Shown here in pieces: positions 1-64,000 of a stretch of 64,000 nucleotides of DNA; the first letter of the stretch is position 1, and each line of letters opens with the position of its first letter. A model generated the notes under the pieces. That model saw only the letters and a list, made by a program, of their open reading frames with translations, was not told where the DNA came from and did not search any database. Location: the NCBI GenBank assembly GCA_951406725.2, contig OX597819.1:3162001-3226000 (forward strand), in the 5' to 3' direction. A program made the translations under genes and the position numbers. This DNA comes from Octopus vulgaris. Taxonomy: Eukaryota.

Positions 1-529
1 AACTCCAGGTCCATTTTGGCATGATTTCTATGGCTGGGTGCTCTTCCTGACATCATCCACTTTATAGAGAGTACCGAGTGCTTTCATACAGCACTGGTAT
101 GGGTGTGTTTACGTGGCACCAGTACGGGTACTTTTTACATGGTACCAGCACCCACAAGCCTGCAAGATTACGAATGTTCAGCTGGAGGGGGATGCAGGGG
201 ACAAGCCTCAGTGTTAAAATAAAATATTTAAGTAAGAGAAAAAAAAAACTGATTGAGGCCGGTGTCATATAAATGGCACCCATTAAAGCATAGTTGAGGC
301 CATTGCCAGTGCCACGTAAATGGCACACGTGAATTGTAGTCATGATCATTGCCACTGTCGTGTAAATGGCACCCATGCCAATGACACACAAAAGCACCCA
401 TTATGCTACTGGAGTGGTTGGCATTAGGAAGGACATCCAGCTGCAGAAACTATGCCAAATCAGACAGGAACCTGGCTTATCAACTCCAGTCCAGGCCAGC
501 ATAGAGAGTGGATGTTAAATGATGATGAT
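1..529. mobile_element. Two degenerate, oppositely oriented copies of the RTE-LINE 3' tail repeat (about 1-140 minus; about 260-529 plus, ending in (GAT)n)
   Basis: GGAGTGGTTGGCATTAGGAAGGACATCCAGCTG...GTTAAATGATGATGAT matches the tail that follows the RTE ORF at 59225-60128. Positions 1-140 match its reverse complement. Confidence 0.75.
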
Positions 530-570
530 CACTTGCAGAAAGAAGCTGTATGAAAACTAAAAATAGTCTT

Positions 571-3500
571 CTATAATTCTTCTCTTGATAAGCCTAGTAG
601 CCGTTTTTGGGCCAATAGAACTTTTTCCCCTTTCAAGGAACGAGATTGCAATTTCTGTGACTCTGGTAATTCAGAGGTTAAATCTTTTTCACTTTTATAA
701 TGGCGGGATAACATATCCTTCTGTATGAATATGTTATTCTTAAGAAGACCTATACTATCATAAGCATTAGTTTCATTAGGTAGTAATGTTGAAGACTGAT
801 CAAGGTTACCTGGTGCATTTTCAGAATTTTCTTTCTTTTTGTGGGGCAATGTTTTGTAGTGTCTTGTTCTTTGTGCTGGGTCTGAACCCAGAAATTCATC
901 CTGCTGATAGCTGGGGTCTGAATTGAGTACAGAGTATTCACTTTGACCCTTTTTAAGAGTTGGATGAAGTAAGTCAGTAGGTTCCTCTAAACTCTTTTGT
1001 TTTTTAGACTTTGATTGAAATTTAGCTAAAAATTTCATTGAAGTGCTTTTCACAAGACCAGGTCCTGAACTCTTGGGTGGTACTTCAGGTTTTTTTTGGT
1101 TTCCTTTTTGTAGAAGTTCAACTGATTTCCATTTTTTCTGTGAAGATTTTTTATTTACATTCCCATCATCCTCAGCGCTTATATTAGCTTTTTCAGAGGA
1201 TTGAGGAGAATCTGGAGTTTTTGAGGGTTTTTTCTTTTTTCTTGGTAAAGAATTACTTTTACTGAAAGTGGGTGGTGTTTCCTCATATGACCATTGTTCA
1301 GTTGGTCTATTTTCATTAGCATTAGCTTTTTGCTTAATATGCTCAGGGGCTTTGATTTCATAATGATCTTTATTTGATGCAAGTGGAATTGTATCTGCTG
1401 AACTTTCCAATTTCTGCATGTTTGGAGATGAAGGCTGAGTGCTTTGAGTTTTTGGAAGTATCAACGAAAAGTCTTTATTTTCATTATCATTGAGAGTGTC
1501 TATCTGATGTGGTTTTCCATGCTTTGATCCATCAAAAGCAATTGCTTCTTGTGATGAGCCATGAAGATATCTGGTGTCAGACTCACTGGAATTAATATCA
1601 GAATTGTTTCTCTCTAATGAAAAAGCAGTATTTTTTGATAGTTCCATGCTAATTTCAGATGTGTGTTGACCAACATTTTCGATATTTGAATTGGCTCCAT
1701 ACTGGATAGTTGACATAGAGTCCAAGGAGGTTGTAGCAAGGTATTGAATATCAGGCTGACTTTCAGGTTTTTCTATTTCAACTGTTTTGGCTTTTGCAGA
1801 AATGACAACCTGAGGATCAGATATGGTTTGAAAAGAACTGTCAGGAAAGTCTTTTGAACTGGTATCACTCTTAGCAGGAAATTCTGTATTATCCGAAAAT
1901 TGCTTAGTTTCATAGTCCTTCCTCTTTCCAGGGCTTCTTGGTATCATTGATTGGATTCTTTCTCCTTCTGTTTCATATTTGGTTTTTATCAATGTACCTG
2001 AATCTGGTGCCACTAATTTCAGAGCAGATTTATTGGGTTTCATGAAAGTGGTATCAAATGTGTTAATTTCTTCTCCAAAGATTTCTTTACGTATATTTAT
2101 GGAAGGACTTTTTGGCAAATTTGTAGTTTCCTTTGGAGAAGCTGTTACAAGTATGTTTTTTGGTGTAATAGTTGTAAAGTTTTGAGTTTGCATATCAGAT
2201 GAAGCATATGACTCATGTGAGAATTCTCTATTGACAGTATTGCTGTAATTTGACTGTGAGGGTGATAATGTTGAAAAACTGTTCAAGTTGTTGTTTTCAG
2301 TTGAGAGATCCTTCACATCAACATTCACCTCACATTTTGGACTTTTTAATTCACTACTGTCTTTTAGATCAAATGAAGGAACATCTTTCATCAACAGTAT
2401 GGGGGAATCCTCTTTATCCTTATAGAAATTTGGTTGTACATAACTTGTTGATTCTACAGAAACAATTTTAGAAGGGGAGGAAAGAGAATTATTCTCAGTT
2501 ACCGAAGATTGCGGAAGGGCTGTTTGATAAGAACTAATTGAATAATTTGGAAGTTCACTGTTATTTTCAGGTGATAATTTCATGGATACATTTTCTTGAT
2601 GGCATAGCTCAAAACTGGACTCTGTAAGTTCTGGGGTATTGTTTGAATTGATAGGAAGTTTAGTTGAAATCATTGACGACTCCTCAAAAATCTCATTTGG
2701 CCCTTCTTCTTTTTCATTATATACTTTTAAATTTGCTACTTCAGCAGTTGTCTCTTTGTCCAACTCACGTCCACTTAAAGTAGTTTGGGGAGAAATATTT
2801 AATGATTCACTTGTTTGATTATTGGAATGTATTGGCTGCTCAGAAATATTTAATCTGTCTTCACTTTTAGATTGCAAAGCATCTAAACCAATAGCAAATG
2901 CACGAGGCTTTTCAGATGTTTCCTTCTGATAAGTAACAGAAGAATCATTTGCATCAGTTTTAACAACCTGCATAAAAGAACTGTCTGCTTTTGAGGCCTT
3001 CAAGTTGTTCTCAAAATTTATTTCAGGAGACTTTATCTCTGGAGTAGCTTCTAGAGTTGTCAAATCAAACATTTTTGCATCAGATTTCCCATCTATATCT
3101 GAATTAAATTGATTTTGTACAGATGTAGTTGTAGATATATATTTTTTATTTGGCACTAAATATATAGAGGCACTATTTGAGGTAGTAGAGAAACCATTCA
3201 AAGATGGCTGTGTTTCAACAGAATGTTCCATTAAATTAACAGTTTCTGTCTTGGGTTCAGCATCAACATTGTCCTTTGTCAGCTGTGATGGAGAATTTGG
3301 AAGGCTAACAGAAAGACTTGAAGTATAAAGAGGTTCAGATGATTTGGTAGTAGAAATAATTATTTTAGAATTTTCTGTTACATGTGGCATTATTACAGAT
3401 TTTGGTGGGCAGTCCTGAATGAATTCAGATTTTCCTTTAGATTCTTGTTGATCTTCAGAGAATCTTTCATGAATTGCAGCTCCTTGTTCTTGATCCACAA

Positions 3501-6500
3501 CTACTTCTTTAGTAGTTTTTAATACATAGCTTTCTGAATTCTCACCTCCTTTGGCTGGAGAATGGGTTGTTGACAATTCAGTTTGGAAATATTTAGTATC
3601 ATTTTTAGAATCAGTAGGTATTTCTGATAAATCTTTATCATTAAATGTTTCTATTCCTTTATCTTTTATTGGTATTTCAATTGCCTTCAACTTTGTAGAA
3701 TCAACACCTTCTTCATTAAATGTTTCTATTCCTTTATCTTTTATTGGTATTTCAATTGCCTTCAACTTTGTAGAATCAACACCTTCTTCATTAAATGTTT
3801 CTATTCCTTTATCTTTTATTGGTATTTCAATTGCCTTCAACTTTGTAGAATCAACACCTTCTTCATTAAATGTTTCTATTCCTTTATCTTTTATTGGTAT
3901 TTCAATTGCCTTCAACTTTGTAGAATCAACACCTTCTTCATTAAATGTTTCTATTCCTTTATCTTTTATTGGTATTTCAATTGCCTTCAACTTTGTAGAA
4001 TCAACACCTTCTTCATTAAATGTTTCTATTCCTTTATCTTTTATTGGTATTTCAATTGCCTTCAACTTTGTAGAATCAACACCTTCTTCATTAAATGTTT
4101 CTATTCCTTTATCTTTTATTGGTATTTCAATTGCCTTCAACTTTGTAGAATCAACACCTTCTTTTATGTTCGTGTAAGCATCTACATAATTCTGCATATC
4201 CAGAGGTTTACATGTTAATGTTTCATTCATTTGGTTTGTCTTTAATTCATTTAAGCAAGAGGGGCTATCAGTGTTATCCTTAACAGTTGTTTTATTCATA
4301 AAGGTATAAGAAGTATCTTGGGAAGGTACAAACAAGGGACTTGAAGCTAAAACTCTTGGCATTTCCACTTCATTTTCTGTTGAAGAATATGCAATACTGT
4401 TGCATTTCTCGGGGGATTTTGTTTTGCTAATATTATCATTGTTAGGTGTAAGAGTAACATCGACTGAAAGTTTCTTTGTTTCAAGCATTTTATCTTTTCT
4501 TGAAGTTAAAGAATTTTCATGAAAATCACTTTCATTTACAGTAATTTCTTTTGGAGCTTGATAAGGTGCTGACTGGGTTTGAGAGATTAACTCAACAGAG
4601 TTTGTCTCTTTCGAAAAAGTATCTGTTAAATTATTGGAGTTATCGAAAGTGGTATCAAATTTGGTCAAGCTTTCTTGGTGACTTCCAGCTAAAGAATCAC
4701 TGCTGATGTTTTCTGAATTAGAGGTTTCAGAAAAATTCCAGGACACTTGTGTTTGAGTTGCAGGAGTTTCCAATGAAAAATTGTTATTTTGAAGATCTTT
4801 TAATGATGCTATTTCTAAGTTTTCCTCACTAAAATTCTGTTTTTTCTCAAATGTTTCTTTTATGACTGGTGAATATTGCTTTTGTAATTTATCCTCAGTG
4901 ATTTTATGGGCTATGTTTTCTGATGTTTCTACACTTGGCTTTTCCACAGTAACAGATTTAAAATACATAGAATGTTCAATTTGGCATTTTTCTTTCTCAT
5001 TAATAAAATTCTCTTCTCGGTCAACTATATGGCTATGTGATTGTGGCTGTTCATCAGATTCTGACTGCATCTCTTGCTCAAATTCTGATAGTATCTCTTC
5101 CTCAGATTCTGAGGGTGTCTTTGAATCAGATAACTTTGAATCTTTAGCTGTTATTGAAACACTTTCATCAACAGCATTATTTATGGAAACTGATGCATTA
5201 TAAGGATCTTGATACCGTATATTGTCAGAACTTATCTTGCTACCTACTTCAACTGATTTTAATTTAGTTATGTTTATATTTGCTTTATCATCTGGTAAAA
5301 ATTTAACTTGACTTTCAGTTTCAACAGTTTTAGTATGAGCAATTGATTCAGTGTTTGGTGGATCTCTTTCAATGTTTGCCAGTTTTAATCGAGCAATTTC
5401 CAGCAAGAGTTCATCTCGACTCAAATCTTTATAGTTTTGCATTTCTGAACTTAAATTACTTGTTTTTGGAAGAGAATGTACTTCAGGAGCCACTGCTTTA
5501 GATAAATAATTTTGTTTTGAATGTGATTGTGCAGGAGTTTTACGTTGAGTTAATTGGATTGGTTTTACTGTGTGGCTGGTGACACTGCTTTCTAGACTTT
5601 GAGTACCTTCAAAGCCCAGAAATTTATTATCATTGTAACTTTCTAAACTAATTTGAACACTTCCTGGATCTACACAGTCTGTGTAATCATATTCCGTTTC
5701 AGTTGCCCCGGTGCTTTTGTTTATTGATTTTATGTTTGCAATGTCATCTTCACCTGCCTCAAAAGAATAGAAACTTTCTTGATCAAAGCTTATATCAGTT
5801 GGAACTGGTTCACTACCGTCAACAATCTTTACATTTGATGTAGCCTCATTCATAGAAGTATAAGCTTCCTGGTTAAAGTTTTGGTCATGTTGTGTATCAT
5901 TCTGCTTCTGGGATGACATAAGAAGATCTATTCTTTGAGACCAAAGGGGCCTTGAGCTGTTATTATTATTATCTTGTGGAATATTCAAAGACTGATACCT
6001 ACTTTCAGATGTTTGATAATTAGAGATTGACGTACTAATTTGCTCATTATTAACCTCCTTATTATATGACAAACTACTTCTTTCACAATTAGGTTTTTCA
6101 GCTGATTCTCTTTCTTTTCTCATAGCTTGCAAATTATAGAGCCTTTCTTTAATTTGGTCAAGACGATCAGCAGTAGCTGCTGCTTCAGTACTCATAGCTA
6201 CAGGTGTCATCATCCCTGAATATTTGTGAGGAGTAACACATGTTGAAAAAGAGCGTTTCAGTCCATGTATTGAACTATAACCATAATCATACTCTGATGT
6301 TGTGTCATCAAAAGGGCCGTCATCGAGACCATCCTCATTGAGATGGCTATACATTGAAGAATCATAATCATAATTTGATGCTGTTGATAATGAGTAAGTA
6401 CGTTGACGAGGTCTCCAGGAATAATCGTAATCCTCATTCTCAAATCTGGAACCATACATAAATCTTTCATCAACAGTTGCAGTAGAGCTAACACTACCTG

Positions 6501-6945
6501 TAGGGGAAAGTATAGGGTCTTTTGATGAATTGTCAATAAACTTTCTAGCACCTATCCTTGCTGGAAGAGTGCTATATATATCTTTGCTTTGAAATCTTGA
6601 AAACTTGTGTTCAAACTGTTGATTTTTTGATAAAGCATCATCTCCAGTAGGTACATTTCCAGTCTTTATACTTCTAAATTCTTCCAGATCATTTGCAAAA
6701 CGTGACTCATAGTCATCTGTTACACCTGAGCGTGATAAACCTTTAAAGTCTCTGTAACGACGTTCTCTTAATCGTTGGAGTTTTCTTAGCCGCTGTGTTC
6801 TTTCTCTTTTCTCTTCATCATCAGGAAAGTGTATGTCTTTTGGTACACATTCCTCTGTAATTGTTGAGAAAGAGAGATTTGGCTTTGAAGTAGATCTCCT
6901 CAAACTTGTAGTAGGCCTGTATCTCTGTCTTCCAGAGGAATACAT
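571..6945 (-). CDS. Large uninterrupted ORF, 2124 aa; mostly S/E/K/T/N-rich and probably disordered, with a conserved N-terminal charged-helix motif; function unknown
   Basis: 6.4 kb of open frame in AT-rich DNA. First ATG is at 6945 in the context TTGAAAATG (the track's TTG start at 6951 is unlikely in a eukaryote). In-frame upstream TGA at 6985-6987 with no AG acceptor between it and the ATG. TAG stop at 571-573. N-terminal motifs are shared with the ORF at 51006-51632. Confidence 0.9.
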   Translation of the reverse strand: MYSSGRQRYRPTTSLRRSTSKPNLSFSTITEECVPKDIHFPDDEEKRERTQRLRKLQRLRERRYRDFKGLSRSGVTDDYESRFANDLEEFRSIKTGNVPTGDDALSKNQQFEHKFSRFQSKDIYSTLPARIGARKFIDNSSKDPILSPTGSVSSTATVDERFMYGSRFENEDYDYSWRPRQRTYSLSTASNYDYDSSMYSHLNEDGLDDGPFDDTTSEYDYGYSSIHGLKRSFSTCVTPHKYSGMMTPVAMSTEAAATADRLDQIKERLYNLQAMRKERESAEKPNCERSSLSYNKEVNNEQISTSISNYQTSESRYQSLNIPQDNNNNSSRPLWSQRIDLLMSSQKQNDTQHDQNFNQEAYTSMNEATSNVKIVDGSEPVPTDISFDQESFYSFEAGEDDIANIKSINKSTGATETEYDYTDCVDPGSVQISLESYNDNKFLGFEGTQSLESSVTSHTVKPIQLTQRKTPAQSHSKQNYLSKAVAPEVHSLPKTSNLSSEMQNYKDLSRDELLLEIARLKLANIERDPPNTESIAHTKTVETESQVKFLPDDKANINITKLKSVEVGSKISSDNIRYQDPYNASVSINNAVDESVSITAKDSKLSDSKTPSESEEEILSEFEQEMQSESDEQPQSHSHIVDREENFINEKEKCQIEHSMYFKSVTVEKPSVETSENIAHKITEDKLQKQYSPVIKETFEKKQNFSEENLEIASLKDLQNNNFSLETPATQTQVSWNFSETSNSENISSDSLAGSHQESLTKFDTTFDNSNNLTDTFSKETNSVELISQTQSAPYQAPKEITVNESDFHENSLTSRKDKMLETKKLSVDVTLTPNNDNISKTKSPEKCNSIAYSSTENEVEMPRVLASSPLFVPSQDTSYTFMNKTTVKDNTDSPSCLNELKTNQMNETLTCKPLDMQNYVDAYTNIKEGVDSTKLKAIEIPIKDKGIETFNEEGVDSTKLKAIEIPIKDKGIETFNEEGVDSTKLKAIEIPIKDKGIETFNEEGVDSTKLKAIEIPIKDKGIETFNEEGVDSTKLKAIEIPIKDKGIETFNEEGVDSTKLKAIEIPIKDKGIETFNEEGVDSTKLKAIEIPIKDKGIETFNDKDLSEIPTDSKNDTKYFQTELSTTHSPAKGGENSESYVLKTTKEVVVDQEQGAAIHERFSEDQQESKGKSEFIQDCPPKSVIMPHVTENSKIIISTTKSSEPLYTSSLSVSLPNSPSQLTKDNVDAEPKTETVNLMEHSVETQPSLNGFSTTSNSASIYLVPNKKYISTTTSVQNQFNSDIDGKSDAKMFDLTTLEATPEIKSPEINFENNLKASKADSSFMQVVKTDANDSSVTYQKETSEKPRAFAIGLDALQSKSEDRLNISEQPIHSNNQTSESLNISPQTTLSGRELDKETTAEVANLKVYNEKEEGPNEIFEESSMISTKLPINSNNTPELTESSFELCHQENVSMKLSPENNSELPNYSISSYQTALPQSSVTENNSLSSPSKIVSVESTSYVQPNFYKDKEDSPILLMKDVPSFDLKDSSELKSPKCEVNVDVKDLSTENNNLNSFSTLSPSQSNYSNTVNREFSHESYASSDMQTQNFTTITPKNILVTASPKETTNLPKSPSINIRKEIFGEEINTFDTTFMKPNKSALKLVAPDSGTLIKTKYETEGERIQSMIPRSPGKRKDYETKQFSDNTEFPAKSDTSSKDFPDSSFQTISDPQVVISAKAKTVEIEKPESQPDIQYLATTSLDSMSTIQYGANSNIENVGQHTSEISMELSKNTAFSLERNNSDINSSESDTRYLHGSSQEAIAFDGSKHGKPHQIDTLNDNENKDFSLILPKTQSTQPSSPNMQKLESSADTIPLASNKDHYEIKAPEHIKQKANANENRPTEQWSYEETPPTFSKSNSLPRKKKKPSKTPDSPQSSEKANISAEDDGNVNKKSSQKKWKSVELLQKGNQKKPEVPPKSSGPGLVKSTSMKFLAKFQSKSKKQKSLEEPTDLLHPTLKKGQSEYSVLNSDPSYQQDEFLGSDPAQRTRHYKTLPHKKKENSENAPGNLDQSSTLLPNETNAYDSIGLLKNNIFIQKDMLSRHYKSEKDLTSELPESQKLQSRSLKGEKVLLAQKRLLGLSREEL
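3638..4162 (-). repeat. Coding minisatellite: 7 exact copies of a 75-bp unit encoding EGVDSTKLKAIEIPIKDKGIETFN(E/D)
   Basis: Unit tcattaaatgtttctattcctttatcttttattggtatttcaattgccttcaactttgtagaatcaacaccttct is repeated 7 times, in frame with the large ORF; I found no mismatch. Confidence 0.97.
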
Positions 6946-7479
6946 TTTCAATTTTTTTTTTTTTTTAATGAATTTATGACAGAATCATATAAGGAGACCG
7001 ATAACTTTTTATAAAATTTTCATTAAAGAGCCACAACAGTTGATGAAAAAATATTTAAAATCATTGCACTTTGGAGAAAATTAATACAAAGTTAAATAAT
7101 ACTCATGAATCTAAGGCAATTATTTAAAAACATTACCGTGCTTGAATAATTGCTAAATTATAAATGTTAAGAACATACCTTCGATAGAAATTACTTGGAA
7201 CAGAAGAAAGATTAGAATATGTTGTGTGCTTCGTTATGTTTTGAAGTTTAAGATAAAACAGATTTCCTTTGTAGATTACGATTTTTATAATGTAAATCTG
7301 TCCCTGAGTATGTGTTGTGAAGTTTTGGGTATACAATCATCAAATAAATCAATATGTTGTTTTTTTTCCAGCTTATTTTGTTAACTGCAAAATCAGTTTT
7401 CTTTTCCTGTGTCCTTTTCAAGTGAAGCCAACTATATCAAACCAGTTCTTGATAGCATGTATACTGTCATAAGCACATC

Positions 7480-7540
7480 GTAATGCAGAAGGCGGGACGT
7501 AAGCTACAAGTAAGGACTCCGCTTGTAGCCAATAGGAAGG
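7480..7540 (-). promoter_or_regulatory. Candidate promoter region of the large ORF (GC-box-like GGCGGG, CCAAT, local CpG cluster)
   Basis: AGGCGGGAC near 7490, CCAAT at 7529-7533 and several CpGs in otherwise CpG-poor DNA, about 550 bp upstream of the ATG. Confidence 0.3.
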
Positions 7541-10308
7541 AAGACTACTGTCAGCTTTACAGATATACATTGTACACAAGTTTGATAATAGGCCAAAGTC
7601 AGGTAGCAGCAGTTGGAAGTAAAGTATATGTTAAAAAAATATATCAGAGTAGAAGGGACAGCTAGCATTTCACCATATGCTGGTCTGATTGTCTACTTCT
7701 TTATAGATTTATTTCTGCTGGCTGGTGAGACAGTTATTTTAATTTTACTCTAACAATCAGGTTTCCTTATAATTATTTAGTTAATGTAGCTAAATAAACA
7801 TCAACCTTCAGGGAGAGGGGGGGGGGAAGATATTAATTCACGTATATTTCTACACTGATATTCAGTTCAATAAAGGTAGTATTTATGTTGCTGCTACTGA
7901 TTAGAGCCGATCTAATTCTGAGTACAACAACTATAATGTAGGCATGCCCAAACTCAGCATATAGTCTAGTTTTCCTTACTACGTTCTAGCATGTTCATAC
8001 TTATTTTATTGATTATGAAAGGCTAAGATACAAACACAGAAGTGTAATGTGTGAATCACTCATTAATTATACAGTCTATGTTGGAACTTGTCATTTGAGT
8101 CATTAAAACCAAGTTGTGTTTGGATGAAATGTGTTAACATCTATAATCTGAAAAAGTACATTTTTTTCTTGAATATGAGAGGAAAAGAAACTGTTGCTTG
8201 CTATGTCACAAGATATTTTTATAAAGAAGTCTTCCCTGTTGATCAATTTGCAAAATTATCTTACAAGGTTATCTTACAAGGAAGCTCTCTCTATTGATTA
8301 ACCTGTAGATTTGATTAGGAGTCTTCTGGATATTTTGATTATTTGATTAGGCAGAATATGGCTGTGCTGTTCCCCCCCCCTATAAAACCATTTTAGATTT
8401 TTGATGAGTCCATTTATTTATATATGAACATCACATTGATTACAAAAGTTACTCCCCAGAAGCTTTATCACCTATTACCTGTGGAGAGTCATGTATGCAT
8501 GTTGTATTTGGCTAAGAATTAGCTACCTATATAGTTGTGTGACAAGAGGTGAGAAATTCTGTATTCATCATCAACAAATGATTAATTTTAACAAGATGTC
8601 TTGCAGTGACTGAGCATCCTGTCATCTCAGGGCTCCCTGAAACTTGTGTTGATTGTCCTGCACTTCTTTATAACCATGCTTTAGTGGGAAACTATGGAAC
8701 TTTTCATTGATTGTATGACTGCAGCCATAATATGATTGGTTATCAGTTAGACTGACATTACCTAATATGCTGTAGCCTATTTCTCATTACTGAGTTCTAA
8801 ACACTGCTACAGATCTTTACCAATTATATAGTTGATACTAAGTTAGTTCTGACTGAGCAGATCTATAACCAAAGGCATTTCAGTAATGACTATCCTATAT
8901 TTTTATCAGGCTTGATGTAACTTAGACAACATTTCTTTTGAAGATAGGGTGTGGTATGAGATTTATTTGGTTTCTAATTATGGCAGGTCAAGTTACTGCG
9001 TAAATACTTACTATTGCTTTGTATTCCATCAAATGTAAAGCAATGAAATCTATATTTTAATAAATCAAGACATAAACTCAACTTGTTCAGTTATTTTTTT
9101 GTATTCTAAGGTAAAGGAATTGCCGTATACGGATTAAATCGTTGGCCATAAAAAAGCTGAGTAATCTCATTGATCCTTTCTACTTGAGGCGCAAGGCCTG
9201 AAATTTTGGGGTGAGGAGCGAGTTGATTACATTGACATCAGTACTTGACTGGTACTGCTTTCATTGACTCAAAAGCAAGACAAGCAAAGAATTTGAATTC
9301 AGAACATAAAGACATTTTGTCCAGTGTGCTAATGATTCTGCCGGCTTGCCACCTTAGGACTCGAATTAATAATGGTCTTTTAGAAAAAGTTTGTTTCGGT
9401 GAGAGTAAAAGGGCTTCCCTCTCTGTTAGTGCCAGTGTGCAAAAACAGTGGAGATTTTAAAATATGTGGAGACATAAAATAGTCTTTATCTAACAACAAA
9501 TTAATAGTCTATTCTCTTTCTGGCATGGATTATTTTGCTAAAAAAGAAGACAAGAAAATGTCCAAAAGACTAAAGTGTTACTATTGCAAATAGAGAAAAT
9601 CTAGAAATAGAAAAAAATAATAATAAAGTGATTTTTGAACCCTATCCAAGATATCATCTTCATGTAGAAGATACCACCCTTTCCAAGTTAAACTGATGCA
9701 AGGATTTGATTTATCAATTATAAAGTATTCTTGCAACCTAGAGTTCAGAAATAGATCTTAACTTATTTATTTGCAGCTGAATAATTTGGTCAGTGGAAAA
9801 TGTTTATGGTGTGATATGAACAATCCATCTTTCAGTTTGCAAACCAATATAATTACAACTGATATAATTGAAACTCTTATAGCAAATTTACAAATACAAA
9901 CATACACAAATTACTGAAATATTTGAAGATGATTTTTTCTTCTTTTTTTTTATCACTATTCAAAACCAGGGAGATAACTTTGTCAAGGAATTATATTTAG
10001 ATAATTGTTCTCATATTCTTATACAGTTAACCTTCACAAGAGTACATCATGATAACTGAATTCATATACAAAACCATGACATATTTAGCAATCTCTAATT
10101 CTTTTGTAGAAACACCAGAGAAACAAATCAGTGTTTCTCTATTGTCTTCATGAGCCTTTGCCAGTTTGAGTGACCATTTGTTTTTTTCTTTGTATTTGGT
10201 CAAGGATGTTTGTTAGGAAAATAGTAGCACTGTTTTAGATATGTGAGAAGTTCTTCAATATGTGTTATACAAACTGTGGAGAATTACCAACTAATCAGAG
10301 CTGAAGTA

Positions 10309-10552
10309 TTGGGTAGGTGCATAATTATTGCAGTTTTTTTCAACAAATTTTATTCAACAAAAACAATAACAACATGTAACAAAACCATCTTTAAATGATT
10401 ATTCCGGAGCGTATTCACCACCTACTTCAATTACTGCTTCCCATTTGCTTGGCAGATGGTCAGACCATCATTTAAACATGTTTTTGTTAAATATTGTTAT
10501 TGTTGAATAAAATTTGTTGAAAAAAAGCTGCAATAATTATGCCCCAACCCAA
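10309..10552. mobile_element. Mariner-derived MITE with long TIRs and TA target duplication
   Basis: TA|TTGGGTAGGTGCATAATTATTGCAG ... CTGCAATAATTATGCCCCAACCCAA|TA, with imperfect inverted repeats of about 80-90 bp. The interior minus strand reads DHLPSKWEAVIEVGGEYAPE*, like a mariner transposase C-terminus. Confidence 0.85.
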
Positions 10553-10789
10553 TATTTTCTGTTAAAAAGAGAAGCAATGTCATACATGAAATCATTATCA
10601 AAGATTGTCAAAGCTAGCATTCCTGGTGACTCTCAGGTTTGTAATTGTGTGTTATGTATACGAGGCTATAATGACGTAATGTTTTTTTTTATATTTGAAG
10701 ACTAAACCATCCTGGCTGCATTGAAATACATTTACATAGTGCATGCTTGATTTAAGATGTTCAAGTTGTGTGAGAATTTACAGGAGTGT

Positions 10790-13060
10790 AGTAGTGTGTG
10801 TATATATGGTTAAAAGTAACAGAATGTAGGTTATTAATATTCATTTGGCAAGGCAGGTGTTGGAGAAATAACCAAACCTTGATGTACATCAGAATTGTTA
10901 GTATATAGAGGGAAAGCCCTTCAATACATGCTGTAACGGAGTAAGAATTAATCACATGCCACTCTGGCCCTGCAGAAACTATTTTGGTGATCACTGAGAA
11001 TGATTAAAAAAAATACAAAATGATGAAGGTGGTTGCTAATGATTGTTTTTTTCAATGTTGGGATATTAGAAATGACAGTAATTGGAAGGTAATTGGCAGA
11101 GTCAGAGAGGTTGCAGGCTAGTTGGTAGGATAACTTGAGAAAAGGTATAGTTGAAGAGTTTGGTGTGAATAAGAATTTTAACAGAAGGGACACTACCAAG
11201 ACTAATTGTCCTATTACTTTTGATTGGTAAGTGAAGAAATAATATAATATTTAGTTATTGGTTATTCACATGTTAGCCCTAATTGAGCAGATCTAATACC
11301 AAAATCATTCTAATCATTAGCATCCACTTCTTTTTTCAACCATAGTGTATCAATTACTACAGTTTCCAATGTGTCTTTTCTATATTTTTATGATAGGACA
11401 TGATTTGAGGGAAATTGGATTACAATTTCCAGCTACTTGACCAACCCAATATAGAGTCACTCACTCTCTGATTTTTCAAGAGAGAAGTTTTCATAACTGT
11501 GTATTTTTGCAGTATTAAAGGAATAAAAAGAGCATAGAAAAATGTTTGTTGTGTGTATTTAGTGTGGAGTTGAAAGCAAAACAGGCAAACAATTTTGTGG
11601 TTTTATCAGAAGAGCAAGTTTCAGGGAAAACTGGTTCACAAATAGGAAGTAAGAAAATTCTGCAAAACTGGGAAGACTATCTTTACAGAGGATCAGGCCC
11701 AGCTATGGAGTGAGTGAGCTTGCAAGAAGATATCCGTTGCTTTCAAAGATAGTTGTCTTCTAAGTGTAATAATGGGTAAATGCCTTCTAGTAGGAGATGA
11801 TGGGTGACTTCTTTCATATGTTATAAGTAGTGTTCTTCACCTAACTGTACAGCTTCTGCGCTGTACATTGAGTCTTAGGCTTGTGAGACTTCATTGTGAG
11901 GGAGAGAATGTTGATGGGTATATTTAAGAGAATGGTATTGACTAGAGACTTAGTTGCCTCAGAAAGGTCCAGACAATTCAAAGGACAGGATTTATTATAT
12001 CATAGAAAATTGTAAGGGGAGTTTCCTTGAATAAGCAATGGGAGAAAGGTGGGTGGAGGAAAAGGTCAATATTGTTTAATAAGTTAGTGTGTCAGTCAAA
12101 GATATGAGTAGAAGAGGACACTAACTGATGTGAGCTAGTTTAGAAAGGCAAATGATTCAGTACCAGAAGTATCAGCTGGTATGAGTGCAAGAGTTCATTG
12201 GGACCATAACATCAATGATGAGACCATCTCAGTGAGGTGAAATAAGATAGATATCCTCAATCTAGGATTAAATTTAGCTGAGAAACAGCTGATTGTTGAG
12301 AGAATTCAAAGAGCAATAGACACAGCAGATGAATTCAGAGAATCAGAGAAGAGAGTCAGAGTAAATGGACTTTGTTGCTGATATCTAGGTGAAAATGAGT
12401 CAGAGAAAGATCCTACATAATTCCAAATACCATTTTTCAGAAAACATATAGAATATAGCCTGAAACTTGGACGACAAAGATGGGTTAGAGATAGAGATGA
12501 GAGATTTGTACCATAGAGAGAAATAAAATTTATAGTTTGCATGTTATGAGGAGTTAGTTTGGAGGCTGGAGACTGAAAGAAAATCAGATATTGTAATGGA
12601 AAGATGTCCAAACAGATGTGATTCTTATTGAGACATTTTTGTGATTCTCAAGATTAATATTTGGGTAGGAGAGGAAAAGGAAACCATAGCTCACGGGCTG
12701 TTGCCAAACACTGGAAATTATTAACCTAGTTGGGCCTCTCAACATACTGAACATCAGTCACAAAGTAAGAAAAAAAGAGCATACTGGTTATGTACCAGCT
12801 GATAGGGCAGCCTGCCATGGTGTTACCTATGATATAGATCTCTTGTCTCCATATTATCTCTAAAGGTAGGATTCTGGTGGAAAACCTTTTACACCAGAAT
12901 CTTCTAATAATCAGTGGCACTATGCCAAGTGCATCTAGTGACTCTGTTCCCTTAAACTACAGGTCTTGTCTGAGTGCTTACAATTCTACTAAAGGCACTC
13001 AAAGGCTACATACTGCAGTAGCTCTGGAAGTTAACATTACCTCTAAAACATTCTTCTGTT
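10790..13060 (-). mobile_element. Heavily decayed non-LTR retrotransposon (CR1/L2/Jockey-like) with endonuclease and RT remnants
   Basis: ORF 10948-11199 contains SDSANYLPITVISNI...LSDHQNSFCRAR, resembling the RT motif SDPSNYRPISL...LSDxQxGFR. The upstream 12000-12400 region has a weak endonuclease-like remnant. Confidence 0.5.
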
Positions 13061-13789
13061 AATATATATATATAAGTAATATCTACTTCTTTGTAATTTC
13101 CTAAAAGACTATTTTACTCCAACAAGAGAATTTATAGTTATCAAATTTCAAAAATAATATCTATGTCATGTTTTGTTCACATGAATCAAAACAGCAACCA
13201 ATTTAATACTAAATTAATAACTGTTTTGAGAGCCTATTTAGTTGCCATGATCTACATGTTAGTGCTCAAAGTTATAATATTTTTTGAGATAGAGAATAAA
13301 AACAAAAGTATTCTACCTTTTAATCTTTATGTTAGAAAAAATATAAAAACTCAAGTTTATGATAATTATCCCAGTGAAAACGAATGAGTGACCACATGCC
13401 AAATGAGATTTGTATCTGATCAGAAAATAGGTAGGAGCATACATTAAAAATGTGAGAATACAATGAATTTAAACCAGTGAATAATTGAGGAAAATAAAAG
13501 TCATACATGTAACAGATGTTGTTAAATTAAAAATATTGTAAAATATTTATTCCTGTATCTAGGTCAATATTTGTTTTTACCTCTTTTGTTGTTATATCCA
13601 ATTTTTCATGATTACATGGATGAGGTGATTTAACAGTTATGGAGGCTTCAGGCAGTTGTTGCATATATTTTATAGCCCTCTGCTCTTTCTATTCTAACCT
13701 TCAAATGATGTGGAAAAAGTATCAGTTAAGCTGACTGTGGTAAACTGATTAATGTGCATAACCTGGGTCTATATCACAACACTTGTAAA

Positions 13790-14750
13790 TATTGAGTTAG
13801 TAAAAAAGTTTGTAGAGTTTTTTTAAATAAAATTCATTAATAATATTTAGATAGTTGTACACACCTTTACTCAACTACATATTTCCCATTTTGTTCCACT
13901 ACCTTTTGCTATCTTTGAGGCAGTTTCATGATCCCATCCTCTCAGAACTTGGCATCTGTCTGGGTCATGAACTGGCCTAAGCAGTTTTTACACTCTTTTA
14001 AAGAATCAAAGTTCTTCCCATTAACCCTTTCGTTACCAACACACCTCTGGCTCTGAGTACAAGTGTCTTGTTTTCATAAGTTTTGAATTAAAATCTTCCA
14101 CCAAACCTTAGCCACAATTTATATTCTCAACACTAGCTTAGATAATCCAATGGTGCAAGGTGAGGTGAGTACGGTGGGTGGGGTAAGACATCCCACCCAA
14201 GCTGCACCAGTTTCTGTTTGATCTGCAAAGAACCATGTGGTCAGCATTGTCCTGATGTCAGATTACACCCTTTCGGTTGGCTAATTCTGTACGTTTTTTT
14301 ATTAATTGCTTCCTTTAATTGGTCTAAGTGGGAACAATAATAGTCTGAATTTAATGCCTGATTTTGTGGAAGTAGCTTGTAATACACAATGCCCTTCCAA
14401 TCCCACCAGATACAGAGCTTCACCTTCTTTGGATACAGACCAGCTTTTGGAGAGATTGAAGGTGGTTCATCTTGTTTTCTCCAGGATCTTTTACATTTTA
14501 TGTTCATTATTTACATTATTAAATATAGAACAATATTTTATGTTGTAAATAATCCATTTCTCATCACATGTGATCATTCTTTACAAAAATGGGTAATTTT
14601 TTTTCGTCTGAGCAGAGAATTGCAGATGGAAATGCATTGTATTAAGTTGTTGTTTTTTTCTGATAAGTTATGAGGCACTCAAACATCATAGCAATTTATG
14701 TAACCAAGTGTTTTTAAATGCATTATAATTCTCTCATGTGTGACATGGAT
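13790..14750 (-). mobile_element. Degenerate mariner (DD34D) transposase remnant
   Basis: Minus strand gives DV*VPHNL (WVPHxL motif), ITCDEKWIIYN, KVKLCIWWDWKGIVYY, LGWDVLPHPPYSPHLAPLDY and KVVEQNGKY, with stops and frameshifts. TIR-like end TATTGAGTTAGTAAAAAAGTT near 13790. Confidence 0.9.
14025..14142. mobile_element. One-ended piggyBac-family MITE fragment inserted into the mariner remnant
   Basis: TTAA|CCCTTTCGTTACC is the same terminus as the piggyBac element at 24319-25355. It interrupts the mariner frame just after the PLDY motif. Confidence 0.65.
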
Positions 14751-15376
14751 TATTTTTTTCACAATTTTTAGAAATTTTAGAAAACAAATTTAGCAAAAAT
14801 AAAGAAGTAAATGAATGGAAACTGAACAGGTGAGTGTGTTAAATAACAACACACAAAAAGAGAATGACTCTAGGCATAACAAAATATGCTTCAACACATG
14901 AACTCACATAAAGAATCTTGCAAACAAAATTCAAAAATGATACACACACACACATACACACACACATACACACACACACGCACAGGTATGTCGGTTCAAA
15001 CAGGAAAATAGAACTCAAAATATGAGTATAAGTATATTTTTATTTATATTTAGCAGAAGTAACAGAGTGACTGAAGGTCGGAGAGTTTCATGCATCGGCA
15101 CTTACCAAATATATATATATAGTTATATATATGTATATGCAACACAGTTAGCTTTGCTTGTCAACAGTTATTTATTTATAGTAATTTCTACTGCAATTGG
15201 TGGACAAGAGCATCATTGATTACAGGTTCGCAATGGGCCAGTCACTGTTTTTCTTCTTATTTTGTTTTCTTATTTTTGCAACAAGAGTAATACAGAAGTG
15301 TGTGTGTTTGTGTTCATACACTGTTTTCCCTTTGGTTAAGTTCTAGGAAATGTAAATGCAGAACAATAAAACAGAA

Positions 15377-15415
<39 letters not shown>

Positions 15416-15417
<2 letters not shown>

Positions 15418-15783
15418 CGCAGGAGTGGCTGTGTGGTAAGTAGCTTGTTTACCAACCACATGGTTCCGGGTTCAGTCCCACTGCGTGGCATCTTGGGCAA
15501 GTGTCTTCTACTATAGCCTTGGGCTGACCAAAGCCTTGTGAAACTGAAAGAAGCCTGTCGTATATATGTATATATATATATGCGTGTGTGTTTGTGTGTC
15601 TGTGTTTGTCAACCGATGCTGGTGTGTTTATGTCCCCGTTACTTAGCGGTTTGGCAAAAGAGACCGATAGAATAAGTACTGGGCTTACAAAAGAATAAGT
15701 TCTGGGGTCGAGTTGCTCGATTAAAGGCGCTGCTCCAGCATCGCCGCAGTCAAATGACTGAAACAAGTAAAAGAGTAAAAGAG
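15416..15783 (+). mobile_element. tRNA-derived SINE, family A (abundant, octopus-type, internal (TA)n/(TG)n)
   Basis: Head GGCGCAGGAGTGGCTGTGTGGTAAG...GGTTCAGTCCC with A/B-box-like motifs; tail AAACAAGTAAAAGAGTAAAAGAG; more than 10 copies in the window. Confidence 0.9.
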
Positions 15784-15877
15784 TATATGCATATATATAT
15801 ATATATATGTATGTATGTATATACCATAAATTATTGTCTGATAAGTACTTTAGTAATGTAAATGTATGTAAGTGAAG

Positions 15878-16160
15878 GCACATGGTCCATTGGTCAGGTT
15901 GCTGCAGTCATGATTGCTAGATTATGGTTTTGATTTCCAAACCAGCAGCAAAAACACTTCACTACACACTGTTCCAGTCCTTTCAGCCCTAAATGGGTAA
16001 TCCTGCAATGAACAAGCATTCCATTCAGGAGGAATGTTGGCCAGTTTGTTTAGCCAGAAGGGTGGCATCATTATAAAGCAACAAAAATGCAAGGAAGTGC
16101 ATTGTGACTAGCGATGTACAACAACGTCTAATAGCCTGGTCAATACAGTAATACCATGAT
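15878..16160 (+). mobile_element. Degenerate SINE, family D
   Basis: tRNA-like head. The 3' part GCATTGTGACTAGCGATGTACAACAACGTCTAATAGCCTGGTC recurs at 34295-34408 and 48790-48850. Confidence 0.55.
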
Positions 16161-17103
16161 ATATATGTGTGTGTGTGCGTGCGTGTGTTTTTTTTTGCAT
16201 GTGTAAGTTGTCTAAGAACCCATAAATCAGAAAAAAATGCACTCATACATTTGTCAGTAGAGTATCTGAATTTATACCCAGAATTGATATAGGGTACTGT
16301 ATATTTCAGTTAATATATATATATGAAATCAAATGATCTTTATTTCTCAAAACAGAACACAATTTACAAATCAATAAATACAAGGTCATGACAGGTCACT
16401 CAGTTTGTGTCAGATGCTGTCAAAATGACAGATGTTCTCAGAGCCTGTCAGACCCTATACTACTGGTTCCATCTGCAAAATAGAATAATGGTAGCCCATC
16501 AGGGGAATGGGTCCTGCAAGGTGGAGTGGCTGTTGCAATGAATGGTACTGGCCATTCTCCCTGTGGCAACGCTGTCATAGTCATTACCACAGGGCATGGC
16601 TGAGCACACTATTTTCTTCTGGGGTATGTGGCTCATTGCCCCCCCACCCTACCCTACCTCCTCCTCCTCCTCCTCCTTCTGTTGCTTTACTCCTCACCTT
16701 GTTTTCTTTTCTTTCTTTTATTTTCTCATCTCTTTTTCCTGTTTCTTTGTATTTAAATTTTAATAAAAGTTGTAATACATGAAAAACAAAATTACAAAAG
16801 TGAAAACAAAAACTACTCAAATAAACAAAATACACCCCAAAATTATAAATTGCACTAAGGTACAATGGCGTGTGTGTCTAGAAATGTTTGAGGTAATTAT
16901 TCACAGCATTATCATAAGTGATGGTGAGCCTGAGGCACTGGAACAGCCAAACACTCTTGCAAGCATTATTTGATGCTTCAGTGAGACAGGATGCATCATA
17001 TACATCCTTACCAAGCAATCTGGCTCCTCAGAACATCTCAAATGCCAAAAGTTGAAAAATGTAATTCAAAAGCAATTATGATATTCCATTATTTTATTTC
17101 ATA

Positions 17104-17525
17104 ACAGGAGCAGGCGTGGTTATATAGTGAAGAAGCTTGCTTTGCAATCATTGGTCTTGGGTTCAGCTCCACTGTACAACACAATGAATCAGTGTCTTTT
17201 GCTATAGCTACAGGTCAAATAAACCTTGTGAGTATATTTGGTTGGTAGAAACAGAAAGAAGTCCATCATGTGTGTGTGTGTGTGTTTGAGTTTACCCTTG
17301 TCTTGACATTACAGGATGGTTGTAAAGAAGTACCACCAACATACAAGTGATGTGTTCATTTCCAATCTTCCTTGGTAAACATGTCAGGCCATGGGAAATA
17401 CTACCTTGCTCGGAAACAGGTGAGGACCAACAACAAGAAGGGCATCCAGCTGTAGAAAATCCGTCTTGACAAGTTCCGTCTGATCCATGCAAGCATGGTA
17501 AAGCAGATGTTACATGTTAATGATG
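17104..17525 (+). mobile_element. Degenerate SINE: family-A-like head with an RTE-type 3' tail
   Basis: Head similar to family A, then GAAGGGCATCCAGCTGTAGAAA...CATGCAAGCATGG. Related minus-strand copies occur near 40155-40630 and 56775-57130. Confidence 0.6.
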
Positions 17526-20500
17526 TATGATGGAGTGAAAGATTTGCTAACAGCAGTATCTTATACGAGGCATCTGCTTCTAACTAAGGGCAAAGAGTGA
17601 ATTAATCATGTCTCTTTCCAATGTCCCTGGGGATATTTATGTTGGCTAGGGCTCATTTAATGATTAGGTTTATCTCATCATAATGGGATAAATGGTGTAA
17701 TGCTTCTCATATTAATATACATACATATGCTGAACATTAAAAAATATAATGAATACTCAGTGTTTACAAATGACATTACTAATATATTCAACAAGAAAGA
17801 TATTCCAATGTTAACATTGCTGGTCTCCTATTCTGAGATTTCCAGTTCCATCCACTAGTTCCAGCAAAACATCATGTAACAGTTCAAATAGAGTTCCATG
17901 CACAAAAGTGTCAAAATGGCAATATTGACAAATTACCTACAAAATCAATTTTCATTATGCCAGTGCATCATGCAGCATGCCAGAGAAATATAGCATCATC
18001 ACAAACACTCACTATTACTCCAGTTTGGTCATGATTTTAGGGATCTTTTTGACCCTGATTGCATTTCTTGAGCTTCCACATCTGCAATTTTGAATATACA
18101 TCAGAAGAAGATGGCTTAAGGATCATTTCCCTTTTTAATATATTGTTCAGCAAAATAATAACTAATGCATAAAACAGAAATAAAAATGTATTTTGACTAT
18201 AAATTGTCTCAGACACTGAGTAAACTTCTCCTCTGGAACTAGCAATCTAGTTATAGAATTTCACCCACCACCCTGTTGGAACCAGTCTATGTTGAGCAGA
18301 GCGGTAAGTATGAATGAGGGAAAGATACATAAACCCAGATGGTCTGGGGCTAAAGAAGTATCAAGATCCCAGATATTCAAATCTAAGTCAAATCCCAGCT
18401 TAACAATATCAATGATGCTCAATGCAAATAGTACAGAGCCAAGTGCTCATTCTGCCAAATTCCTGGAGTAGAAAGAGCACATTGGTTGCTTAAGGAGAGA
18501 TGAGGTGGCTGCTAAAAGGCCTACCAAGTAAGGTGGTCTAGAGTTCTGAAACCTTCATTAGGAAGAGATTACACCTGAATAAAGAGTTTAAGAACCCTCT
18601 TGGGGGCCTCAGAAGTGCTTACAAATGATGGTGGTGTGAACAGCTGCTTTGCACCCTAGTTTAGCATCAGTCCTGAGCTGAATGGTTGTGATTTTCGAAG
18701 AGAGGTATTAGGAGATCAATGACAAGCACACACTGAGCATGATGCTTTCAAAGTACATTCCACTACAACGAGGCAAAGACCACTGGATTTAAGGACTCAA
18801 AAACTAAAAACCAAGAACTTGTGAGGGGGAGAAGACTCTTGGGAGAAGAACTGGTTCATGAGTTGCTACAGACATTCTAAAAGTTTGAGACTTACACCAC
18901 CAACTGAAAGGCAAATACTGTCTTCAAGATAGTGGTGGTGGATTCTGGGACCAGACACTGCAAGAAAAGAAGTAATCACTTTTCTAGCATTATCTAGTGT
19001 AAAAACCCATCTTCAATAGCCTGATGGGGTGTAGAGAAGTTCCCTTCTCAATTGATCAAAGGATGTAGCAACAGTCTTTCTGCAGAAAACGTGAAAAAAG
19101 GGAAAAGATGGACAGTTCTTTTGATATCACATTCTTGAACTTGGCATTTATAGTATTGTTCAGGTTTGAATTGGCTGGTATTTGTAGCTTTTTTCTTTCA
19201 ATTTGCTGTTGACTTGAAATAAGAAATAGTTAAGGAAGTTTCAAATGACTCAAATTGTTGTTTTAGAGAAGAGAGCGAACTGACTTCTTTGTCATTCATA
19301 TAGAGAGTAACAAGTGGGAAAAGAAGCAATCTTTGCCAGTTAGAGACATCATTAGATAAACATACACTCTTCTGAAAATTTGGAGAAAAAGCAGGAGTAA
19401 AACAACTCTGAGTATCTGTATGAGTGAAGAGTTCTGATGTTGATAGGCAGATGCCTCAAGGCATCTATAAAATTCTCAACAAGGAACTGTTTGCTGGAGC
19501 TAGGTACAAGTCTACAATGAATGCCAGATGTGAAGTGGCATTAGTTACAAAAACCAATATTTTGTTTAACTTTTCAAAAAAATCTTTTAGTCAGCAGGAA
19601 AGGCAGTGACTATGACCATTACGTGATCTCAAAGGCTTGTGGCAGGGAGAGGGGGAAGTACTCTCAAAGCAGTGACTTGGCTTGAATGTTTGTAACAAAG
19701 ATGACTCCACTAGAGGAACTCAATGTGTAGGTGATAGTACTAAACCATATCATGAATGAAGTGCACCACCAGATTAAACCATGCTGGGATTTGAACTCAG
19801 AACACACAAAGCCAGAAGAGATGCCACAAGGCAACTAGATAAACATTCATACCGTTCAACTAATCGAATGGTCTGGTTTTATACCTCTTTAATTTCCCTT
19901 GAAAGGATGAAAGGCAAAATTGGTCTATGCAGGATTTGAACTAAGAACAAACTGTTAAAAGAAGAGAAACTAATTCAATTTATAAAGTTTACTGAATTAT
20001 TCTGTACTGGTATATGTGTTAAAGTATGTAACTGTAACCTAAATGAATACTTCTGACATACAACTAGTAACACAAAATAATTAGCTATACTAACATACAA
20101 CTATCTGACCTTTTAGCAATATATACTGAATTTACATAAAACACACACATAGTATATGAAAGAAGCAAGCTAGGAAGAGAAGTAAAGTGAGTGAAATATA
20201 GAGGAAGAAAAAACTTAAGGAGAGAGAGAGAGAGAGAAGGAAAAAGAGACTATATGTGACTAAATTTTTAGCAAAGGGTGTGTACAACTGTGATTTTAAC
20301 CCACGCATTCACACAGAAAAAAGATGTACAATTTGATTAATTGAAGGGAAGTAACTACGATTTCGAGTAAACATTTTTCCATTTTAGAAGCTAATGTTGG
20401 AATATTTCTAACAGAATACAAAATTTTTAGTAAGAAATAAAATATATATAAATCATTACGAAATACATTGATGGGTGAAAACATTTGTGATGAAGCAATA

Positions 20501-20694
20501 AGCATTTTGCAATACAATAATAATATTGTGTCAGTAATTTTAAAAACAATTGTGATTAACAGAAGTACAATGAAATGAATATAGAAATAACGATGATTAT
20601 AAGATTGTTACGAACCAGTCTCAGTCATTATATAAAGCTCAATATAAAAAATATAACAAAATTTTAACTAAAACCTCAAATGAAATAAAAACTG

Positions 20695-21003
20695 GCTCTC
20701 CGTCGGTTATGATGATGAGCGTTCCAGCTGATCTGATGAACGGAACAGCCTGGTTGTAAAATAAATGTCCAAGTGGGTGAGTACTCCACAGACACTTGTG
20801 TACACTTAATGTAGTTCTCAGGAAGATTCAGCATGACACAGAATGTGACAAGGCTGGTCCTTTGAATTACAGGTATAATTAATTTTTCCCAGCTGAGTGG
20901 ACTGGAATAATGTGAAATAAAGAGTCTTGCTCAAGGACACGTTGCTGGGAATTGAACTGAAAACCATACAATTGTGAGCCAATTACTCTAACCACTAAGC
21001 CAT
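20695..21003 (-). mobile_element. Older SINE related to family C
   Basis: The reverse complement shares the 3' half of 27777-28169 (...CAGCCTTGTCAC...GGAAC...CATCATAACCGACGGAG). Confidence 0.7.
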
Positions 21004-21021
21004 ACAATTTTAATATATTAT

Positions 21022-21256
21022 TTATTTCTTTACTACCCACAAGGGGTTAAACACAGAGTGGACAAACAAGGACAGACAAACAGATTAAGTCATTTTACAT
21101 TGACCCCAGTGCGTAACTGGTACTTAATTTATCGACCCCGAAAGGATGAAAGGCGAAGTCGACCTTGGTGGAATTTGAACTCAGAACATAACGGCAGACG
21201 AAATACGGCTACGCATTTCGCCCAGCATGCTAACGGTTCTGCCAGCTCGCTGCCTT
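21022..21256 (-). mobile_element. tRNA-derived SINE, family B
   Basis: GGCAGCGAGCTGGCAGAACCGTTAGC...GAGTTCAAATTCC...GTCGACTTCGCCTTTCATCCTTTCGGGGTCGATAAATTAAGTACCAG; multiple copies in the window. Confidence 0.88.
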
Positions 21257-22575
21257 TAATATATTATTATTATTATTGAGTGAGAGAGCAGTGCATGTCA
21301 TCAGAAGTGACACTGGGGTATAAATATACAAAGCCCAATATAGTCATGACTACCTGTCTGATAAGGGTACACTTGGCAAATTCATCACAACCATCTGTGC
21401 ATGACATGGTATCAAGTTAAACAGATATGCTCAACTGATTAAAGACAAGCAAATCTGTGGTATTGAGCAGAATATTTGCTGTAGCCCATCTTTTATACCA
21501 AGACAAAACAATGTACACGATAACACTTCCAATCAGTTAAGATCAGAAGTCATGAGGGGCCACTGCCTTGTATTACATCAGGTCATAGAGCCACTGCTTG
21601 GTATTATATCAGGACATTTTATTGCATCAGGGCAGTGAGCTGGAAGAATCATAACCGTGCCAGACACATGCTTAGTGGCAGTTCGTATGACTCTTTACAT
21701 TCCGAGTTCAAAAACTGCCAAGATAGACTTTGCTGTCATCTTTTAGGAGTCAATAAAATAAGTACCAGTTGAACACTGCCAAAATTGCTGGCCTTGTGCC
21801 AAAATTAGAAAGAATTATTATCATTATAATTAATAATCATTTTTACTAAAGACACAAGGCCTGAAATTTTGGGGGTGGAGGCTGTTTGATTACACTGACC
21901 CTATTGCCAAGCGGGTACAGATATTATCAATTCTGAAGGGATGAAACATAAAACTGAAGAAGAAAACTATTTTAGTTCAATGGAGTTATACCCCTTGGAT
22001 TGGGAGCAAAAGGGAAGATATTTGCTTGTAGGGTGGGGATTAGAGAAGTTGGAAAGGGAGTAAGTGGAGATGGGGCAGTGTGGGAGAGAGTTCGTTTTAA
22101 AATTATGTGAGTTTGTGAGGTCGTGTGCATGTTTATATATGTGTATATATCACAGCTGGATGTTGTGAGTCTTATATTAATTCCTCAGATTTTGGTGAGG
22201 AGAAAAAACTGATTCCAGTACTTATATACATGGTCAGTGTGCTAGAGCAAATTTGCACTCATGAGCGTATGAGTAGAAAACCTCGCTTTTACTGTTTAGA
22301 TAGGTTCCTGAGTAGAGTTCTTTAGTTTGATCCTTTCCTCAGCCAAGCAAAGCTGTAAAAGTAAAGTTTAAACTTTTCTAGATATGCAGTATTTTCCTTC
22401 AATATCCATATATACCACACTACAGACATATTTTGCCTCTCTTGGACTTAGTCTCAAAGTGAAGAGCCTTATGTTATGCTCATATATTTGCTACTCCACT
22501 GAAATCCTTGATGCCACAAGTTTTGACATGTGCTGTGAGGCCTTGATGAATATATACGTATGTATATATGAATAA

Positions 22576-22799
22576 GGTGGCAAGCTGGCAGAAACGTTAG
22601 CGTGCCGAGCGAAATGCTTAGCGGTACTTCGTCTGTTGTTACATTCTGAGTTCAAATTCTGCTGAAGTCGACTGCCTTTTGTACCTTTGGGGTTGATAAA
22701 GTACCAGTTTCGCACTGGGGTCAATGTAATCAACTTAATCCCTTTGTCTGTCCTTGCTTGACCCTCTATGTTTAGCCCCTTGTGGGCAGTAAAGAAATA
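22576..22799 (+). mobile_element. tRNA-derived SINE, family B
   Basis: Same consensus as 21022-21256, on the opposite strand. Confidence 0.88.
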
Positions 22800-23013
22800 T
22801 ATATATACGTATGTATATGTGTATCTGTATGTGTGTGGGTACTTGTGGATAGGTATGTGTGTGGGGAGACAGTATACAAAATGTTAATGCATGTGAGTCA
22901 TTGGGTTACAGGTTAGGAGGCATACTGTATGTGACCCACCCCTGACTACAGAAATTTATATCAATGTACCTTTTGTTCGTCTGCTAGAGAGGAGATTGTT
23001 TGCAATTGATACC

Positions 23014-23410
23014 TATTTCTTTGCTACACACAGAGGGGACAAACAAGGACAGACAGACGGATTAAGTCGAATACATCGACCCAAGTATGTAACTGGTACT
23101 TAATTTATCGACCCCAAAAGGAGGAAAGGCAAAGTCAACCTCGGCGGAATTTGAACTCAGAACATAGCAGCAGACAAAATACCTATTTCTTTACTACCCA
23201 CAAGGGGCTAAACACAGAGGGGACAAACAATGGACAAACTGAGTAAGTTGATTATATCGACCTCAGTGTGTAACTGGTACTTATTTAATCGAACCCAAAA
23301 GGATGAAAGGCAAAGTCGACCTCAGCAGAATTTGAACTTAGAATGTAATGGCAGACGAAATACAGCTACGCATTTCGCCCGGCATGCTAACGATTCTGCC
23401 AGCTCGCCAT
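23014..23410 (-). mobile_element. Dimeric or nested family-B SINE bounded by a 19-bp TSD
   Basis: Two tandem SINE bodies. Flanks ATTGTTTGCAATTGATACC (22995-23013) and ATTGTTTGAAATTGATACC (23415-23433) differ by one base. Confidence 0.85.
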
Positions 23411-24318
23411 ATCAATTGTTTGAAATTGATACCATAAACTTGACAATTAGGTAATCACAAGCATCACTGACCTTGATTTATGACAAGAATGCTCAAATTG
23501 TAACTGCTATTTGTATTATTACAGTTGTTATTAATGCCATTGTCATGGCCATTGGGCTGTCATCTTGAAGTGCTGTTATTGGAGTGGTTGATGATGGAAC
23601 TGTCTTGACTACAAGACTATCTAGTTTTCCATTTCTTTCTCTCTGCTGTATATATGTATGTATACGTATATCTGTATGTGTGTGGGAACTTGTGGATAGG
23701 TATGATGCGAATGTGTAAGAGCATGTATATGTGTCTTCCCATTTACATATGAAAAGGCATAATCTTGAACCTCTGTGCTCTGTTTTTCTCTTACTATACT
23801 GTACCCTGGATTCAGCCATTCCACTAATGTTTATAATTGCATAAGAGAAATAAAAAACACTGAGCATTTAACATCATTCTTGGTAGTTTTTGCTAAACAC
23901 TGAGGAGGTACATAAGATTAAGTAATGTTTTAACAAGAGGTTATGTATTCCAGGCAGTTAATATGTTGAAACCATTGTATGCTTCATAAAGCATAAAATA
24001 CCACATATTTTTTCTGTATTTTATAAAATACTATTACATGCCTTGTATTCACTGGCGCTAAGCTGTCTTGGCTTTTGCCTTAGTGGCATGGAGAGGGGGG
24101 AGGCTGGTGTGCATGGGCAACTGCTGGTCTTCCATAAACAGCCTTGCCTGGACTTGTGCTTTGGAGAGGAACTTTCTAGTTGCAATCCCATGGTCATTCA
24201 TGACGAAAGGGGTCTTTACCTTTTAAAATACACACACACACACACACACATGCATGAGTAGAACTTGTTGAAATTCTGTAGTATTAGAACAACCTTATCA
24301 ATAAATTTGAAGAATTAA

Positions 24319-25355
24319 CCCTTTCGTTACTATATTTCTGACCAAATTACACCCCTTATGTGTTTCAATTAATTTCTAACGTAATCATAAATTTAGTCTG
24401 GTTTCATTCAACAACTATAACTTTTTTATTTATCGATATATTAATCTGATTTTTGGAAGATAATTTAATGAAATATTCTCAATCAATTCTATACTATAAT
24501 TTTTGTCACAAAGTGACTCTATTTGCAGGTAGATACAGGTAAATTCCACAAAATATAAAATTATTAAAATTTTGTTCAAACATCGCTATAGAAAATATTA
24601 GCTAATATTCAATTGGGTATACAACAAAATTTTACGATAGAATTTGTTATTCTGGGTAACTTTCTGATACCCATAATAATATTTATGGCAAAATAGGCCT
24701 TAATTTCATTTAAGGTTGTGGGAAATAACAAACTATCCTTTCTTTCGTTTTGTTTACATTTAGCGTAACGGTTCGTTTTCGCTGTAATGATTTCAAATAG
24801 GCTCATTCGAAAAAGTAAATAGAAATAGCCTAAGGCTTTACCCTTCTGGGAAAGTCTGTGGCTTGGTCCAGTTTCTGCAGAAAAATCACCGAAAGAAACA
24901 GTTTTTAAATTTTCACTCCATTCAGGTGCCAATTCGTTTTCTTTATTGCTATCGGAGATCTCAGATTCACTGTTTTCACTTTCGGAAAATGAAACATCAA
25001 ATTCATTATCAAATACCATCTGCTTTTTTTTTCAGTCATAGAGTTAGATTTATGAAGGTCTTCAGTAGAAAATCCTTCGAATTCTGACTCGCTGCTTGAT
25101 ATAATGAAATTCGTATCCATTTTTTGTCAGAATTACAAATTTTGAAAACACAATAGGAACAAATTTCGGAAAAAAATCTCCCAAAATTCACGGAATTAAA
25201 ATTACACTTCGATTATTGTACAAAACTGTAGTTGAACTGTTTACGAAGTATAATACGTGTTTTCACGAATGTACTGAAGAGATTTGCTCTGATATTCTCA
25301 TTTAAATATGAATAGGTAAATTCGGGCGGCTTTGGGCGGTTTGGTAACGAAAGGG
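24319..25355 (-). mobile_element. Internally deleted piggyBac transposon with both TIRs, TTAA TSD and a transposase N-terminal remnant
   Basis: TTAA|CCCTTTCGTTAC ... GTAACGAAAGGG|TTAA. ORFs 24905-25120 (MDTNFIISSSESEFEGFS) and 24609-25019 (GP...YFYLLF...TNRYA...TTLNEIKAYFAINIIMGIRKLPRI) are the frameshifted PGBD-type N-terminus. No DDD catalytic core. Confidence 0.93.
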
Positions 25356-25368
25356 TTAAACATAAAAT

Positions 25369-25776
25369 GTGCAGGAGTGGCTGTGTGGTAAGTAGCTTGC
25401 TAACCAACCACATGGTTCCGGGTTCAGTCCCACTGCGTGGCACCTTGGGCAAGTGTCTTCTGCTATAGCCTCAGGCCGACCAATGCCTTGTGAGTGGATT
25501 TGGTAGACGGAAACTGAAAGAATCCTGTCGTATATAAGTATATATATATATGTGTGTGTGTATGTGTGTGTGTTTGTGTGTGCATGTTTGTCCCCCTAGC
25601 ATTGCTTGACAACCGATGCTGGTGTGTTTACGTCCCCGTCACTTAGTGGTTCGGCAAAAGAGACCGATAGAATAAGTACTGGGCTTACAAAGAATAAGTC
25701 CCGGGGTCGATTTGCTCGACTAAAGGCAGTGCTCCAGCATGGCCGCAGTCAAATGACTGAAACAAGTAAAAGAGAG
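25369..25776 (+). mobile_element. SINE family A
   Basis: Near full-length match to 15416-15783. Confidence 0.9.
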
Positions 25777-26555
25777 AATATTCCTTTCATAGAACTTTCC
25801 TATACTATAAACCTATTCTATTGTGGGAGTTTGGTGTAGAAATTATGTATTCGCTTATACTAATTATCCTATACTGAAAGTATTTACTCTGATTCAGTAA
25901 CTAGCACTCTCTATTATTCTTCCTAACAATCTATACTCGGATGATGTCGAGTAATGAATAGCAAATAAATTGATGAGAATGATTAAATGAATAAATAATA
26001 TAAAACAACCTAATCTGGATTAAATATTCTTTACTAGACTTCTCCATTATGTTCCTAGTAGCAATTATTTTGCTTGTTTATGCTGAACCATATTATTGGT
26101 TTCAAATTTTGGCACAAGACCAGCAATTTCGAGGACAGGGGCTAATTAATTACATTGACCCCAGTGCATAACTGGTACTTATTTTATTGACCCCAGAAGA
26201 ATGAAGTCAACTTCAGTGGTTCAGCATTAAGGTGGCAAAACCATTAGCAAAATGCTTAGTGGCATCTCACCTATTTTTATGTTCTGAGTTCACATTCCAC
26301 TGAGGTCGACTTTGCTTTTTATTCTTTTGGGGTTGATAAAATAAGCACCAGTTGAGCAACAGGGTCCATGTAGCACTCCTACCTCACTCAAATTTTGCTC
26401 ACATACCCATCTTACTAACCAATATGTGGTTAGGAAAGTATATCTGTATATTTGTGTGTTTATAATCACTATAATATAATCACTTCTCATTAATTTAGCC
26501 CTTTGACTTTATAAATTAAATTTACATTGAAGTCTAGTTTTAACTAGCCTATATA

Positions 26556-26769
26556 TTCTCTTACTTGTTTCAGTCAGTTGGCTGCGGCCATGCTGGAGCA
26601 CCACCTTTAGTTGAGCAAATCAACCCTAGGACTTATTCTTTGTAAGCCCAGTACTTATTCTATCGGTCTCTTTTTGCCGAACCGCTAAGTGACGGGGACG
26701 TAAACACACCAGCATCAGTTGTCAAGCGATGGTGGGGGGACAAACACAGACACACAAACATATACACAC

Positions 26770-26811
<42 letters not shown>

Positions 26812-26973
26812 GACGGGCTTCTTTCAGTTTCTGCCCACCAAATCCACTCACAAGGCATTGGTCGGCCCGGGGCTATAGCAGAAGACACTTGCCCAAGATG
26901 CCATGCAGTGGGACTGAACCCGGAACCATGTGGTTGGTTAGCAAGCTACTTACCACACAGCCACTCCTGCACC
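26556..26973 (-). mobile_element. SINE family A
   Basis: Full-length reverse-complement match to family A. Confidence 0.9.
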
Positions 26974-27776
26974 TATATATATATATTTCTAACTTATTCT
27001 TTTAACTTATATTTTCATTAAACTGGTTACATTCTAAATCAAACTCACATGTGTGTTTTCCTTAACTGAACCAATACACTTATATTTTACTTATCAAATA
27101 CTATCTTTAATAGCTTTAGTTAATAGCCTTTGATGGTCTCAATCTGAACTTCTATAAATGTGTTTAGTATTACCCCTGATCCTTATAGGAAGAAGAATGT
27201 TTCAGTTCCTCCAAGTTTATCCAATTGCTGATTAATTTTTTGCTCTTTTCCTACCTTAATTTTTCTTAAATTCTATTTTGTTAATATTTTCTGCTCTCAT
27301 CTTGGCAAATTATCAATATTTCTTGTTAGTTTCAAGGCAATGAACTGGCAGAATTGCTAGCGAAATGCTTAGTGGCATTTCAAATTCTGCTGAAGTTGAC
27401 TTTGCCTAGCATCCTGATTGTATCCCCTCCATACGCACACAAGCATCTATCTGACTCATGCATTGTTCGCTTTCCAGACATTTCTACATTACTGCATATA
27501 TAAGTTGTGGTGCACCTGAGCACTGTATACAATAATTTCATTATTATTATTATTTTATCCTTTCAGGGCCGATAAAGTAAGTACAAGTTGAATACTGGGG
27601 TCAATGTAATTGACTTACCAGCTTCCAAAATTGCTGGCCTAGTGCCAAAATTTGAAATTCCTATTTCTTATTAGTCTTTCCATTTATATGAACTTCACAT
27701 TGTAATTTCTTTTTTAACTTTTATTTGATGAGTGTGCATTCACAAACAAGTGTGTATGTGTCTATGTATTAGCATG

Positions 27777-28169
27777 GTGGAGGCGCAATGGCCCAGTGGT
27801 TAGGGCAGCGGACTCGCGGTCGTAGGATAGTGGTTTCGATTCCCAGACCGGGCGTTGTGAGTGTTTATTGAGCGAAAACACCTAAAAAGCTCCACGAGGC
27901 TCCGGCAGGGGATGGTGGCGATCCCTGCTGTACTCTTTCACCACAACTTTCTCTCACTCTTACTTCCTGTTTCTCTTGTACCTGTATTTCAAAGGGCCAG
28001 CCTTGTCACTCTCTGTGTCACGCTGAATATCCCCGAGAACTACGTTAAGGGTACACGTGTCTGTGGAGTGCTCAGCCACTTACACGTTAATTTCACAAGC
28101 AGGCTGTTCCGTTGGTCGGATCAACCGGAACCCTCGTCATCGTAACCGACGGAGTGCTTCTATCCATCC
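27777..28169 (+). mobile_element. Young tRNA-derived SINE, family C, with 9-bp TSD
   Basis: A-box TGGCCCAGTGG and B-box-like GTTTCGATTCC; CpGs retained; short (TCCA)n tail; flanked by ATTAGCATG at 27768-27776 and 28170-28178. Confidence 0.9.
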
Positions 28170-30789
28170 ATTAGCATGACTGTGGTTGTCTATCACCCTC
28201 TCACATATATCTGTTGACACTAAACTATAAAACTGATGTTAATATCTTACCCCAAAATAAGGACCTTATACAACAGTCTGGATATTTTTTTGGCACCATC
28301 TCTTTCAGGTTCTTTGTCAGCTAATAACACTAGTGACCACTATTATTGTTGATAAGAATTGCTTGGTGTTAGCTTTTATCTATTGTAATCAATTATTCTC
28401 TCTTCCATCCAATTTGTGTTTAATAAACTAAGTTATAACCACTCCCTAATGGGAAATGAATATAACGAGTCTGTTTCGTTTGTGCAGTTAATGAATTGAT
28501 TAGTTGCTATCATAACGTACACTCCCATGTGTTACTTTGTCCTTTTGTTAGAAAATAATGAATCTCTTTAGCACGCGAGGCTAATGATTTTCACTAGTTA
28601 ATGGCTCACTAACCCTATCACCTCCAAATGAATCAAATAGTATTTTAAACTACCCTTCACCTGCAAATTTCCTAAGCTACCATTATACTATTGGAATATA
28701 TCACCAAAAAAGCTTTTCATGGAGTATTAGCTGACAATGTAGCAATGTTACATAAACTCTTTATCGTATAATCTTATATTATCTTATAATCTTATATAAT
28801 CTTGCGTGTTACTGCATGTCGAAAATAGTATAACAATGTGTTAATAATTAATTTGATACTGAAGTGCAGGTGGTCATACTCAAATCATCCATTTGTTTCA
28901 TGTTTATTATGTATGCATGTGCATGTGTGTGTATGAATGCACATGTGCATGCATGTGTGTGTGTGTGTGTGAATGCATGTACTAGATCTCTCTCTCTCTC
29001 TCTCAGTTTAATGCCTCTCTTATCCTCATCACTCTGCCTCTCTGTCTTTCCCATAACAATGATTATGAAATAAATTATCTTTGTATTCTCACATTTCTTT
29101 TAACCATCTTCAACTCTCTTATCACCAAAGATGCCACCACTGTTTCTCACTATTTTGGAATCACTTGTTTATCTTCCAATAGTTTCTCTCTTACATTCTG
29201 TTGCTCTCTCTCTCTCCTCTACTACTCTCTTCCCACCTACCAATAACTCTCTTCCTTCCACAATACTTTCACTTCTCTCAACATCCTCTCTTGTATTCTC
29301 CTTTCTAGAGTAAAGGCTCTTCAGCCTGGTGAGGTGGAAGACACCCATGTATTCTTTAAAGTGGCTTGCAAATTATGTAGAGACAGCTTAGGGCTAAGAG
29401 AACATGTTAGTTTTGCTAAGGGTTCAACAACTTCTGCAGTACTGGTCCCAAGACAAAATACAACCAGTACATTCTGTAAAGGGGTTGGTGTTGGGAAGGA
29501 CATCTAATTTAAGAAATTATATATGTTAAAAATGGAACATATGAACAAGACATATTCCCTAACCTGCCCAGAAAGGTTGGAGGATATGAGCTGAATAAGA
29601 ATCGATTTGGTCTGTGACAATCTGACACACTCAAGCCAATATGGAAAGTGGATGGATGATGAGGATTCACCAAAACAGCCTACAGACATTTTGGTTACTT
29701 GCTGTAACTTTCCAGTTTTAGAAAAAGTGCTGCTGTCAAGTCTTTACAATTATGTCTGATATTTAGCTGAAAACTCACAGTTGTTAATATTGTATTAATA
29801 TATTTTATTAACCTTTAACTTGATAAAACTTACAAAATTCACTTTGTGATTTCAAAAAATAAGAAATGTTAAAAAAATCTTTTTATTCAGAAATTTATCC
29901 AAACTTCTCCAAAATTAAGAAAAAAAGCAAACATGATAGAAAAAAGGTAAATGCTTAATTTTTGATTTAATCATACAACAAACAGAATTTAATAATATAT
30001 GCTATATATAGTTTGAAGTTAATAATCATAGTATGTGATATATATATGTAGGTAAATGTTAATAATCATTAATAAGAGGAAAATGAATTACTTAAAAGAA
30101 ACAAACAAATATTTCAACTTTCTTTATCAATTTAAATGCTGCAAGTGTAAATTCAAAGCAAGAATAGAATGCATATGCTATTGCAAAGAAACCACTAATC
30201 TAAGGCGTGATATGTGCAATTCCTCAAACCAAATATGCTTGATGGCATAACATGAGTAAAAATAATATTTAGCCAGTTTTTCTTCCACTCACAAATCCTG
30301 CTGTTTTATTTCTTGAAGTGTCAGTTTTTTTTTTTCTTTTCATTCAAGTGCTTCTTTTCCTGATCAATATAATTCCACCCTTTTGTGAGTATCCAGTGGC
30401 TTGCAATACGACAGGGTTAGAATACACTCCATATTTCAGTTTGTAACAATGCTGATATTATCCTTGGTTGCTTGATGGTTGCTCAAATGTTTCATAGAAA
30501 ATATTCTACCAATAATAAATCAATCCCCAAAAAAAAAACTGTTATCCTAAAACAGAAAAGGATAAGAAAAGAAAAAAATCTGAAGAACACTACTATTCAA
30601 TCACAATCTTTTTATCATAACACATTTAACAAATGTGATATGATAAAATGGCTTTGCAATTAATTCAATTTGATAATGAAAATATTACAGCAGAGGTTCT
30701 CTAACTTTTTCTTCCAATGTACCTTTCATCTTGTCTAACAATCTTGGTGTATACCCCATGTGAAGAATACATACAAAATATATATTTAT

Positions 30790-31240
30790 TGATTTCAAAT
30801 TTGGGCACAAGACCAGAAATTTCGGGGGAGGGGTAAGTATATTACATTGACCCCAGTGCTCAGCTGGTACTTATTTTATTGAACCAAAAAGAATGAAAGG
30901 CGAAGTTGACCTTGATAGAATTTGAATTCAAAACGTGGAGACAGACAAAATACCTATCTCTTTTTCTTTACTACCCACAAGGGGCTAAACACAGAGGAGA
31001 CAAACAAGGACAGACAGACGGATTAAGTCGATTATATCAACCCCAGAGTGTAACTGGTACTTAATTTATCGACCCCGAAAGGATGAAAGGTGAAGTCGAC
31101 CTCGGCGGAATTTGAACTCAGAACGTAACGGCAGACGAAATACGGCTACGCATTTTGGCCAGCGTGCTAACGTTTCTGACAGATGAAATACCATTAAGCA
31201 TTTTGCTTAGCATACGAACGATTCTGCCAGCTCATCACCT
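30790..31240 (-). mobile_element. Family-B SINE nested inside an older related SINE
   Basis: A younger copy (about 30955-31180) interrupts an older copy between CAGACAAAATACC and CAGATGAAATACC. Confidence 0.8.
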
Positions 31241-33094
31241 GCAACAACATACATTTATTATTTGTTATTAATTTAAAGTGTTTAAGTCCTGATATGGCTA
31301 ACTTTGTTTTTCATTTTTTTTCGGGTTGATAAAATGAAGAACCAGCCAAATACTGGAATCATTGTATTGACTGCTCTTTCTTCCAAAACTTTTGGCTTTG
31401 TGCCTTTATAAGTATTATAATGTATAAGTAATATAAGTATTGGTAATATAAGTATTACCAATTATTGTAGTATTGCCACTTGTTATGACAATACTTGTTT
31501 ACACTACAACAGCATAGTAACAATAAAATATATAACAAAGCAGGGTAACAACAATGTAACAATCCAACAAACTCTTCACGAACGATACATGAACCAACAA
31601 ACTATCAAAATCACACCTTATGACTTCCTCTCACTTTGACTGCAACTTATTTATAGTCGTTCACTCAAGTCTATTCTTGCAGAGATGGTCGTGACTCTCG
31701 CCACAACAATAAGAAATTGCTTTTGTTAAATTTAATGTTACATCTTTAATCAGCTTGGCTCTTTCTAACGAGCAACTCAGTTCTAAGTAGAGTTTCAGAG
31801 AGGCACACCTACATACCATTCTCAGTTGACAGTCTTGCATGAAATCTGTTTTTCATTATAACATTGCTGAAAACCCTTGTTCATAATAAGTGGATGGGAA
31901 ACATAAAAAAGCTATCAACACATTTTCTAAATACACAAGAAGTGTTTAGTTGGATGTGATTATTTCATTGTTGCAGCCGTTTTACAAAGCTTGTATACTC
32001 TGCAATACCACTTACATGTCCATAAGAATATATGTGTACCCAAATTTGAGAAATGTATTGTAGTAGTTACAAGCAACATCATATCTATAAAAGAGAGGAA
32101 GTGTGTGTGTATGTGATTGTAATTTATGCACATCCACAAATTAGCATGCATGTTGCTCCAATTTTAGGAGGACATTTGTCAACATCCTATCTGGGTTTTG
32201 CCAACTTATTTTTTCCCCGAAGCACCCATGAGTAGCGTAAATATCTATTTTCAGACATAGCTTTTAGCCATGAAAAATATCAGCCTTGTACAATATAAAG
32301 GTCATTAAATATTGCTTTCTACTCAGTGTTTAGTATTTAAAAATATAAAATATTTGTCAATAGCTTAATAAAGATTTTCGTTGATTATATGTGTAGTGGT
32401 GATTACAAATCTAACTAGAATCATTTCAAAACTAGAATTTTTGCAAATCAAAATAGTTGAAGTGTATATTGGTTGTTGTTTAACTCCTGTCATGTGGTGG
32501 GTGGGGGACCTATGATTAAAAGCATTCTAGATAATAACTATCCTATATTTCTTAGACATAGCTTATCTCCGATTACATTATCCAAAGTATATACTTTTTT
32601 TCATGGGAAGGTGTATTTTGAGAGAGATCTGGTTGCTACTTTTAGCAAGTGGAGTGCCTACTTGTGCTTATAGTTCCTGATCCCCGACTACTGGAGTACT
32701 TGCATTAAATTCGTAGTTATCAATATGAAGGGGAATAACTTTGCAAAACAATGAACTCTGTATCCTTGAAGACTGGTCTATAATCGTAGTTCAGAAGATA
32801 GTGGAAGAGGGGGTAATAGCAAAAATAGTGAATTCGGTTTCGTAAGCAAATATCAGGAAAAAATTCTAAGTTATCTTAACTTTTACAGAGTTCCTTCCCT
32901 TCTTTCTCCTTTCCTAAGAGATTTATGTAAACGTGAAGGAGAAACCGTTTATTATTGTTCAAGAAAGCTGAACAAATTTAAGATTGTATTACGCATTAAA
33001 AAAAGAGAAAAGCGGGGGAGGAATTATTATTATTTTTCAGGGACAAAATATAAATGAAAAAGTAGAAAATACCAAGAATGGTAAAAAAAAAAAA

Positions 33095-33701
33095 AAAGGT
33101 AGACAATATGATGCTTGTGTACAAACAGCTATACTCTATGGTAGTGAGACATGGGCTCTGAATACTGAAGACATGTGTAGACGGGAGAGAAACGAAGGTA
33201 GTATGCTCTGTTGGATGTGCAACATCAGTGCACATGTACGACAAAGTACAAATGTATTGAGAGAAAAGCTGGGCATAAGAGGAATCAAATGTAGCATGCA
33301 AGAGAGAAGACTACGTTGGTTTGGATATGTGATGAGTATGAATGAGGACAGCTGCATAAAGAAGTGCTGGTCACTGAAAGTGGATGGCACCCATGAAAGA
33401 GGGAGACCCAGGAGGATGTGGGATGAAGTGTTAAGGACTGATCTCAGGAAGTTGGACTTCACAGAGGAAATGACCATGGACCGAGATGTCTGGCGATATG
33501 AAGTTCTTGAGAAGACCTGCCCACATCAGTGAAACTGAGTTGTAGAAGCATCGTGTGTCCCACCCACAAGAGAACTTCTCACACACTCTACCACAACGAA
33601 CCAAACTACATCCCTTCTCTTCCTAACACTTCCAATTCGTGTACTATGATTACCTCCCACTCCTCAGTCTTTTCCTCTTGACCTGGTACCACTGTATCAT
33701 T
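33095..33701 (+). mobile_element. RTE-LINE ORF 3' end and part of the 3' UTR; inverted duplicate of 35920-36526
   Basis: Encodes YDACVQTAILYGSETWAL...ERRLRWFGYV...RGRPRRMW and is near-identical to the reverse complement of 35920-36526. Confidence 0.92.
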
Positions 33702-34253
33702 TTTTTATTCACCAATCAAGTTCATGTTAGTTGTCTCTATTACAACCACCAATCAAAATTTTTCTTACATATAAATAGCTTCCCCTTGGTCGTGACATAA
33801 GGAACCACAGGTGACAAGGTGTACAAAGTGTTTTTAGTCAAAACGTTTGGCTTATAAATATTTGATCAACCAATGTTTATCAAATGCCTTAACTGTTTCA
33901 TAGACCTACAAAGCTCCCACTAACATAGTACCAACTCTTACAGTTACTTATAGTGCTTTTAACATATAAATTGCAGATATGCTGTGAATGGAAATGACAT
34001 CTTTGGAAACTTGTTCATTCATTTTAATTGTCAGGACTGTATTTAATTAAGAATTATTTGATTTCCTAAGTGACTCATGCAGCCAGTGGTCTTTAAGGAT
34101 TAAATACCTTATCAATTGCATTGAATTAAATTTGTGTGTATAATCCACTTTGCTATTCATACAGGCAGAACCTACAGCTGGCTTATCTTCAATTTCATAC
34201 TAAATGTTGAATGTCATTAGTTGAAAACATTATAAAAAAGAGGAAATGGAAAG

Positions 34254-34295
<42 letters not shown>

Positions 34296-34403
34296 CGGCC
34301 TGCTCGCTTAGCCAGCGGGATGGCGTCATTTGAAGGCTAAAACAATGCGAAGCGCATTGTGACCAGCGATGTGTAGCTACATCTGATAGCCTGGTCGGTC
34401 ACG

Positions 34404-34445
<42 letters not shown>

Positions 34446-34446
<1 letters not shown>

Positions 34447-34730
34447 TATCGGCCACGATCGGTTGGTGCTTTTAACGTGCCACTGGCACGGAAGCCAGCC
34501 AAGGCCGAACGTGGCCGATGCCAGACCCCCCTGGCACCTGTGCAGGTGGCACGTAAAAAGCACCCACTACACTCGTGGAGTGGTTGGCGTGGAGTGGAAG
34601 GGCATCCAGCTGTAGAAACACTGCCAGATCAGACTGGAGCCTGGTGCAGCCTCCTGACTTCCCAGACCCCGGTCGAACTGTCCAACCTGTGCTAGCGTGT
34701 AAAATGGACGTTAAATGATGATGATGATGA
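34446..34730 (+). mobile_element. RTE-LINE 3' tail fragment ending in (GAT)n
   Basis: GTGCCACTGGCACG...GAAGGGCATCCAGCTGTAGAAAC...GGACGTTAAATGATGATGATGATG. Confidence 0.85.
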
Positions 34731-34970
34731 TATATGATTCCGATGAATATGGTACTTAGGTTGAGGCACCAGAATTTAGTATGGTATTATCCATACAATT
34801 TCAAAGTAAAGTTATTAAAATCAATATAAGCAACAAGGATATCCAGAGGTATAAATACAGTTTGTGACACAGCTCCCCATTCTCCAAAACTTATATTCTT
34901 GAAAATCATACAAATACTAGATCAGTGAAGTGCTTTAATTGTAATTGAAATAAATCTTCATATATTTCTT

Positions 34971-37540
34971 ATCATCATCATCGGCATTTAACATCTGTGT
35001 TCCATGCTAGCATGGGTGGGACGGCCCCACAAGTGCCAGCCAGGCCGAAGCCTGCACCAGACTTCTGTGACTGTTTTAGCAAGATTCTTACAGCTAGATG
35101 CCCTTCCTCACATCAACCACTCAGCAGAGTGGACTTAGTGTTTTTTACGTGGCACAAGCACAGGCAAGGGCAGTTTTGGCAAGGTTTTTACAGCTGGATG
35201 CCCTTCCAAACACCAACCTCTTTACAGTGTGGACTGGGTGCTTTTAAGTGGCACCTGCACTGACAGAGTCACCAAGCAATTGCAAGACAAAAACTTTTAA
35301 GAGGTGGGGGTGAGACAGATAAAGGTGTCTTACTGTAGAGGAAGTACAAGGTTACCTGGCCTGAGAGAGAAAGATCAGAAATGAAGACAGAAACAGGTGT
35401 GCTACTGCAAAGAAAATACATAGTTGCCCAGCCTGAGTGAAGTGAGAGAGAGAGGGGGGAAAGAGAGAGAGAGAGAGAGTGGGAGACCACAGGATGGAGA
35501 CAGTGGTAAAATGCTGGACATATTCACGAGGAGTGGGGATAAGTGTATAAATGAGATGGTTGAGTAAAGGAAGAGAGAGATAGAGATGGTGGCAAGTGCC
35601 AGGGCATACTCTTGAAGTTCAAATGCCATAATATAAGTGATAGGATATCATGAAGGGAGTGTGATTAAAGAGTGCAAGTAAGTGGTGAAAGACCTGGGCA
35701 TATATAGAGTTGGAGAGGCTACCGGATAGCAATGATAGAAAGGACAGGATTGGGGAGTGAGAGCTAGGCATAATGATGCAAGAAAGAGATGTAGATTGGA
35801 TTGTTGGGGTAGGGAGGTAGAAAAGTTTTTTTGTTACATGTCAGAGGCTAGCAGATGACAATAATAGCATGAGACATGGCATGTGGGTATAATGCACAGG
35901 TCAGGGGCAAGCAGAGAGCAATGATACAGTGGTACCAGGTCAAGAGGAAAAGACTGAGGAGTGGGAGGTAATCATAGTACACGAATTGGAAGTGTTAGGA
36001 AGAGAAGGGATGTAGTTTGGTTCGTTGTGGTAGAGTGTGTGAGAAGTTCTCTTGTGGGTGGGACACACAATGCTTCTACAACTCAGTTTCACTGATGTGG
36101 GCAGGTCTCCTCAAGAACTTCATATCGCCAGACATCTCGGTCCATGGTCATTTCCTCTGTGAAGTCCAACTTCCTGAGATCAGTCCTTAACACTTCATCC
36201 CACATCCTCCTGGGTCTCCCTCTTCCATGGGTGCCATCCACTTTCAGTGATCAGCACTTCTTTATGCAGCTGTCCTCATTCATACTCATCACATATCCAA
36301 ACCAACGTAGTCTCTTCTCTTGCATGCTACATTTGATTCCTCTTATGCCCAGCTTTTCTCTCAATACATTTGTACTTTGTTGTACATGTGCACTGATGTT
36401 GCACATCCAACAGAGCATACTACCTTCATTTCTCTCCCGTCTACACATGTCTTCAGTATTCAGATCCCATGTCTCACTACCATAGAGTGTAGCTGTTTGT
36501 ACACAAGCATCATATTGTCTACCTTTCATTCTGAGTGAGAGGCCTTTTGTTGCTAAAAGAGGTAATAGCTCTCCAAACTTCCTCCACCCAATTCCTATTC
36601 TAGAGGCAATACTTTCGGAGCATCTTCCACCATTGCTAATTTGGTCACCTAAGTAACAGAAACTACCTATAACCTCAAGAGAGCCTCCCGGGCATTTGAG
36701 AGAATCTAATTCCTGTGTGCTCTTAGTGCTTATTAACTTTATCTGTTAATCTACCTGTGATTCCACTGCACCTCTTATGTGTCCATAGTTTACACAGGAT
36801 GCAGCGAATGGAATTTCTTCCAACTCCTTTCCTACATATGGACCAAGGTCATTTACCTGACAGAAAGAGAGTATTATCTTCTTTCTTCCTAACAACCACT
36901 TTTGTCTTAGTTAGGTTAACTTTTTGAGGCTCTTTGATTCCAGGCTTTGTTTCCATACCTGAAATTTCTTCTCCAATATTGCTAAAGCTTCTGCAATAAG
37001 GGCTAGGTCATCAGCATATAGTAGTTCCCAAGGGCACCTATTTTTGAATTCCTCTGTCATGGCCTGGAGGACTATAATGAATAATTATATTGAGAACTGA
37101 GCCCTGGTGAACCTCCACCTGAATGCTAAATTCATCACTGTATTCATGGCTGACTCTCATGTTACTGACAGCACAACTGTACATGGCTTGGACAGCTCTA
37201 ATAAGCCATTCCTCTACTCCTAACTTCCTTAAAGACTACCATATAACAGCAGGAAATTCTGTCGAAAGTTTTCTCCAGGTTGACAAAGGCTAAGTACAAT
37301 GGCTTACTTTTGGCCAAGTACTTTTCCTGCAGCTGTCCCACAAGGAAGATGGCATCTGTGGTACTCTTCCCAGGTACAAAACCAAACTGCATCTCATCTA
37401 GTTTAATTCTGTTTCTAATCAATTGAGCTCTAACCCTCTCAGTAACTCTCATGACATGGTCTAATAGTTTAATACCTCTGTAGTTGTTTCTATCTAAGGC
37501 ATCATCTTTACCCTTATAGCAGCTAATTACAATGTTACTG
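34971..37540 (-). mobile_element. 5'-truncated, degenerate RTE-clade LINE (RT domain through 3' tail)
   Basis: NYRGIKLLDHVM, DEMQFGFVPGKSTTDAIF, PWELLYADDLAL (near 37000-37035) and LYGSETW; (GAT)n tail at 34971; stops and frameshifts. Confidence 0.92.
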
Positions 37541-37561
37541 TGTACATATATATATTTATTA

Positions 37562-37912
37562 AGGTGCAGACACGGCTGTGTAGTAAGAAGCTTGCTTCTC
37601 AACCACATGGTCCCAGGTTCAATCCCGCTGCATGGCACCTTGGGAAAGTGTCTTCTACTATAACCTCGGGCTGACCAAAGCCTTATGAGTGGATTTGATA
37701 GATGGAAACTAAGAGAAGCCTGTCATATATGTGTGTGTGTGTGTGTGTGTGTATATACATGTGTGAGTGTGTGTGTCTGTGTTTGTCCCCCCACCTCACA
37801 ATCGGTGCTAGTGTGTTTACATCCCCATAACTTACCAGTTCGGCAAAAGAGATTGATAAAATAAATACCAGGTTTATAAAAAGTAAGTACTAGGGTCAAT
37901 ACATTTGACTGA
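37562..37912 (+). mobile_element. SINE family A (diverged)
   Basis: Matches the family A consensus and abuts the 5' truncation of the RTE LINE. Confidence 0.8.
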
Positions 37913-39055
37913 AAAAAACTCATGATTGAAGCATGCAAAATATCTATTGCCAGGGGTCATATATCCGGGAAAGATGCACACTCTAAAATATAGAGCAGTA
38001 AGGTATTTACAAGCAGTTAAATATATGTCTTGTCCGACTCTAAAGGCAGAGGGCATATAACCCCTCTTCAAAAAAGGAGGCAGAAATCCGTTACAAGTCA
38101 GTTAATTTGCAAACAAAAAATAACACCATTTGAGGTTCAGCCAAGATGAGTTATCTTTCTTAGACCAGTCAGTTGGCAAATCTTATGGGTTTAAGGAGCA
38201 AACAGGGAATCTCTGCTCTTAGGATCTAGCCAGCCTGTGAGGACTTTTCCAGCTCTAATTGACGAATGGGGAATCTCGTGCTTGCAGCAGGTAACATTTG
38301 AAATGGGATCAGGGACCATAGATCTCACGTCTAGAATTTTTGAGTCTCTGTTATGCAAAACTTGCATCATCCACTTCCATTTACGTAGGACCCCAGCTGT
38401 TCTATGATCCTCCATTTTGTATGGTGTTCCTTCATCATTAAGGGGCCATTTATGCAAAGTATTTACCCTATATCATTAAATTAACAGGCTATTTCATACT
38501 TTTCACCAAAAAACTATCTTCATCTAATTGAATATCAAAATCAGTTCAACCCAGGAAAGTATGAAATAAATGAAAAGAGTACCCCTTAGAAAAAAACCTA
38601 AAATAGGACCATAGATAAACACTACAAAGAAATATCAGAATCCAACATAAAAATGATAAAACATATAAACAGCCACACCCACAAATATCTAGTTCTCAAT
38701 CAATCAATCAATCAGATAACCTTAAAAATATAACCAACTAAGGAATAATTTTGACAAAAGATTTACTGATTTAGTAAGAATGAATTGCACAGCTGTTTAA
38801 TGCAGGTGGATTTATTGAACTATTGACTGTGTGTATTCATTGTAGTACAATGAACAAGGACACTGAAACTGGGTGTCAGAAAAATGTGTCTAAGTTTAGT
38901 CATTGCTCATGGAAAAGTAGAAATATGGTAAGTTAAGATGAAACATGCCAGAGAGTATAAAACAGAGACATTGCAGTTCATATTGGACACAAATACATCT
39001 AACTTAATTCTGATGAAAAAATTTGCATCTCAGTTTTGTATGTATGTGTGTATGT

Positions 39056-39433
39056 CTTTTACTTGTTTCAGTCATTTGACTGTAGCCATGCTGGAGCACC
39101 GCCTTTAGTCGAGCAAATCGACCCCGGGACTTATTCTTTGGAAGCCTAGTACTTATTCTATCGGTCTCTTTTGCCGAACTGCTAAGTTACAGGGACGTAA
39201 ACACACCAGCATCGGTTGTCAAGTGATGTTGGGGGGACAAACACAGACACACAAACATACACACACACATACATATATACGATGGGCTTCTTTCAGTTTC
39301 CGTCAACCAAATTCACTCACAAGGCCTGAGGCTATAGTAGAAGACACTTGCCCAAGGTGCCACGCAGTGGGACTGAATCCAAAACCATGTGGTTGGTAAG
39401 CAAGCTACTTACCACACAGCCACTCCTACGCCT
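39056..39433 (-). mobile_element. SINE family A
   Basis: Full-length reverse-complement match. Confidence 0.9.
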
Positions 39434-40081
39434 ATGAATGTATGTGTGTGTGTATGTGTGTGTGTGTGTATGCATGCATCTAATCAAAATCTGAAATATT
39501 CAATCAATTTCTGGAATAACAGGTGAGAAATTGTACCTAAAGGAATGACATTAATGGAACATAATATACCGTTTCCTAAATTAGTATAATTAGCACACAG
39601 GTTTTAATAGAATGTAATCAGTACAGACAATTCAGCATCTAAAGAAGTTAAGAATCAATTTAAACAAATAAAATTGTAGTAGGATCTATTTCTGTATAGG
39701 CTTGCTCTTTCTGAGATAGATTTTTGGATTTTGAAATGAGCAGAATCGGTTTCTTTTGATAATCTGATGATCATTGATGATCTGTTTTCCAACAATTTAA
39801 AGGAATTCTTTTGAACATAAAATCTTGTTATGAAATTGTCTTCATTTTGACTCTGATGTAAGTTTTATATGTAGGGTTATTATCGATCTGGACTTTAGTC
39901 CTATAAAGAACTCCATTCAGCAGACAAGGGCCTTTGAAATTATACTTAGGGACATAATTGCATTCATTAGGTTTATCAAACTGAAATTATTACTCCTACC
40001 ATGAATTGATTGAATTTGATATTTTACATAAACTTATGTATGCGTGTGTGTGTGTATATATGTACACATACACACACACAC

Positions 40082-40134
<53 letters not shown>

Positions 40135-40805
40135 TATACATACATATATATACATTCATCATCATCAACATTGCTTAATGTCCACTGTTCCATACTCATG
40201 TGGGTCAGATGGAATTACTTGATGTGGATGTTTTACAGCTGGATACCCTTCCTGTTGCCAACACTCACAAGTTTCAAAGTAAAATAATTAGAAGACTGGA
40301 ACTGAAGGACACTACTTGCAAGACGGTAACACTTGGTTACAATTATAACAATGTCAAGGCAAGGAGAGAGTAATACACACAAATATGCACACACACATAT
40401 ATATATATATGTATGTATACACACGCACACACATATGTATACACACACACACATGTATGTATGTATGTATGGTGTGCTTCTTTCCTTTTCCATCAAACAA
40501 ATTCCTTCACAAAGATTTGGTTGAGCTGGGATTATAGTAGAAAACATTTGCTCCTCGGGGTCCCATGTAGGTCTGAACCCCAAAACCTGGTTGAGAAGCA
40601 AACTTTGTGCCAGATAGCTACACCTGCATATACACACACATATAAACATCTTCAATGGACTTATGGTAATGTAGGCACTATGATATCCAGTAACCTCTTC
40701 TATACTTGATAAACCTTATATGTTCAAATATCTTTTATGTATATAAATATATGATATATTTATATGCATGTATTATATATGTATATACATAATATTTACA
40801 CATAT

Positions 40806-41070
40806 GGGTGCAGGTGTGGCTGTGTAGTAAGAAGTTTGCTTCTCAACTATATAGTTCCAGGTTCAATCTCATTGCATGGCACCATGGGCAAGTCTTGAGA
40901 GTGGATTTGTCAGATGGAAACTAAAAGCAGCCAGCCCAACATATATGTGTGTGTGTGTCCTTGTGTTTGCATTCCCCCCGCCAACCACAACAACCACCAC
41001 TTGAGAACAGGTGTCTGTTTCTGTACATCCCTGTAACTTAGAGGTTTGGCAAAAAACACTGATAGAAAGT
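40806..41070 (+). mobile_element. SINE family A (diverged, partial)
   Basis: GGTGCAGGTGTGGCTGTGTAGTAAG...GGTTCAATCTC head plus partial body. Confidence 0.7.
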
Positions 41071-41464
41071 TGTTTTTTTTTTTATTAATGATTGGCAGAA
41101 GTTAGTGTGACTCAAGGGAGGAGAGTTTTATCCATTTGCACTTATCAACACATAAAATTTTTGGCTCTCAATTCATTCTGTAACTTCTGCCATGTTAATT
41201 AATATGAAAGAAGTATTTACTCATGTTTTGTATTTGATTTACCTGTTTACATCACCAAAAATCTATATAATATATATATACATATGTTAAAACACATATA
41301 TAAATGATAATAAATAGTAAGGGTGGCTTGTTAACAATTTTTCAACCGAAAGGCAAACATATATATGTCACTAAAGTGACTGAGGGTGCAATTCAGCACC
41401 AGTATTGCTAGAAATAAGAGTCAAAACAAATAGCCACAAAATCCTCACAGAAGCAGTGACAAGT

Positions 41465-42400
41465 GACTGAAACATTTGGCAATATACCATGCGTGAGAAG
41501 ACCTGTCAAGTCAAGTGAGGCCATGGTCGTAGCTTATACCAGTGTCTCATAACTGGCCCCCATGCCAGTAGCATGTAAAAAGCACCACTACACTCTTTGA
41601 GTGGTTGGTGTTATGAAGGGTATCCAGCTGTAGAAACTGTGCCAAATCAGACTGGAACCTAGTACAGCTCTCCAGCTTACCAGTTTTCAGTCAAAGAGTT
41701 CAACACATGCCAGCATGGGAAATGGAAGTATGATGATGATGATATATATATACATACACACACACAAATATATATACTGTAACCATTGGCACATTGGTTC
41801 AATTCCTAGACCAGGCTGCATGTTGTAATCATTTGGGCATGTCATGAGGCACCTGTACAGTCAATGTTGGTCTGATGGAGGGAATGGGCTCATGAACAGC
41901 ACATACATTTGATCACTATAAACAAATCATTTGTGCTGGTGGCTCAGCAAATACTGAACATTCCTACATCATCTTTGATGGGAGATTCCATTTTATATAT
42001 ATATATCATCATCATCATCGTTTAACGTCCGCTTTCCATGCTAGCATGAGTTGGACGATTTGGCAGAGGGCTGGCGAACCAGATGGCTGCACCAGGCTCC
42101 AATCTTGATCTGGCAGAGTTTCTACAGCTGGATGCCCTTCCTAACACCAACAACTTCGAGAGTGTACCGGGTGCTTTTACATGCCACCGGCACGGGGGCC
42201 AGTCAGGCGGTACTGGCAACGACCTCGCTCGAATCTTTTTACACATGCCACTGGCACAGGTGCCAGTAAGGTGATGCTGGTAACGATCACGCCTGAATGG
42301 TGCCTTTCACTTGCCACCGGCATGGAAACCATTTAGCCAATCTGGCAACAATCAAGCTCGGATGGTGCTCTTAGCACCCTACTAGCACAGGACTCAACTG
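41465..42400. mobile_element. Two RTE 3'-tail copies in inverted orientation (41465-41743 plus; 42006-42400 minus)
   Basis: Both carry GAAGGG[C/T]ATCCAGCTGTAGAAAC and (GAT)n/(CAT)n tails. Confidence 0.8.
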
Positions 42401-43272
42401 CCAATATATATATATATTGGTTCTGATAATTATTAACTTCCTTAAACTCTGCACTAACTTCCTCCTTTTTCGGGTACTCATCACTTCCTGCTCTTTCTAT
42501 AATTTCTCCCATTCTACTCCTACTGTTGCATTAATTTGTTCTATTCTGGTGCCTCACCAGTGCATTGTTATTTTAACATAAGTGCAGGTGTAACTGTGGG
42601 GTAAGAAACATGCTTCTCAATCAAAAGGTTTTGAGTTCAGTCCAAGTGTACAGGCAAGAGTCTTCTATAGTCCTAGGCTGATCAAAGCTTTGTGAGTGGA
42701 TCTGGTAGATGGAAACCAAGAGAAGCCTGCTGCATGTGTGTGTGTTTGTACCAATAAATGCATGTAGAATTAACATCCAAAGTAATTCTTCATATATGAC
42801 AAGTAACTCCAAATACCAATTAGAAGAATGTCAAGGAATTTGGATTATAAGACAGCAAGAATAAGAATGGAGAATATCACATCTTTAACACCATACATTG
42901 CCAATGATTGTTTTTACTGTATCAGCATATTTAGATAAATAAAAAGGTATAAAATATCAGTCAAATGAATATATCCAAAAATATATGTAAACACAATGTT
43001 ATCAAGGCAATTCAAAGTGGGTTAAATTCAAAGAGACCTAAGAAAATATCTCTAATAGGTGAATACATACAAAAAGAACATTAAGAACAAATATAATGTT
43101 CTAAGAAAAGCGAGTTTAATATTCAACTTTCGATAATGTTAGTAAAGAACAAAAAAATAAAAAATAAACAGAAATTCTGCAATCCAAAAATTAGTACAGT
43201 AACAAAAACCTATATCACCACAATTTCCTATCTATTAAATATACTACAAAATTTTTTAGAAAAAATAGCATA

Positions 43273-43421
43273 GGCACAGGAGTGGCTGTGTGGTAAGTAG
43301 CTTGTTTACCAACCACATGGTTCCGGGATCAGTCTTCCGGTAAGTGTCTTCTATTATAGCCTCGGGCCGACCAAAACCTTGTAAGTGGATTTGGTAGACG
43401 GAAACTGAAAGAAGCCTGTCG

Positions 43422-43486
<65 letters not shown>

Positions 43487-43681
43487 ATGTTTGTGTGTCT
43501 GTGTGTGTTCCCCTAGCATTGCTTGACAACCGATGCTGGTGTGTTTACGTCCCCGTCACTTAGCGGTTCGGCAAAAGAGACCGATAAAATAAGTACTGGG
43601 CTTACAAAGAATAAGTCCCAGGGTCGATTTTCTCGACTAAAAGCGGTGCTCCAGCATGGCCACAGTCAAATGAGTAAAGAG
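43273..43681 (+). mobile_element. SINE family A
   Basis: Matches the consensus, with a small deletion after the B box. Confidence 0.88.
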
Positions 43682-43779
43682 TATACTGTATTACAGGAAA
43701 AATAATGTGTTATTTAGTATTGAAATACTTAAATGTACTATGTAAATCACACACACACACACGAATTATAAGAGGAATT

Positions 43780-44250
43780 AGATGCAGTGTGCAAGAGAGA
43801 AGACTGCACTGATTTGGTTATGTGATGCAGATGGCTGCTGACAGCTCAATAATGGAGTGTTGATCTCTCAAAGTAGATGGAAGATGTGGAAGAGGGAAAA
43901 CCAGGAAGACATGGGATGAAGAACTGAAGAATGACCTTTCAAATGAGATGACAAAGGACTTAGACACCTGACACCTCCACAGCAGAAATGTCAAGCCCCA
44001 CCCCTGGTGAAGAGGGTTGGCCTGCAAGAGTCGTGAGCCAGTGCCATGTAGAACCACTCTTGCAGTGCTACATTAAAAGCACCCAGCACAAACTGTGAAG
44101 AGGTTGGCATTAGGAAGGGCATCCAGCAGCAGAAACCATGCCAAATCAAACTAGAATCTGGTGCAGCTCACCAGTTTGCTGACTCTGGTCAAACCATCCA
44201 AATGATACCAATGTTGGAAAATAGATATTAAATGATGATTATGATGGTGA
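43780..44250 (+). mobile_element. RTE-LINE 3' fragment
   Basis: Encodes VQERRLH*FGYV...GRGKTRKTWDE, followed by the shared tail. Confidence 0.75.
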
Positions 44251-44395
44251 TATATAAGTGAAAAAGTTCCTGAATCTAAGGAGACCACAAAAAAAAAAAT
44301 CAAATTGGAGGACACCCACCCCAAGTTCTTTTACATAATTAACTGATCGTCCAGTATTCTCTTTTACCCAAAGCCAGAAACTTCTCAGTATCCCA

Positions 44396-44430
<35 letters not shown>

Positions 44431-44490
44431 ATTATATTGTCATATATACATATATAGTTATGCAATATATATACTTATATATATGTGTGT

Positions 44491-44528
<38 letters not shown>

Positions 44529-44534
44529 ATAGGT

Positions 44535-44765
44535 ATATATACTTACACCAAAAATTATTTACATCAAAAAGGTGCTTTTTTCTATGAAAATCCCTATTTT
44601 TTACGATTTTTTGACTGCTGTGTCGCCACTTTTCGGTGTATTTCAACCAGAAAAATGTTCACTTGAAGAGAATAACAAGCTACATAATGCAAAAATTTTT
44701 ACTTTTCAAAAATTCCAATTCCAGCGGGTCGAAACAAACCCGAGCAACGCTGGGCGATACTGCTA

Positions 44766-44766
<1 letters not shown>
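44535..44766 (+). mobile_element. Helitron-like 3' terminal fragment
   Basis: GC-rich hairpin CCCGAGCAACGCTGGG (44739-44754) lies 8 nt before CTAG|T (44763-44767), the canonical Helitron 3' end architecture. CpG-rich relative to its flanks. Confidence 0.65.
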
Positions 44767-44809
<43 letters not shown>

Positions 44810-45019
44810 TAGCAGTAAGTGGAAAAGTAAAAAGAAAAGAAAATGCACTTGGATAAAAAAAATTAAAGGCTTTTTTAAGAAAAGCTTTCTCAAAAAAGCG
44901 TTTTTTTTTTTTCTAATGTGTATTTTCTTTGTTTTCTTTTTACTTTTCCTCTATTTATACCACATATATTTTTTCCTTTGAAACCTATTTCCATTATATA
45001 AATACATATATATATAATA

Positions 45020-45058
<39 letters not shown>

Positions 45059-45319
45059 CAAAGTGAAGTTGTAAGGTACCGCATGAGTGGAAATATATAT
45101 GAAAGAAGGTTTGAAAATGCAATTTTAAAGTGTGTGTGTGTGTATATGCGTTTGTTCACATGTGGGTATGTGTTGGTCTGTAAGAAAACCACACACACAC
45201 TAAAAAAAAAAAAACACACACACATATACTCACAATACAATCCCAACAACCACAACAAACACTCACGAACACATACACACAAGCATGCACACACACACCT
45301 CCCCGACAAATACAAGACA

Positions 45320-46175
45320 CTGCAGTCCCTCTTTCAGAGCTTCCTTGCAACTTCCAAGAAGATTGAAGGAGGGTAAAATATGTCCTATTCATCAAAGAGG
45401 TAGCAGAGAGGAGGCCAAGAAACTACAGACCTATCTCTCTGACATTGCACATCAGCAAGGTCATGGAACGAATAGTCAGAAGAAAACTAAACACCTTCCT
45501 TGAAGAAAATGACTTGCTGTCTGACACCCAACATGGTTTCCGACCAGGAAGGAGCTGCTTGACTCAGCTCTTAAAAAACTTTGACAGGGTGCTGAAACAG
45601 CTGCTCAACCGCTCAATTGTGGAAGTGATATATCTCAACTTTACAGGCGGGCTGAAAAGAATAGCATGCAGTTTAACACTACAAAGTTTCAAGCCTTGTG
45701 CTATCAGCATGCAAAACGAAATGCAATACTCATTAAATACACTGGACCAGGAGGGATTGCAATCCCAGAGGCACAGTCAGTACGAGACCTGGGCATTTAC
45801 ATGAGTAATGATGCATCCTTCCATGTGCATGTTGCTAAATTGGCAATGAAATGCAGGTGGCTCACCAGATGGATTCCTAGAACTTTTAGAACAAGAGACC
45901 AGGAAACTATGATGGTCCTCTGGAGGACACTTGTCCTAAGCCACTTTGACTATTGCTCTCAGCTATGGTCACCATCCAGTGTCAAATTAATCTCAGAACT
46001 TGAAGCAATCCAACGAAGCTGCACGAAAAAGATAGCCTCTGTGCAGCATTTAAGCTACTGGAAAAGACTCAAGAGATTAAGACTATTCCTTAGAGTGTAG
46101 GCGAGAAAGATATGCCATATAATACATCTAGAAGATCCTGGAAGGACTTGTCCCAAACTTTGGCATCATAGAAGG
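45320..46175 (+). mobile_element. CR1-like LINE RT fragment with an internal deletion
   Basis: NYRPISLT, TQHGFRPGRSCLTQL and VIYLNF, then a jump to MQFNTTKF, VRDLGI, DYCSQLWSP and LEAIQR. The YADD core is missing. Confidence 0.88.
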
Positions 46176-46179
46176 CAGC

Positions 46180-47212
46180 TAGGAATTCCTGCAAGACAGC
46201 TTGCTGAGTGCCACAGACCAAATCTGTGGCTGGTGCAAAGTCCCTTCTAGACCTAAGGTAACATGGTGGTGGAACAATACTGTAGATAGGGCTATTAGAG
46301 CAAAGAAACAGGCTTGGAAGAGTAGGGGTAGCAGGAGAATGTATTAGATAGCCAAAAGGGAAGCTAGGAGACAGGTATATATAGCGAAGGGAGTAGCAGA
46401 AAAGAAGTCTGCCAATGTTCAACGACATGAGGACCAAAGTACTGAAGTATTTTGGATTGCAAGACTGTGTCAGAAAAAAAACCATGATGTCAGAGGAGAG
46501 AAATGTGTCCACTTGGATGATGGTGCCCTTGCGTTTAATGATTCTGCAAAAAGAGAGGCTTGGAGATGCCATTATGAAAGAATGCTGAAGGTGGAGAATA
46601 AATGGGAGGAGGAGAGTCTGCCAAAGGTTGATCTGGCTGAGAGACCAGCTACCCGAATTGACAGTACCCTGGTAGATAATATTAAGGATATGAAGACAGG
46701 AAAAGCACCAGGCCCATCAGGAATCCTACTGAAATGCTTAAAATATCGAGTGGTGTGGGTTATGGTCTTGTTATCCGTATCATAAATCAGGTGGTTCATG
46801 AAGCAGTCATACCCAATAACTAGTGTAGCAGCACCATAGTCAACTGCTACAAGGGTAAAGGTGATACTTTAGATGGAAATAACTACAGGGGTATCAAATT
46901 ATTGGATCAGGTGATGAAAGTTACAGAGAAGGTTATAGCCCAACTAATTAGGGACAGAGTTAACCAAGATGAGATGCAGTTTGGTTTTGTACTAAGCAAA
47001 AGCACCACTGATGCTATATTTCTGGTAAGGGATCTGCAGGAGAAATACCTAGCCAAAGATAAACCTCTGTGCTTGGCTTTTGTTGACTTGGAGAAAGCTT
47101 TTGACAGGGTCCCCTGATCGCTTAACTGGTGGTCAATGCAGAAACTGGAGATAGATGAGTGATTGGTAAAAACTGTACTAGTCCTATACCGGGATGCTGT
47201 TAGTAAGGTGTG
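46180..47212 (+). mobile_element. RTE-LINE internal fragment
   Basis: MKTGKAPGPSGI, NYRGIKLLDQVMKV, DEMQFGFV..KSTTDAIF and AFVDLEKAFDRVP. Confidence 0.88.
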
Positions 47213-47239
47213 TTTATATACATATATATATCATAGATG

Positions 47240-48150
47240 GTCAAGGACCCTGATGATATACAAGCACTGCAAACAAACTGAATACAATATACTGATGAAA
47301 ATAGCATGCAGTTCAATGCTGTGAAGTTTCAAGTTCTCCAATACCAGCCCACAGACAGACTACAATTGGAATACACAAGCCCAAGAGGTAGTGCAATCCC
47401 AGAGTTAGAGTCGGTGTGTGACCTGGGAGTCCACATGAGTAATGATATAATATTTCATATGTGTATTACTAAGATGGCAACACTGTACAAGTGAGCAGTT
47501 AGGTAGATTCCAAGATCATTTCAGGACCAGGAAAAAGGATACCATGCAACTCCTATGGAGAACTTTTGTTCTCAGTCATCTGGATTACTGCTTCCAACTG
47601 CGGTCATGCATAGCATCAAACTGGTGGTGAAACTTGAGGTAATCTAATGCCACTACACAAAGAAAATTGACTCAGTAAAACAGATGAGCTACTGGGAGAA
47701 GCTAAAGGAACTGAAGCTCTACTCACTAGAGAGGTGTAAAAGATATGTAGTGATATACATATGGGAAAACCCTGAAAACTAGTTCCCAACTTCAGGATTA
47801 AAAGCTATACCAACCAACGAACTAGATATAGTACCAAAAATCCCACCTCCTCCATCTCAAATAAAGAGCTAGTACTGTAATAGTTTAGGTTTCAAGGATC
47901 CACAACTGTTCAATATTCTGCCAAATAACTTCAGAGATTTGTGAAGTGTAGATGTGAAGGTCTTCAAAGAATATCTGGACAAATTTTTATCTGACATACC
48001 AGATGAACCTACATCATGGCAGGAGGCACAAAGAAGAGCAGCCCCGTCCAACTTGTTACTTCACCAGAAACAGTAGAGAAAAGAGACCCAAAGACACTAA
48101 AAAGTAGTGTTCAGCATTACTTCAGCTTCTGGCTGAAACCATTAAAAGAT
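47240..48150 (+). mobile_element. Second, more decayed CR1-like LINE 3' fragment
   Basis: MQFNAVKFQVL...DLGVHMSND is collinear with 45666-46100 and continues to the ORF end (GFKDPQLFNILP, LDKFLSDIPDEP). Confidence 0.8.
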
Positions 48151-48339
48151 ATATTATATATTGGACCACCGGAAGAAATGTATTGAAAATCAAAGAGACT
48201 ATGTCTAAAAATGATATAACAGTTCAGTCTCTGCTTTTGCTTTTACAGAAACAAGAGTGTGTATAACTTTTTACTTACCCTCGTGTGTGTGTGTGTGTGT
48301 GTGTGTGCATGCACACACACACACACATATATAGAGTGA

Positions 48340-48770
48340 ATATGGCCCAAGATGTGGGTGTTGAAATCTCAAGGAGAATAAGGGCAGGATAAAAGGCATT
48401 TACCTTGATAAAAGATGTTCTCAAAGCAAAGCTGGTGAAGATCCTAAGGGCCAGTCTCTTCAACGGTATTGTTCTACCTGCACTATTATAAACAAGTGAA
48501 ATGTGGATTACTATGAAGAAGGAAGAACATCCATTAGCGACAATGCAAAGAGCCATGGAAAGAACATCATTGTGAGAGCAGATCTGAAATGGAGCGAAAT
48601 CTATGATGTGACTGCAGAATAGCAGACATGCTGCAAGGTTTGCAGACAAGAGGTGAAAGAGGGCAGTTGGTGAGTGGTATCCAAGGGATTGAAAAGGTCA
48701 CTGAGAAGGCCACCATGGGAATGGGAAGGCAATTTAGTTGAACAATTTGGGCCAACATGGAAAGAAGTGT
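48340..48770 (+). mobile_element. Decayed RTE-1-like LINE fragment of a different family
   Basis: Plus frame reads EISRRIRAG*KAF...LFNGIVLPALL*TSEMW...MQRAMER. Confidence 0.65.
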
Positions 48771-49229
48771 GCAATCAAAAATGAATTGGAAGTGCATTGT
48801 GATCAGTGATATACAACAACATCAGATAGCCTGGTTGATCCAGGTGGTATTTATGTGTGTGGGACAGATTAAGCATAGTTGTGAGGCCAAGAAGTTTGCT
48901 GTAAAAATCCAAGTTCAGTCCTTCTGTATGACACCTTAAGTGTGACTGTCTTCTACCAAGGCCTTGTGAGTGGTTGGGGATACGGAAATGGAAAGAAGGC
49001 CCTCGTGTTTGTATACACACTCATACATACATACAGTATATGTATGCATGTTCATATATGTGAACAAAAATGTGCAAAACAAGGTGGAGAAAAGAGCACT
49101 CAAACACCAAATAAACAATAGAATGTAATGCTTTATTGAAGCTGATAAACTTCATAACCTGTTATTCTGAGTTTTAGGCAATTTTTCATTAGACAAAAGT
49201 GGACTTTGGAACACTGTGGTCTATGAATG

Positions 49230-49232
49230 TAT

Positions 49233-49291
<59 letters not shown>

Positions 49292-50130
49292 CACATACAT
49301 ATAAATTTACATACATACAAACATGTACAGACACATACATGTTCATGTGTGTAAATATATATTTGTATATATATGTGTGTGTGCATGTACATATCTGCAT
49401 ACACATATATACATATGTTCCTGTGTATATATACACACACACATAAAACACATACATATATACATAGTTTTACACATATATTTATCTATCAACCTCTGTG
49501 TGTATGTGTGTATATATATATATGCACACACATACACACGTACATGCATTTATACATATATATCCAAACAGTGCTACATACAGATATATGTATACTTATA
49601 AATATTAATATTTGATTTTATGTTCACTTATAATAAAAACAAATTTTACATTCATCTGATGGAGTACTCAATACTTTTGTAAGGAACGAATTTACTGTTC
49701 CTATGCAAGATTACTATTGACAGTGACTTCGAAGTATCGGGAATTTGAGCCATCGTCGGACATCCCGACGATGGCTTAGCTGGCCGATACTTCGAAGTTA
49801 CTGTCAGTAAGATTCTTGTTTAAGAATGATAAATATATTTATAAATATACGTAAATGTATATACAAGTGTACATATATATAAATATGTATGTATGTATGT
49901 ATGTATACTTATATATGTATTTAAATTCACACACATACACGCAGGTACATATAAATATGTATACTTTTGTACGCAGATGTACATACTTTTTATTTACATA
50001 CATACACAAACATGCACTTAACACACACACAAACAAACACACACATACATATATACATTCATATATCCATACACCAACATATATACCCTCACTCTCTCAC
50101 ACGCACCTGTACACGTATGTATGGTTGTGA
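49230..50130. repeat. Compound (CA)n/(TA)n/(TACA)n microsatellite-rich tract
   Basis: Directly visible. Similar tracts occur at 40030-40470 and 44400-45300. Confidence 0.9.
49715..49809. other. 95-nt near-perfect inverted repeat (hairpin)
   Basis: TATTGACAGTGACTTCGAAGTATCGG pairs with CCGATACTTCGAAGTTACTGTCAGTA. Inner TGAGCCATCGTCGG pairs with CCGACGATGGCTTA. Confidence 0.9.
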
Positions 50131-51005
50131 GAGTTTGTTTAAATCTATTCCAAGTTGTCTGTTGTTCAAAAACAGTTAATGCCTTTAGTTGTATTGATCA
50201 TATCGTACCATACAAAACTGTAGTCGGTTACAAAATGAAACCAGCACAATTTTCCCATAAGCAAAGTATATGAAAATAAAATAAAGTAATCTAAGTCTTG
50301 TTGTAGATATTTGAATAGATTAAGGAATGTTCTGGTTTTCTGGAAGAGGAACTAAGCAAAGTGGTAAGACAAACACATGTGTACATAATTTCAATTCTCA
50401 ACATAGCAAAACACTTCAAATGTAATACGTGTTACTAATTAAGCATCTTGGCAATTTTAAAGAAAAATGATAATAACAACTTTATAATTATTATAGCAAC
50501 AACAAAGAAATGCAAGGGATCGGTTTCAGTATTGGACATTTAGGTTTATATCGTTTATAAAGACTGTAATAAAATCCCGTTACGAAATTAACGAAATAAA
50601 CAAAAACAAATTAATGAAACCAACAAAAAAGTAATATTTTGATATTCCTCAATATGGGAATGGTTTTTTTTTTTATACAATTTCTAGTTTTAACCAAATA
50701 ATATTTGTTATAACGTAAAGTATAAAATCAAATCAATATATGATATTTTGTCAATTACAACTTCCTTCACCTTTGACACATCAAATTAAAATCTGGAAGA
50801 TAACACTTTAAGACTAACTTGACAAACAATGGACTTTTGATTCCTTACGATAAACATTTGTTTTCGAAATAATAAGAAAATTCAAATCTCATTCCTGTTG
50901 ATTGTTGATGATGAAACGTCTGTGAATGCCAGAGTTAAAACTAGATTTGCCGTCGATGATAAGAAATCTTCCAGCTTCAATTAACATTCTAATTAACTTG
51001 TAAAC

Positions 51006-51632
51006 TCATTCTTCAGCATTCTCCGCTTCTTCGTTGGTAATTGTTATATCTGGAATAGCAAAGGATTCAGTAGAGTTTTCTTCTTCAATGCTGTTTTCGC
51101 TGTTTGATTGTTTTTCTTGAATTTCTTTTTGTAGAGCCGAAGACTTCAACCTGAGTGCGCTCAGTCTCTCATTCACTTGCTCAAGATTGTCAACAGCCGT
51201 ATTGAGTCCTTCCGTGGCTGAAAAGGTGCTATGTCCGTTTTCATCTCTCATTCGCTTCAATTCTTCCATGCGAGTCCTTGTATAATCTTCATTTCCGAAA
51301 AACAGATTTTGTCGAATTTTAGGGGAAGTATCAGGGCTAACATCGAAGAGTGGTGGAAGAGGTGACAATGCTCGTGGAATTGGTGAAGTTGCTCTCTGTT
51401 CGCGGCTCTTTTTGATTTCTTTAAGTGTTTGCATGTCACTTTCCAATCGACTCCCATAGTCATCTAAATAACTAGACTTTCCATTTGGACCCACCTTTCT
51501 TACAGACCGGGAATCGTGGAATCGTCTTTCTCGAAGCCGTTCCAGTTGTCTAATCCGTTGAAGGCGATCTTTGTCGATGTGTTCTGGTGGTGGGTTATGT
51601 TCAAAATTAACTGACAGTCGATATTCAGACAT
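51006..51632 (-). CDS. Uninterrupted 208-aa ORF with charged-helix/coiled-coil segments and an acidic tail; paralogous to the N-terminus of the 2124-aa ORF
   Basis: ATG at 51632 in the context TTGAAGATG; in-frame upstream TAA at 51714-51716; TGA at 51006-51008. Non-repetitive, protein-like sequence with motif blocks shared with 571-6945. Confidence 0.85.
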   Translation of the reverse strand: MSEYRLSVNFEHNPPPEHIDKDRLQRIRQLERLRERRFHDSRSVRKVGPNGKSSYLDDYGSRLESDMQTLKEIKKSREQRATSPIPRALSPLPPLFDVSPDTSPKIRQNLFFGNEDYTRTRMEELKRMRDENGHSTFSATEGLNTAVDNLEQVNERLSALRLKSSALQKEIQEKQSNSENSIEEENSTESFAIPDITITNEEAENAEE

Positions 51633-52742
51633 CTTCAACTTGAAATAGTTGACAACACCAGTAATAACAAATAAAGAAGAATCGAAGCAATTGGAAATAG
51701 AATTCCTTATAAATTAACTATTTCCAGGAAAAAGTTTCAGTCAAGATTATATTAATATAAGAGCTGGGGAATAAGTTTTTAAATGACTGTTATACCTGCT
51801 GTAAGGTAAATATTTAACTATTATCAGATTCAAAGGATTTAAAATCGTCAAGTGACAAGTCTGAAAGTCGTGTTGCCGGTAAAAATACGTGGCAAACTGC
51901 AAACTTGTTAGTCCGCTTTAGCATCAGCCGTAGGTTTTAATTAGATTCTAGTTTTCTCGAATTTTTTCTTTTATATTTCTTTTTTGTCTTTATTTCTTGC
52001 TAGTTTTTGCAGTTTTGAATAATGTGTAAGCCTTGAGGGTGTAACGGGTATGTGAATGACGACTAGTTTGTCAACAGTCTGCAATGCTACAGGTGTGTAT
52101 GAGTGTGTGCTTAAGTAAGTGGGGAAAGTAACTGAATCAGTAACAACCAACTAACCTGCGCCGTTAATTCTTTCCAGGTCATCTATAAGAGGGATGGCAA
52201 AATGGGAAAAATAAAAAAAGCCTACTATGACTGAATTTAAATACCTAATTTCTGTTATGATCGTGTGCTTGACTGAAATTTTCTTATATTTGTTGAGAAC
52301 CAAATATATTCTCTGAGAGGATCTAGGCAAAGCTGAAAAAAAAAAGTTACATACCAATAGCATAGGGGACGAGACCACGAGTAAAAGATAAACACAATAA
52401 AACAATTAGTTTCCCCTCTTTTCGCACAACTGTCATACGGATTTTTTTTCTGTTACACAACTTAACCTTTAGAAAACTAGGTTATTTTGGGTAAAAAGAA
52501 AAAAAAATTCTAAAGGATAAAAACAGTTTATGAATTATATTGACAAACTCTTGGAAATGTTTTACCCATAAAAGAAGAAATAACAAGCTATTTGCAATTG
52601 GGAAATGAGTAAGATGAATTTATGATGTAATATTTATTGAGGAAGTAGAACCTGAGTCATGTCCATTGGATAAAATAATTAAAAATTACATCATATATCA
52701 ATGATAGACGTGCTGCCCACCTCCAAAACTGGGACGAAGAAG

Positions 52743-54033
52743 TCAACATATTCATCAAAGTTTGTCAACATTCGTGGGCATTTATATTCAAAGACGTTCC
52801 AGCCATGACCACCTTGCCTTTTTAATGATATCTATGTCACATCAACATATTCACCAAAGTTTGTCAACATTCGTGGGCATTTATATTCAAAGACGTTCCA
52901 GCCATGACCACCTTGCCTTTTTAATGATATCTATGTCACATCAACATATTCACCAAAGTTTGTCAACATTCGTGGGCATTTATATTCAAAGACGTTCCAG
53001 CCATGACCACCTTGCCTTTTTAATGATATCTATGTCACATCAACATATTCACCAAAGTTTGTCAACATTCGTGGGCATTTATATTCAAAGACGTTCCAGC
53101 AATGACCACCTTGCCTATTTAATGATATCTATGTCACATCAACATATTCACCAAAGTTTGTCAACATTCGTGGGCATTTATATTCAAAGACGTTCCAGCC
53201 ATGACCACCTTGCCTTTTTAATGATATCTATGTCACATCAACATATTCACCAAAGTTTGTCAACATTCGTGGGCATTTATATTCAAAGACGTTCCAGCCA
53301 TGACCACCTTGCCTTTTTAATGATATCTATGTCACATCAACATATTCACCAAAGTTTGTCAACATTCGTGGGCATTTATATTCAAAGACGTTCCAGCCAT
53401 GACCACCTTGCCTTTTTAATGATATCTATGTCACATCAACATATTCACCAAAGTTTGTCAACATTCGTGGGCATTTATATTCAAAGACGTTCCAGCAATG
53501 ACCACCTTGCCTATTTAATGATATCTATGTCACATCAACATATTCACCAAAGTTTGTCAACATTCGTGGGCATTTATATTCAAAGACGTTCCAGCCATGA
53601 CCACCTTGCCTTTTTAATGATATCTATGTCACATCAACATATTCACCAAAGTTTGTCAACATTCGTGGGTATTTATATTCAAAGACGTTCCAGCCATGAC
53701 CACCTTGCCTTTTTAATGATATCTATGTCACATCAACATATTCACCAAAGTTTGTCAACATTCGTGGGCATTTATATTCAAAGACGTTCCAGCCATGACC
53801 ACCTTGCCTTTTTAATGATATCTATGTCACATCAACATATTCACCAAAGTTTGTCAACATTCGTGGGCATTTATATTCAAAGACGTTCCAGCCATGACCA
53901 CCTTGCCTATTTAATGATATCTATGTCACATCAACATATTCACCAAAGTTTGTCAACATTCGTGGGCATTTATATTCAAAGACGTTCCAGCCATGACCAC
54001 CTTGCCTTTTTAATGATATCTATGTCACATCAA
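52743..54033. repeat. Minisatellite: 13 copies of a 99-bp unit with a 4-unit higher-order pattern
   Basis: Unit tcaacatattcaccaaagtttgtcaacattcgtgggcatttatattcaaagacgttccagccatgaccaccttgcctttttaatgatatctatgtcaca. The cctattt variant is in copies 4, 8 and 12. Confidence 0.97.
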
Positions 54034-54665
54034 ATGGTCACATCAAATGTGACCATTCTTTATTGATCTGAGTGAATTTGGCTGCTAGCTCTAACTGCTC
54101 AAGTGACAACGTAGAGGCTCCTTCATTGACTTGTATTTGAAGCAGTTGGTATGTTAGGCCAGCTTAGTTGTATACACCTTACAATCCCTGTTTTATTCAT
54201 TATCTCTATCTGGGTCAGCTGTTGCACTGTAATTAGCATACTTAAAGGTATACTCATACATTTACATTATCAATGTTCTTTATAAGGGAAAGAACAAAAG
54301 CATTTTTAATTCCTAATCAATTTGCTAAACAATGTTTTGCCAAGTGACAGATTTTAATTATCAATAAATAGATATAGATCCCTAATTAAAAGCTTGGTTT
54401 TTCATGAAGGTTTTTCAGGACAGATTGACCTGGTGCAATCCATTCCTCATCAATTGATATGCTTACAAGAGCATTGAGCTTAGCACGGCTAGATAATAAA
54501 ACCTTCATCAAATATTACTGCTCTTACTTGCAGCCATGTTAGTATAGCTTTAGATCCTATTTAAAACTAAGTGACCGATGCTTTTTTGGCAACACAGTAC
54601 AGCTTTAGCAATTTTGATTCTTTGTTCCATTTTAGAAGTTAAACATTTTTTTTTATATATAAGTT

Positions 54666-55043
54666 AGGTGCAGGCATGGCTGCGTGGTAAGACGTTTGCT
54701 ACCTAATCACATGGTTCCAGGTTCAGTCCCACTGCATGGCACCTTGGGCAAGTGTCTTCTACTATAGTCTCAGGATGACCAAAGCCTTGTGAGTGGATTT
54801 GGTAGACATTGTGTGTATGTGTGTATATATATATATATATCTGTGTGTGTGTGTGTCTTTGTGGCTGACAACTGGTGATGGTATGTTTACATCCCTGTAA
54901 CTTAGCAGTTTTGTAAAAGAGACCAACAGAATAAGTACCAGGTTTTACAAAAAGTAAGTACTGGGGTTGATTCGTTTGACTAAAATTCCTCAAAGTAGTC
55001 CCCCAGCATGGTTGCAATCTAATGCCTGAAACACATAAAAGAT
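54666..55043 (+). mobile_element. SINE family A (diverged)
   Basis: Matches the consensus head and tail. Confidence 0.85.
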
Positions 55044-55869
55044 AAGGGTCAGTACCTATGATTTTTGGTTGAAGTGACTGATGTGACTAATGTCTATAGG
55101 TCAATGTCTACTTGAAACCATTTACAAAAATAGGGAACAGAAGGTTTGATCCAAATGTTTGAAGCAAAGTGAAGTTCCATTAATGGTATTCTAAAATCAG
55201 AAATTATAAGTCATGCAAGTGGTGGTGGCTTTATAGTGTGCTTGCTGATCACTCATTCAGTTTCTCCTCTGACCTCTATTCATTGATTTCTGCCACTTAG
55301 TTTCAATGTTCTTAACCTCTGTAATAGTTTTCTAATGCTTACAAAACTGTAGCATAATGATAAGAAACATTGAAACCCTACACTAGAAATGAAAACTCCA
55401 AGTTTGAGCCGAGAAAGAATAGGGCACCTGAAATACAGTGAGTTGGTTGAAATCTGTGAAAACAGTGGATAAGAAGCAATATACCTTCCTCTAGAGATAG
55501 GTATTAGAGGACTTACAGGACCCAGAGTTCAGTTGATACTTAGGAGGACTAGACTAGCTATGAAGGAGAGAAAAGACATTGCCAGAAAACTGTTAGAAGC
55601 CACTGAGAAAGTAAACCATTACATAGGGTTCAAGAGAGAGGAGGAGTGGTGCAGTAAAACCAAACTCTGGCTCAGAGTTGCAACACCTGACTCAACAAAG
55701 CTCGTGTTGGTGTGTGGAAATTTTGTTGCCTATCTCAGGTAATGATGGTGTCAAGGTGAAAAGGTGCCAAAACACTTACAGAGCTATCTTCACTGCCTGA
55801 GGTGCTGTTGACTTCTGCATTTGGAGACAGAACACATCAACATCCTCACGACACAAGCATTTACCTAAA

Positions 55870-56402
55870 CCTTTTAGCATTCAGATTACTCAGTCAAAAG
55901 TCATGTTTATTTATTCTATTCCTCATCATCCTTTAATATCCATTGTTCTTGCTGGCATGGGTTGGATTGCTTGACCAGTGCTGGCAAGCTGAAGGGCTGC
56001 ACCGACTCCAGTCTGATTTGGCATGGTTTCTACAGCTGGATGCCCTTCCTAACACCAACCACTCCAAGAGTGTAATGAGTGCTTTTATGTGCCACTGGCA
56101 CGGGTGCCAGTTGTGTGACATGAGTATCTGCCATGACTACAATTTCACTTGGCTTGATGGGTCTTCTACCCAAGCACAGCATATTGCCAAAGGTCTTGGT
56201 CATTTGCCATTGCGTCTGTGAGGCCCAACGCTCAAAAGGTGCTTTTTGCATGCCACCAGCTTGAGTGCCAGTTGCAGTATCCCATATCTTTGAGATTTTG
56301 ATGTGATTGCTTATTTTTAGAATGACATTGTAGGCTAAGTTTGAACATAAAATAGGTAGAATATATGGGCGAGAAGATATGGCCTGTTTAAATGCCAAAG
56401 GG
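55870..56402. mobile_element. piggyBac-type MITE interrupted by an RTE-tail repeat (about 55924-56280, minus)
   Basis: TAAA|CCTTTTAGCATTCAGA ... TTTAAATGCCAAAGGG|TTAA: imperfect TIRs with a TTAA-like TSD. Confidence 0.65.
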
Positions 56403-58079
56403 TTAAGCATTTGTTGGTTCTTTGTGTTTATCTTTGCATATATTTATTTAAATGTTTAGTTTAGAATTTTATAGTAGCTGGAAGTCTTTTTAATGAATTT
56501 CTTGATTTTGGGGTTGAATTGCATGTCTTGGAACCAATTACCGATCTAAGTTAATGTATGTACGTAGGCAACAGATGTATACATATACACACTTACACAA
56601 ATATTGATTTCAAATTTTGGCACAAAGCCAGCAATTTTGGGAGAGGGTCTCAGTCAATTACATTGACCCCAGTATTTAACTGGTACTCATTTTATTGAAC
56701 CTGAAAGGAAGAAAGGCAAAGTTGACCTGAGTGGAATTTGAATTTAGAATGGATAAATAAATAGATAGATAGATCATCATTATGGCTTGCATGGATTGTA
56801 TATAGTTTTCTGAGGTAAATTTTCTATGGCCAGATGCCCTCCCGGTAGTTTTTTCCCCATGGCTTGCAGAAAATTGGAAATGAATGGCGTTGCTTGTTTG
56901 ACAGTGACTATCATTTACAACTATCATGTAGTATCAAAACAAAGAAACACAAACATACACACACAGTCACACACACAATGGGCTTCTTTTGGTTTTCATT
57001 TACCAGATCCACTCACAAACTTTTGGTTGGCCTGGGGCTATAGTAGAAGACAACTGACTAAGGTGTCATGCAGTGGGATCGAACCTAAAACTATGTAATT
57101 GGGAAGCAAACTTAACCACTCAACCTGCACCTCCTTTTCAACAAAATCCATTGACCCCTGTAATCCATAGACCTACAAGTTAGGAACGCAAGTTTAACTA
57201 TTTAAGTGATTGATTCTTTCAATTTCAGAATTTAAAAAACAACAACATAAAAATGAGCCAATAAAGTATCTCTATATGGTTAGTTGTTAAGCTAGAAATA
57301 ACAGCCAAATTTCTCTCAAATAGCATCCTGTTGTCTTAAAAATGAAAGAATATATTGCATAATAAATTTCCAGAAACACAAAGTAACAGGATGGTCCCAT
57401 CTGAGATACTTTTGGTTATGGGTCTCCTTAATTATGAACTAATTCTATTTTATGCTCAGGGCTAACAAATTTGAGAGGATGATTTTAGCTGATCATATTG
57501 ACCATAGTACTTGGGCAGTACTTTATTTTATCAAGTCCAAAAGGTTGAAAGGCAAAGTTGACCTTGGCACAATTTAAATCAGAATGTAAAGACCTGTCAC
57601 TAAATGCTGCTAGGTCTATTGCCTAACTCTCTGTTGTTGTTTCTACCAATTCACTATCTACAAAAAGCTTAGCTGTCACGCACAAGACAGCATAAACTGG
57701 TAGCTTTTACCTTGATTTCTCTAATAAATGTCTTAGGTATATATGTAGTAGCAAGCAGACATAGACATTCTCTCTCTCTCTCCCAGCACTCCCACCTTTA
57801 ACACTGCAGACCATTGTGGATGTGACAGCTGGAAGGAAAGAGGTGCATCAGCAACAGGCTGGGACTCATGACTAACTGGATTGAAACAACAGAAAATAAA
57901 ATGCTTTGCTTAGGAGAGTAATATGTTGCCCAGTCCAGGAACCAAACCCACAACCTTAAGATCCAAGTCCCAACACTGTAACCAGTAGGCCATTGGCTAT
58001 AACTACAATCATAACAAAGGTTAACAAATATGAAAACATGAAAACTTTGCAATTTATCAAAGTCAGTTATTCAACTCTT

Positions 58080-58272
58080 TTATTCTATTACTTGTTTCAG
58101 TCATTTGACTGTGGCCATGCTGGAGCACCGCCTTTAGTCGAGCAAATCAACCTTATTCTTTGTAAGCCTAGTACTTATTCTATCAGTGTCTTTTGCCGAA
58201 CCGCTAAGTTACAAGGATGTAAACACACCAGCATCAGTTGTCAAGCGATGTTGGGGGGACAAACACAGACAC

Positions 58273-58334
<62 letters not shown>

Positions 58335-58692
58335 TGGGCTTCTTTCAGTTTCCGTCTACCAAATCCACTCACAAGGTTTTGGTTAGCCCAAGGCTATATT
58401 AGAAGACACTTGCCCAAGGTGCCACACAGTGGGACTGAACTCAGAACCATGTGGTTCATAAGCAAGCTACTTACCACACAGCCACTCCTACACAACTGTT
58501 AATGAATGATATACACACACACTACATAAACATATGAAGGGTTTCTTTCAGTTTTTGCCTACAAAATTCACTCAAAGTTTTAGCTGGGCTGGGGATATTG
58601 TAAAAGACACTTGCCCAAGGTACCATGCAGTGAGACTGATCTTGGAACCATGTAGTTGAGAAACAAGCTTTTTACCACACAGCCATGCCTAA
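58080..58692 (-). mobile_element. SINE family A (58080-58489) plus an adjacent partial copy (58530-58692)
   Basis: Reverse-complement matches to the consensus, with a long internal (CA)n. Confidence 0.88.
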
Positions 58693-59224
58693 GCCTATTA
58701 ATTATTAATGAGAAAAGTCACGTGCATATCCATTCCCCATTAAGAACATACATAGCATTTAAGGCAACATAAAAGAATACAACCTAATTACACAAATAGA
58801 CAATCTGATAAAACAAGAGACAAGATTAAAACTACAAACAGAAGAAATAAAATTTAGCATAAAGTAAATAAACAAGAAAATAATATTAAAAAAATGAATA
58901 AAAGAAAGTCAGAAAAAGTGGCTAACATCCAAAAGAAGCAGTAAAACATTACACAAAATATTTAATAATTCCAACAATGGTCACATCACACCTACACCTC
59001 CTGTAATAACAACAATCACAAGAACCCATTGTTTAAGAAGAAGCAAATTCACTTAGCAAATTATCTATAAAAACTGCATGAAAAAGACTAACACTAAATA
59101 CATGATATAAACTTTCTTCTTAAACAATAACTTCACATCTTCCTTTGATCAGATATCAGAAAAGCTAAAGGAAATTAAAATACGGAAAAGTCTTAAGTGA
59201 CAAAATTATTAATATATACTTAAA

Positions 59225-60128
59225 ACATTGCCATGCTACATGGTAGTGAAACATGGGCTGTGACGGCAGAGGACATGCGTAGGCTTGAAGGAAATGAAGC
59301 TAGCATGATCTGCTGGATGTGTAATGTCAGTGTGCACACATGACAAAGTGTAACACCCTGAGAGAAATGCTGGACATAAGAAGCATTGGATGTGGTGTGC
59401 AAGAGAGACGCTTGCATTGGTATGGTCATGTACTACGGATGGATGAGGAGCGATGTGAGAAGTGCCACTCCCAAACAGTTGAAGGAATCCGGGGTAGAGG
59501 TAGACCCAGGAAAACATGGAATGAGGTGGTGAAGCATGACCTTTGAATGTTGGGCCTCACAGAGGCAATGACGAAAGACCGAGATCTCTGGAGATATGCT
59601 GTGACTGCGAAGACCCGACAAATAACGTGAGTTCATGGCTGTTTCCTGCACCAGCTTCACATAGCAGCCCCAGCCCATCCAAAGTACCTTGGATTGTTGG
59701 GCAGCCTGCTGTGCTTACCTTGGATTGTTGGGCGACCTGCTGTGCTTGGGGAGACCTATTGAGTCAAGTACATCAACATCAAAATAAAAATCAAATGTAA
59801 ACTGTAGTTGTGATACCTGTGCCGGTGGCACGTATAAAGCACCATCCGAATGTGGCCGATGCCAGCGCCACCTTGACTGGCTTCTGTGCCAGTAGCATGT
59901 AAAAAGCACCAACCTATCGTGACTGCTGCCAGCCTCCCCTGGCATGTAAAACGCATCCACTACACTCATGGAGTGGTTGGCGTTAGGAAGGGCATCCAGC
60001 TGTAGAAACACTGCCAGATCAGACTGGAGCCTAGTGCAGCCTCCTGGCTTCCCAGACCCCAGTCGAACCGTCCAAGCCATGCTAGCATGGAAAACGGACA
60101 TTAAACGATTATTATTATTATTATTATT
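59225..60128 (+). mobile_element. RTE-LINE 3' end: ORF C-terminus, 3' UTR and tail
   Basis: AMLHGSETWAVTAEDMRRLE...QERRLHWYGHVLRM...RGRPRKTW, then the shared tail ending in (ATT)n. Contains a 31-bp tandem duplication at 59685-59746. Confidence 0.9.
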
Positions 60129-61193
60129 ACATCAAAATTGCTGATTTCCCAGAAACTGAAAACATGAAGAATATTCATTGCAATTTTCAAACCTTACAAA
60201 AGCCTTAAATGAGACAACACAAAACAGCAGACATTTGTTGCTACAGCAATCTTTAACTCTCACAGTCCTTGCCACTACATATGCAATTACCCCCAAATAA
60301 GCAGATATCTACAACACCAGAACATACACTCAAAAAATATCAGCCACAGCATTAATAACCTCTTTAGCTGACCTGGAGCTAAACAAAACCAGAAATAGAC
60401 TAGATGGTAGAGAATGTTCAGAATGTGATACTGCAACCCACAAGATTAACTACTATATGTCAGAATGTGCAGGGTAGTCCTTAGTCAGATGGAGGTGTTG
60501 TGTATTTGCAACAACCAATTTTGGTTCATATCTACTAGGTCTAGTGCACACCTGTTGCTATACAATAATAACAACCAACTGAAATAAATTTCTAATAGTC
60601 ACTGCTTTCATAATTAGATGCTTTAAACATTGGGCCTTTAAATTTTGTTTTGAAAACAAAGTTGAAGCCAACTGTTGTTTTGCAAACACACAACACGATG
60701 ACAGTTGGTTGAATGAGATGTTTGAGTGTTTGTTACAGCTATGGTCCTCATATCTTTATTTTGAGCACAGTCAGGTGGAACAACTGGAACATATAATCAC
60801 AGTTTTATATTAATAGGAGTATTTTTCACATTGAAATTGACCACAATTAACATATATACATGCTTAAATCCCCATCAGTCAGTCTAGAAGTTAAACCAAT
60901 TTGATAGAGCATGTTATCTGGTAATAATATTATATTCTTATTCACAGGTGGTGTTTCATTAGAAGGAAAGAAAATGTTTTAGAATCAGACAAATCTTAAA
61001 TATTCTGAAAATTTTAAAAAATTTCTTTGATTTATTTATTTATTTCAGTTAGTTTGGAAGAAGAAACTCGGCCCAGAGACCCTGAAGGCTTCCTGACACC
61101 AGTGATATCAGTGTGGTTAATGTTTTTATTGAACAGCTGTATTTCTTCTTCAAACATTCAGATCTGTCAGCATAGCTTAAATGATTTAAGATT

Positions 61194-61532
61194 TACTCTT
61201 TTACTTGTTTCAGTCATTTAACTGTGGCCATGCTGGAGCACCACCTTTAGTCGAGCAAATTGACCCCAGGACTTATTCTAACGGTCTCTTTTGCTAAACT
61301 GCTAAGTTACGGGGACGTAAACACACCAGCATTGGTTGTCAAGCAATGTTGGGGGGACAAACACACACACACAAACATATACATATATATACGATGGGCT
61401 TCTTTCAGTTTCCATCTACCAAATCCATTCACAAGGCTTTGGTTGGCCCAAGGCTATAGTAGAAGACACTTGCCCAAGGTACCACGCAGTGGGACTGAAC
61501 CTGGAACCATGAGGTTCGTAAGCAAGCTACTT
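61194..61532 (-). mobile_element. SINE family A (5' end clipped)
   Basis: Reverse-complement match. Confidence 0.87.
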
Positions 61533-62528
61533 TGTCTTTAGAGCATCTGAACTTGGGGTTTCCTTTACCTACAACATTACAGATTTCAAGCAAACAAATG
61601 GAATTAAGTTGAATGCAAAATATCTATATTTTATCCTTGATAGCAGATCATTTCTCTAAGGATTTAAGCACAAACATCTCTATATGTAGATTGGGTATTT
61701 CGGCCAACAATTCTATATTTGGTCTATGCAAAGAGGTAGTCATGCTTTTTGATTTTTATTCTAGCCATTGATGTCTCATAGTAGCTGTGCTAAGTCTTTT
61801 ATCAATGATAGTCTCGACACTAAACTTCAAGTTTATTCCAGACTTCAGTCAATAAGGCACTTTCATAATATGGTATAATATCTGCCAACATTTTAATAAT
61901 AGAATGATTCTTCTCAATACCAAGCTATAAAATTTTGAAATGTGATGAAATCCACAATTACTTGTCCTCTCAGCAGAGAAATATCTAAAAAGGCTTGTCA
62001 AACTGCCTCATGACACCAGCAGACAAAATGGAAAAGGTGTTGTTCTGTTAGATGGTAAAGGAGATGTGCTGGAACAACCACCCTGACTCACAGGGCTCAC
62101 ACTTGCAGATAGCCATCTCCACCCTGATAGCAGTGAGCAAGGATATAGTTTGGAGGTCTTCACTGCCACAGGCTCAACCATAAATCTCTTGGAGAATGGC
62201 TGACACTTTGATAGTTTGCCCTTTGCAGCCTGATGAGCAGGTAGCTGAACACACCAAATTGCCACTGTCTGCTGGATTTATGCACCAAAAACCATTCAGA
62301 ACAGAAATGGGAAGCCATTTTTGAAAAGTAGGCAAAATAAGATGTGGGTCGTCATCGGGTAAGGCTCACTACTAAAAGGAATTACAAGGCAAATTTCCAT
62401 CTGGTGTATCATGCAGAAAGTGCCACAGTCTGAAGTTTGCCGATGACTGATATGGAACATTGTAGAAGTTTCTGTTATTTTGTAATAAATATCTTTGATT
62501 CTCAACCCATATCATTTTTTTTTATATA

Positions 62529-62695
62529 GGCGCAGGAGTGGCTGTGGTAAGTAGCTTGCTTACTAACCACATGGTCCTGGGTTCAGTCCCACTGCGTGGC
62601 ACCTTGGCCAAGTGTCTTCTACTATAGCCTTAGGCCAACCAAAGCCTTATGAGTGGATTTGGTAGACGGAAACTGGAAGAAGCCCGTCGTATATG

Positions 62696-62730
<35 letters not shown>

Positions 62731-62973
62731 ATGTGTGTGTGTGTATTTGTTTGTGTGTCTGTGTTTGTCCCCCCAGCATCGCTTGACAACCGATGCTGGC
62801 ATGTTTATGTCCCCCGTAACTTAGTGGTTCAGCAAAAGAGATTGATAGAATAAGTACTAGGCTTACAAAGAATAAACTCTGGGGCCGATTTGCTCGACTA
62901 TAAAGGCGGTGCTACAGCATGGCCGCAGTCAAATGACTGAAACAAGTAAAAGAGTAAAAAAAAGAGTAAAGAG
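62529..62973 (+). mobile_element. SINE family A
   Basis: Full-length match. Confidence 0.9.
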
Positions 62974-63268
62974 TATACTCAGTTGGAGATGGCAACCAAA
63001 ATATACCCAAATAAGGACATGTATGCATGTACCTAATGTATACGTATATGTATAGACCAAATGTATATGTGTTTATCTTTACTGAGTCATACTGACTGGA
63101 TATTTTCTGTAGCTGTACTTATCACTTTTCCTGTGAGTGATATTAATGAGAATAAATATTTTTTTGATATGAGAAAATAATGTTATGTCATATTTGTCAG
63201 AAACAAACTTTTCATTCTAATCTACTTTTATTTGATGATCTTGCAAAAGGACATGACAAGACAACATG

Positions 63269-63681
63269 CAGTGCTGGATTAACCATTAAGCAAAATGAGC
63301 ACATGCTTCGGGCATCAAGGGAAGTGCGGCACCACAGTAATGGTAAATGGTTTATGGCACAAAAGAAATCGCTTGCTAAAATAATATTGAGGTTGCCTTA
63401 TCTCTACTAAGTATAGAAGGAGAAATGTCATGATTAATTTTGAGGATCTGATCAAATACTTTGCAATTAAAAAAGTAGGAGAAAACTTTACAAATATAAA
63501 TAAAATAGAAGTTTGCAAAAATAAACATTATTTTCCATCTCACTGTTAGTTTTATTTCATTTTGAAAGATAAAAATTTATTTTATGGTTTATTATTGTCT
63601 ATATTTTGAATTACATATATATGTGGGGGAACAAAAATCTCTTGAGTGCTTTGCACCTCTACAGGTCTTAATCTGGCTTTG
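63269..63681 (+). mobile_element. Non-autonomous hAT element with 8-bp TSD
   Basis: ACAACATG at 63261-63268 and 63682-63689. Termini CAGTGCTGGATTAA and TTAATCTGGCTTTG are imperfect TIRs. Interior LLSIEGEMS...INFEDLIKYFAIKK resembles the end of a hAT dimerisation domain. Confidence 0.88.
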
Positions 63682-63691
63682 ACAACATGGT

Positions 63692-63930
63692 ACTACTCGT
63701 TTAAATTTGCCAAGTTATAGGAACACAAACACACCAACACCAGTTGTCAGGTGGTGGTAGGGGACAAACACAGACACACACAACACACAGGCTTCAAATT
63801 CACCCACAAGGTATTGGTTGGCCTGAAGCTATAGTAGAAGACTCTTACCCAAGGTGTCATGCAGAGGGACTGAACCCAGAACCATGTAGTTGGGAAACAA
63901 GCTTCTTACCACACAGCCACACCTGCACCT
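63692..63930 (-). mobile_element. SINE family A (diverged, partial)
   Basis: Reverse-complement match to the head and middle body. Confidence 0.75.
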
Positions 63931-64000
63931 GTCTTCAACTTTATTGAGCAACCCAGACTGAACTTTACAATAGCTCTGAGTGAAGTTAACAAACAAAAAT

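Follow-up and report, generated by a model that had tools for sequence, protein, structure and literature searches.

A giant first exon of a PH-actin gene in Octopus vulgaris and a short, probably nested gene that may carry a copy of its putative docking helix

Relation to actin-related proteins and giant-exon isoforms

The closest described relatives of the locus are the actin-related proteins (PF00022), since the long open reading frame (ORF) discussed below corresponds to the 5′ exon of an annotated member gene, O. sinensis LOC115213538. O. bimaculoides LOC106882864 and bivalve and gastropod orthologues belong to the same PH-actin fusion subfamily, which is uncharacterised, as is the octopus gene LOC115213538. 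In contrast to other PF00022 proteins, a PH domain and alternative N-termini stand in front of the actin fold here, the D-loop is short and the GDG loop is altered. The octopus read-through form, the hairpin-led octopus isoform and the motif described below are absent from the database records seen. The C. elegans protein F42C5.9 is a candidate PH-actin relative. In PMC3096668 it is described as actin-related and as located at the membrane of muscle cells, in filament-like and dense-body-like structures, and it is present in a proteomics table of PMC9704757.

Two further systems bear comparison. The giant-exon isoforms of the ankyrins (AnkG/AnkB), as described in PMC9467607, are likewise giant-exon scaffold isoforms. 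There is, however, no sequence relation. Here the giant exon comes first, read-through can probably end the protein, and there is a nested paralogue of small size. WH2, RPEL and SFM (VxxLxxxFE, PMC13364712) resemble the element shared by the two ORFs in being short helices in disordered regions of cytoskeleton-linked proteins. A WH2 or RPEL motif in the shared module was rejected, there being no Pfam match, and SFM was rejected for block 1 by inspection against the consensus in that paper, as the FE pair is missing. A search of the open-access literature returned no paper on the locus identifiers or on a PH-actin fusion family.

The long open reading frame and the PH-actin gene

The window is a 64,000-nucleotide stretch of the O. 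vulgaris genome (GCA_951406725.2, contig OX597819.1, positions 3,162,001 to 3,226,000). As originally predicted, its list of ORFs contains a long ORF of 2124 aa (571–6945) and a short ORF of 208 aa (51006–51632), both on the minus strand and both with a start that reads TTGAA[A/G]ATGT. The two had been proposed as single-ORF genes of a new stand-alone family. For the long ORF this does not hold, as gene models leave it for PH and actin exons and it belongs to a PH-actin gene with orthologues across invertebrates. The gene model CAI9723723.1 (P0014) equals the long ORF over 2045/2045 residues and then continues into PH and actin domains. The O. sinensis, O. bimaculoides and Argonauta models all depart from the ORF at the same point, after ...ENSENAP. 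There the window reads CCA G/GTAACC, a phase-1 splice donor on the minus strand (CAG/GTAACC, 804–812, cut at 810/809 with 810 the last exon base) that ranks third of the 234 GT sites in the long ORF with a rough donor matrix. The long ORF is thus almost certainly a giant alternative first coding exon of the orthologue of LOC115213538, spanning 810–6945 on the minus strand and comprising 2045 codons plus 1 nt.

Phase-compatible acceptors for this exon are found downstream at G000:C6 ~3154650, ~3151004 and ~3085660, and the PH and divergent actin-fold exons lie 76–133 kb from the donor at 810/809. The downstream exons follow in order on the same strand as the giant exon, from G000:C6 ~3154650 to 3029199. 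Fourteen exon segments cover 541/577 aa of the downstream part with one mismatch to this genome; the downstream DNA that was examined lacks two short stretches of the 577 aa. The first 300 aa of the long ORF as a query returned four octopod proteins, all of which (4/4) contain PF00169 and PF00022. The same query run with phmmer against 1.84 billion representatives gave three matches, all long-form orthologues, and a single query of this kind therefore overlooks the bivalve motif described below. In the ESM Atlas its top score was just 0.77, which is uninformative, and Pfam searches of both ORFs gave sub-threshold rows only.

Some variation was seen along the gene. Two micro-exons that follow the giant exon (about 10 and 9 codons, at ~3154650 and ~3151004) are skipped or kept depending on the octopus isoform. 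Within the giant exon, on the minus strand at 3638–4163, lies a coding tandem repeat of 75 bp (25 aa) with a variable copy number: seven units in this genome, one, seven or eight depending on the O. sinensis model, one in O. bimaculoides and none in Argonauta. Elsewhere in the genome, an actin-like cluster of 13 matches, several with internal stops, is located at G000:C27:12580287-12865280.

The actin domain of the spliced product is recognised by PF00022 at 154–158 bits (cut-off 27) in 4/4 octopod proteins. The PH domain is matched by PF00169 at 29–31 bits (cut-off 25.1) in the octopods and is below the cut-off or absent in five other molluscs. A basic signature, K-Xn-(K/R)-X-R in beta1-beta2, is present in 35/37 proteins. 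This is the phosphoinositide-binding motif of PH domains, and the PH loop is accordingly predicted from its sequence to bind phosphoinositides. The best PDB matches of the PH-actin part are actins (E 8e-36). The nucleotide cleft is kept, with D/E11, G13, Q137, D/N154, G156 and G301 each present in 17/17 sequences and G302 in 16/17. The marks of conventional actin, on the other hand, fail: the D-loop region has 15–17 residues instead of 23, a histidine occupies column 73 in only 2/17, and in phosphate loop 2 the GDG is changed to G-E/D/Q-R, with G158 replaced in 17/17. From the known biology of PH domains and actins, such features predict phosphoinositide binding and no ordinary filaments. The PH-actin product thus belongs to the actin fold family but is not a conventional filament-forming actin.

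With the PH-actin part as a query, a search restricted to the longer proteins returned 38 of 1011–2885 aa at E<=1e-20, four from octopods and 34 from bivalves, gastropods, a chiton, a nemertean, a crab, echinoderms and further contigs. ESM Atlas clusters for the same part were from nematodes and arthropods (0.97, 0.92 and 0.91), the top one being a nematode cluster of 557 aa. Two alternative N-termini could be distinguished among the 34. A helical hairpin of ~95 aa without block 1, the first block shared by the two ORFs, is carried by 20 of them, 19 at >=27 bits and one at 11, as scored with a profile built from seven of these same 20. In eight others, all longer than 2290 aa (three oysters, four mussels and one scallop), block 1 lies within residues 10–47 and there is no hairpin. 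Neither element is found in six, and in none do the two occur together (0/34). The eight block-1 bivalves represent three lineages only and the four mussel matches are weak (5.8–6.1 bits); among shuffled or reversed controls 1/714 reaches 5.8 bits, the weakest true score, and 0/714 reaches 10.9. In a tree of 20 C-termini the molluscs group together, and the giant and hairpin forms of Mytilus have near-identical C-termini (branches of 0 and 0.0017), the pattern that isoforms of a single gene should give. No match at E<=0.01 was obtained with BLASTP between the octopus giant exon and the bivalve giant forms, and the cephalopod motifs ALKLVAP, KWKSVE, PEVPPK and TKFETEG are virtually missing from the latter. 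The hairpin profile matched no Pfam family above its cut-off, and its best PDB matches (E 0.013 and 0.032) were generic coiled coils. The hairpin is an ancient N-terminus, conserved as far as the crab and the echinoderms. Conservation of the family from molluscs to crabs and echinoderms opens an actin-related family to study.

The shared module and the short gene

The similarity between the two ORFs had originally been described as four collinear blocks. Blocks 1 and 2 (12/18 and 8/18 identical) read as described, as do the RLRERR codons, of which 5/6 differ. They form a homologous stretch of ~55 aa, located at aa 41–96 of the long ORF (6658–6825, minus strand) and within aa 14–76 of the short ORF (51405–51593, minus strand), where the module includes a PPP motif as in oysters and mussels. 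The Smith-Waterman score of the long against the short ORF is 109. In composition-preserving shuffles 0/2000 reach this value in each of six settings (the whole ORF or its first 300 aa, shuffled globally or in 10- or 20-residue windows), the maximum being 98, so that the similarity is above chance as was proposed. A profile of the long forms matched 3/3 short proteins (E 4e-9 to 2e-6), and one of the short forms matched 4/4 long proteins (E 4e-6 to 1e-3), both at Z=30000. Aligning the two profiles with hhalign gave 95.9%, over a span of blocks 1 and 2 alone. A profile made only from six bivalve N-termini, scanned against the 11089 frames of 264 kb, placed the short ORF at the top (E 9e-8), followed by the long ORF (7e-6) and then by a frame with an E of 0.44. 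There is very little doubt that blocks 1 and 2 are homologous.

The other two blocks fared less well. Homology of block 3 was rejected as coincidence, since NEDY is replaced by NEAY in both short orthologues and by NEEN or TEDN in the three long ones. Block 4 is weak: the long-ORF helix (aa 252–272, 6130–6192, minus strand) has weak homology to the short ORF that is not significant by itself (domain E 5.5 and 56). Both block 4 stretches are helical or coiled-coil-like, and that of the long ORF resembles a second copy of the pattern R-L-x-x-L-x-x-[LM]-R-x-x-R. No DNA-level similarity was found between the 5′ regions of the two ORFs (best E 0.44). No further copy was found elsewhere in the 264 kb. 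A third copy in the genome was likewise not found, there being two matches among nine and among four candidates scored, which are lower bounds. A transposon ORF was considered and rejected, as there is no transposase or reverse transcriptase Pfam match and no multi-copy pattern, G000 containing one self match and the paralogue only. Neither Pfam nor the PDB contains a match to the shared helix, in agreement with the original view that the module could not be assigned. We therefore read the finding as a docking-like motif of molluscs that has no name as yet and belongs to an actin-related family still to be studied, plus a nested short paralogue, and not as a new stand-alone family. The helix of block 1 likely acts as a docking signal. 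It would seem very improbable that generic R/E/L-rich helices converged in two unrelated disordered proteins: pairwise BLASTP gives just E=0.026 and the bivalve-only profile also weakly matches other helices of the short protein, but this reading is already largely refuted by the shuffles, by the significant reciprocal profiles, by the similarity in N-terminal position, locus and strand and by the lack of a third match found in the genome.

The short ORF is conserved in two orthologues, P0003 (83% identical) and the Argonauta protein GAB1608299.1 (P0004, about 67–68%), whose accession adjoins that of the long-gene orthologue, GAB1608300.1. Of its 208 columns 128 are invariant, and the stop and a C-terminal motif are conserved. 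Between Octopus and Argonauta the short protein is 67% identical, compared with 62% for the first and 56% for the second 200-aa block of the giant exon, 20–46% for its middle and 81–84% for the PH-actin part. The 67% identity and the adjacent accessions support the original idea of an old local duplication constrained at the protein level. This duplication would predate the split between the long ORF and P0022 (described below), given that P0022 resembles the long ORF far more closely than the short ORF does.

Contigs from three of four runs span about 50068–52340 without a joint and stop on both sides, beginning at 52319, 52344 and 52170; run X5 has no contig over the region. None of the 20 runs (eight studies) that contain half or more of the words of this region is recorded as RNA. 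The contig sets total 76–95 million letters, for a genome of 2.8 Gb, which suggests a transcriptome origin, and the contigs covering the short gene are probably RNA. They would correspond to an intronless transcript of ~2.3 kb (50068–52344), placed on the minus strand with the ORF, as the contigs give no strand. Three of the four variants of the short ORF among the runs change a residue, and so lend no support to selection. Given its orthologues and this coverage, the 208-aa protein is very probably real. AlphaFold models it with four helices (21–43, 58–82, 115–131 and 139–180) joined by disordered links (pTM 0.23), the long C-terminal helix having a pLDDT of 90–96; it is thus predicted to be a string of short helices and not a globular domain. 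The model has no match in the PDB at E<=0.001, and the best E of the short-form profile against PDB sequences is just 0.16.

Products of the locus and alternative readings

Beyond the donor, the long ORF continues for 79 aa and a stop (571–809, minus strand). This tail and the C-terminus of P0022 agree at 38/83 positions (E=3e-14). P0022 is an ORF of 3864 aa on an ENA contig, and its N-terminus is 43% identical to that of the long ORF. The tail contains a motif, L..N.FI..D (aa 2068–2077, 715–744, minus strand), that occurs once in P0022, in all of the giant forms from bivalves (8/8) and in P0044 from a chiton, and in none of the other 25/34 homologues. As intron sequence is not expected to remain in frame and conserved, the read-through form is probably real, and the unspliced 2124-aa protein is a probable second product of the gene.

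Three hairpin exons were located on the same strand as both ORFs, 12–29 kb past the upstream end of the window. S1, the ATG exon (G000:C6 3255093–3255007, minus strand), has an E of 0.23 alone, with its order and phase being right; S2 (3242717–3242517, minus strand) is matched by the hairpin profile with E=1.2e-9; S3 (3239526–3238320, minus strand, 1207 nt) has AG/GT ends and a phase-1 donor. All three have canonical AG/GT ends, in phases 0/0/1, and the donor phase of S3 is that of the giant exon. A search of G000 with a single protein missed the octopus hairpin exon, S2 being detected with the profile on the fetched stretches. No RNA joining S3 to the PH exons was seen, and no octopod hairpin-PH-actin protein is among the 38 matches, though the search covered proteins of the length predicted for it. 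Since the hairpin exons are upstream of both ORFs, these probably lie inside one intron of a predicted hairpin-PH-actin isoform of about 1060–1075 aa, an arrangement that we consider likely. The annotation is thereby corrected with the upstream hairpin exons and the conserved read-through ending.

The best explanation, to which we give a probability of roughly 0.6, is that the locus combines a giant first exon of a PH-actin gene with a short, likely duplicated copy of its docking helix that serves as a free-standing docking module towards the same partner. The locus would make a hairpin-PH-actin protein of ~1060–1075 aa, a giant-PH-actin protein from the giant exon, a giant read-through form lacking the PH-actin part and, from its own promoter within the intron, the 208-aa protein. 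The basic PH loop would bind phosphoinositides, and the actin fold, with a D-loop 6–8 residues shorter, would act as a membrane-cytoskeleton scaffold that does not form ordinary filaments. The alternative N-termini may determine location or partner, and the helix of block 1, which is charged and amphipathic, may fold upon binding a partner. The short protein, likely duplicated from the 5′ end of the exon, could compete for the partner of the giant isoform or bridge to it; the odds that the two share a partner are about even. It is doubtful, though conceivable, that these form an undescribed family of non-polymerising membrane PH-actin scaffolds, spread across invertebrates, that swap an ancient hairpin and a mollusc giant exon as targeting ends, to which octopods have added two actin-less decoys. 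If true, the decoys (the giant read-through form and the nested 208-aa copy) would tune where the scaffold binds. The hairpin, the block 1 helix and the L..N.FI..D motif, three unnamed conserved elements, could be used as baits, and the short gene is a small natural conserved fragment for probing what the N-terminus of the giant isoform binds.

Less probably, the short protein has diverged to a job of its own, for instance as a coiled-coil adaptor through helix 139–180, and no longer shares the partner. Consistent with this, homology is clear in just ~55 of its 208 aa, the rest is conserved separately, as seen in the 128 invariant columns, and the long C-terminal helix is confidently modelled. 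We consider it unlikely, however, as block 1 hardly varies within either group of paralogues and the bivalve profile scores the short form above the long one, which suggests that the same constraint persists.

The short ORF shares its strand with the hairpin exons and the giant exon and is located between them, which would also fit a further alternative exon of the PH-actin locus that is joined to other exons in some tissues. The region where the contigs start has an acceptor-like site (52333), and there are an in-frame AG before TTG AAG ATG and a strong phase-0 donor-like site at 51494. Such an exon seems improbable, however: the three covered runs contain no joints, the ORF has no good phase-1 donor (best -1.24 of 4), its stop and C-terminal motif are conserved and the Argonauta annotation has it as a separate protein.

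Returning to the short gene as a nested paralogue of the giant-exon N-terminus, several minor features surround it. The zone in which its contigs start contains an acceptor-like T-rich tract (52323–52345, with the CAG at 52333), at which no loose end was seen. At 51777 one contig of run X9 branches into 220 letters, perhaps an insertion allele, the first 30 nt of which are absent from the window, the 264 kb and G000. A 99-bp tandem array (x13, 98% matches) at 52743–54033, 400 bp upstream of the covered region, gives rise to an ORF of 413 aa on the plus strand, probably a spurious one. Further along the window, 33095–33701 and 35920–36526 form an inverted pair (98%). From their translations, we take this pair to be LINE-like, 45463–46100 to be RT-like and 24609–25019 to be piggyBac-like.
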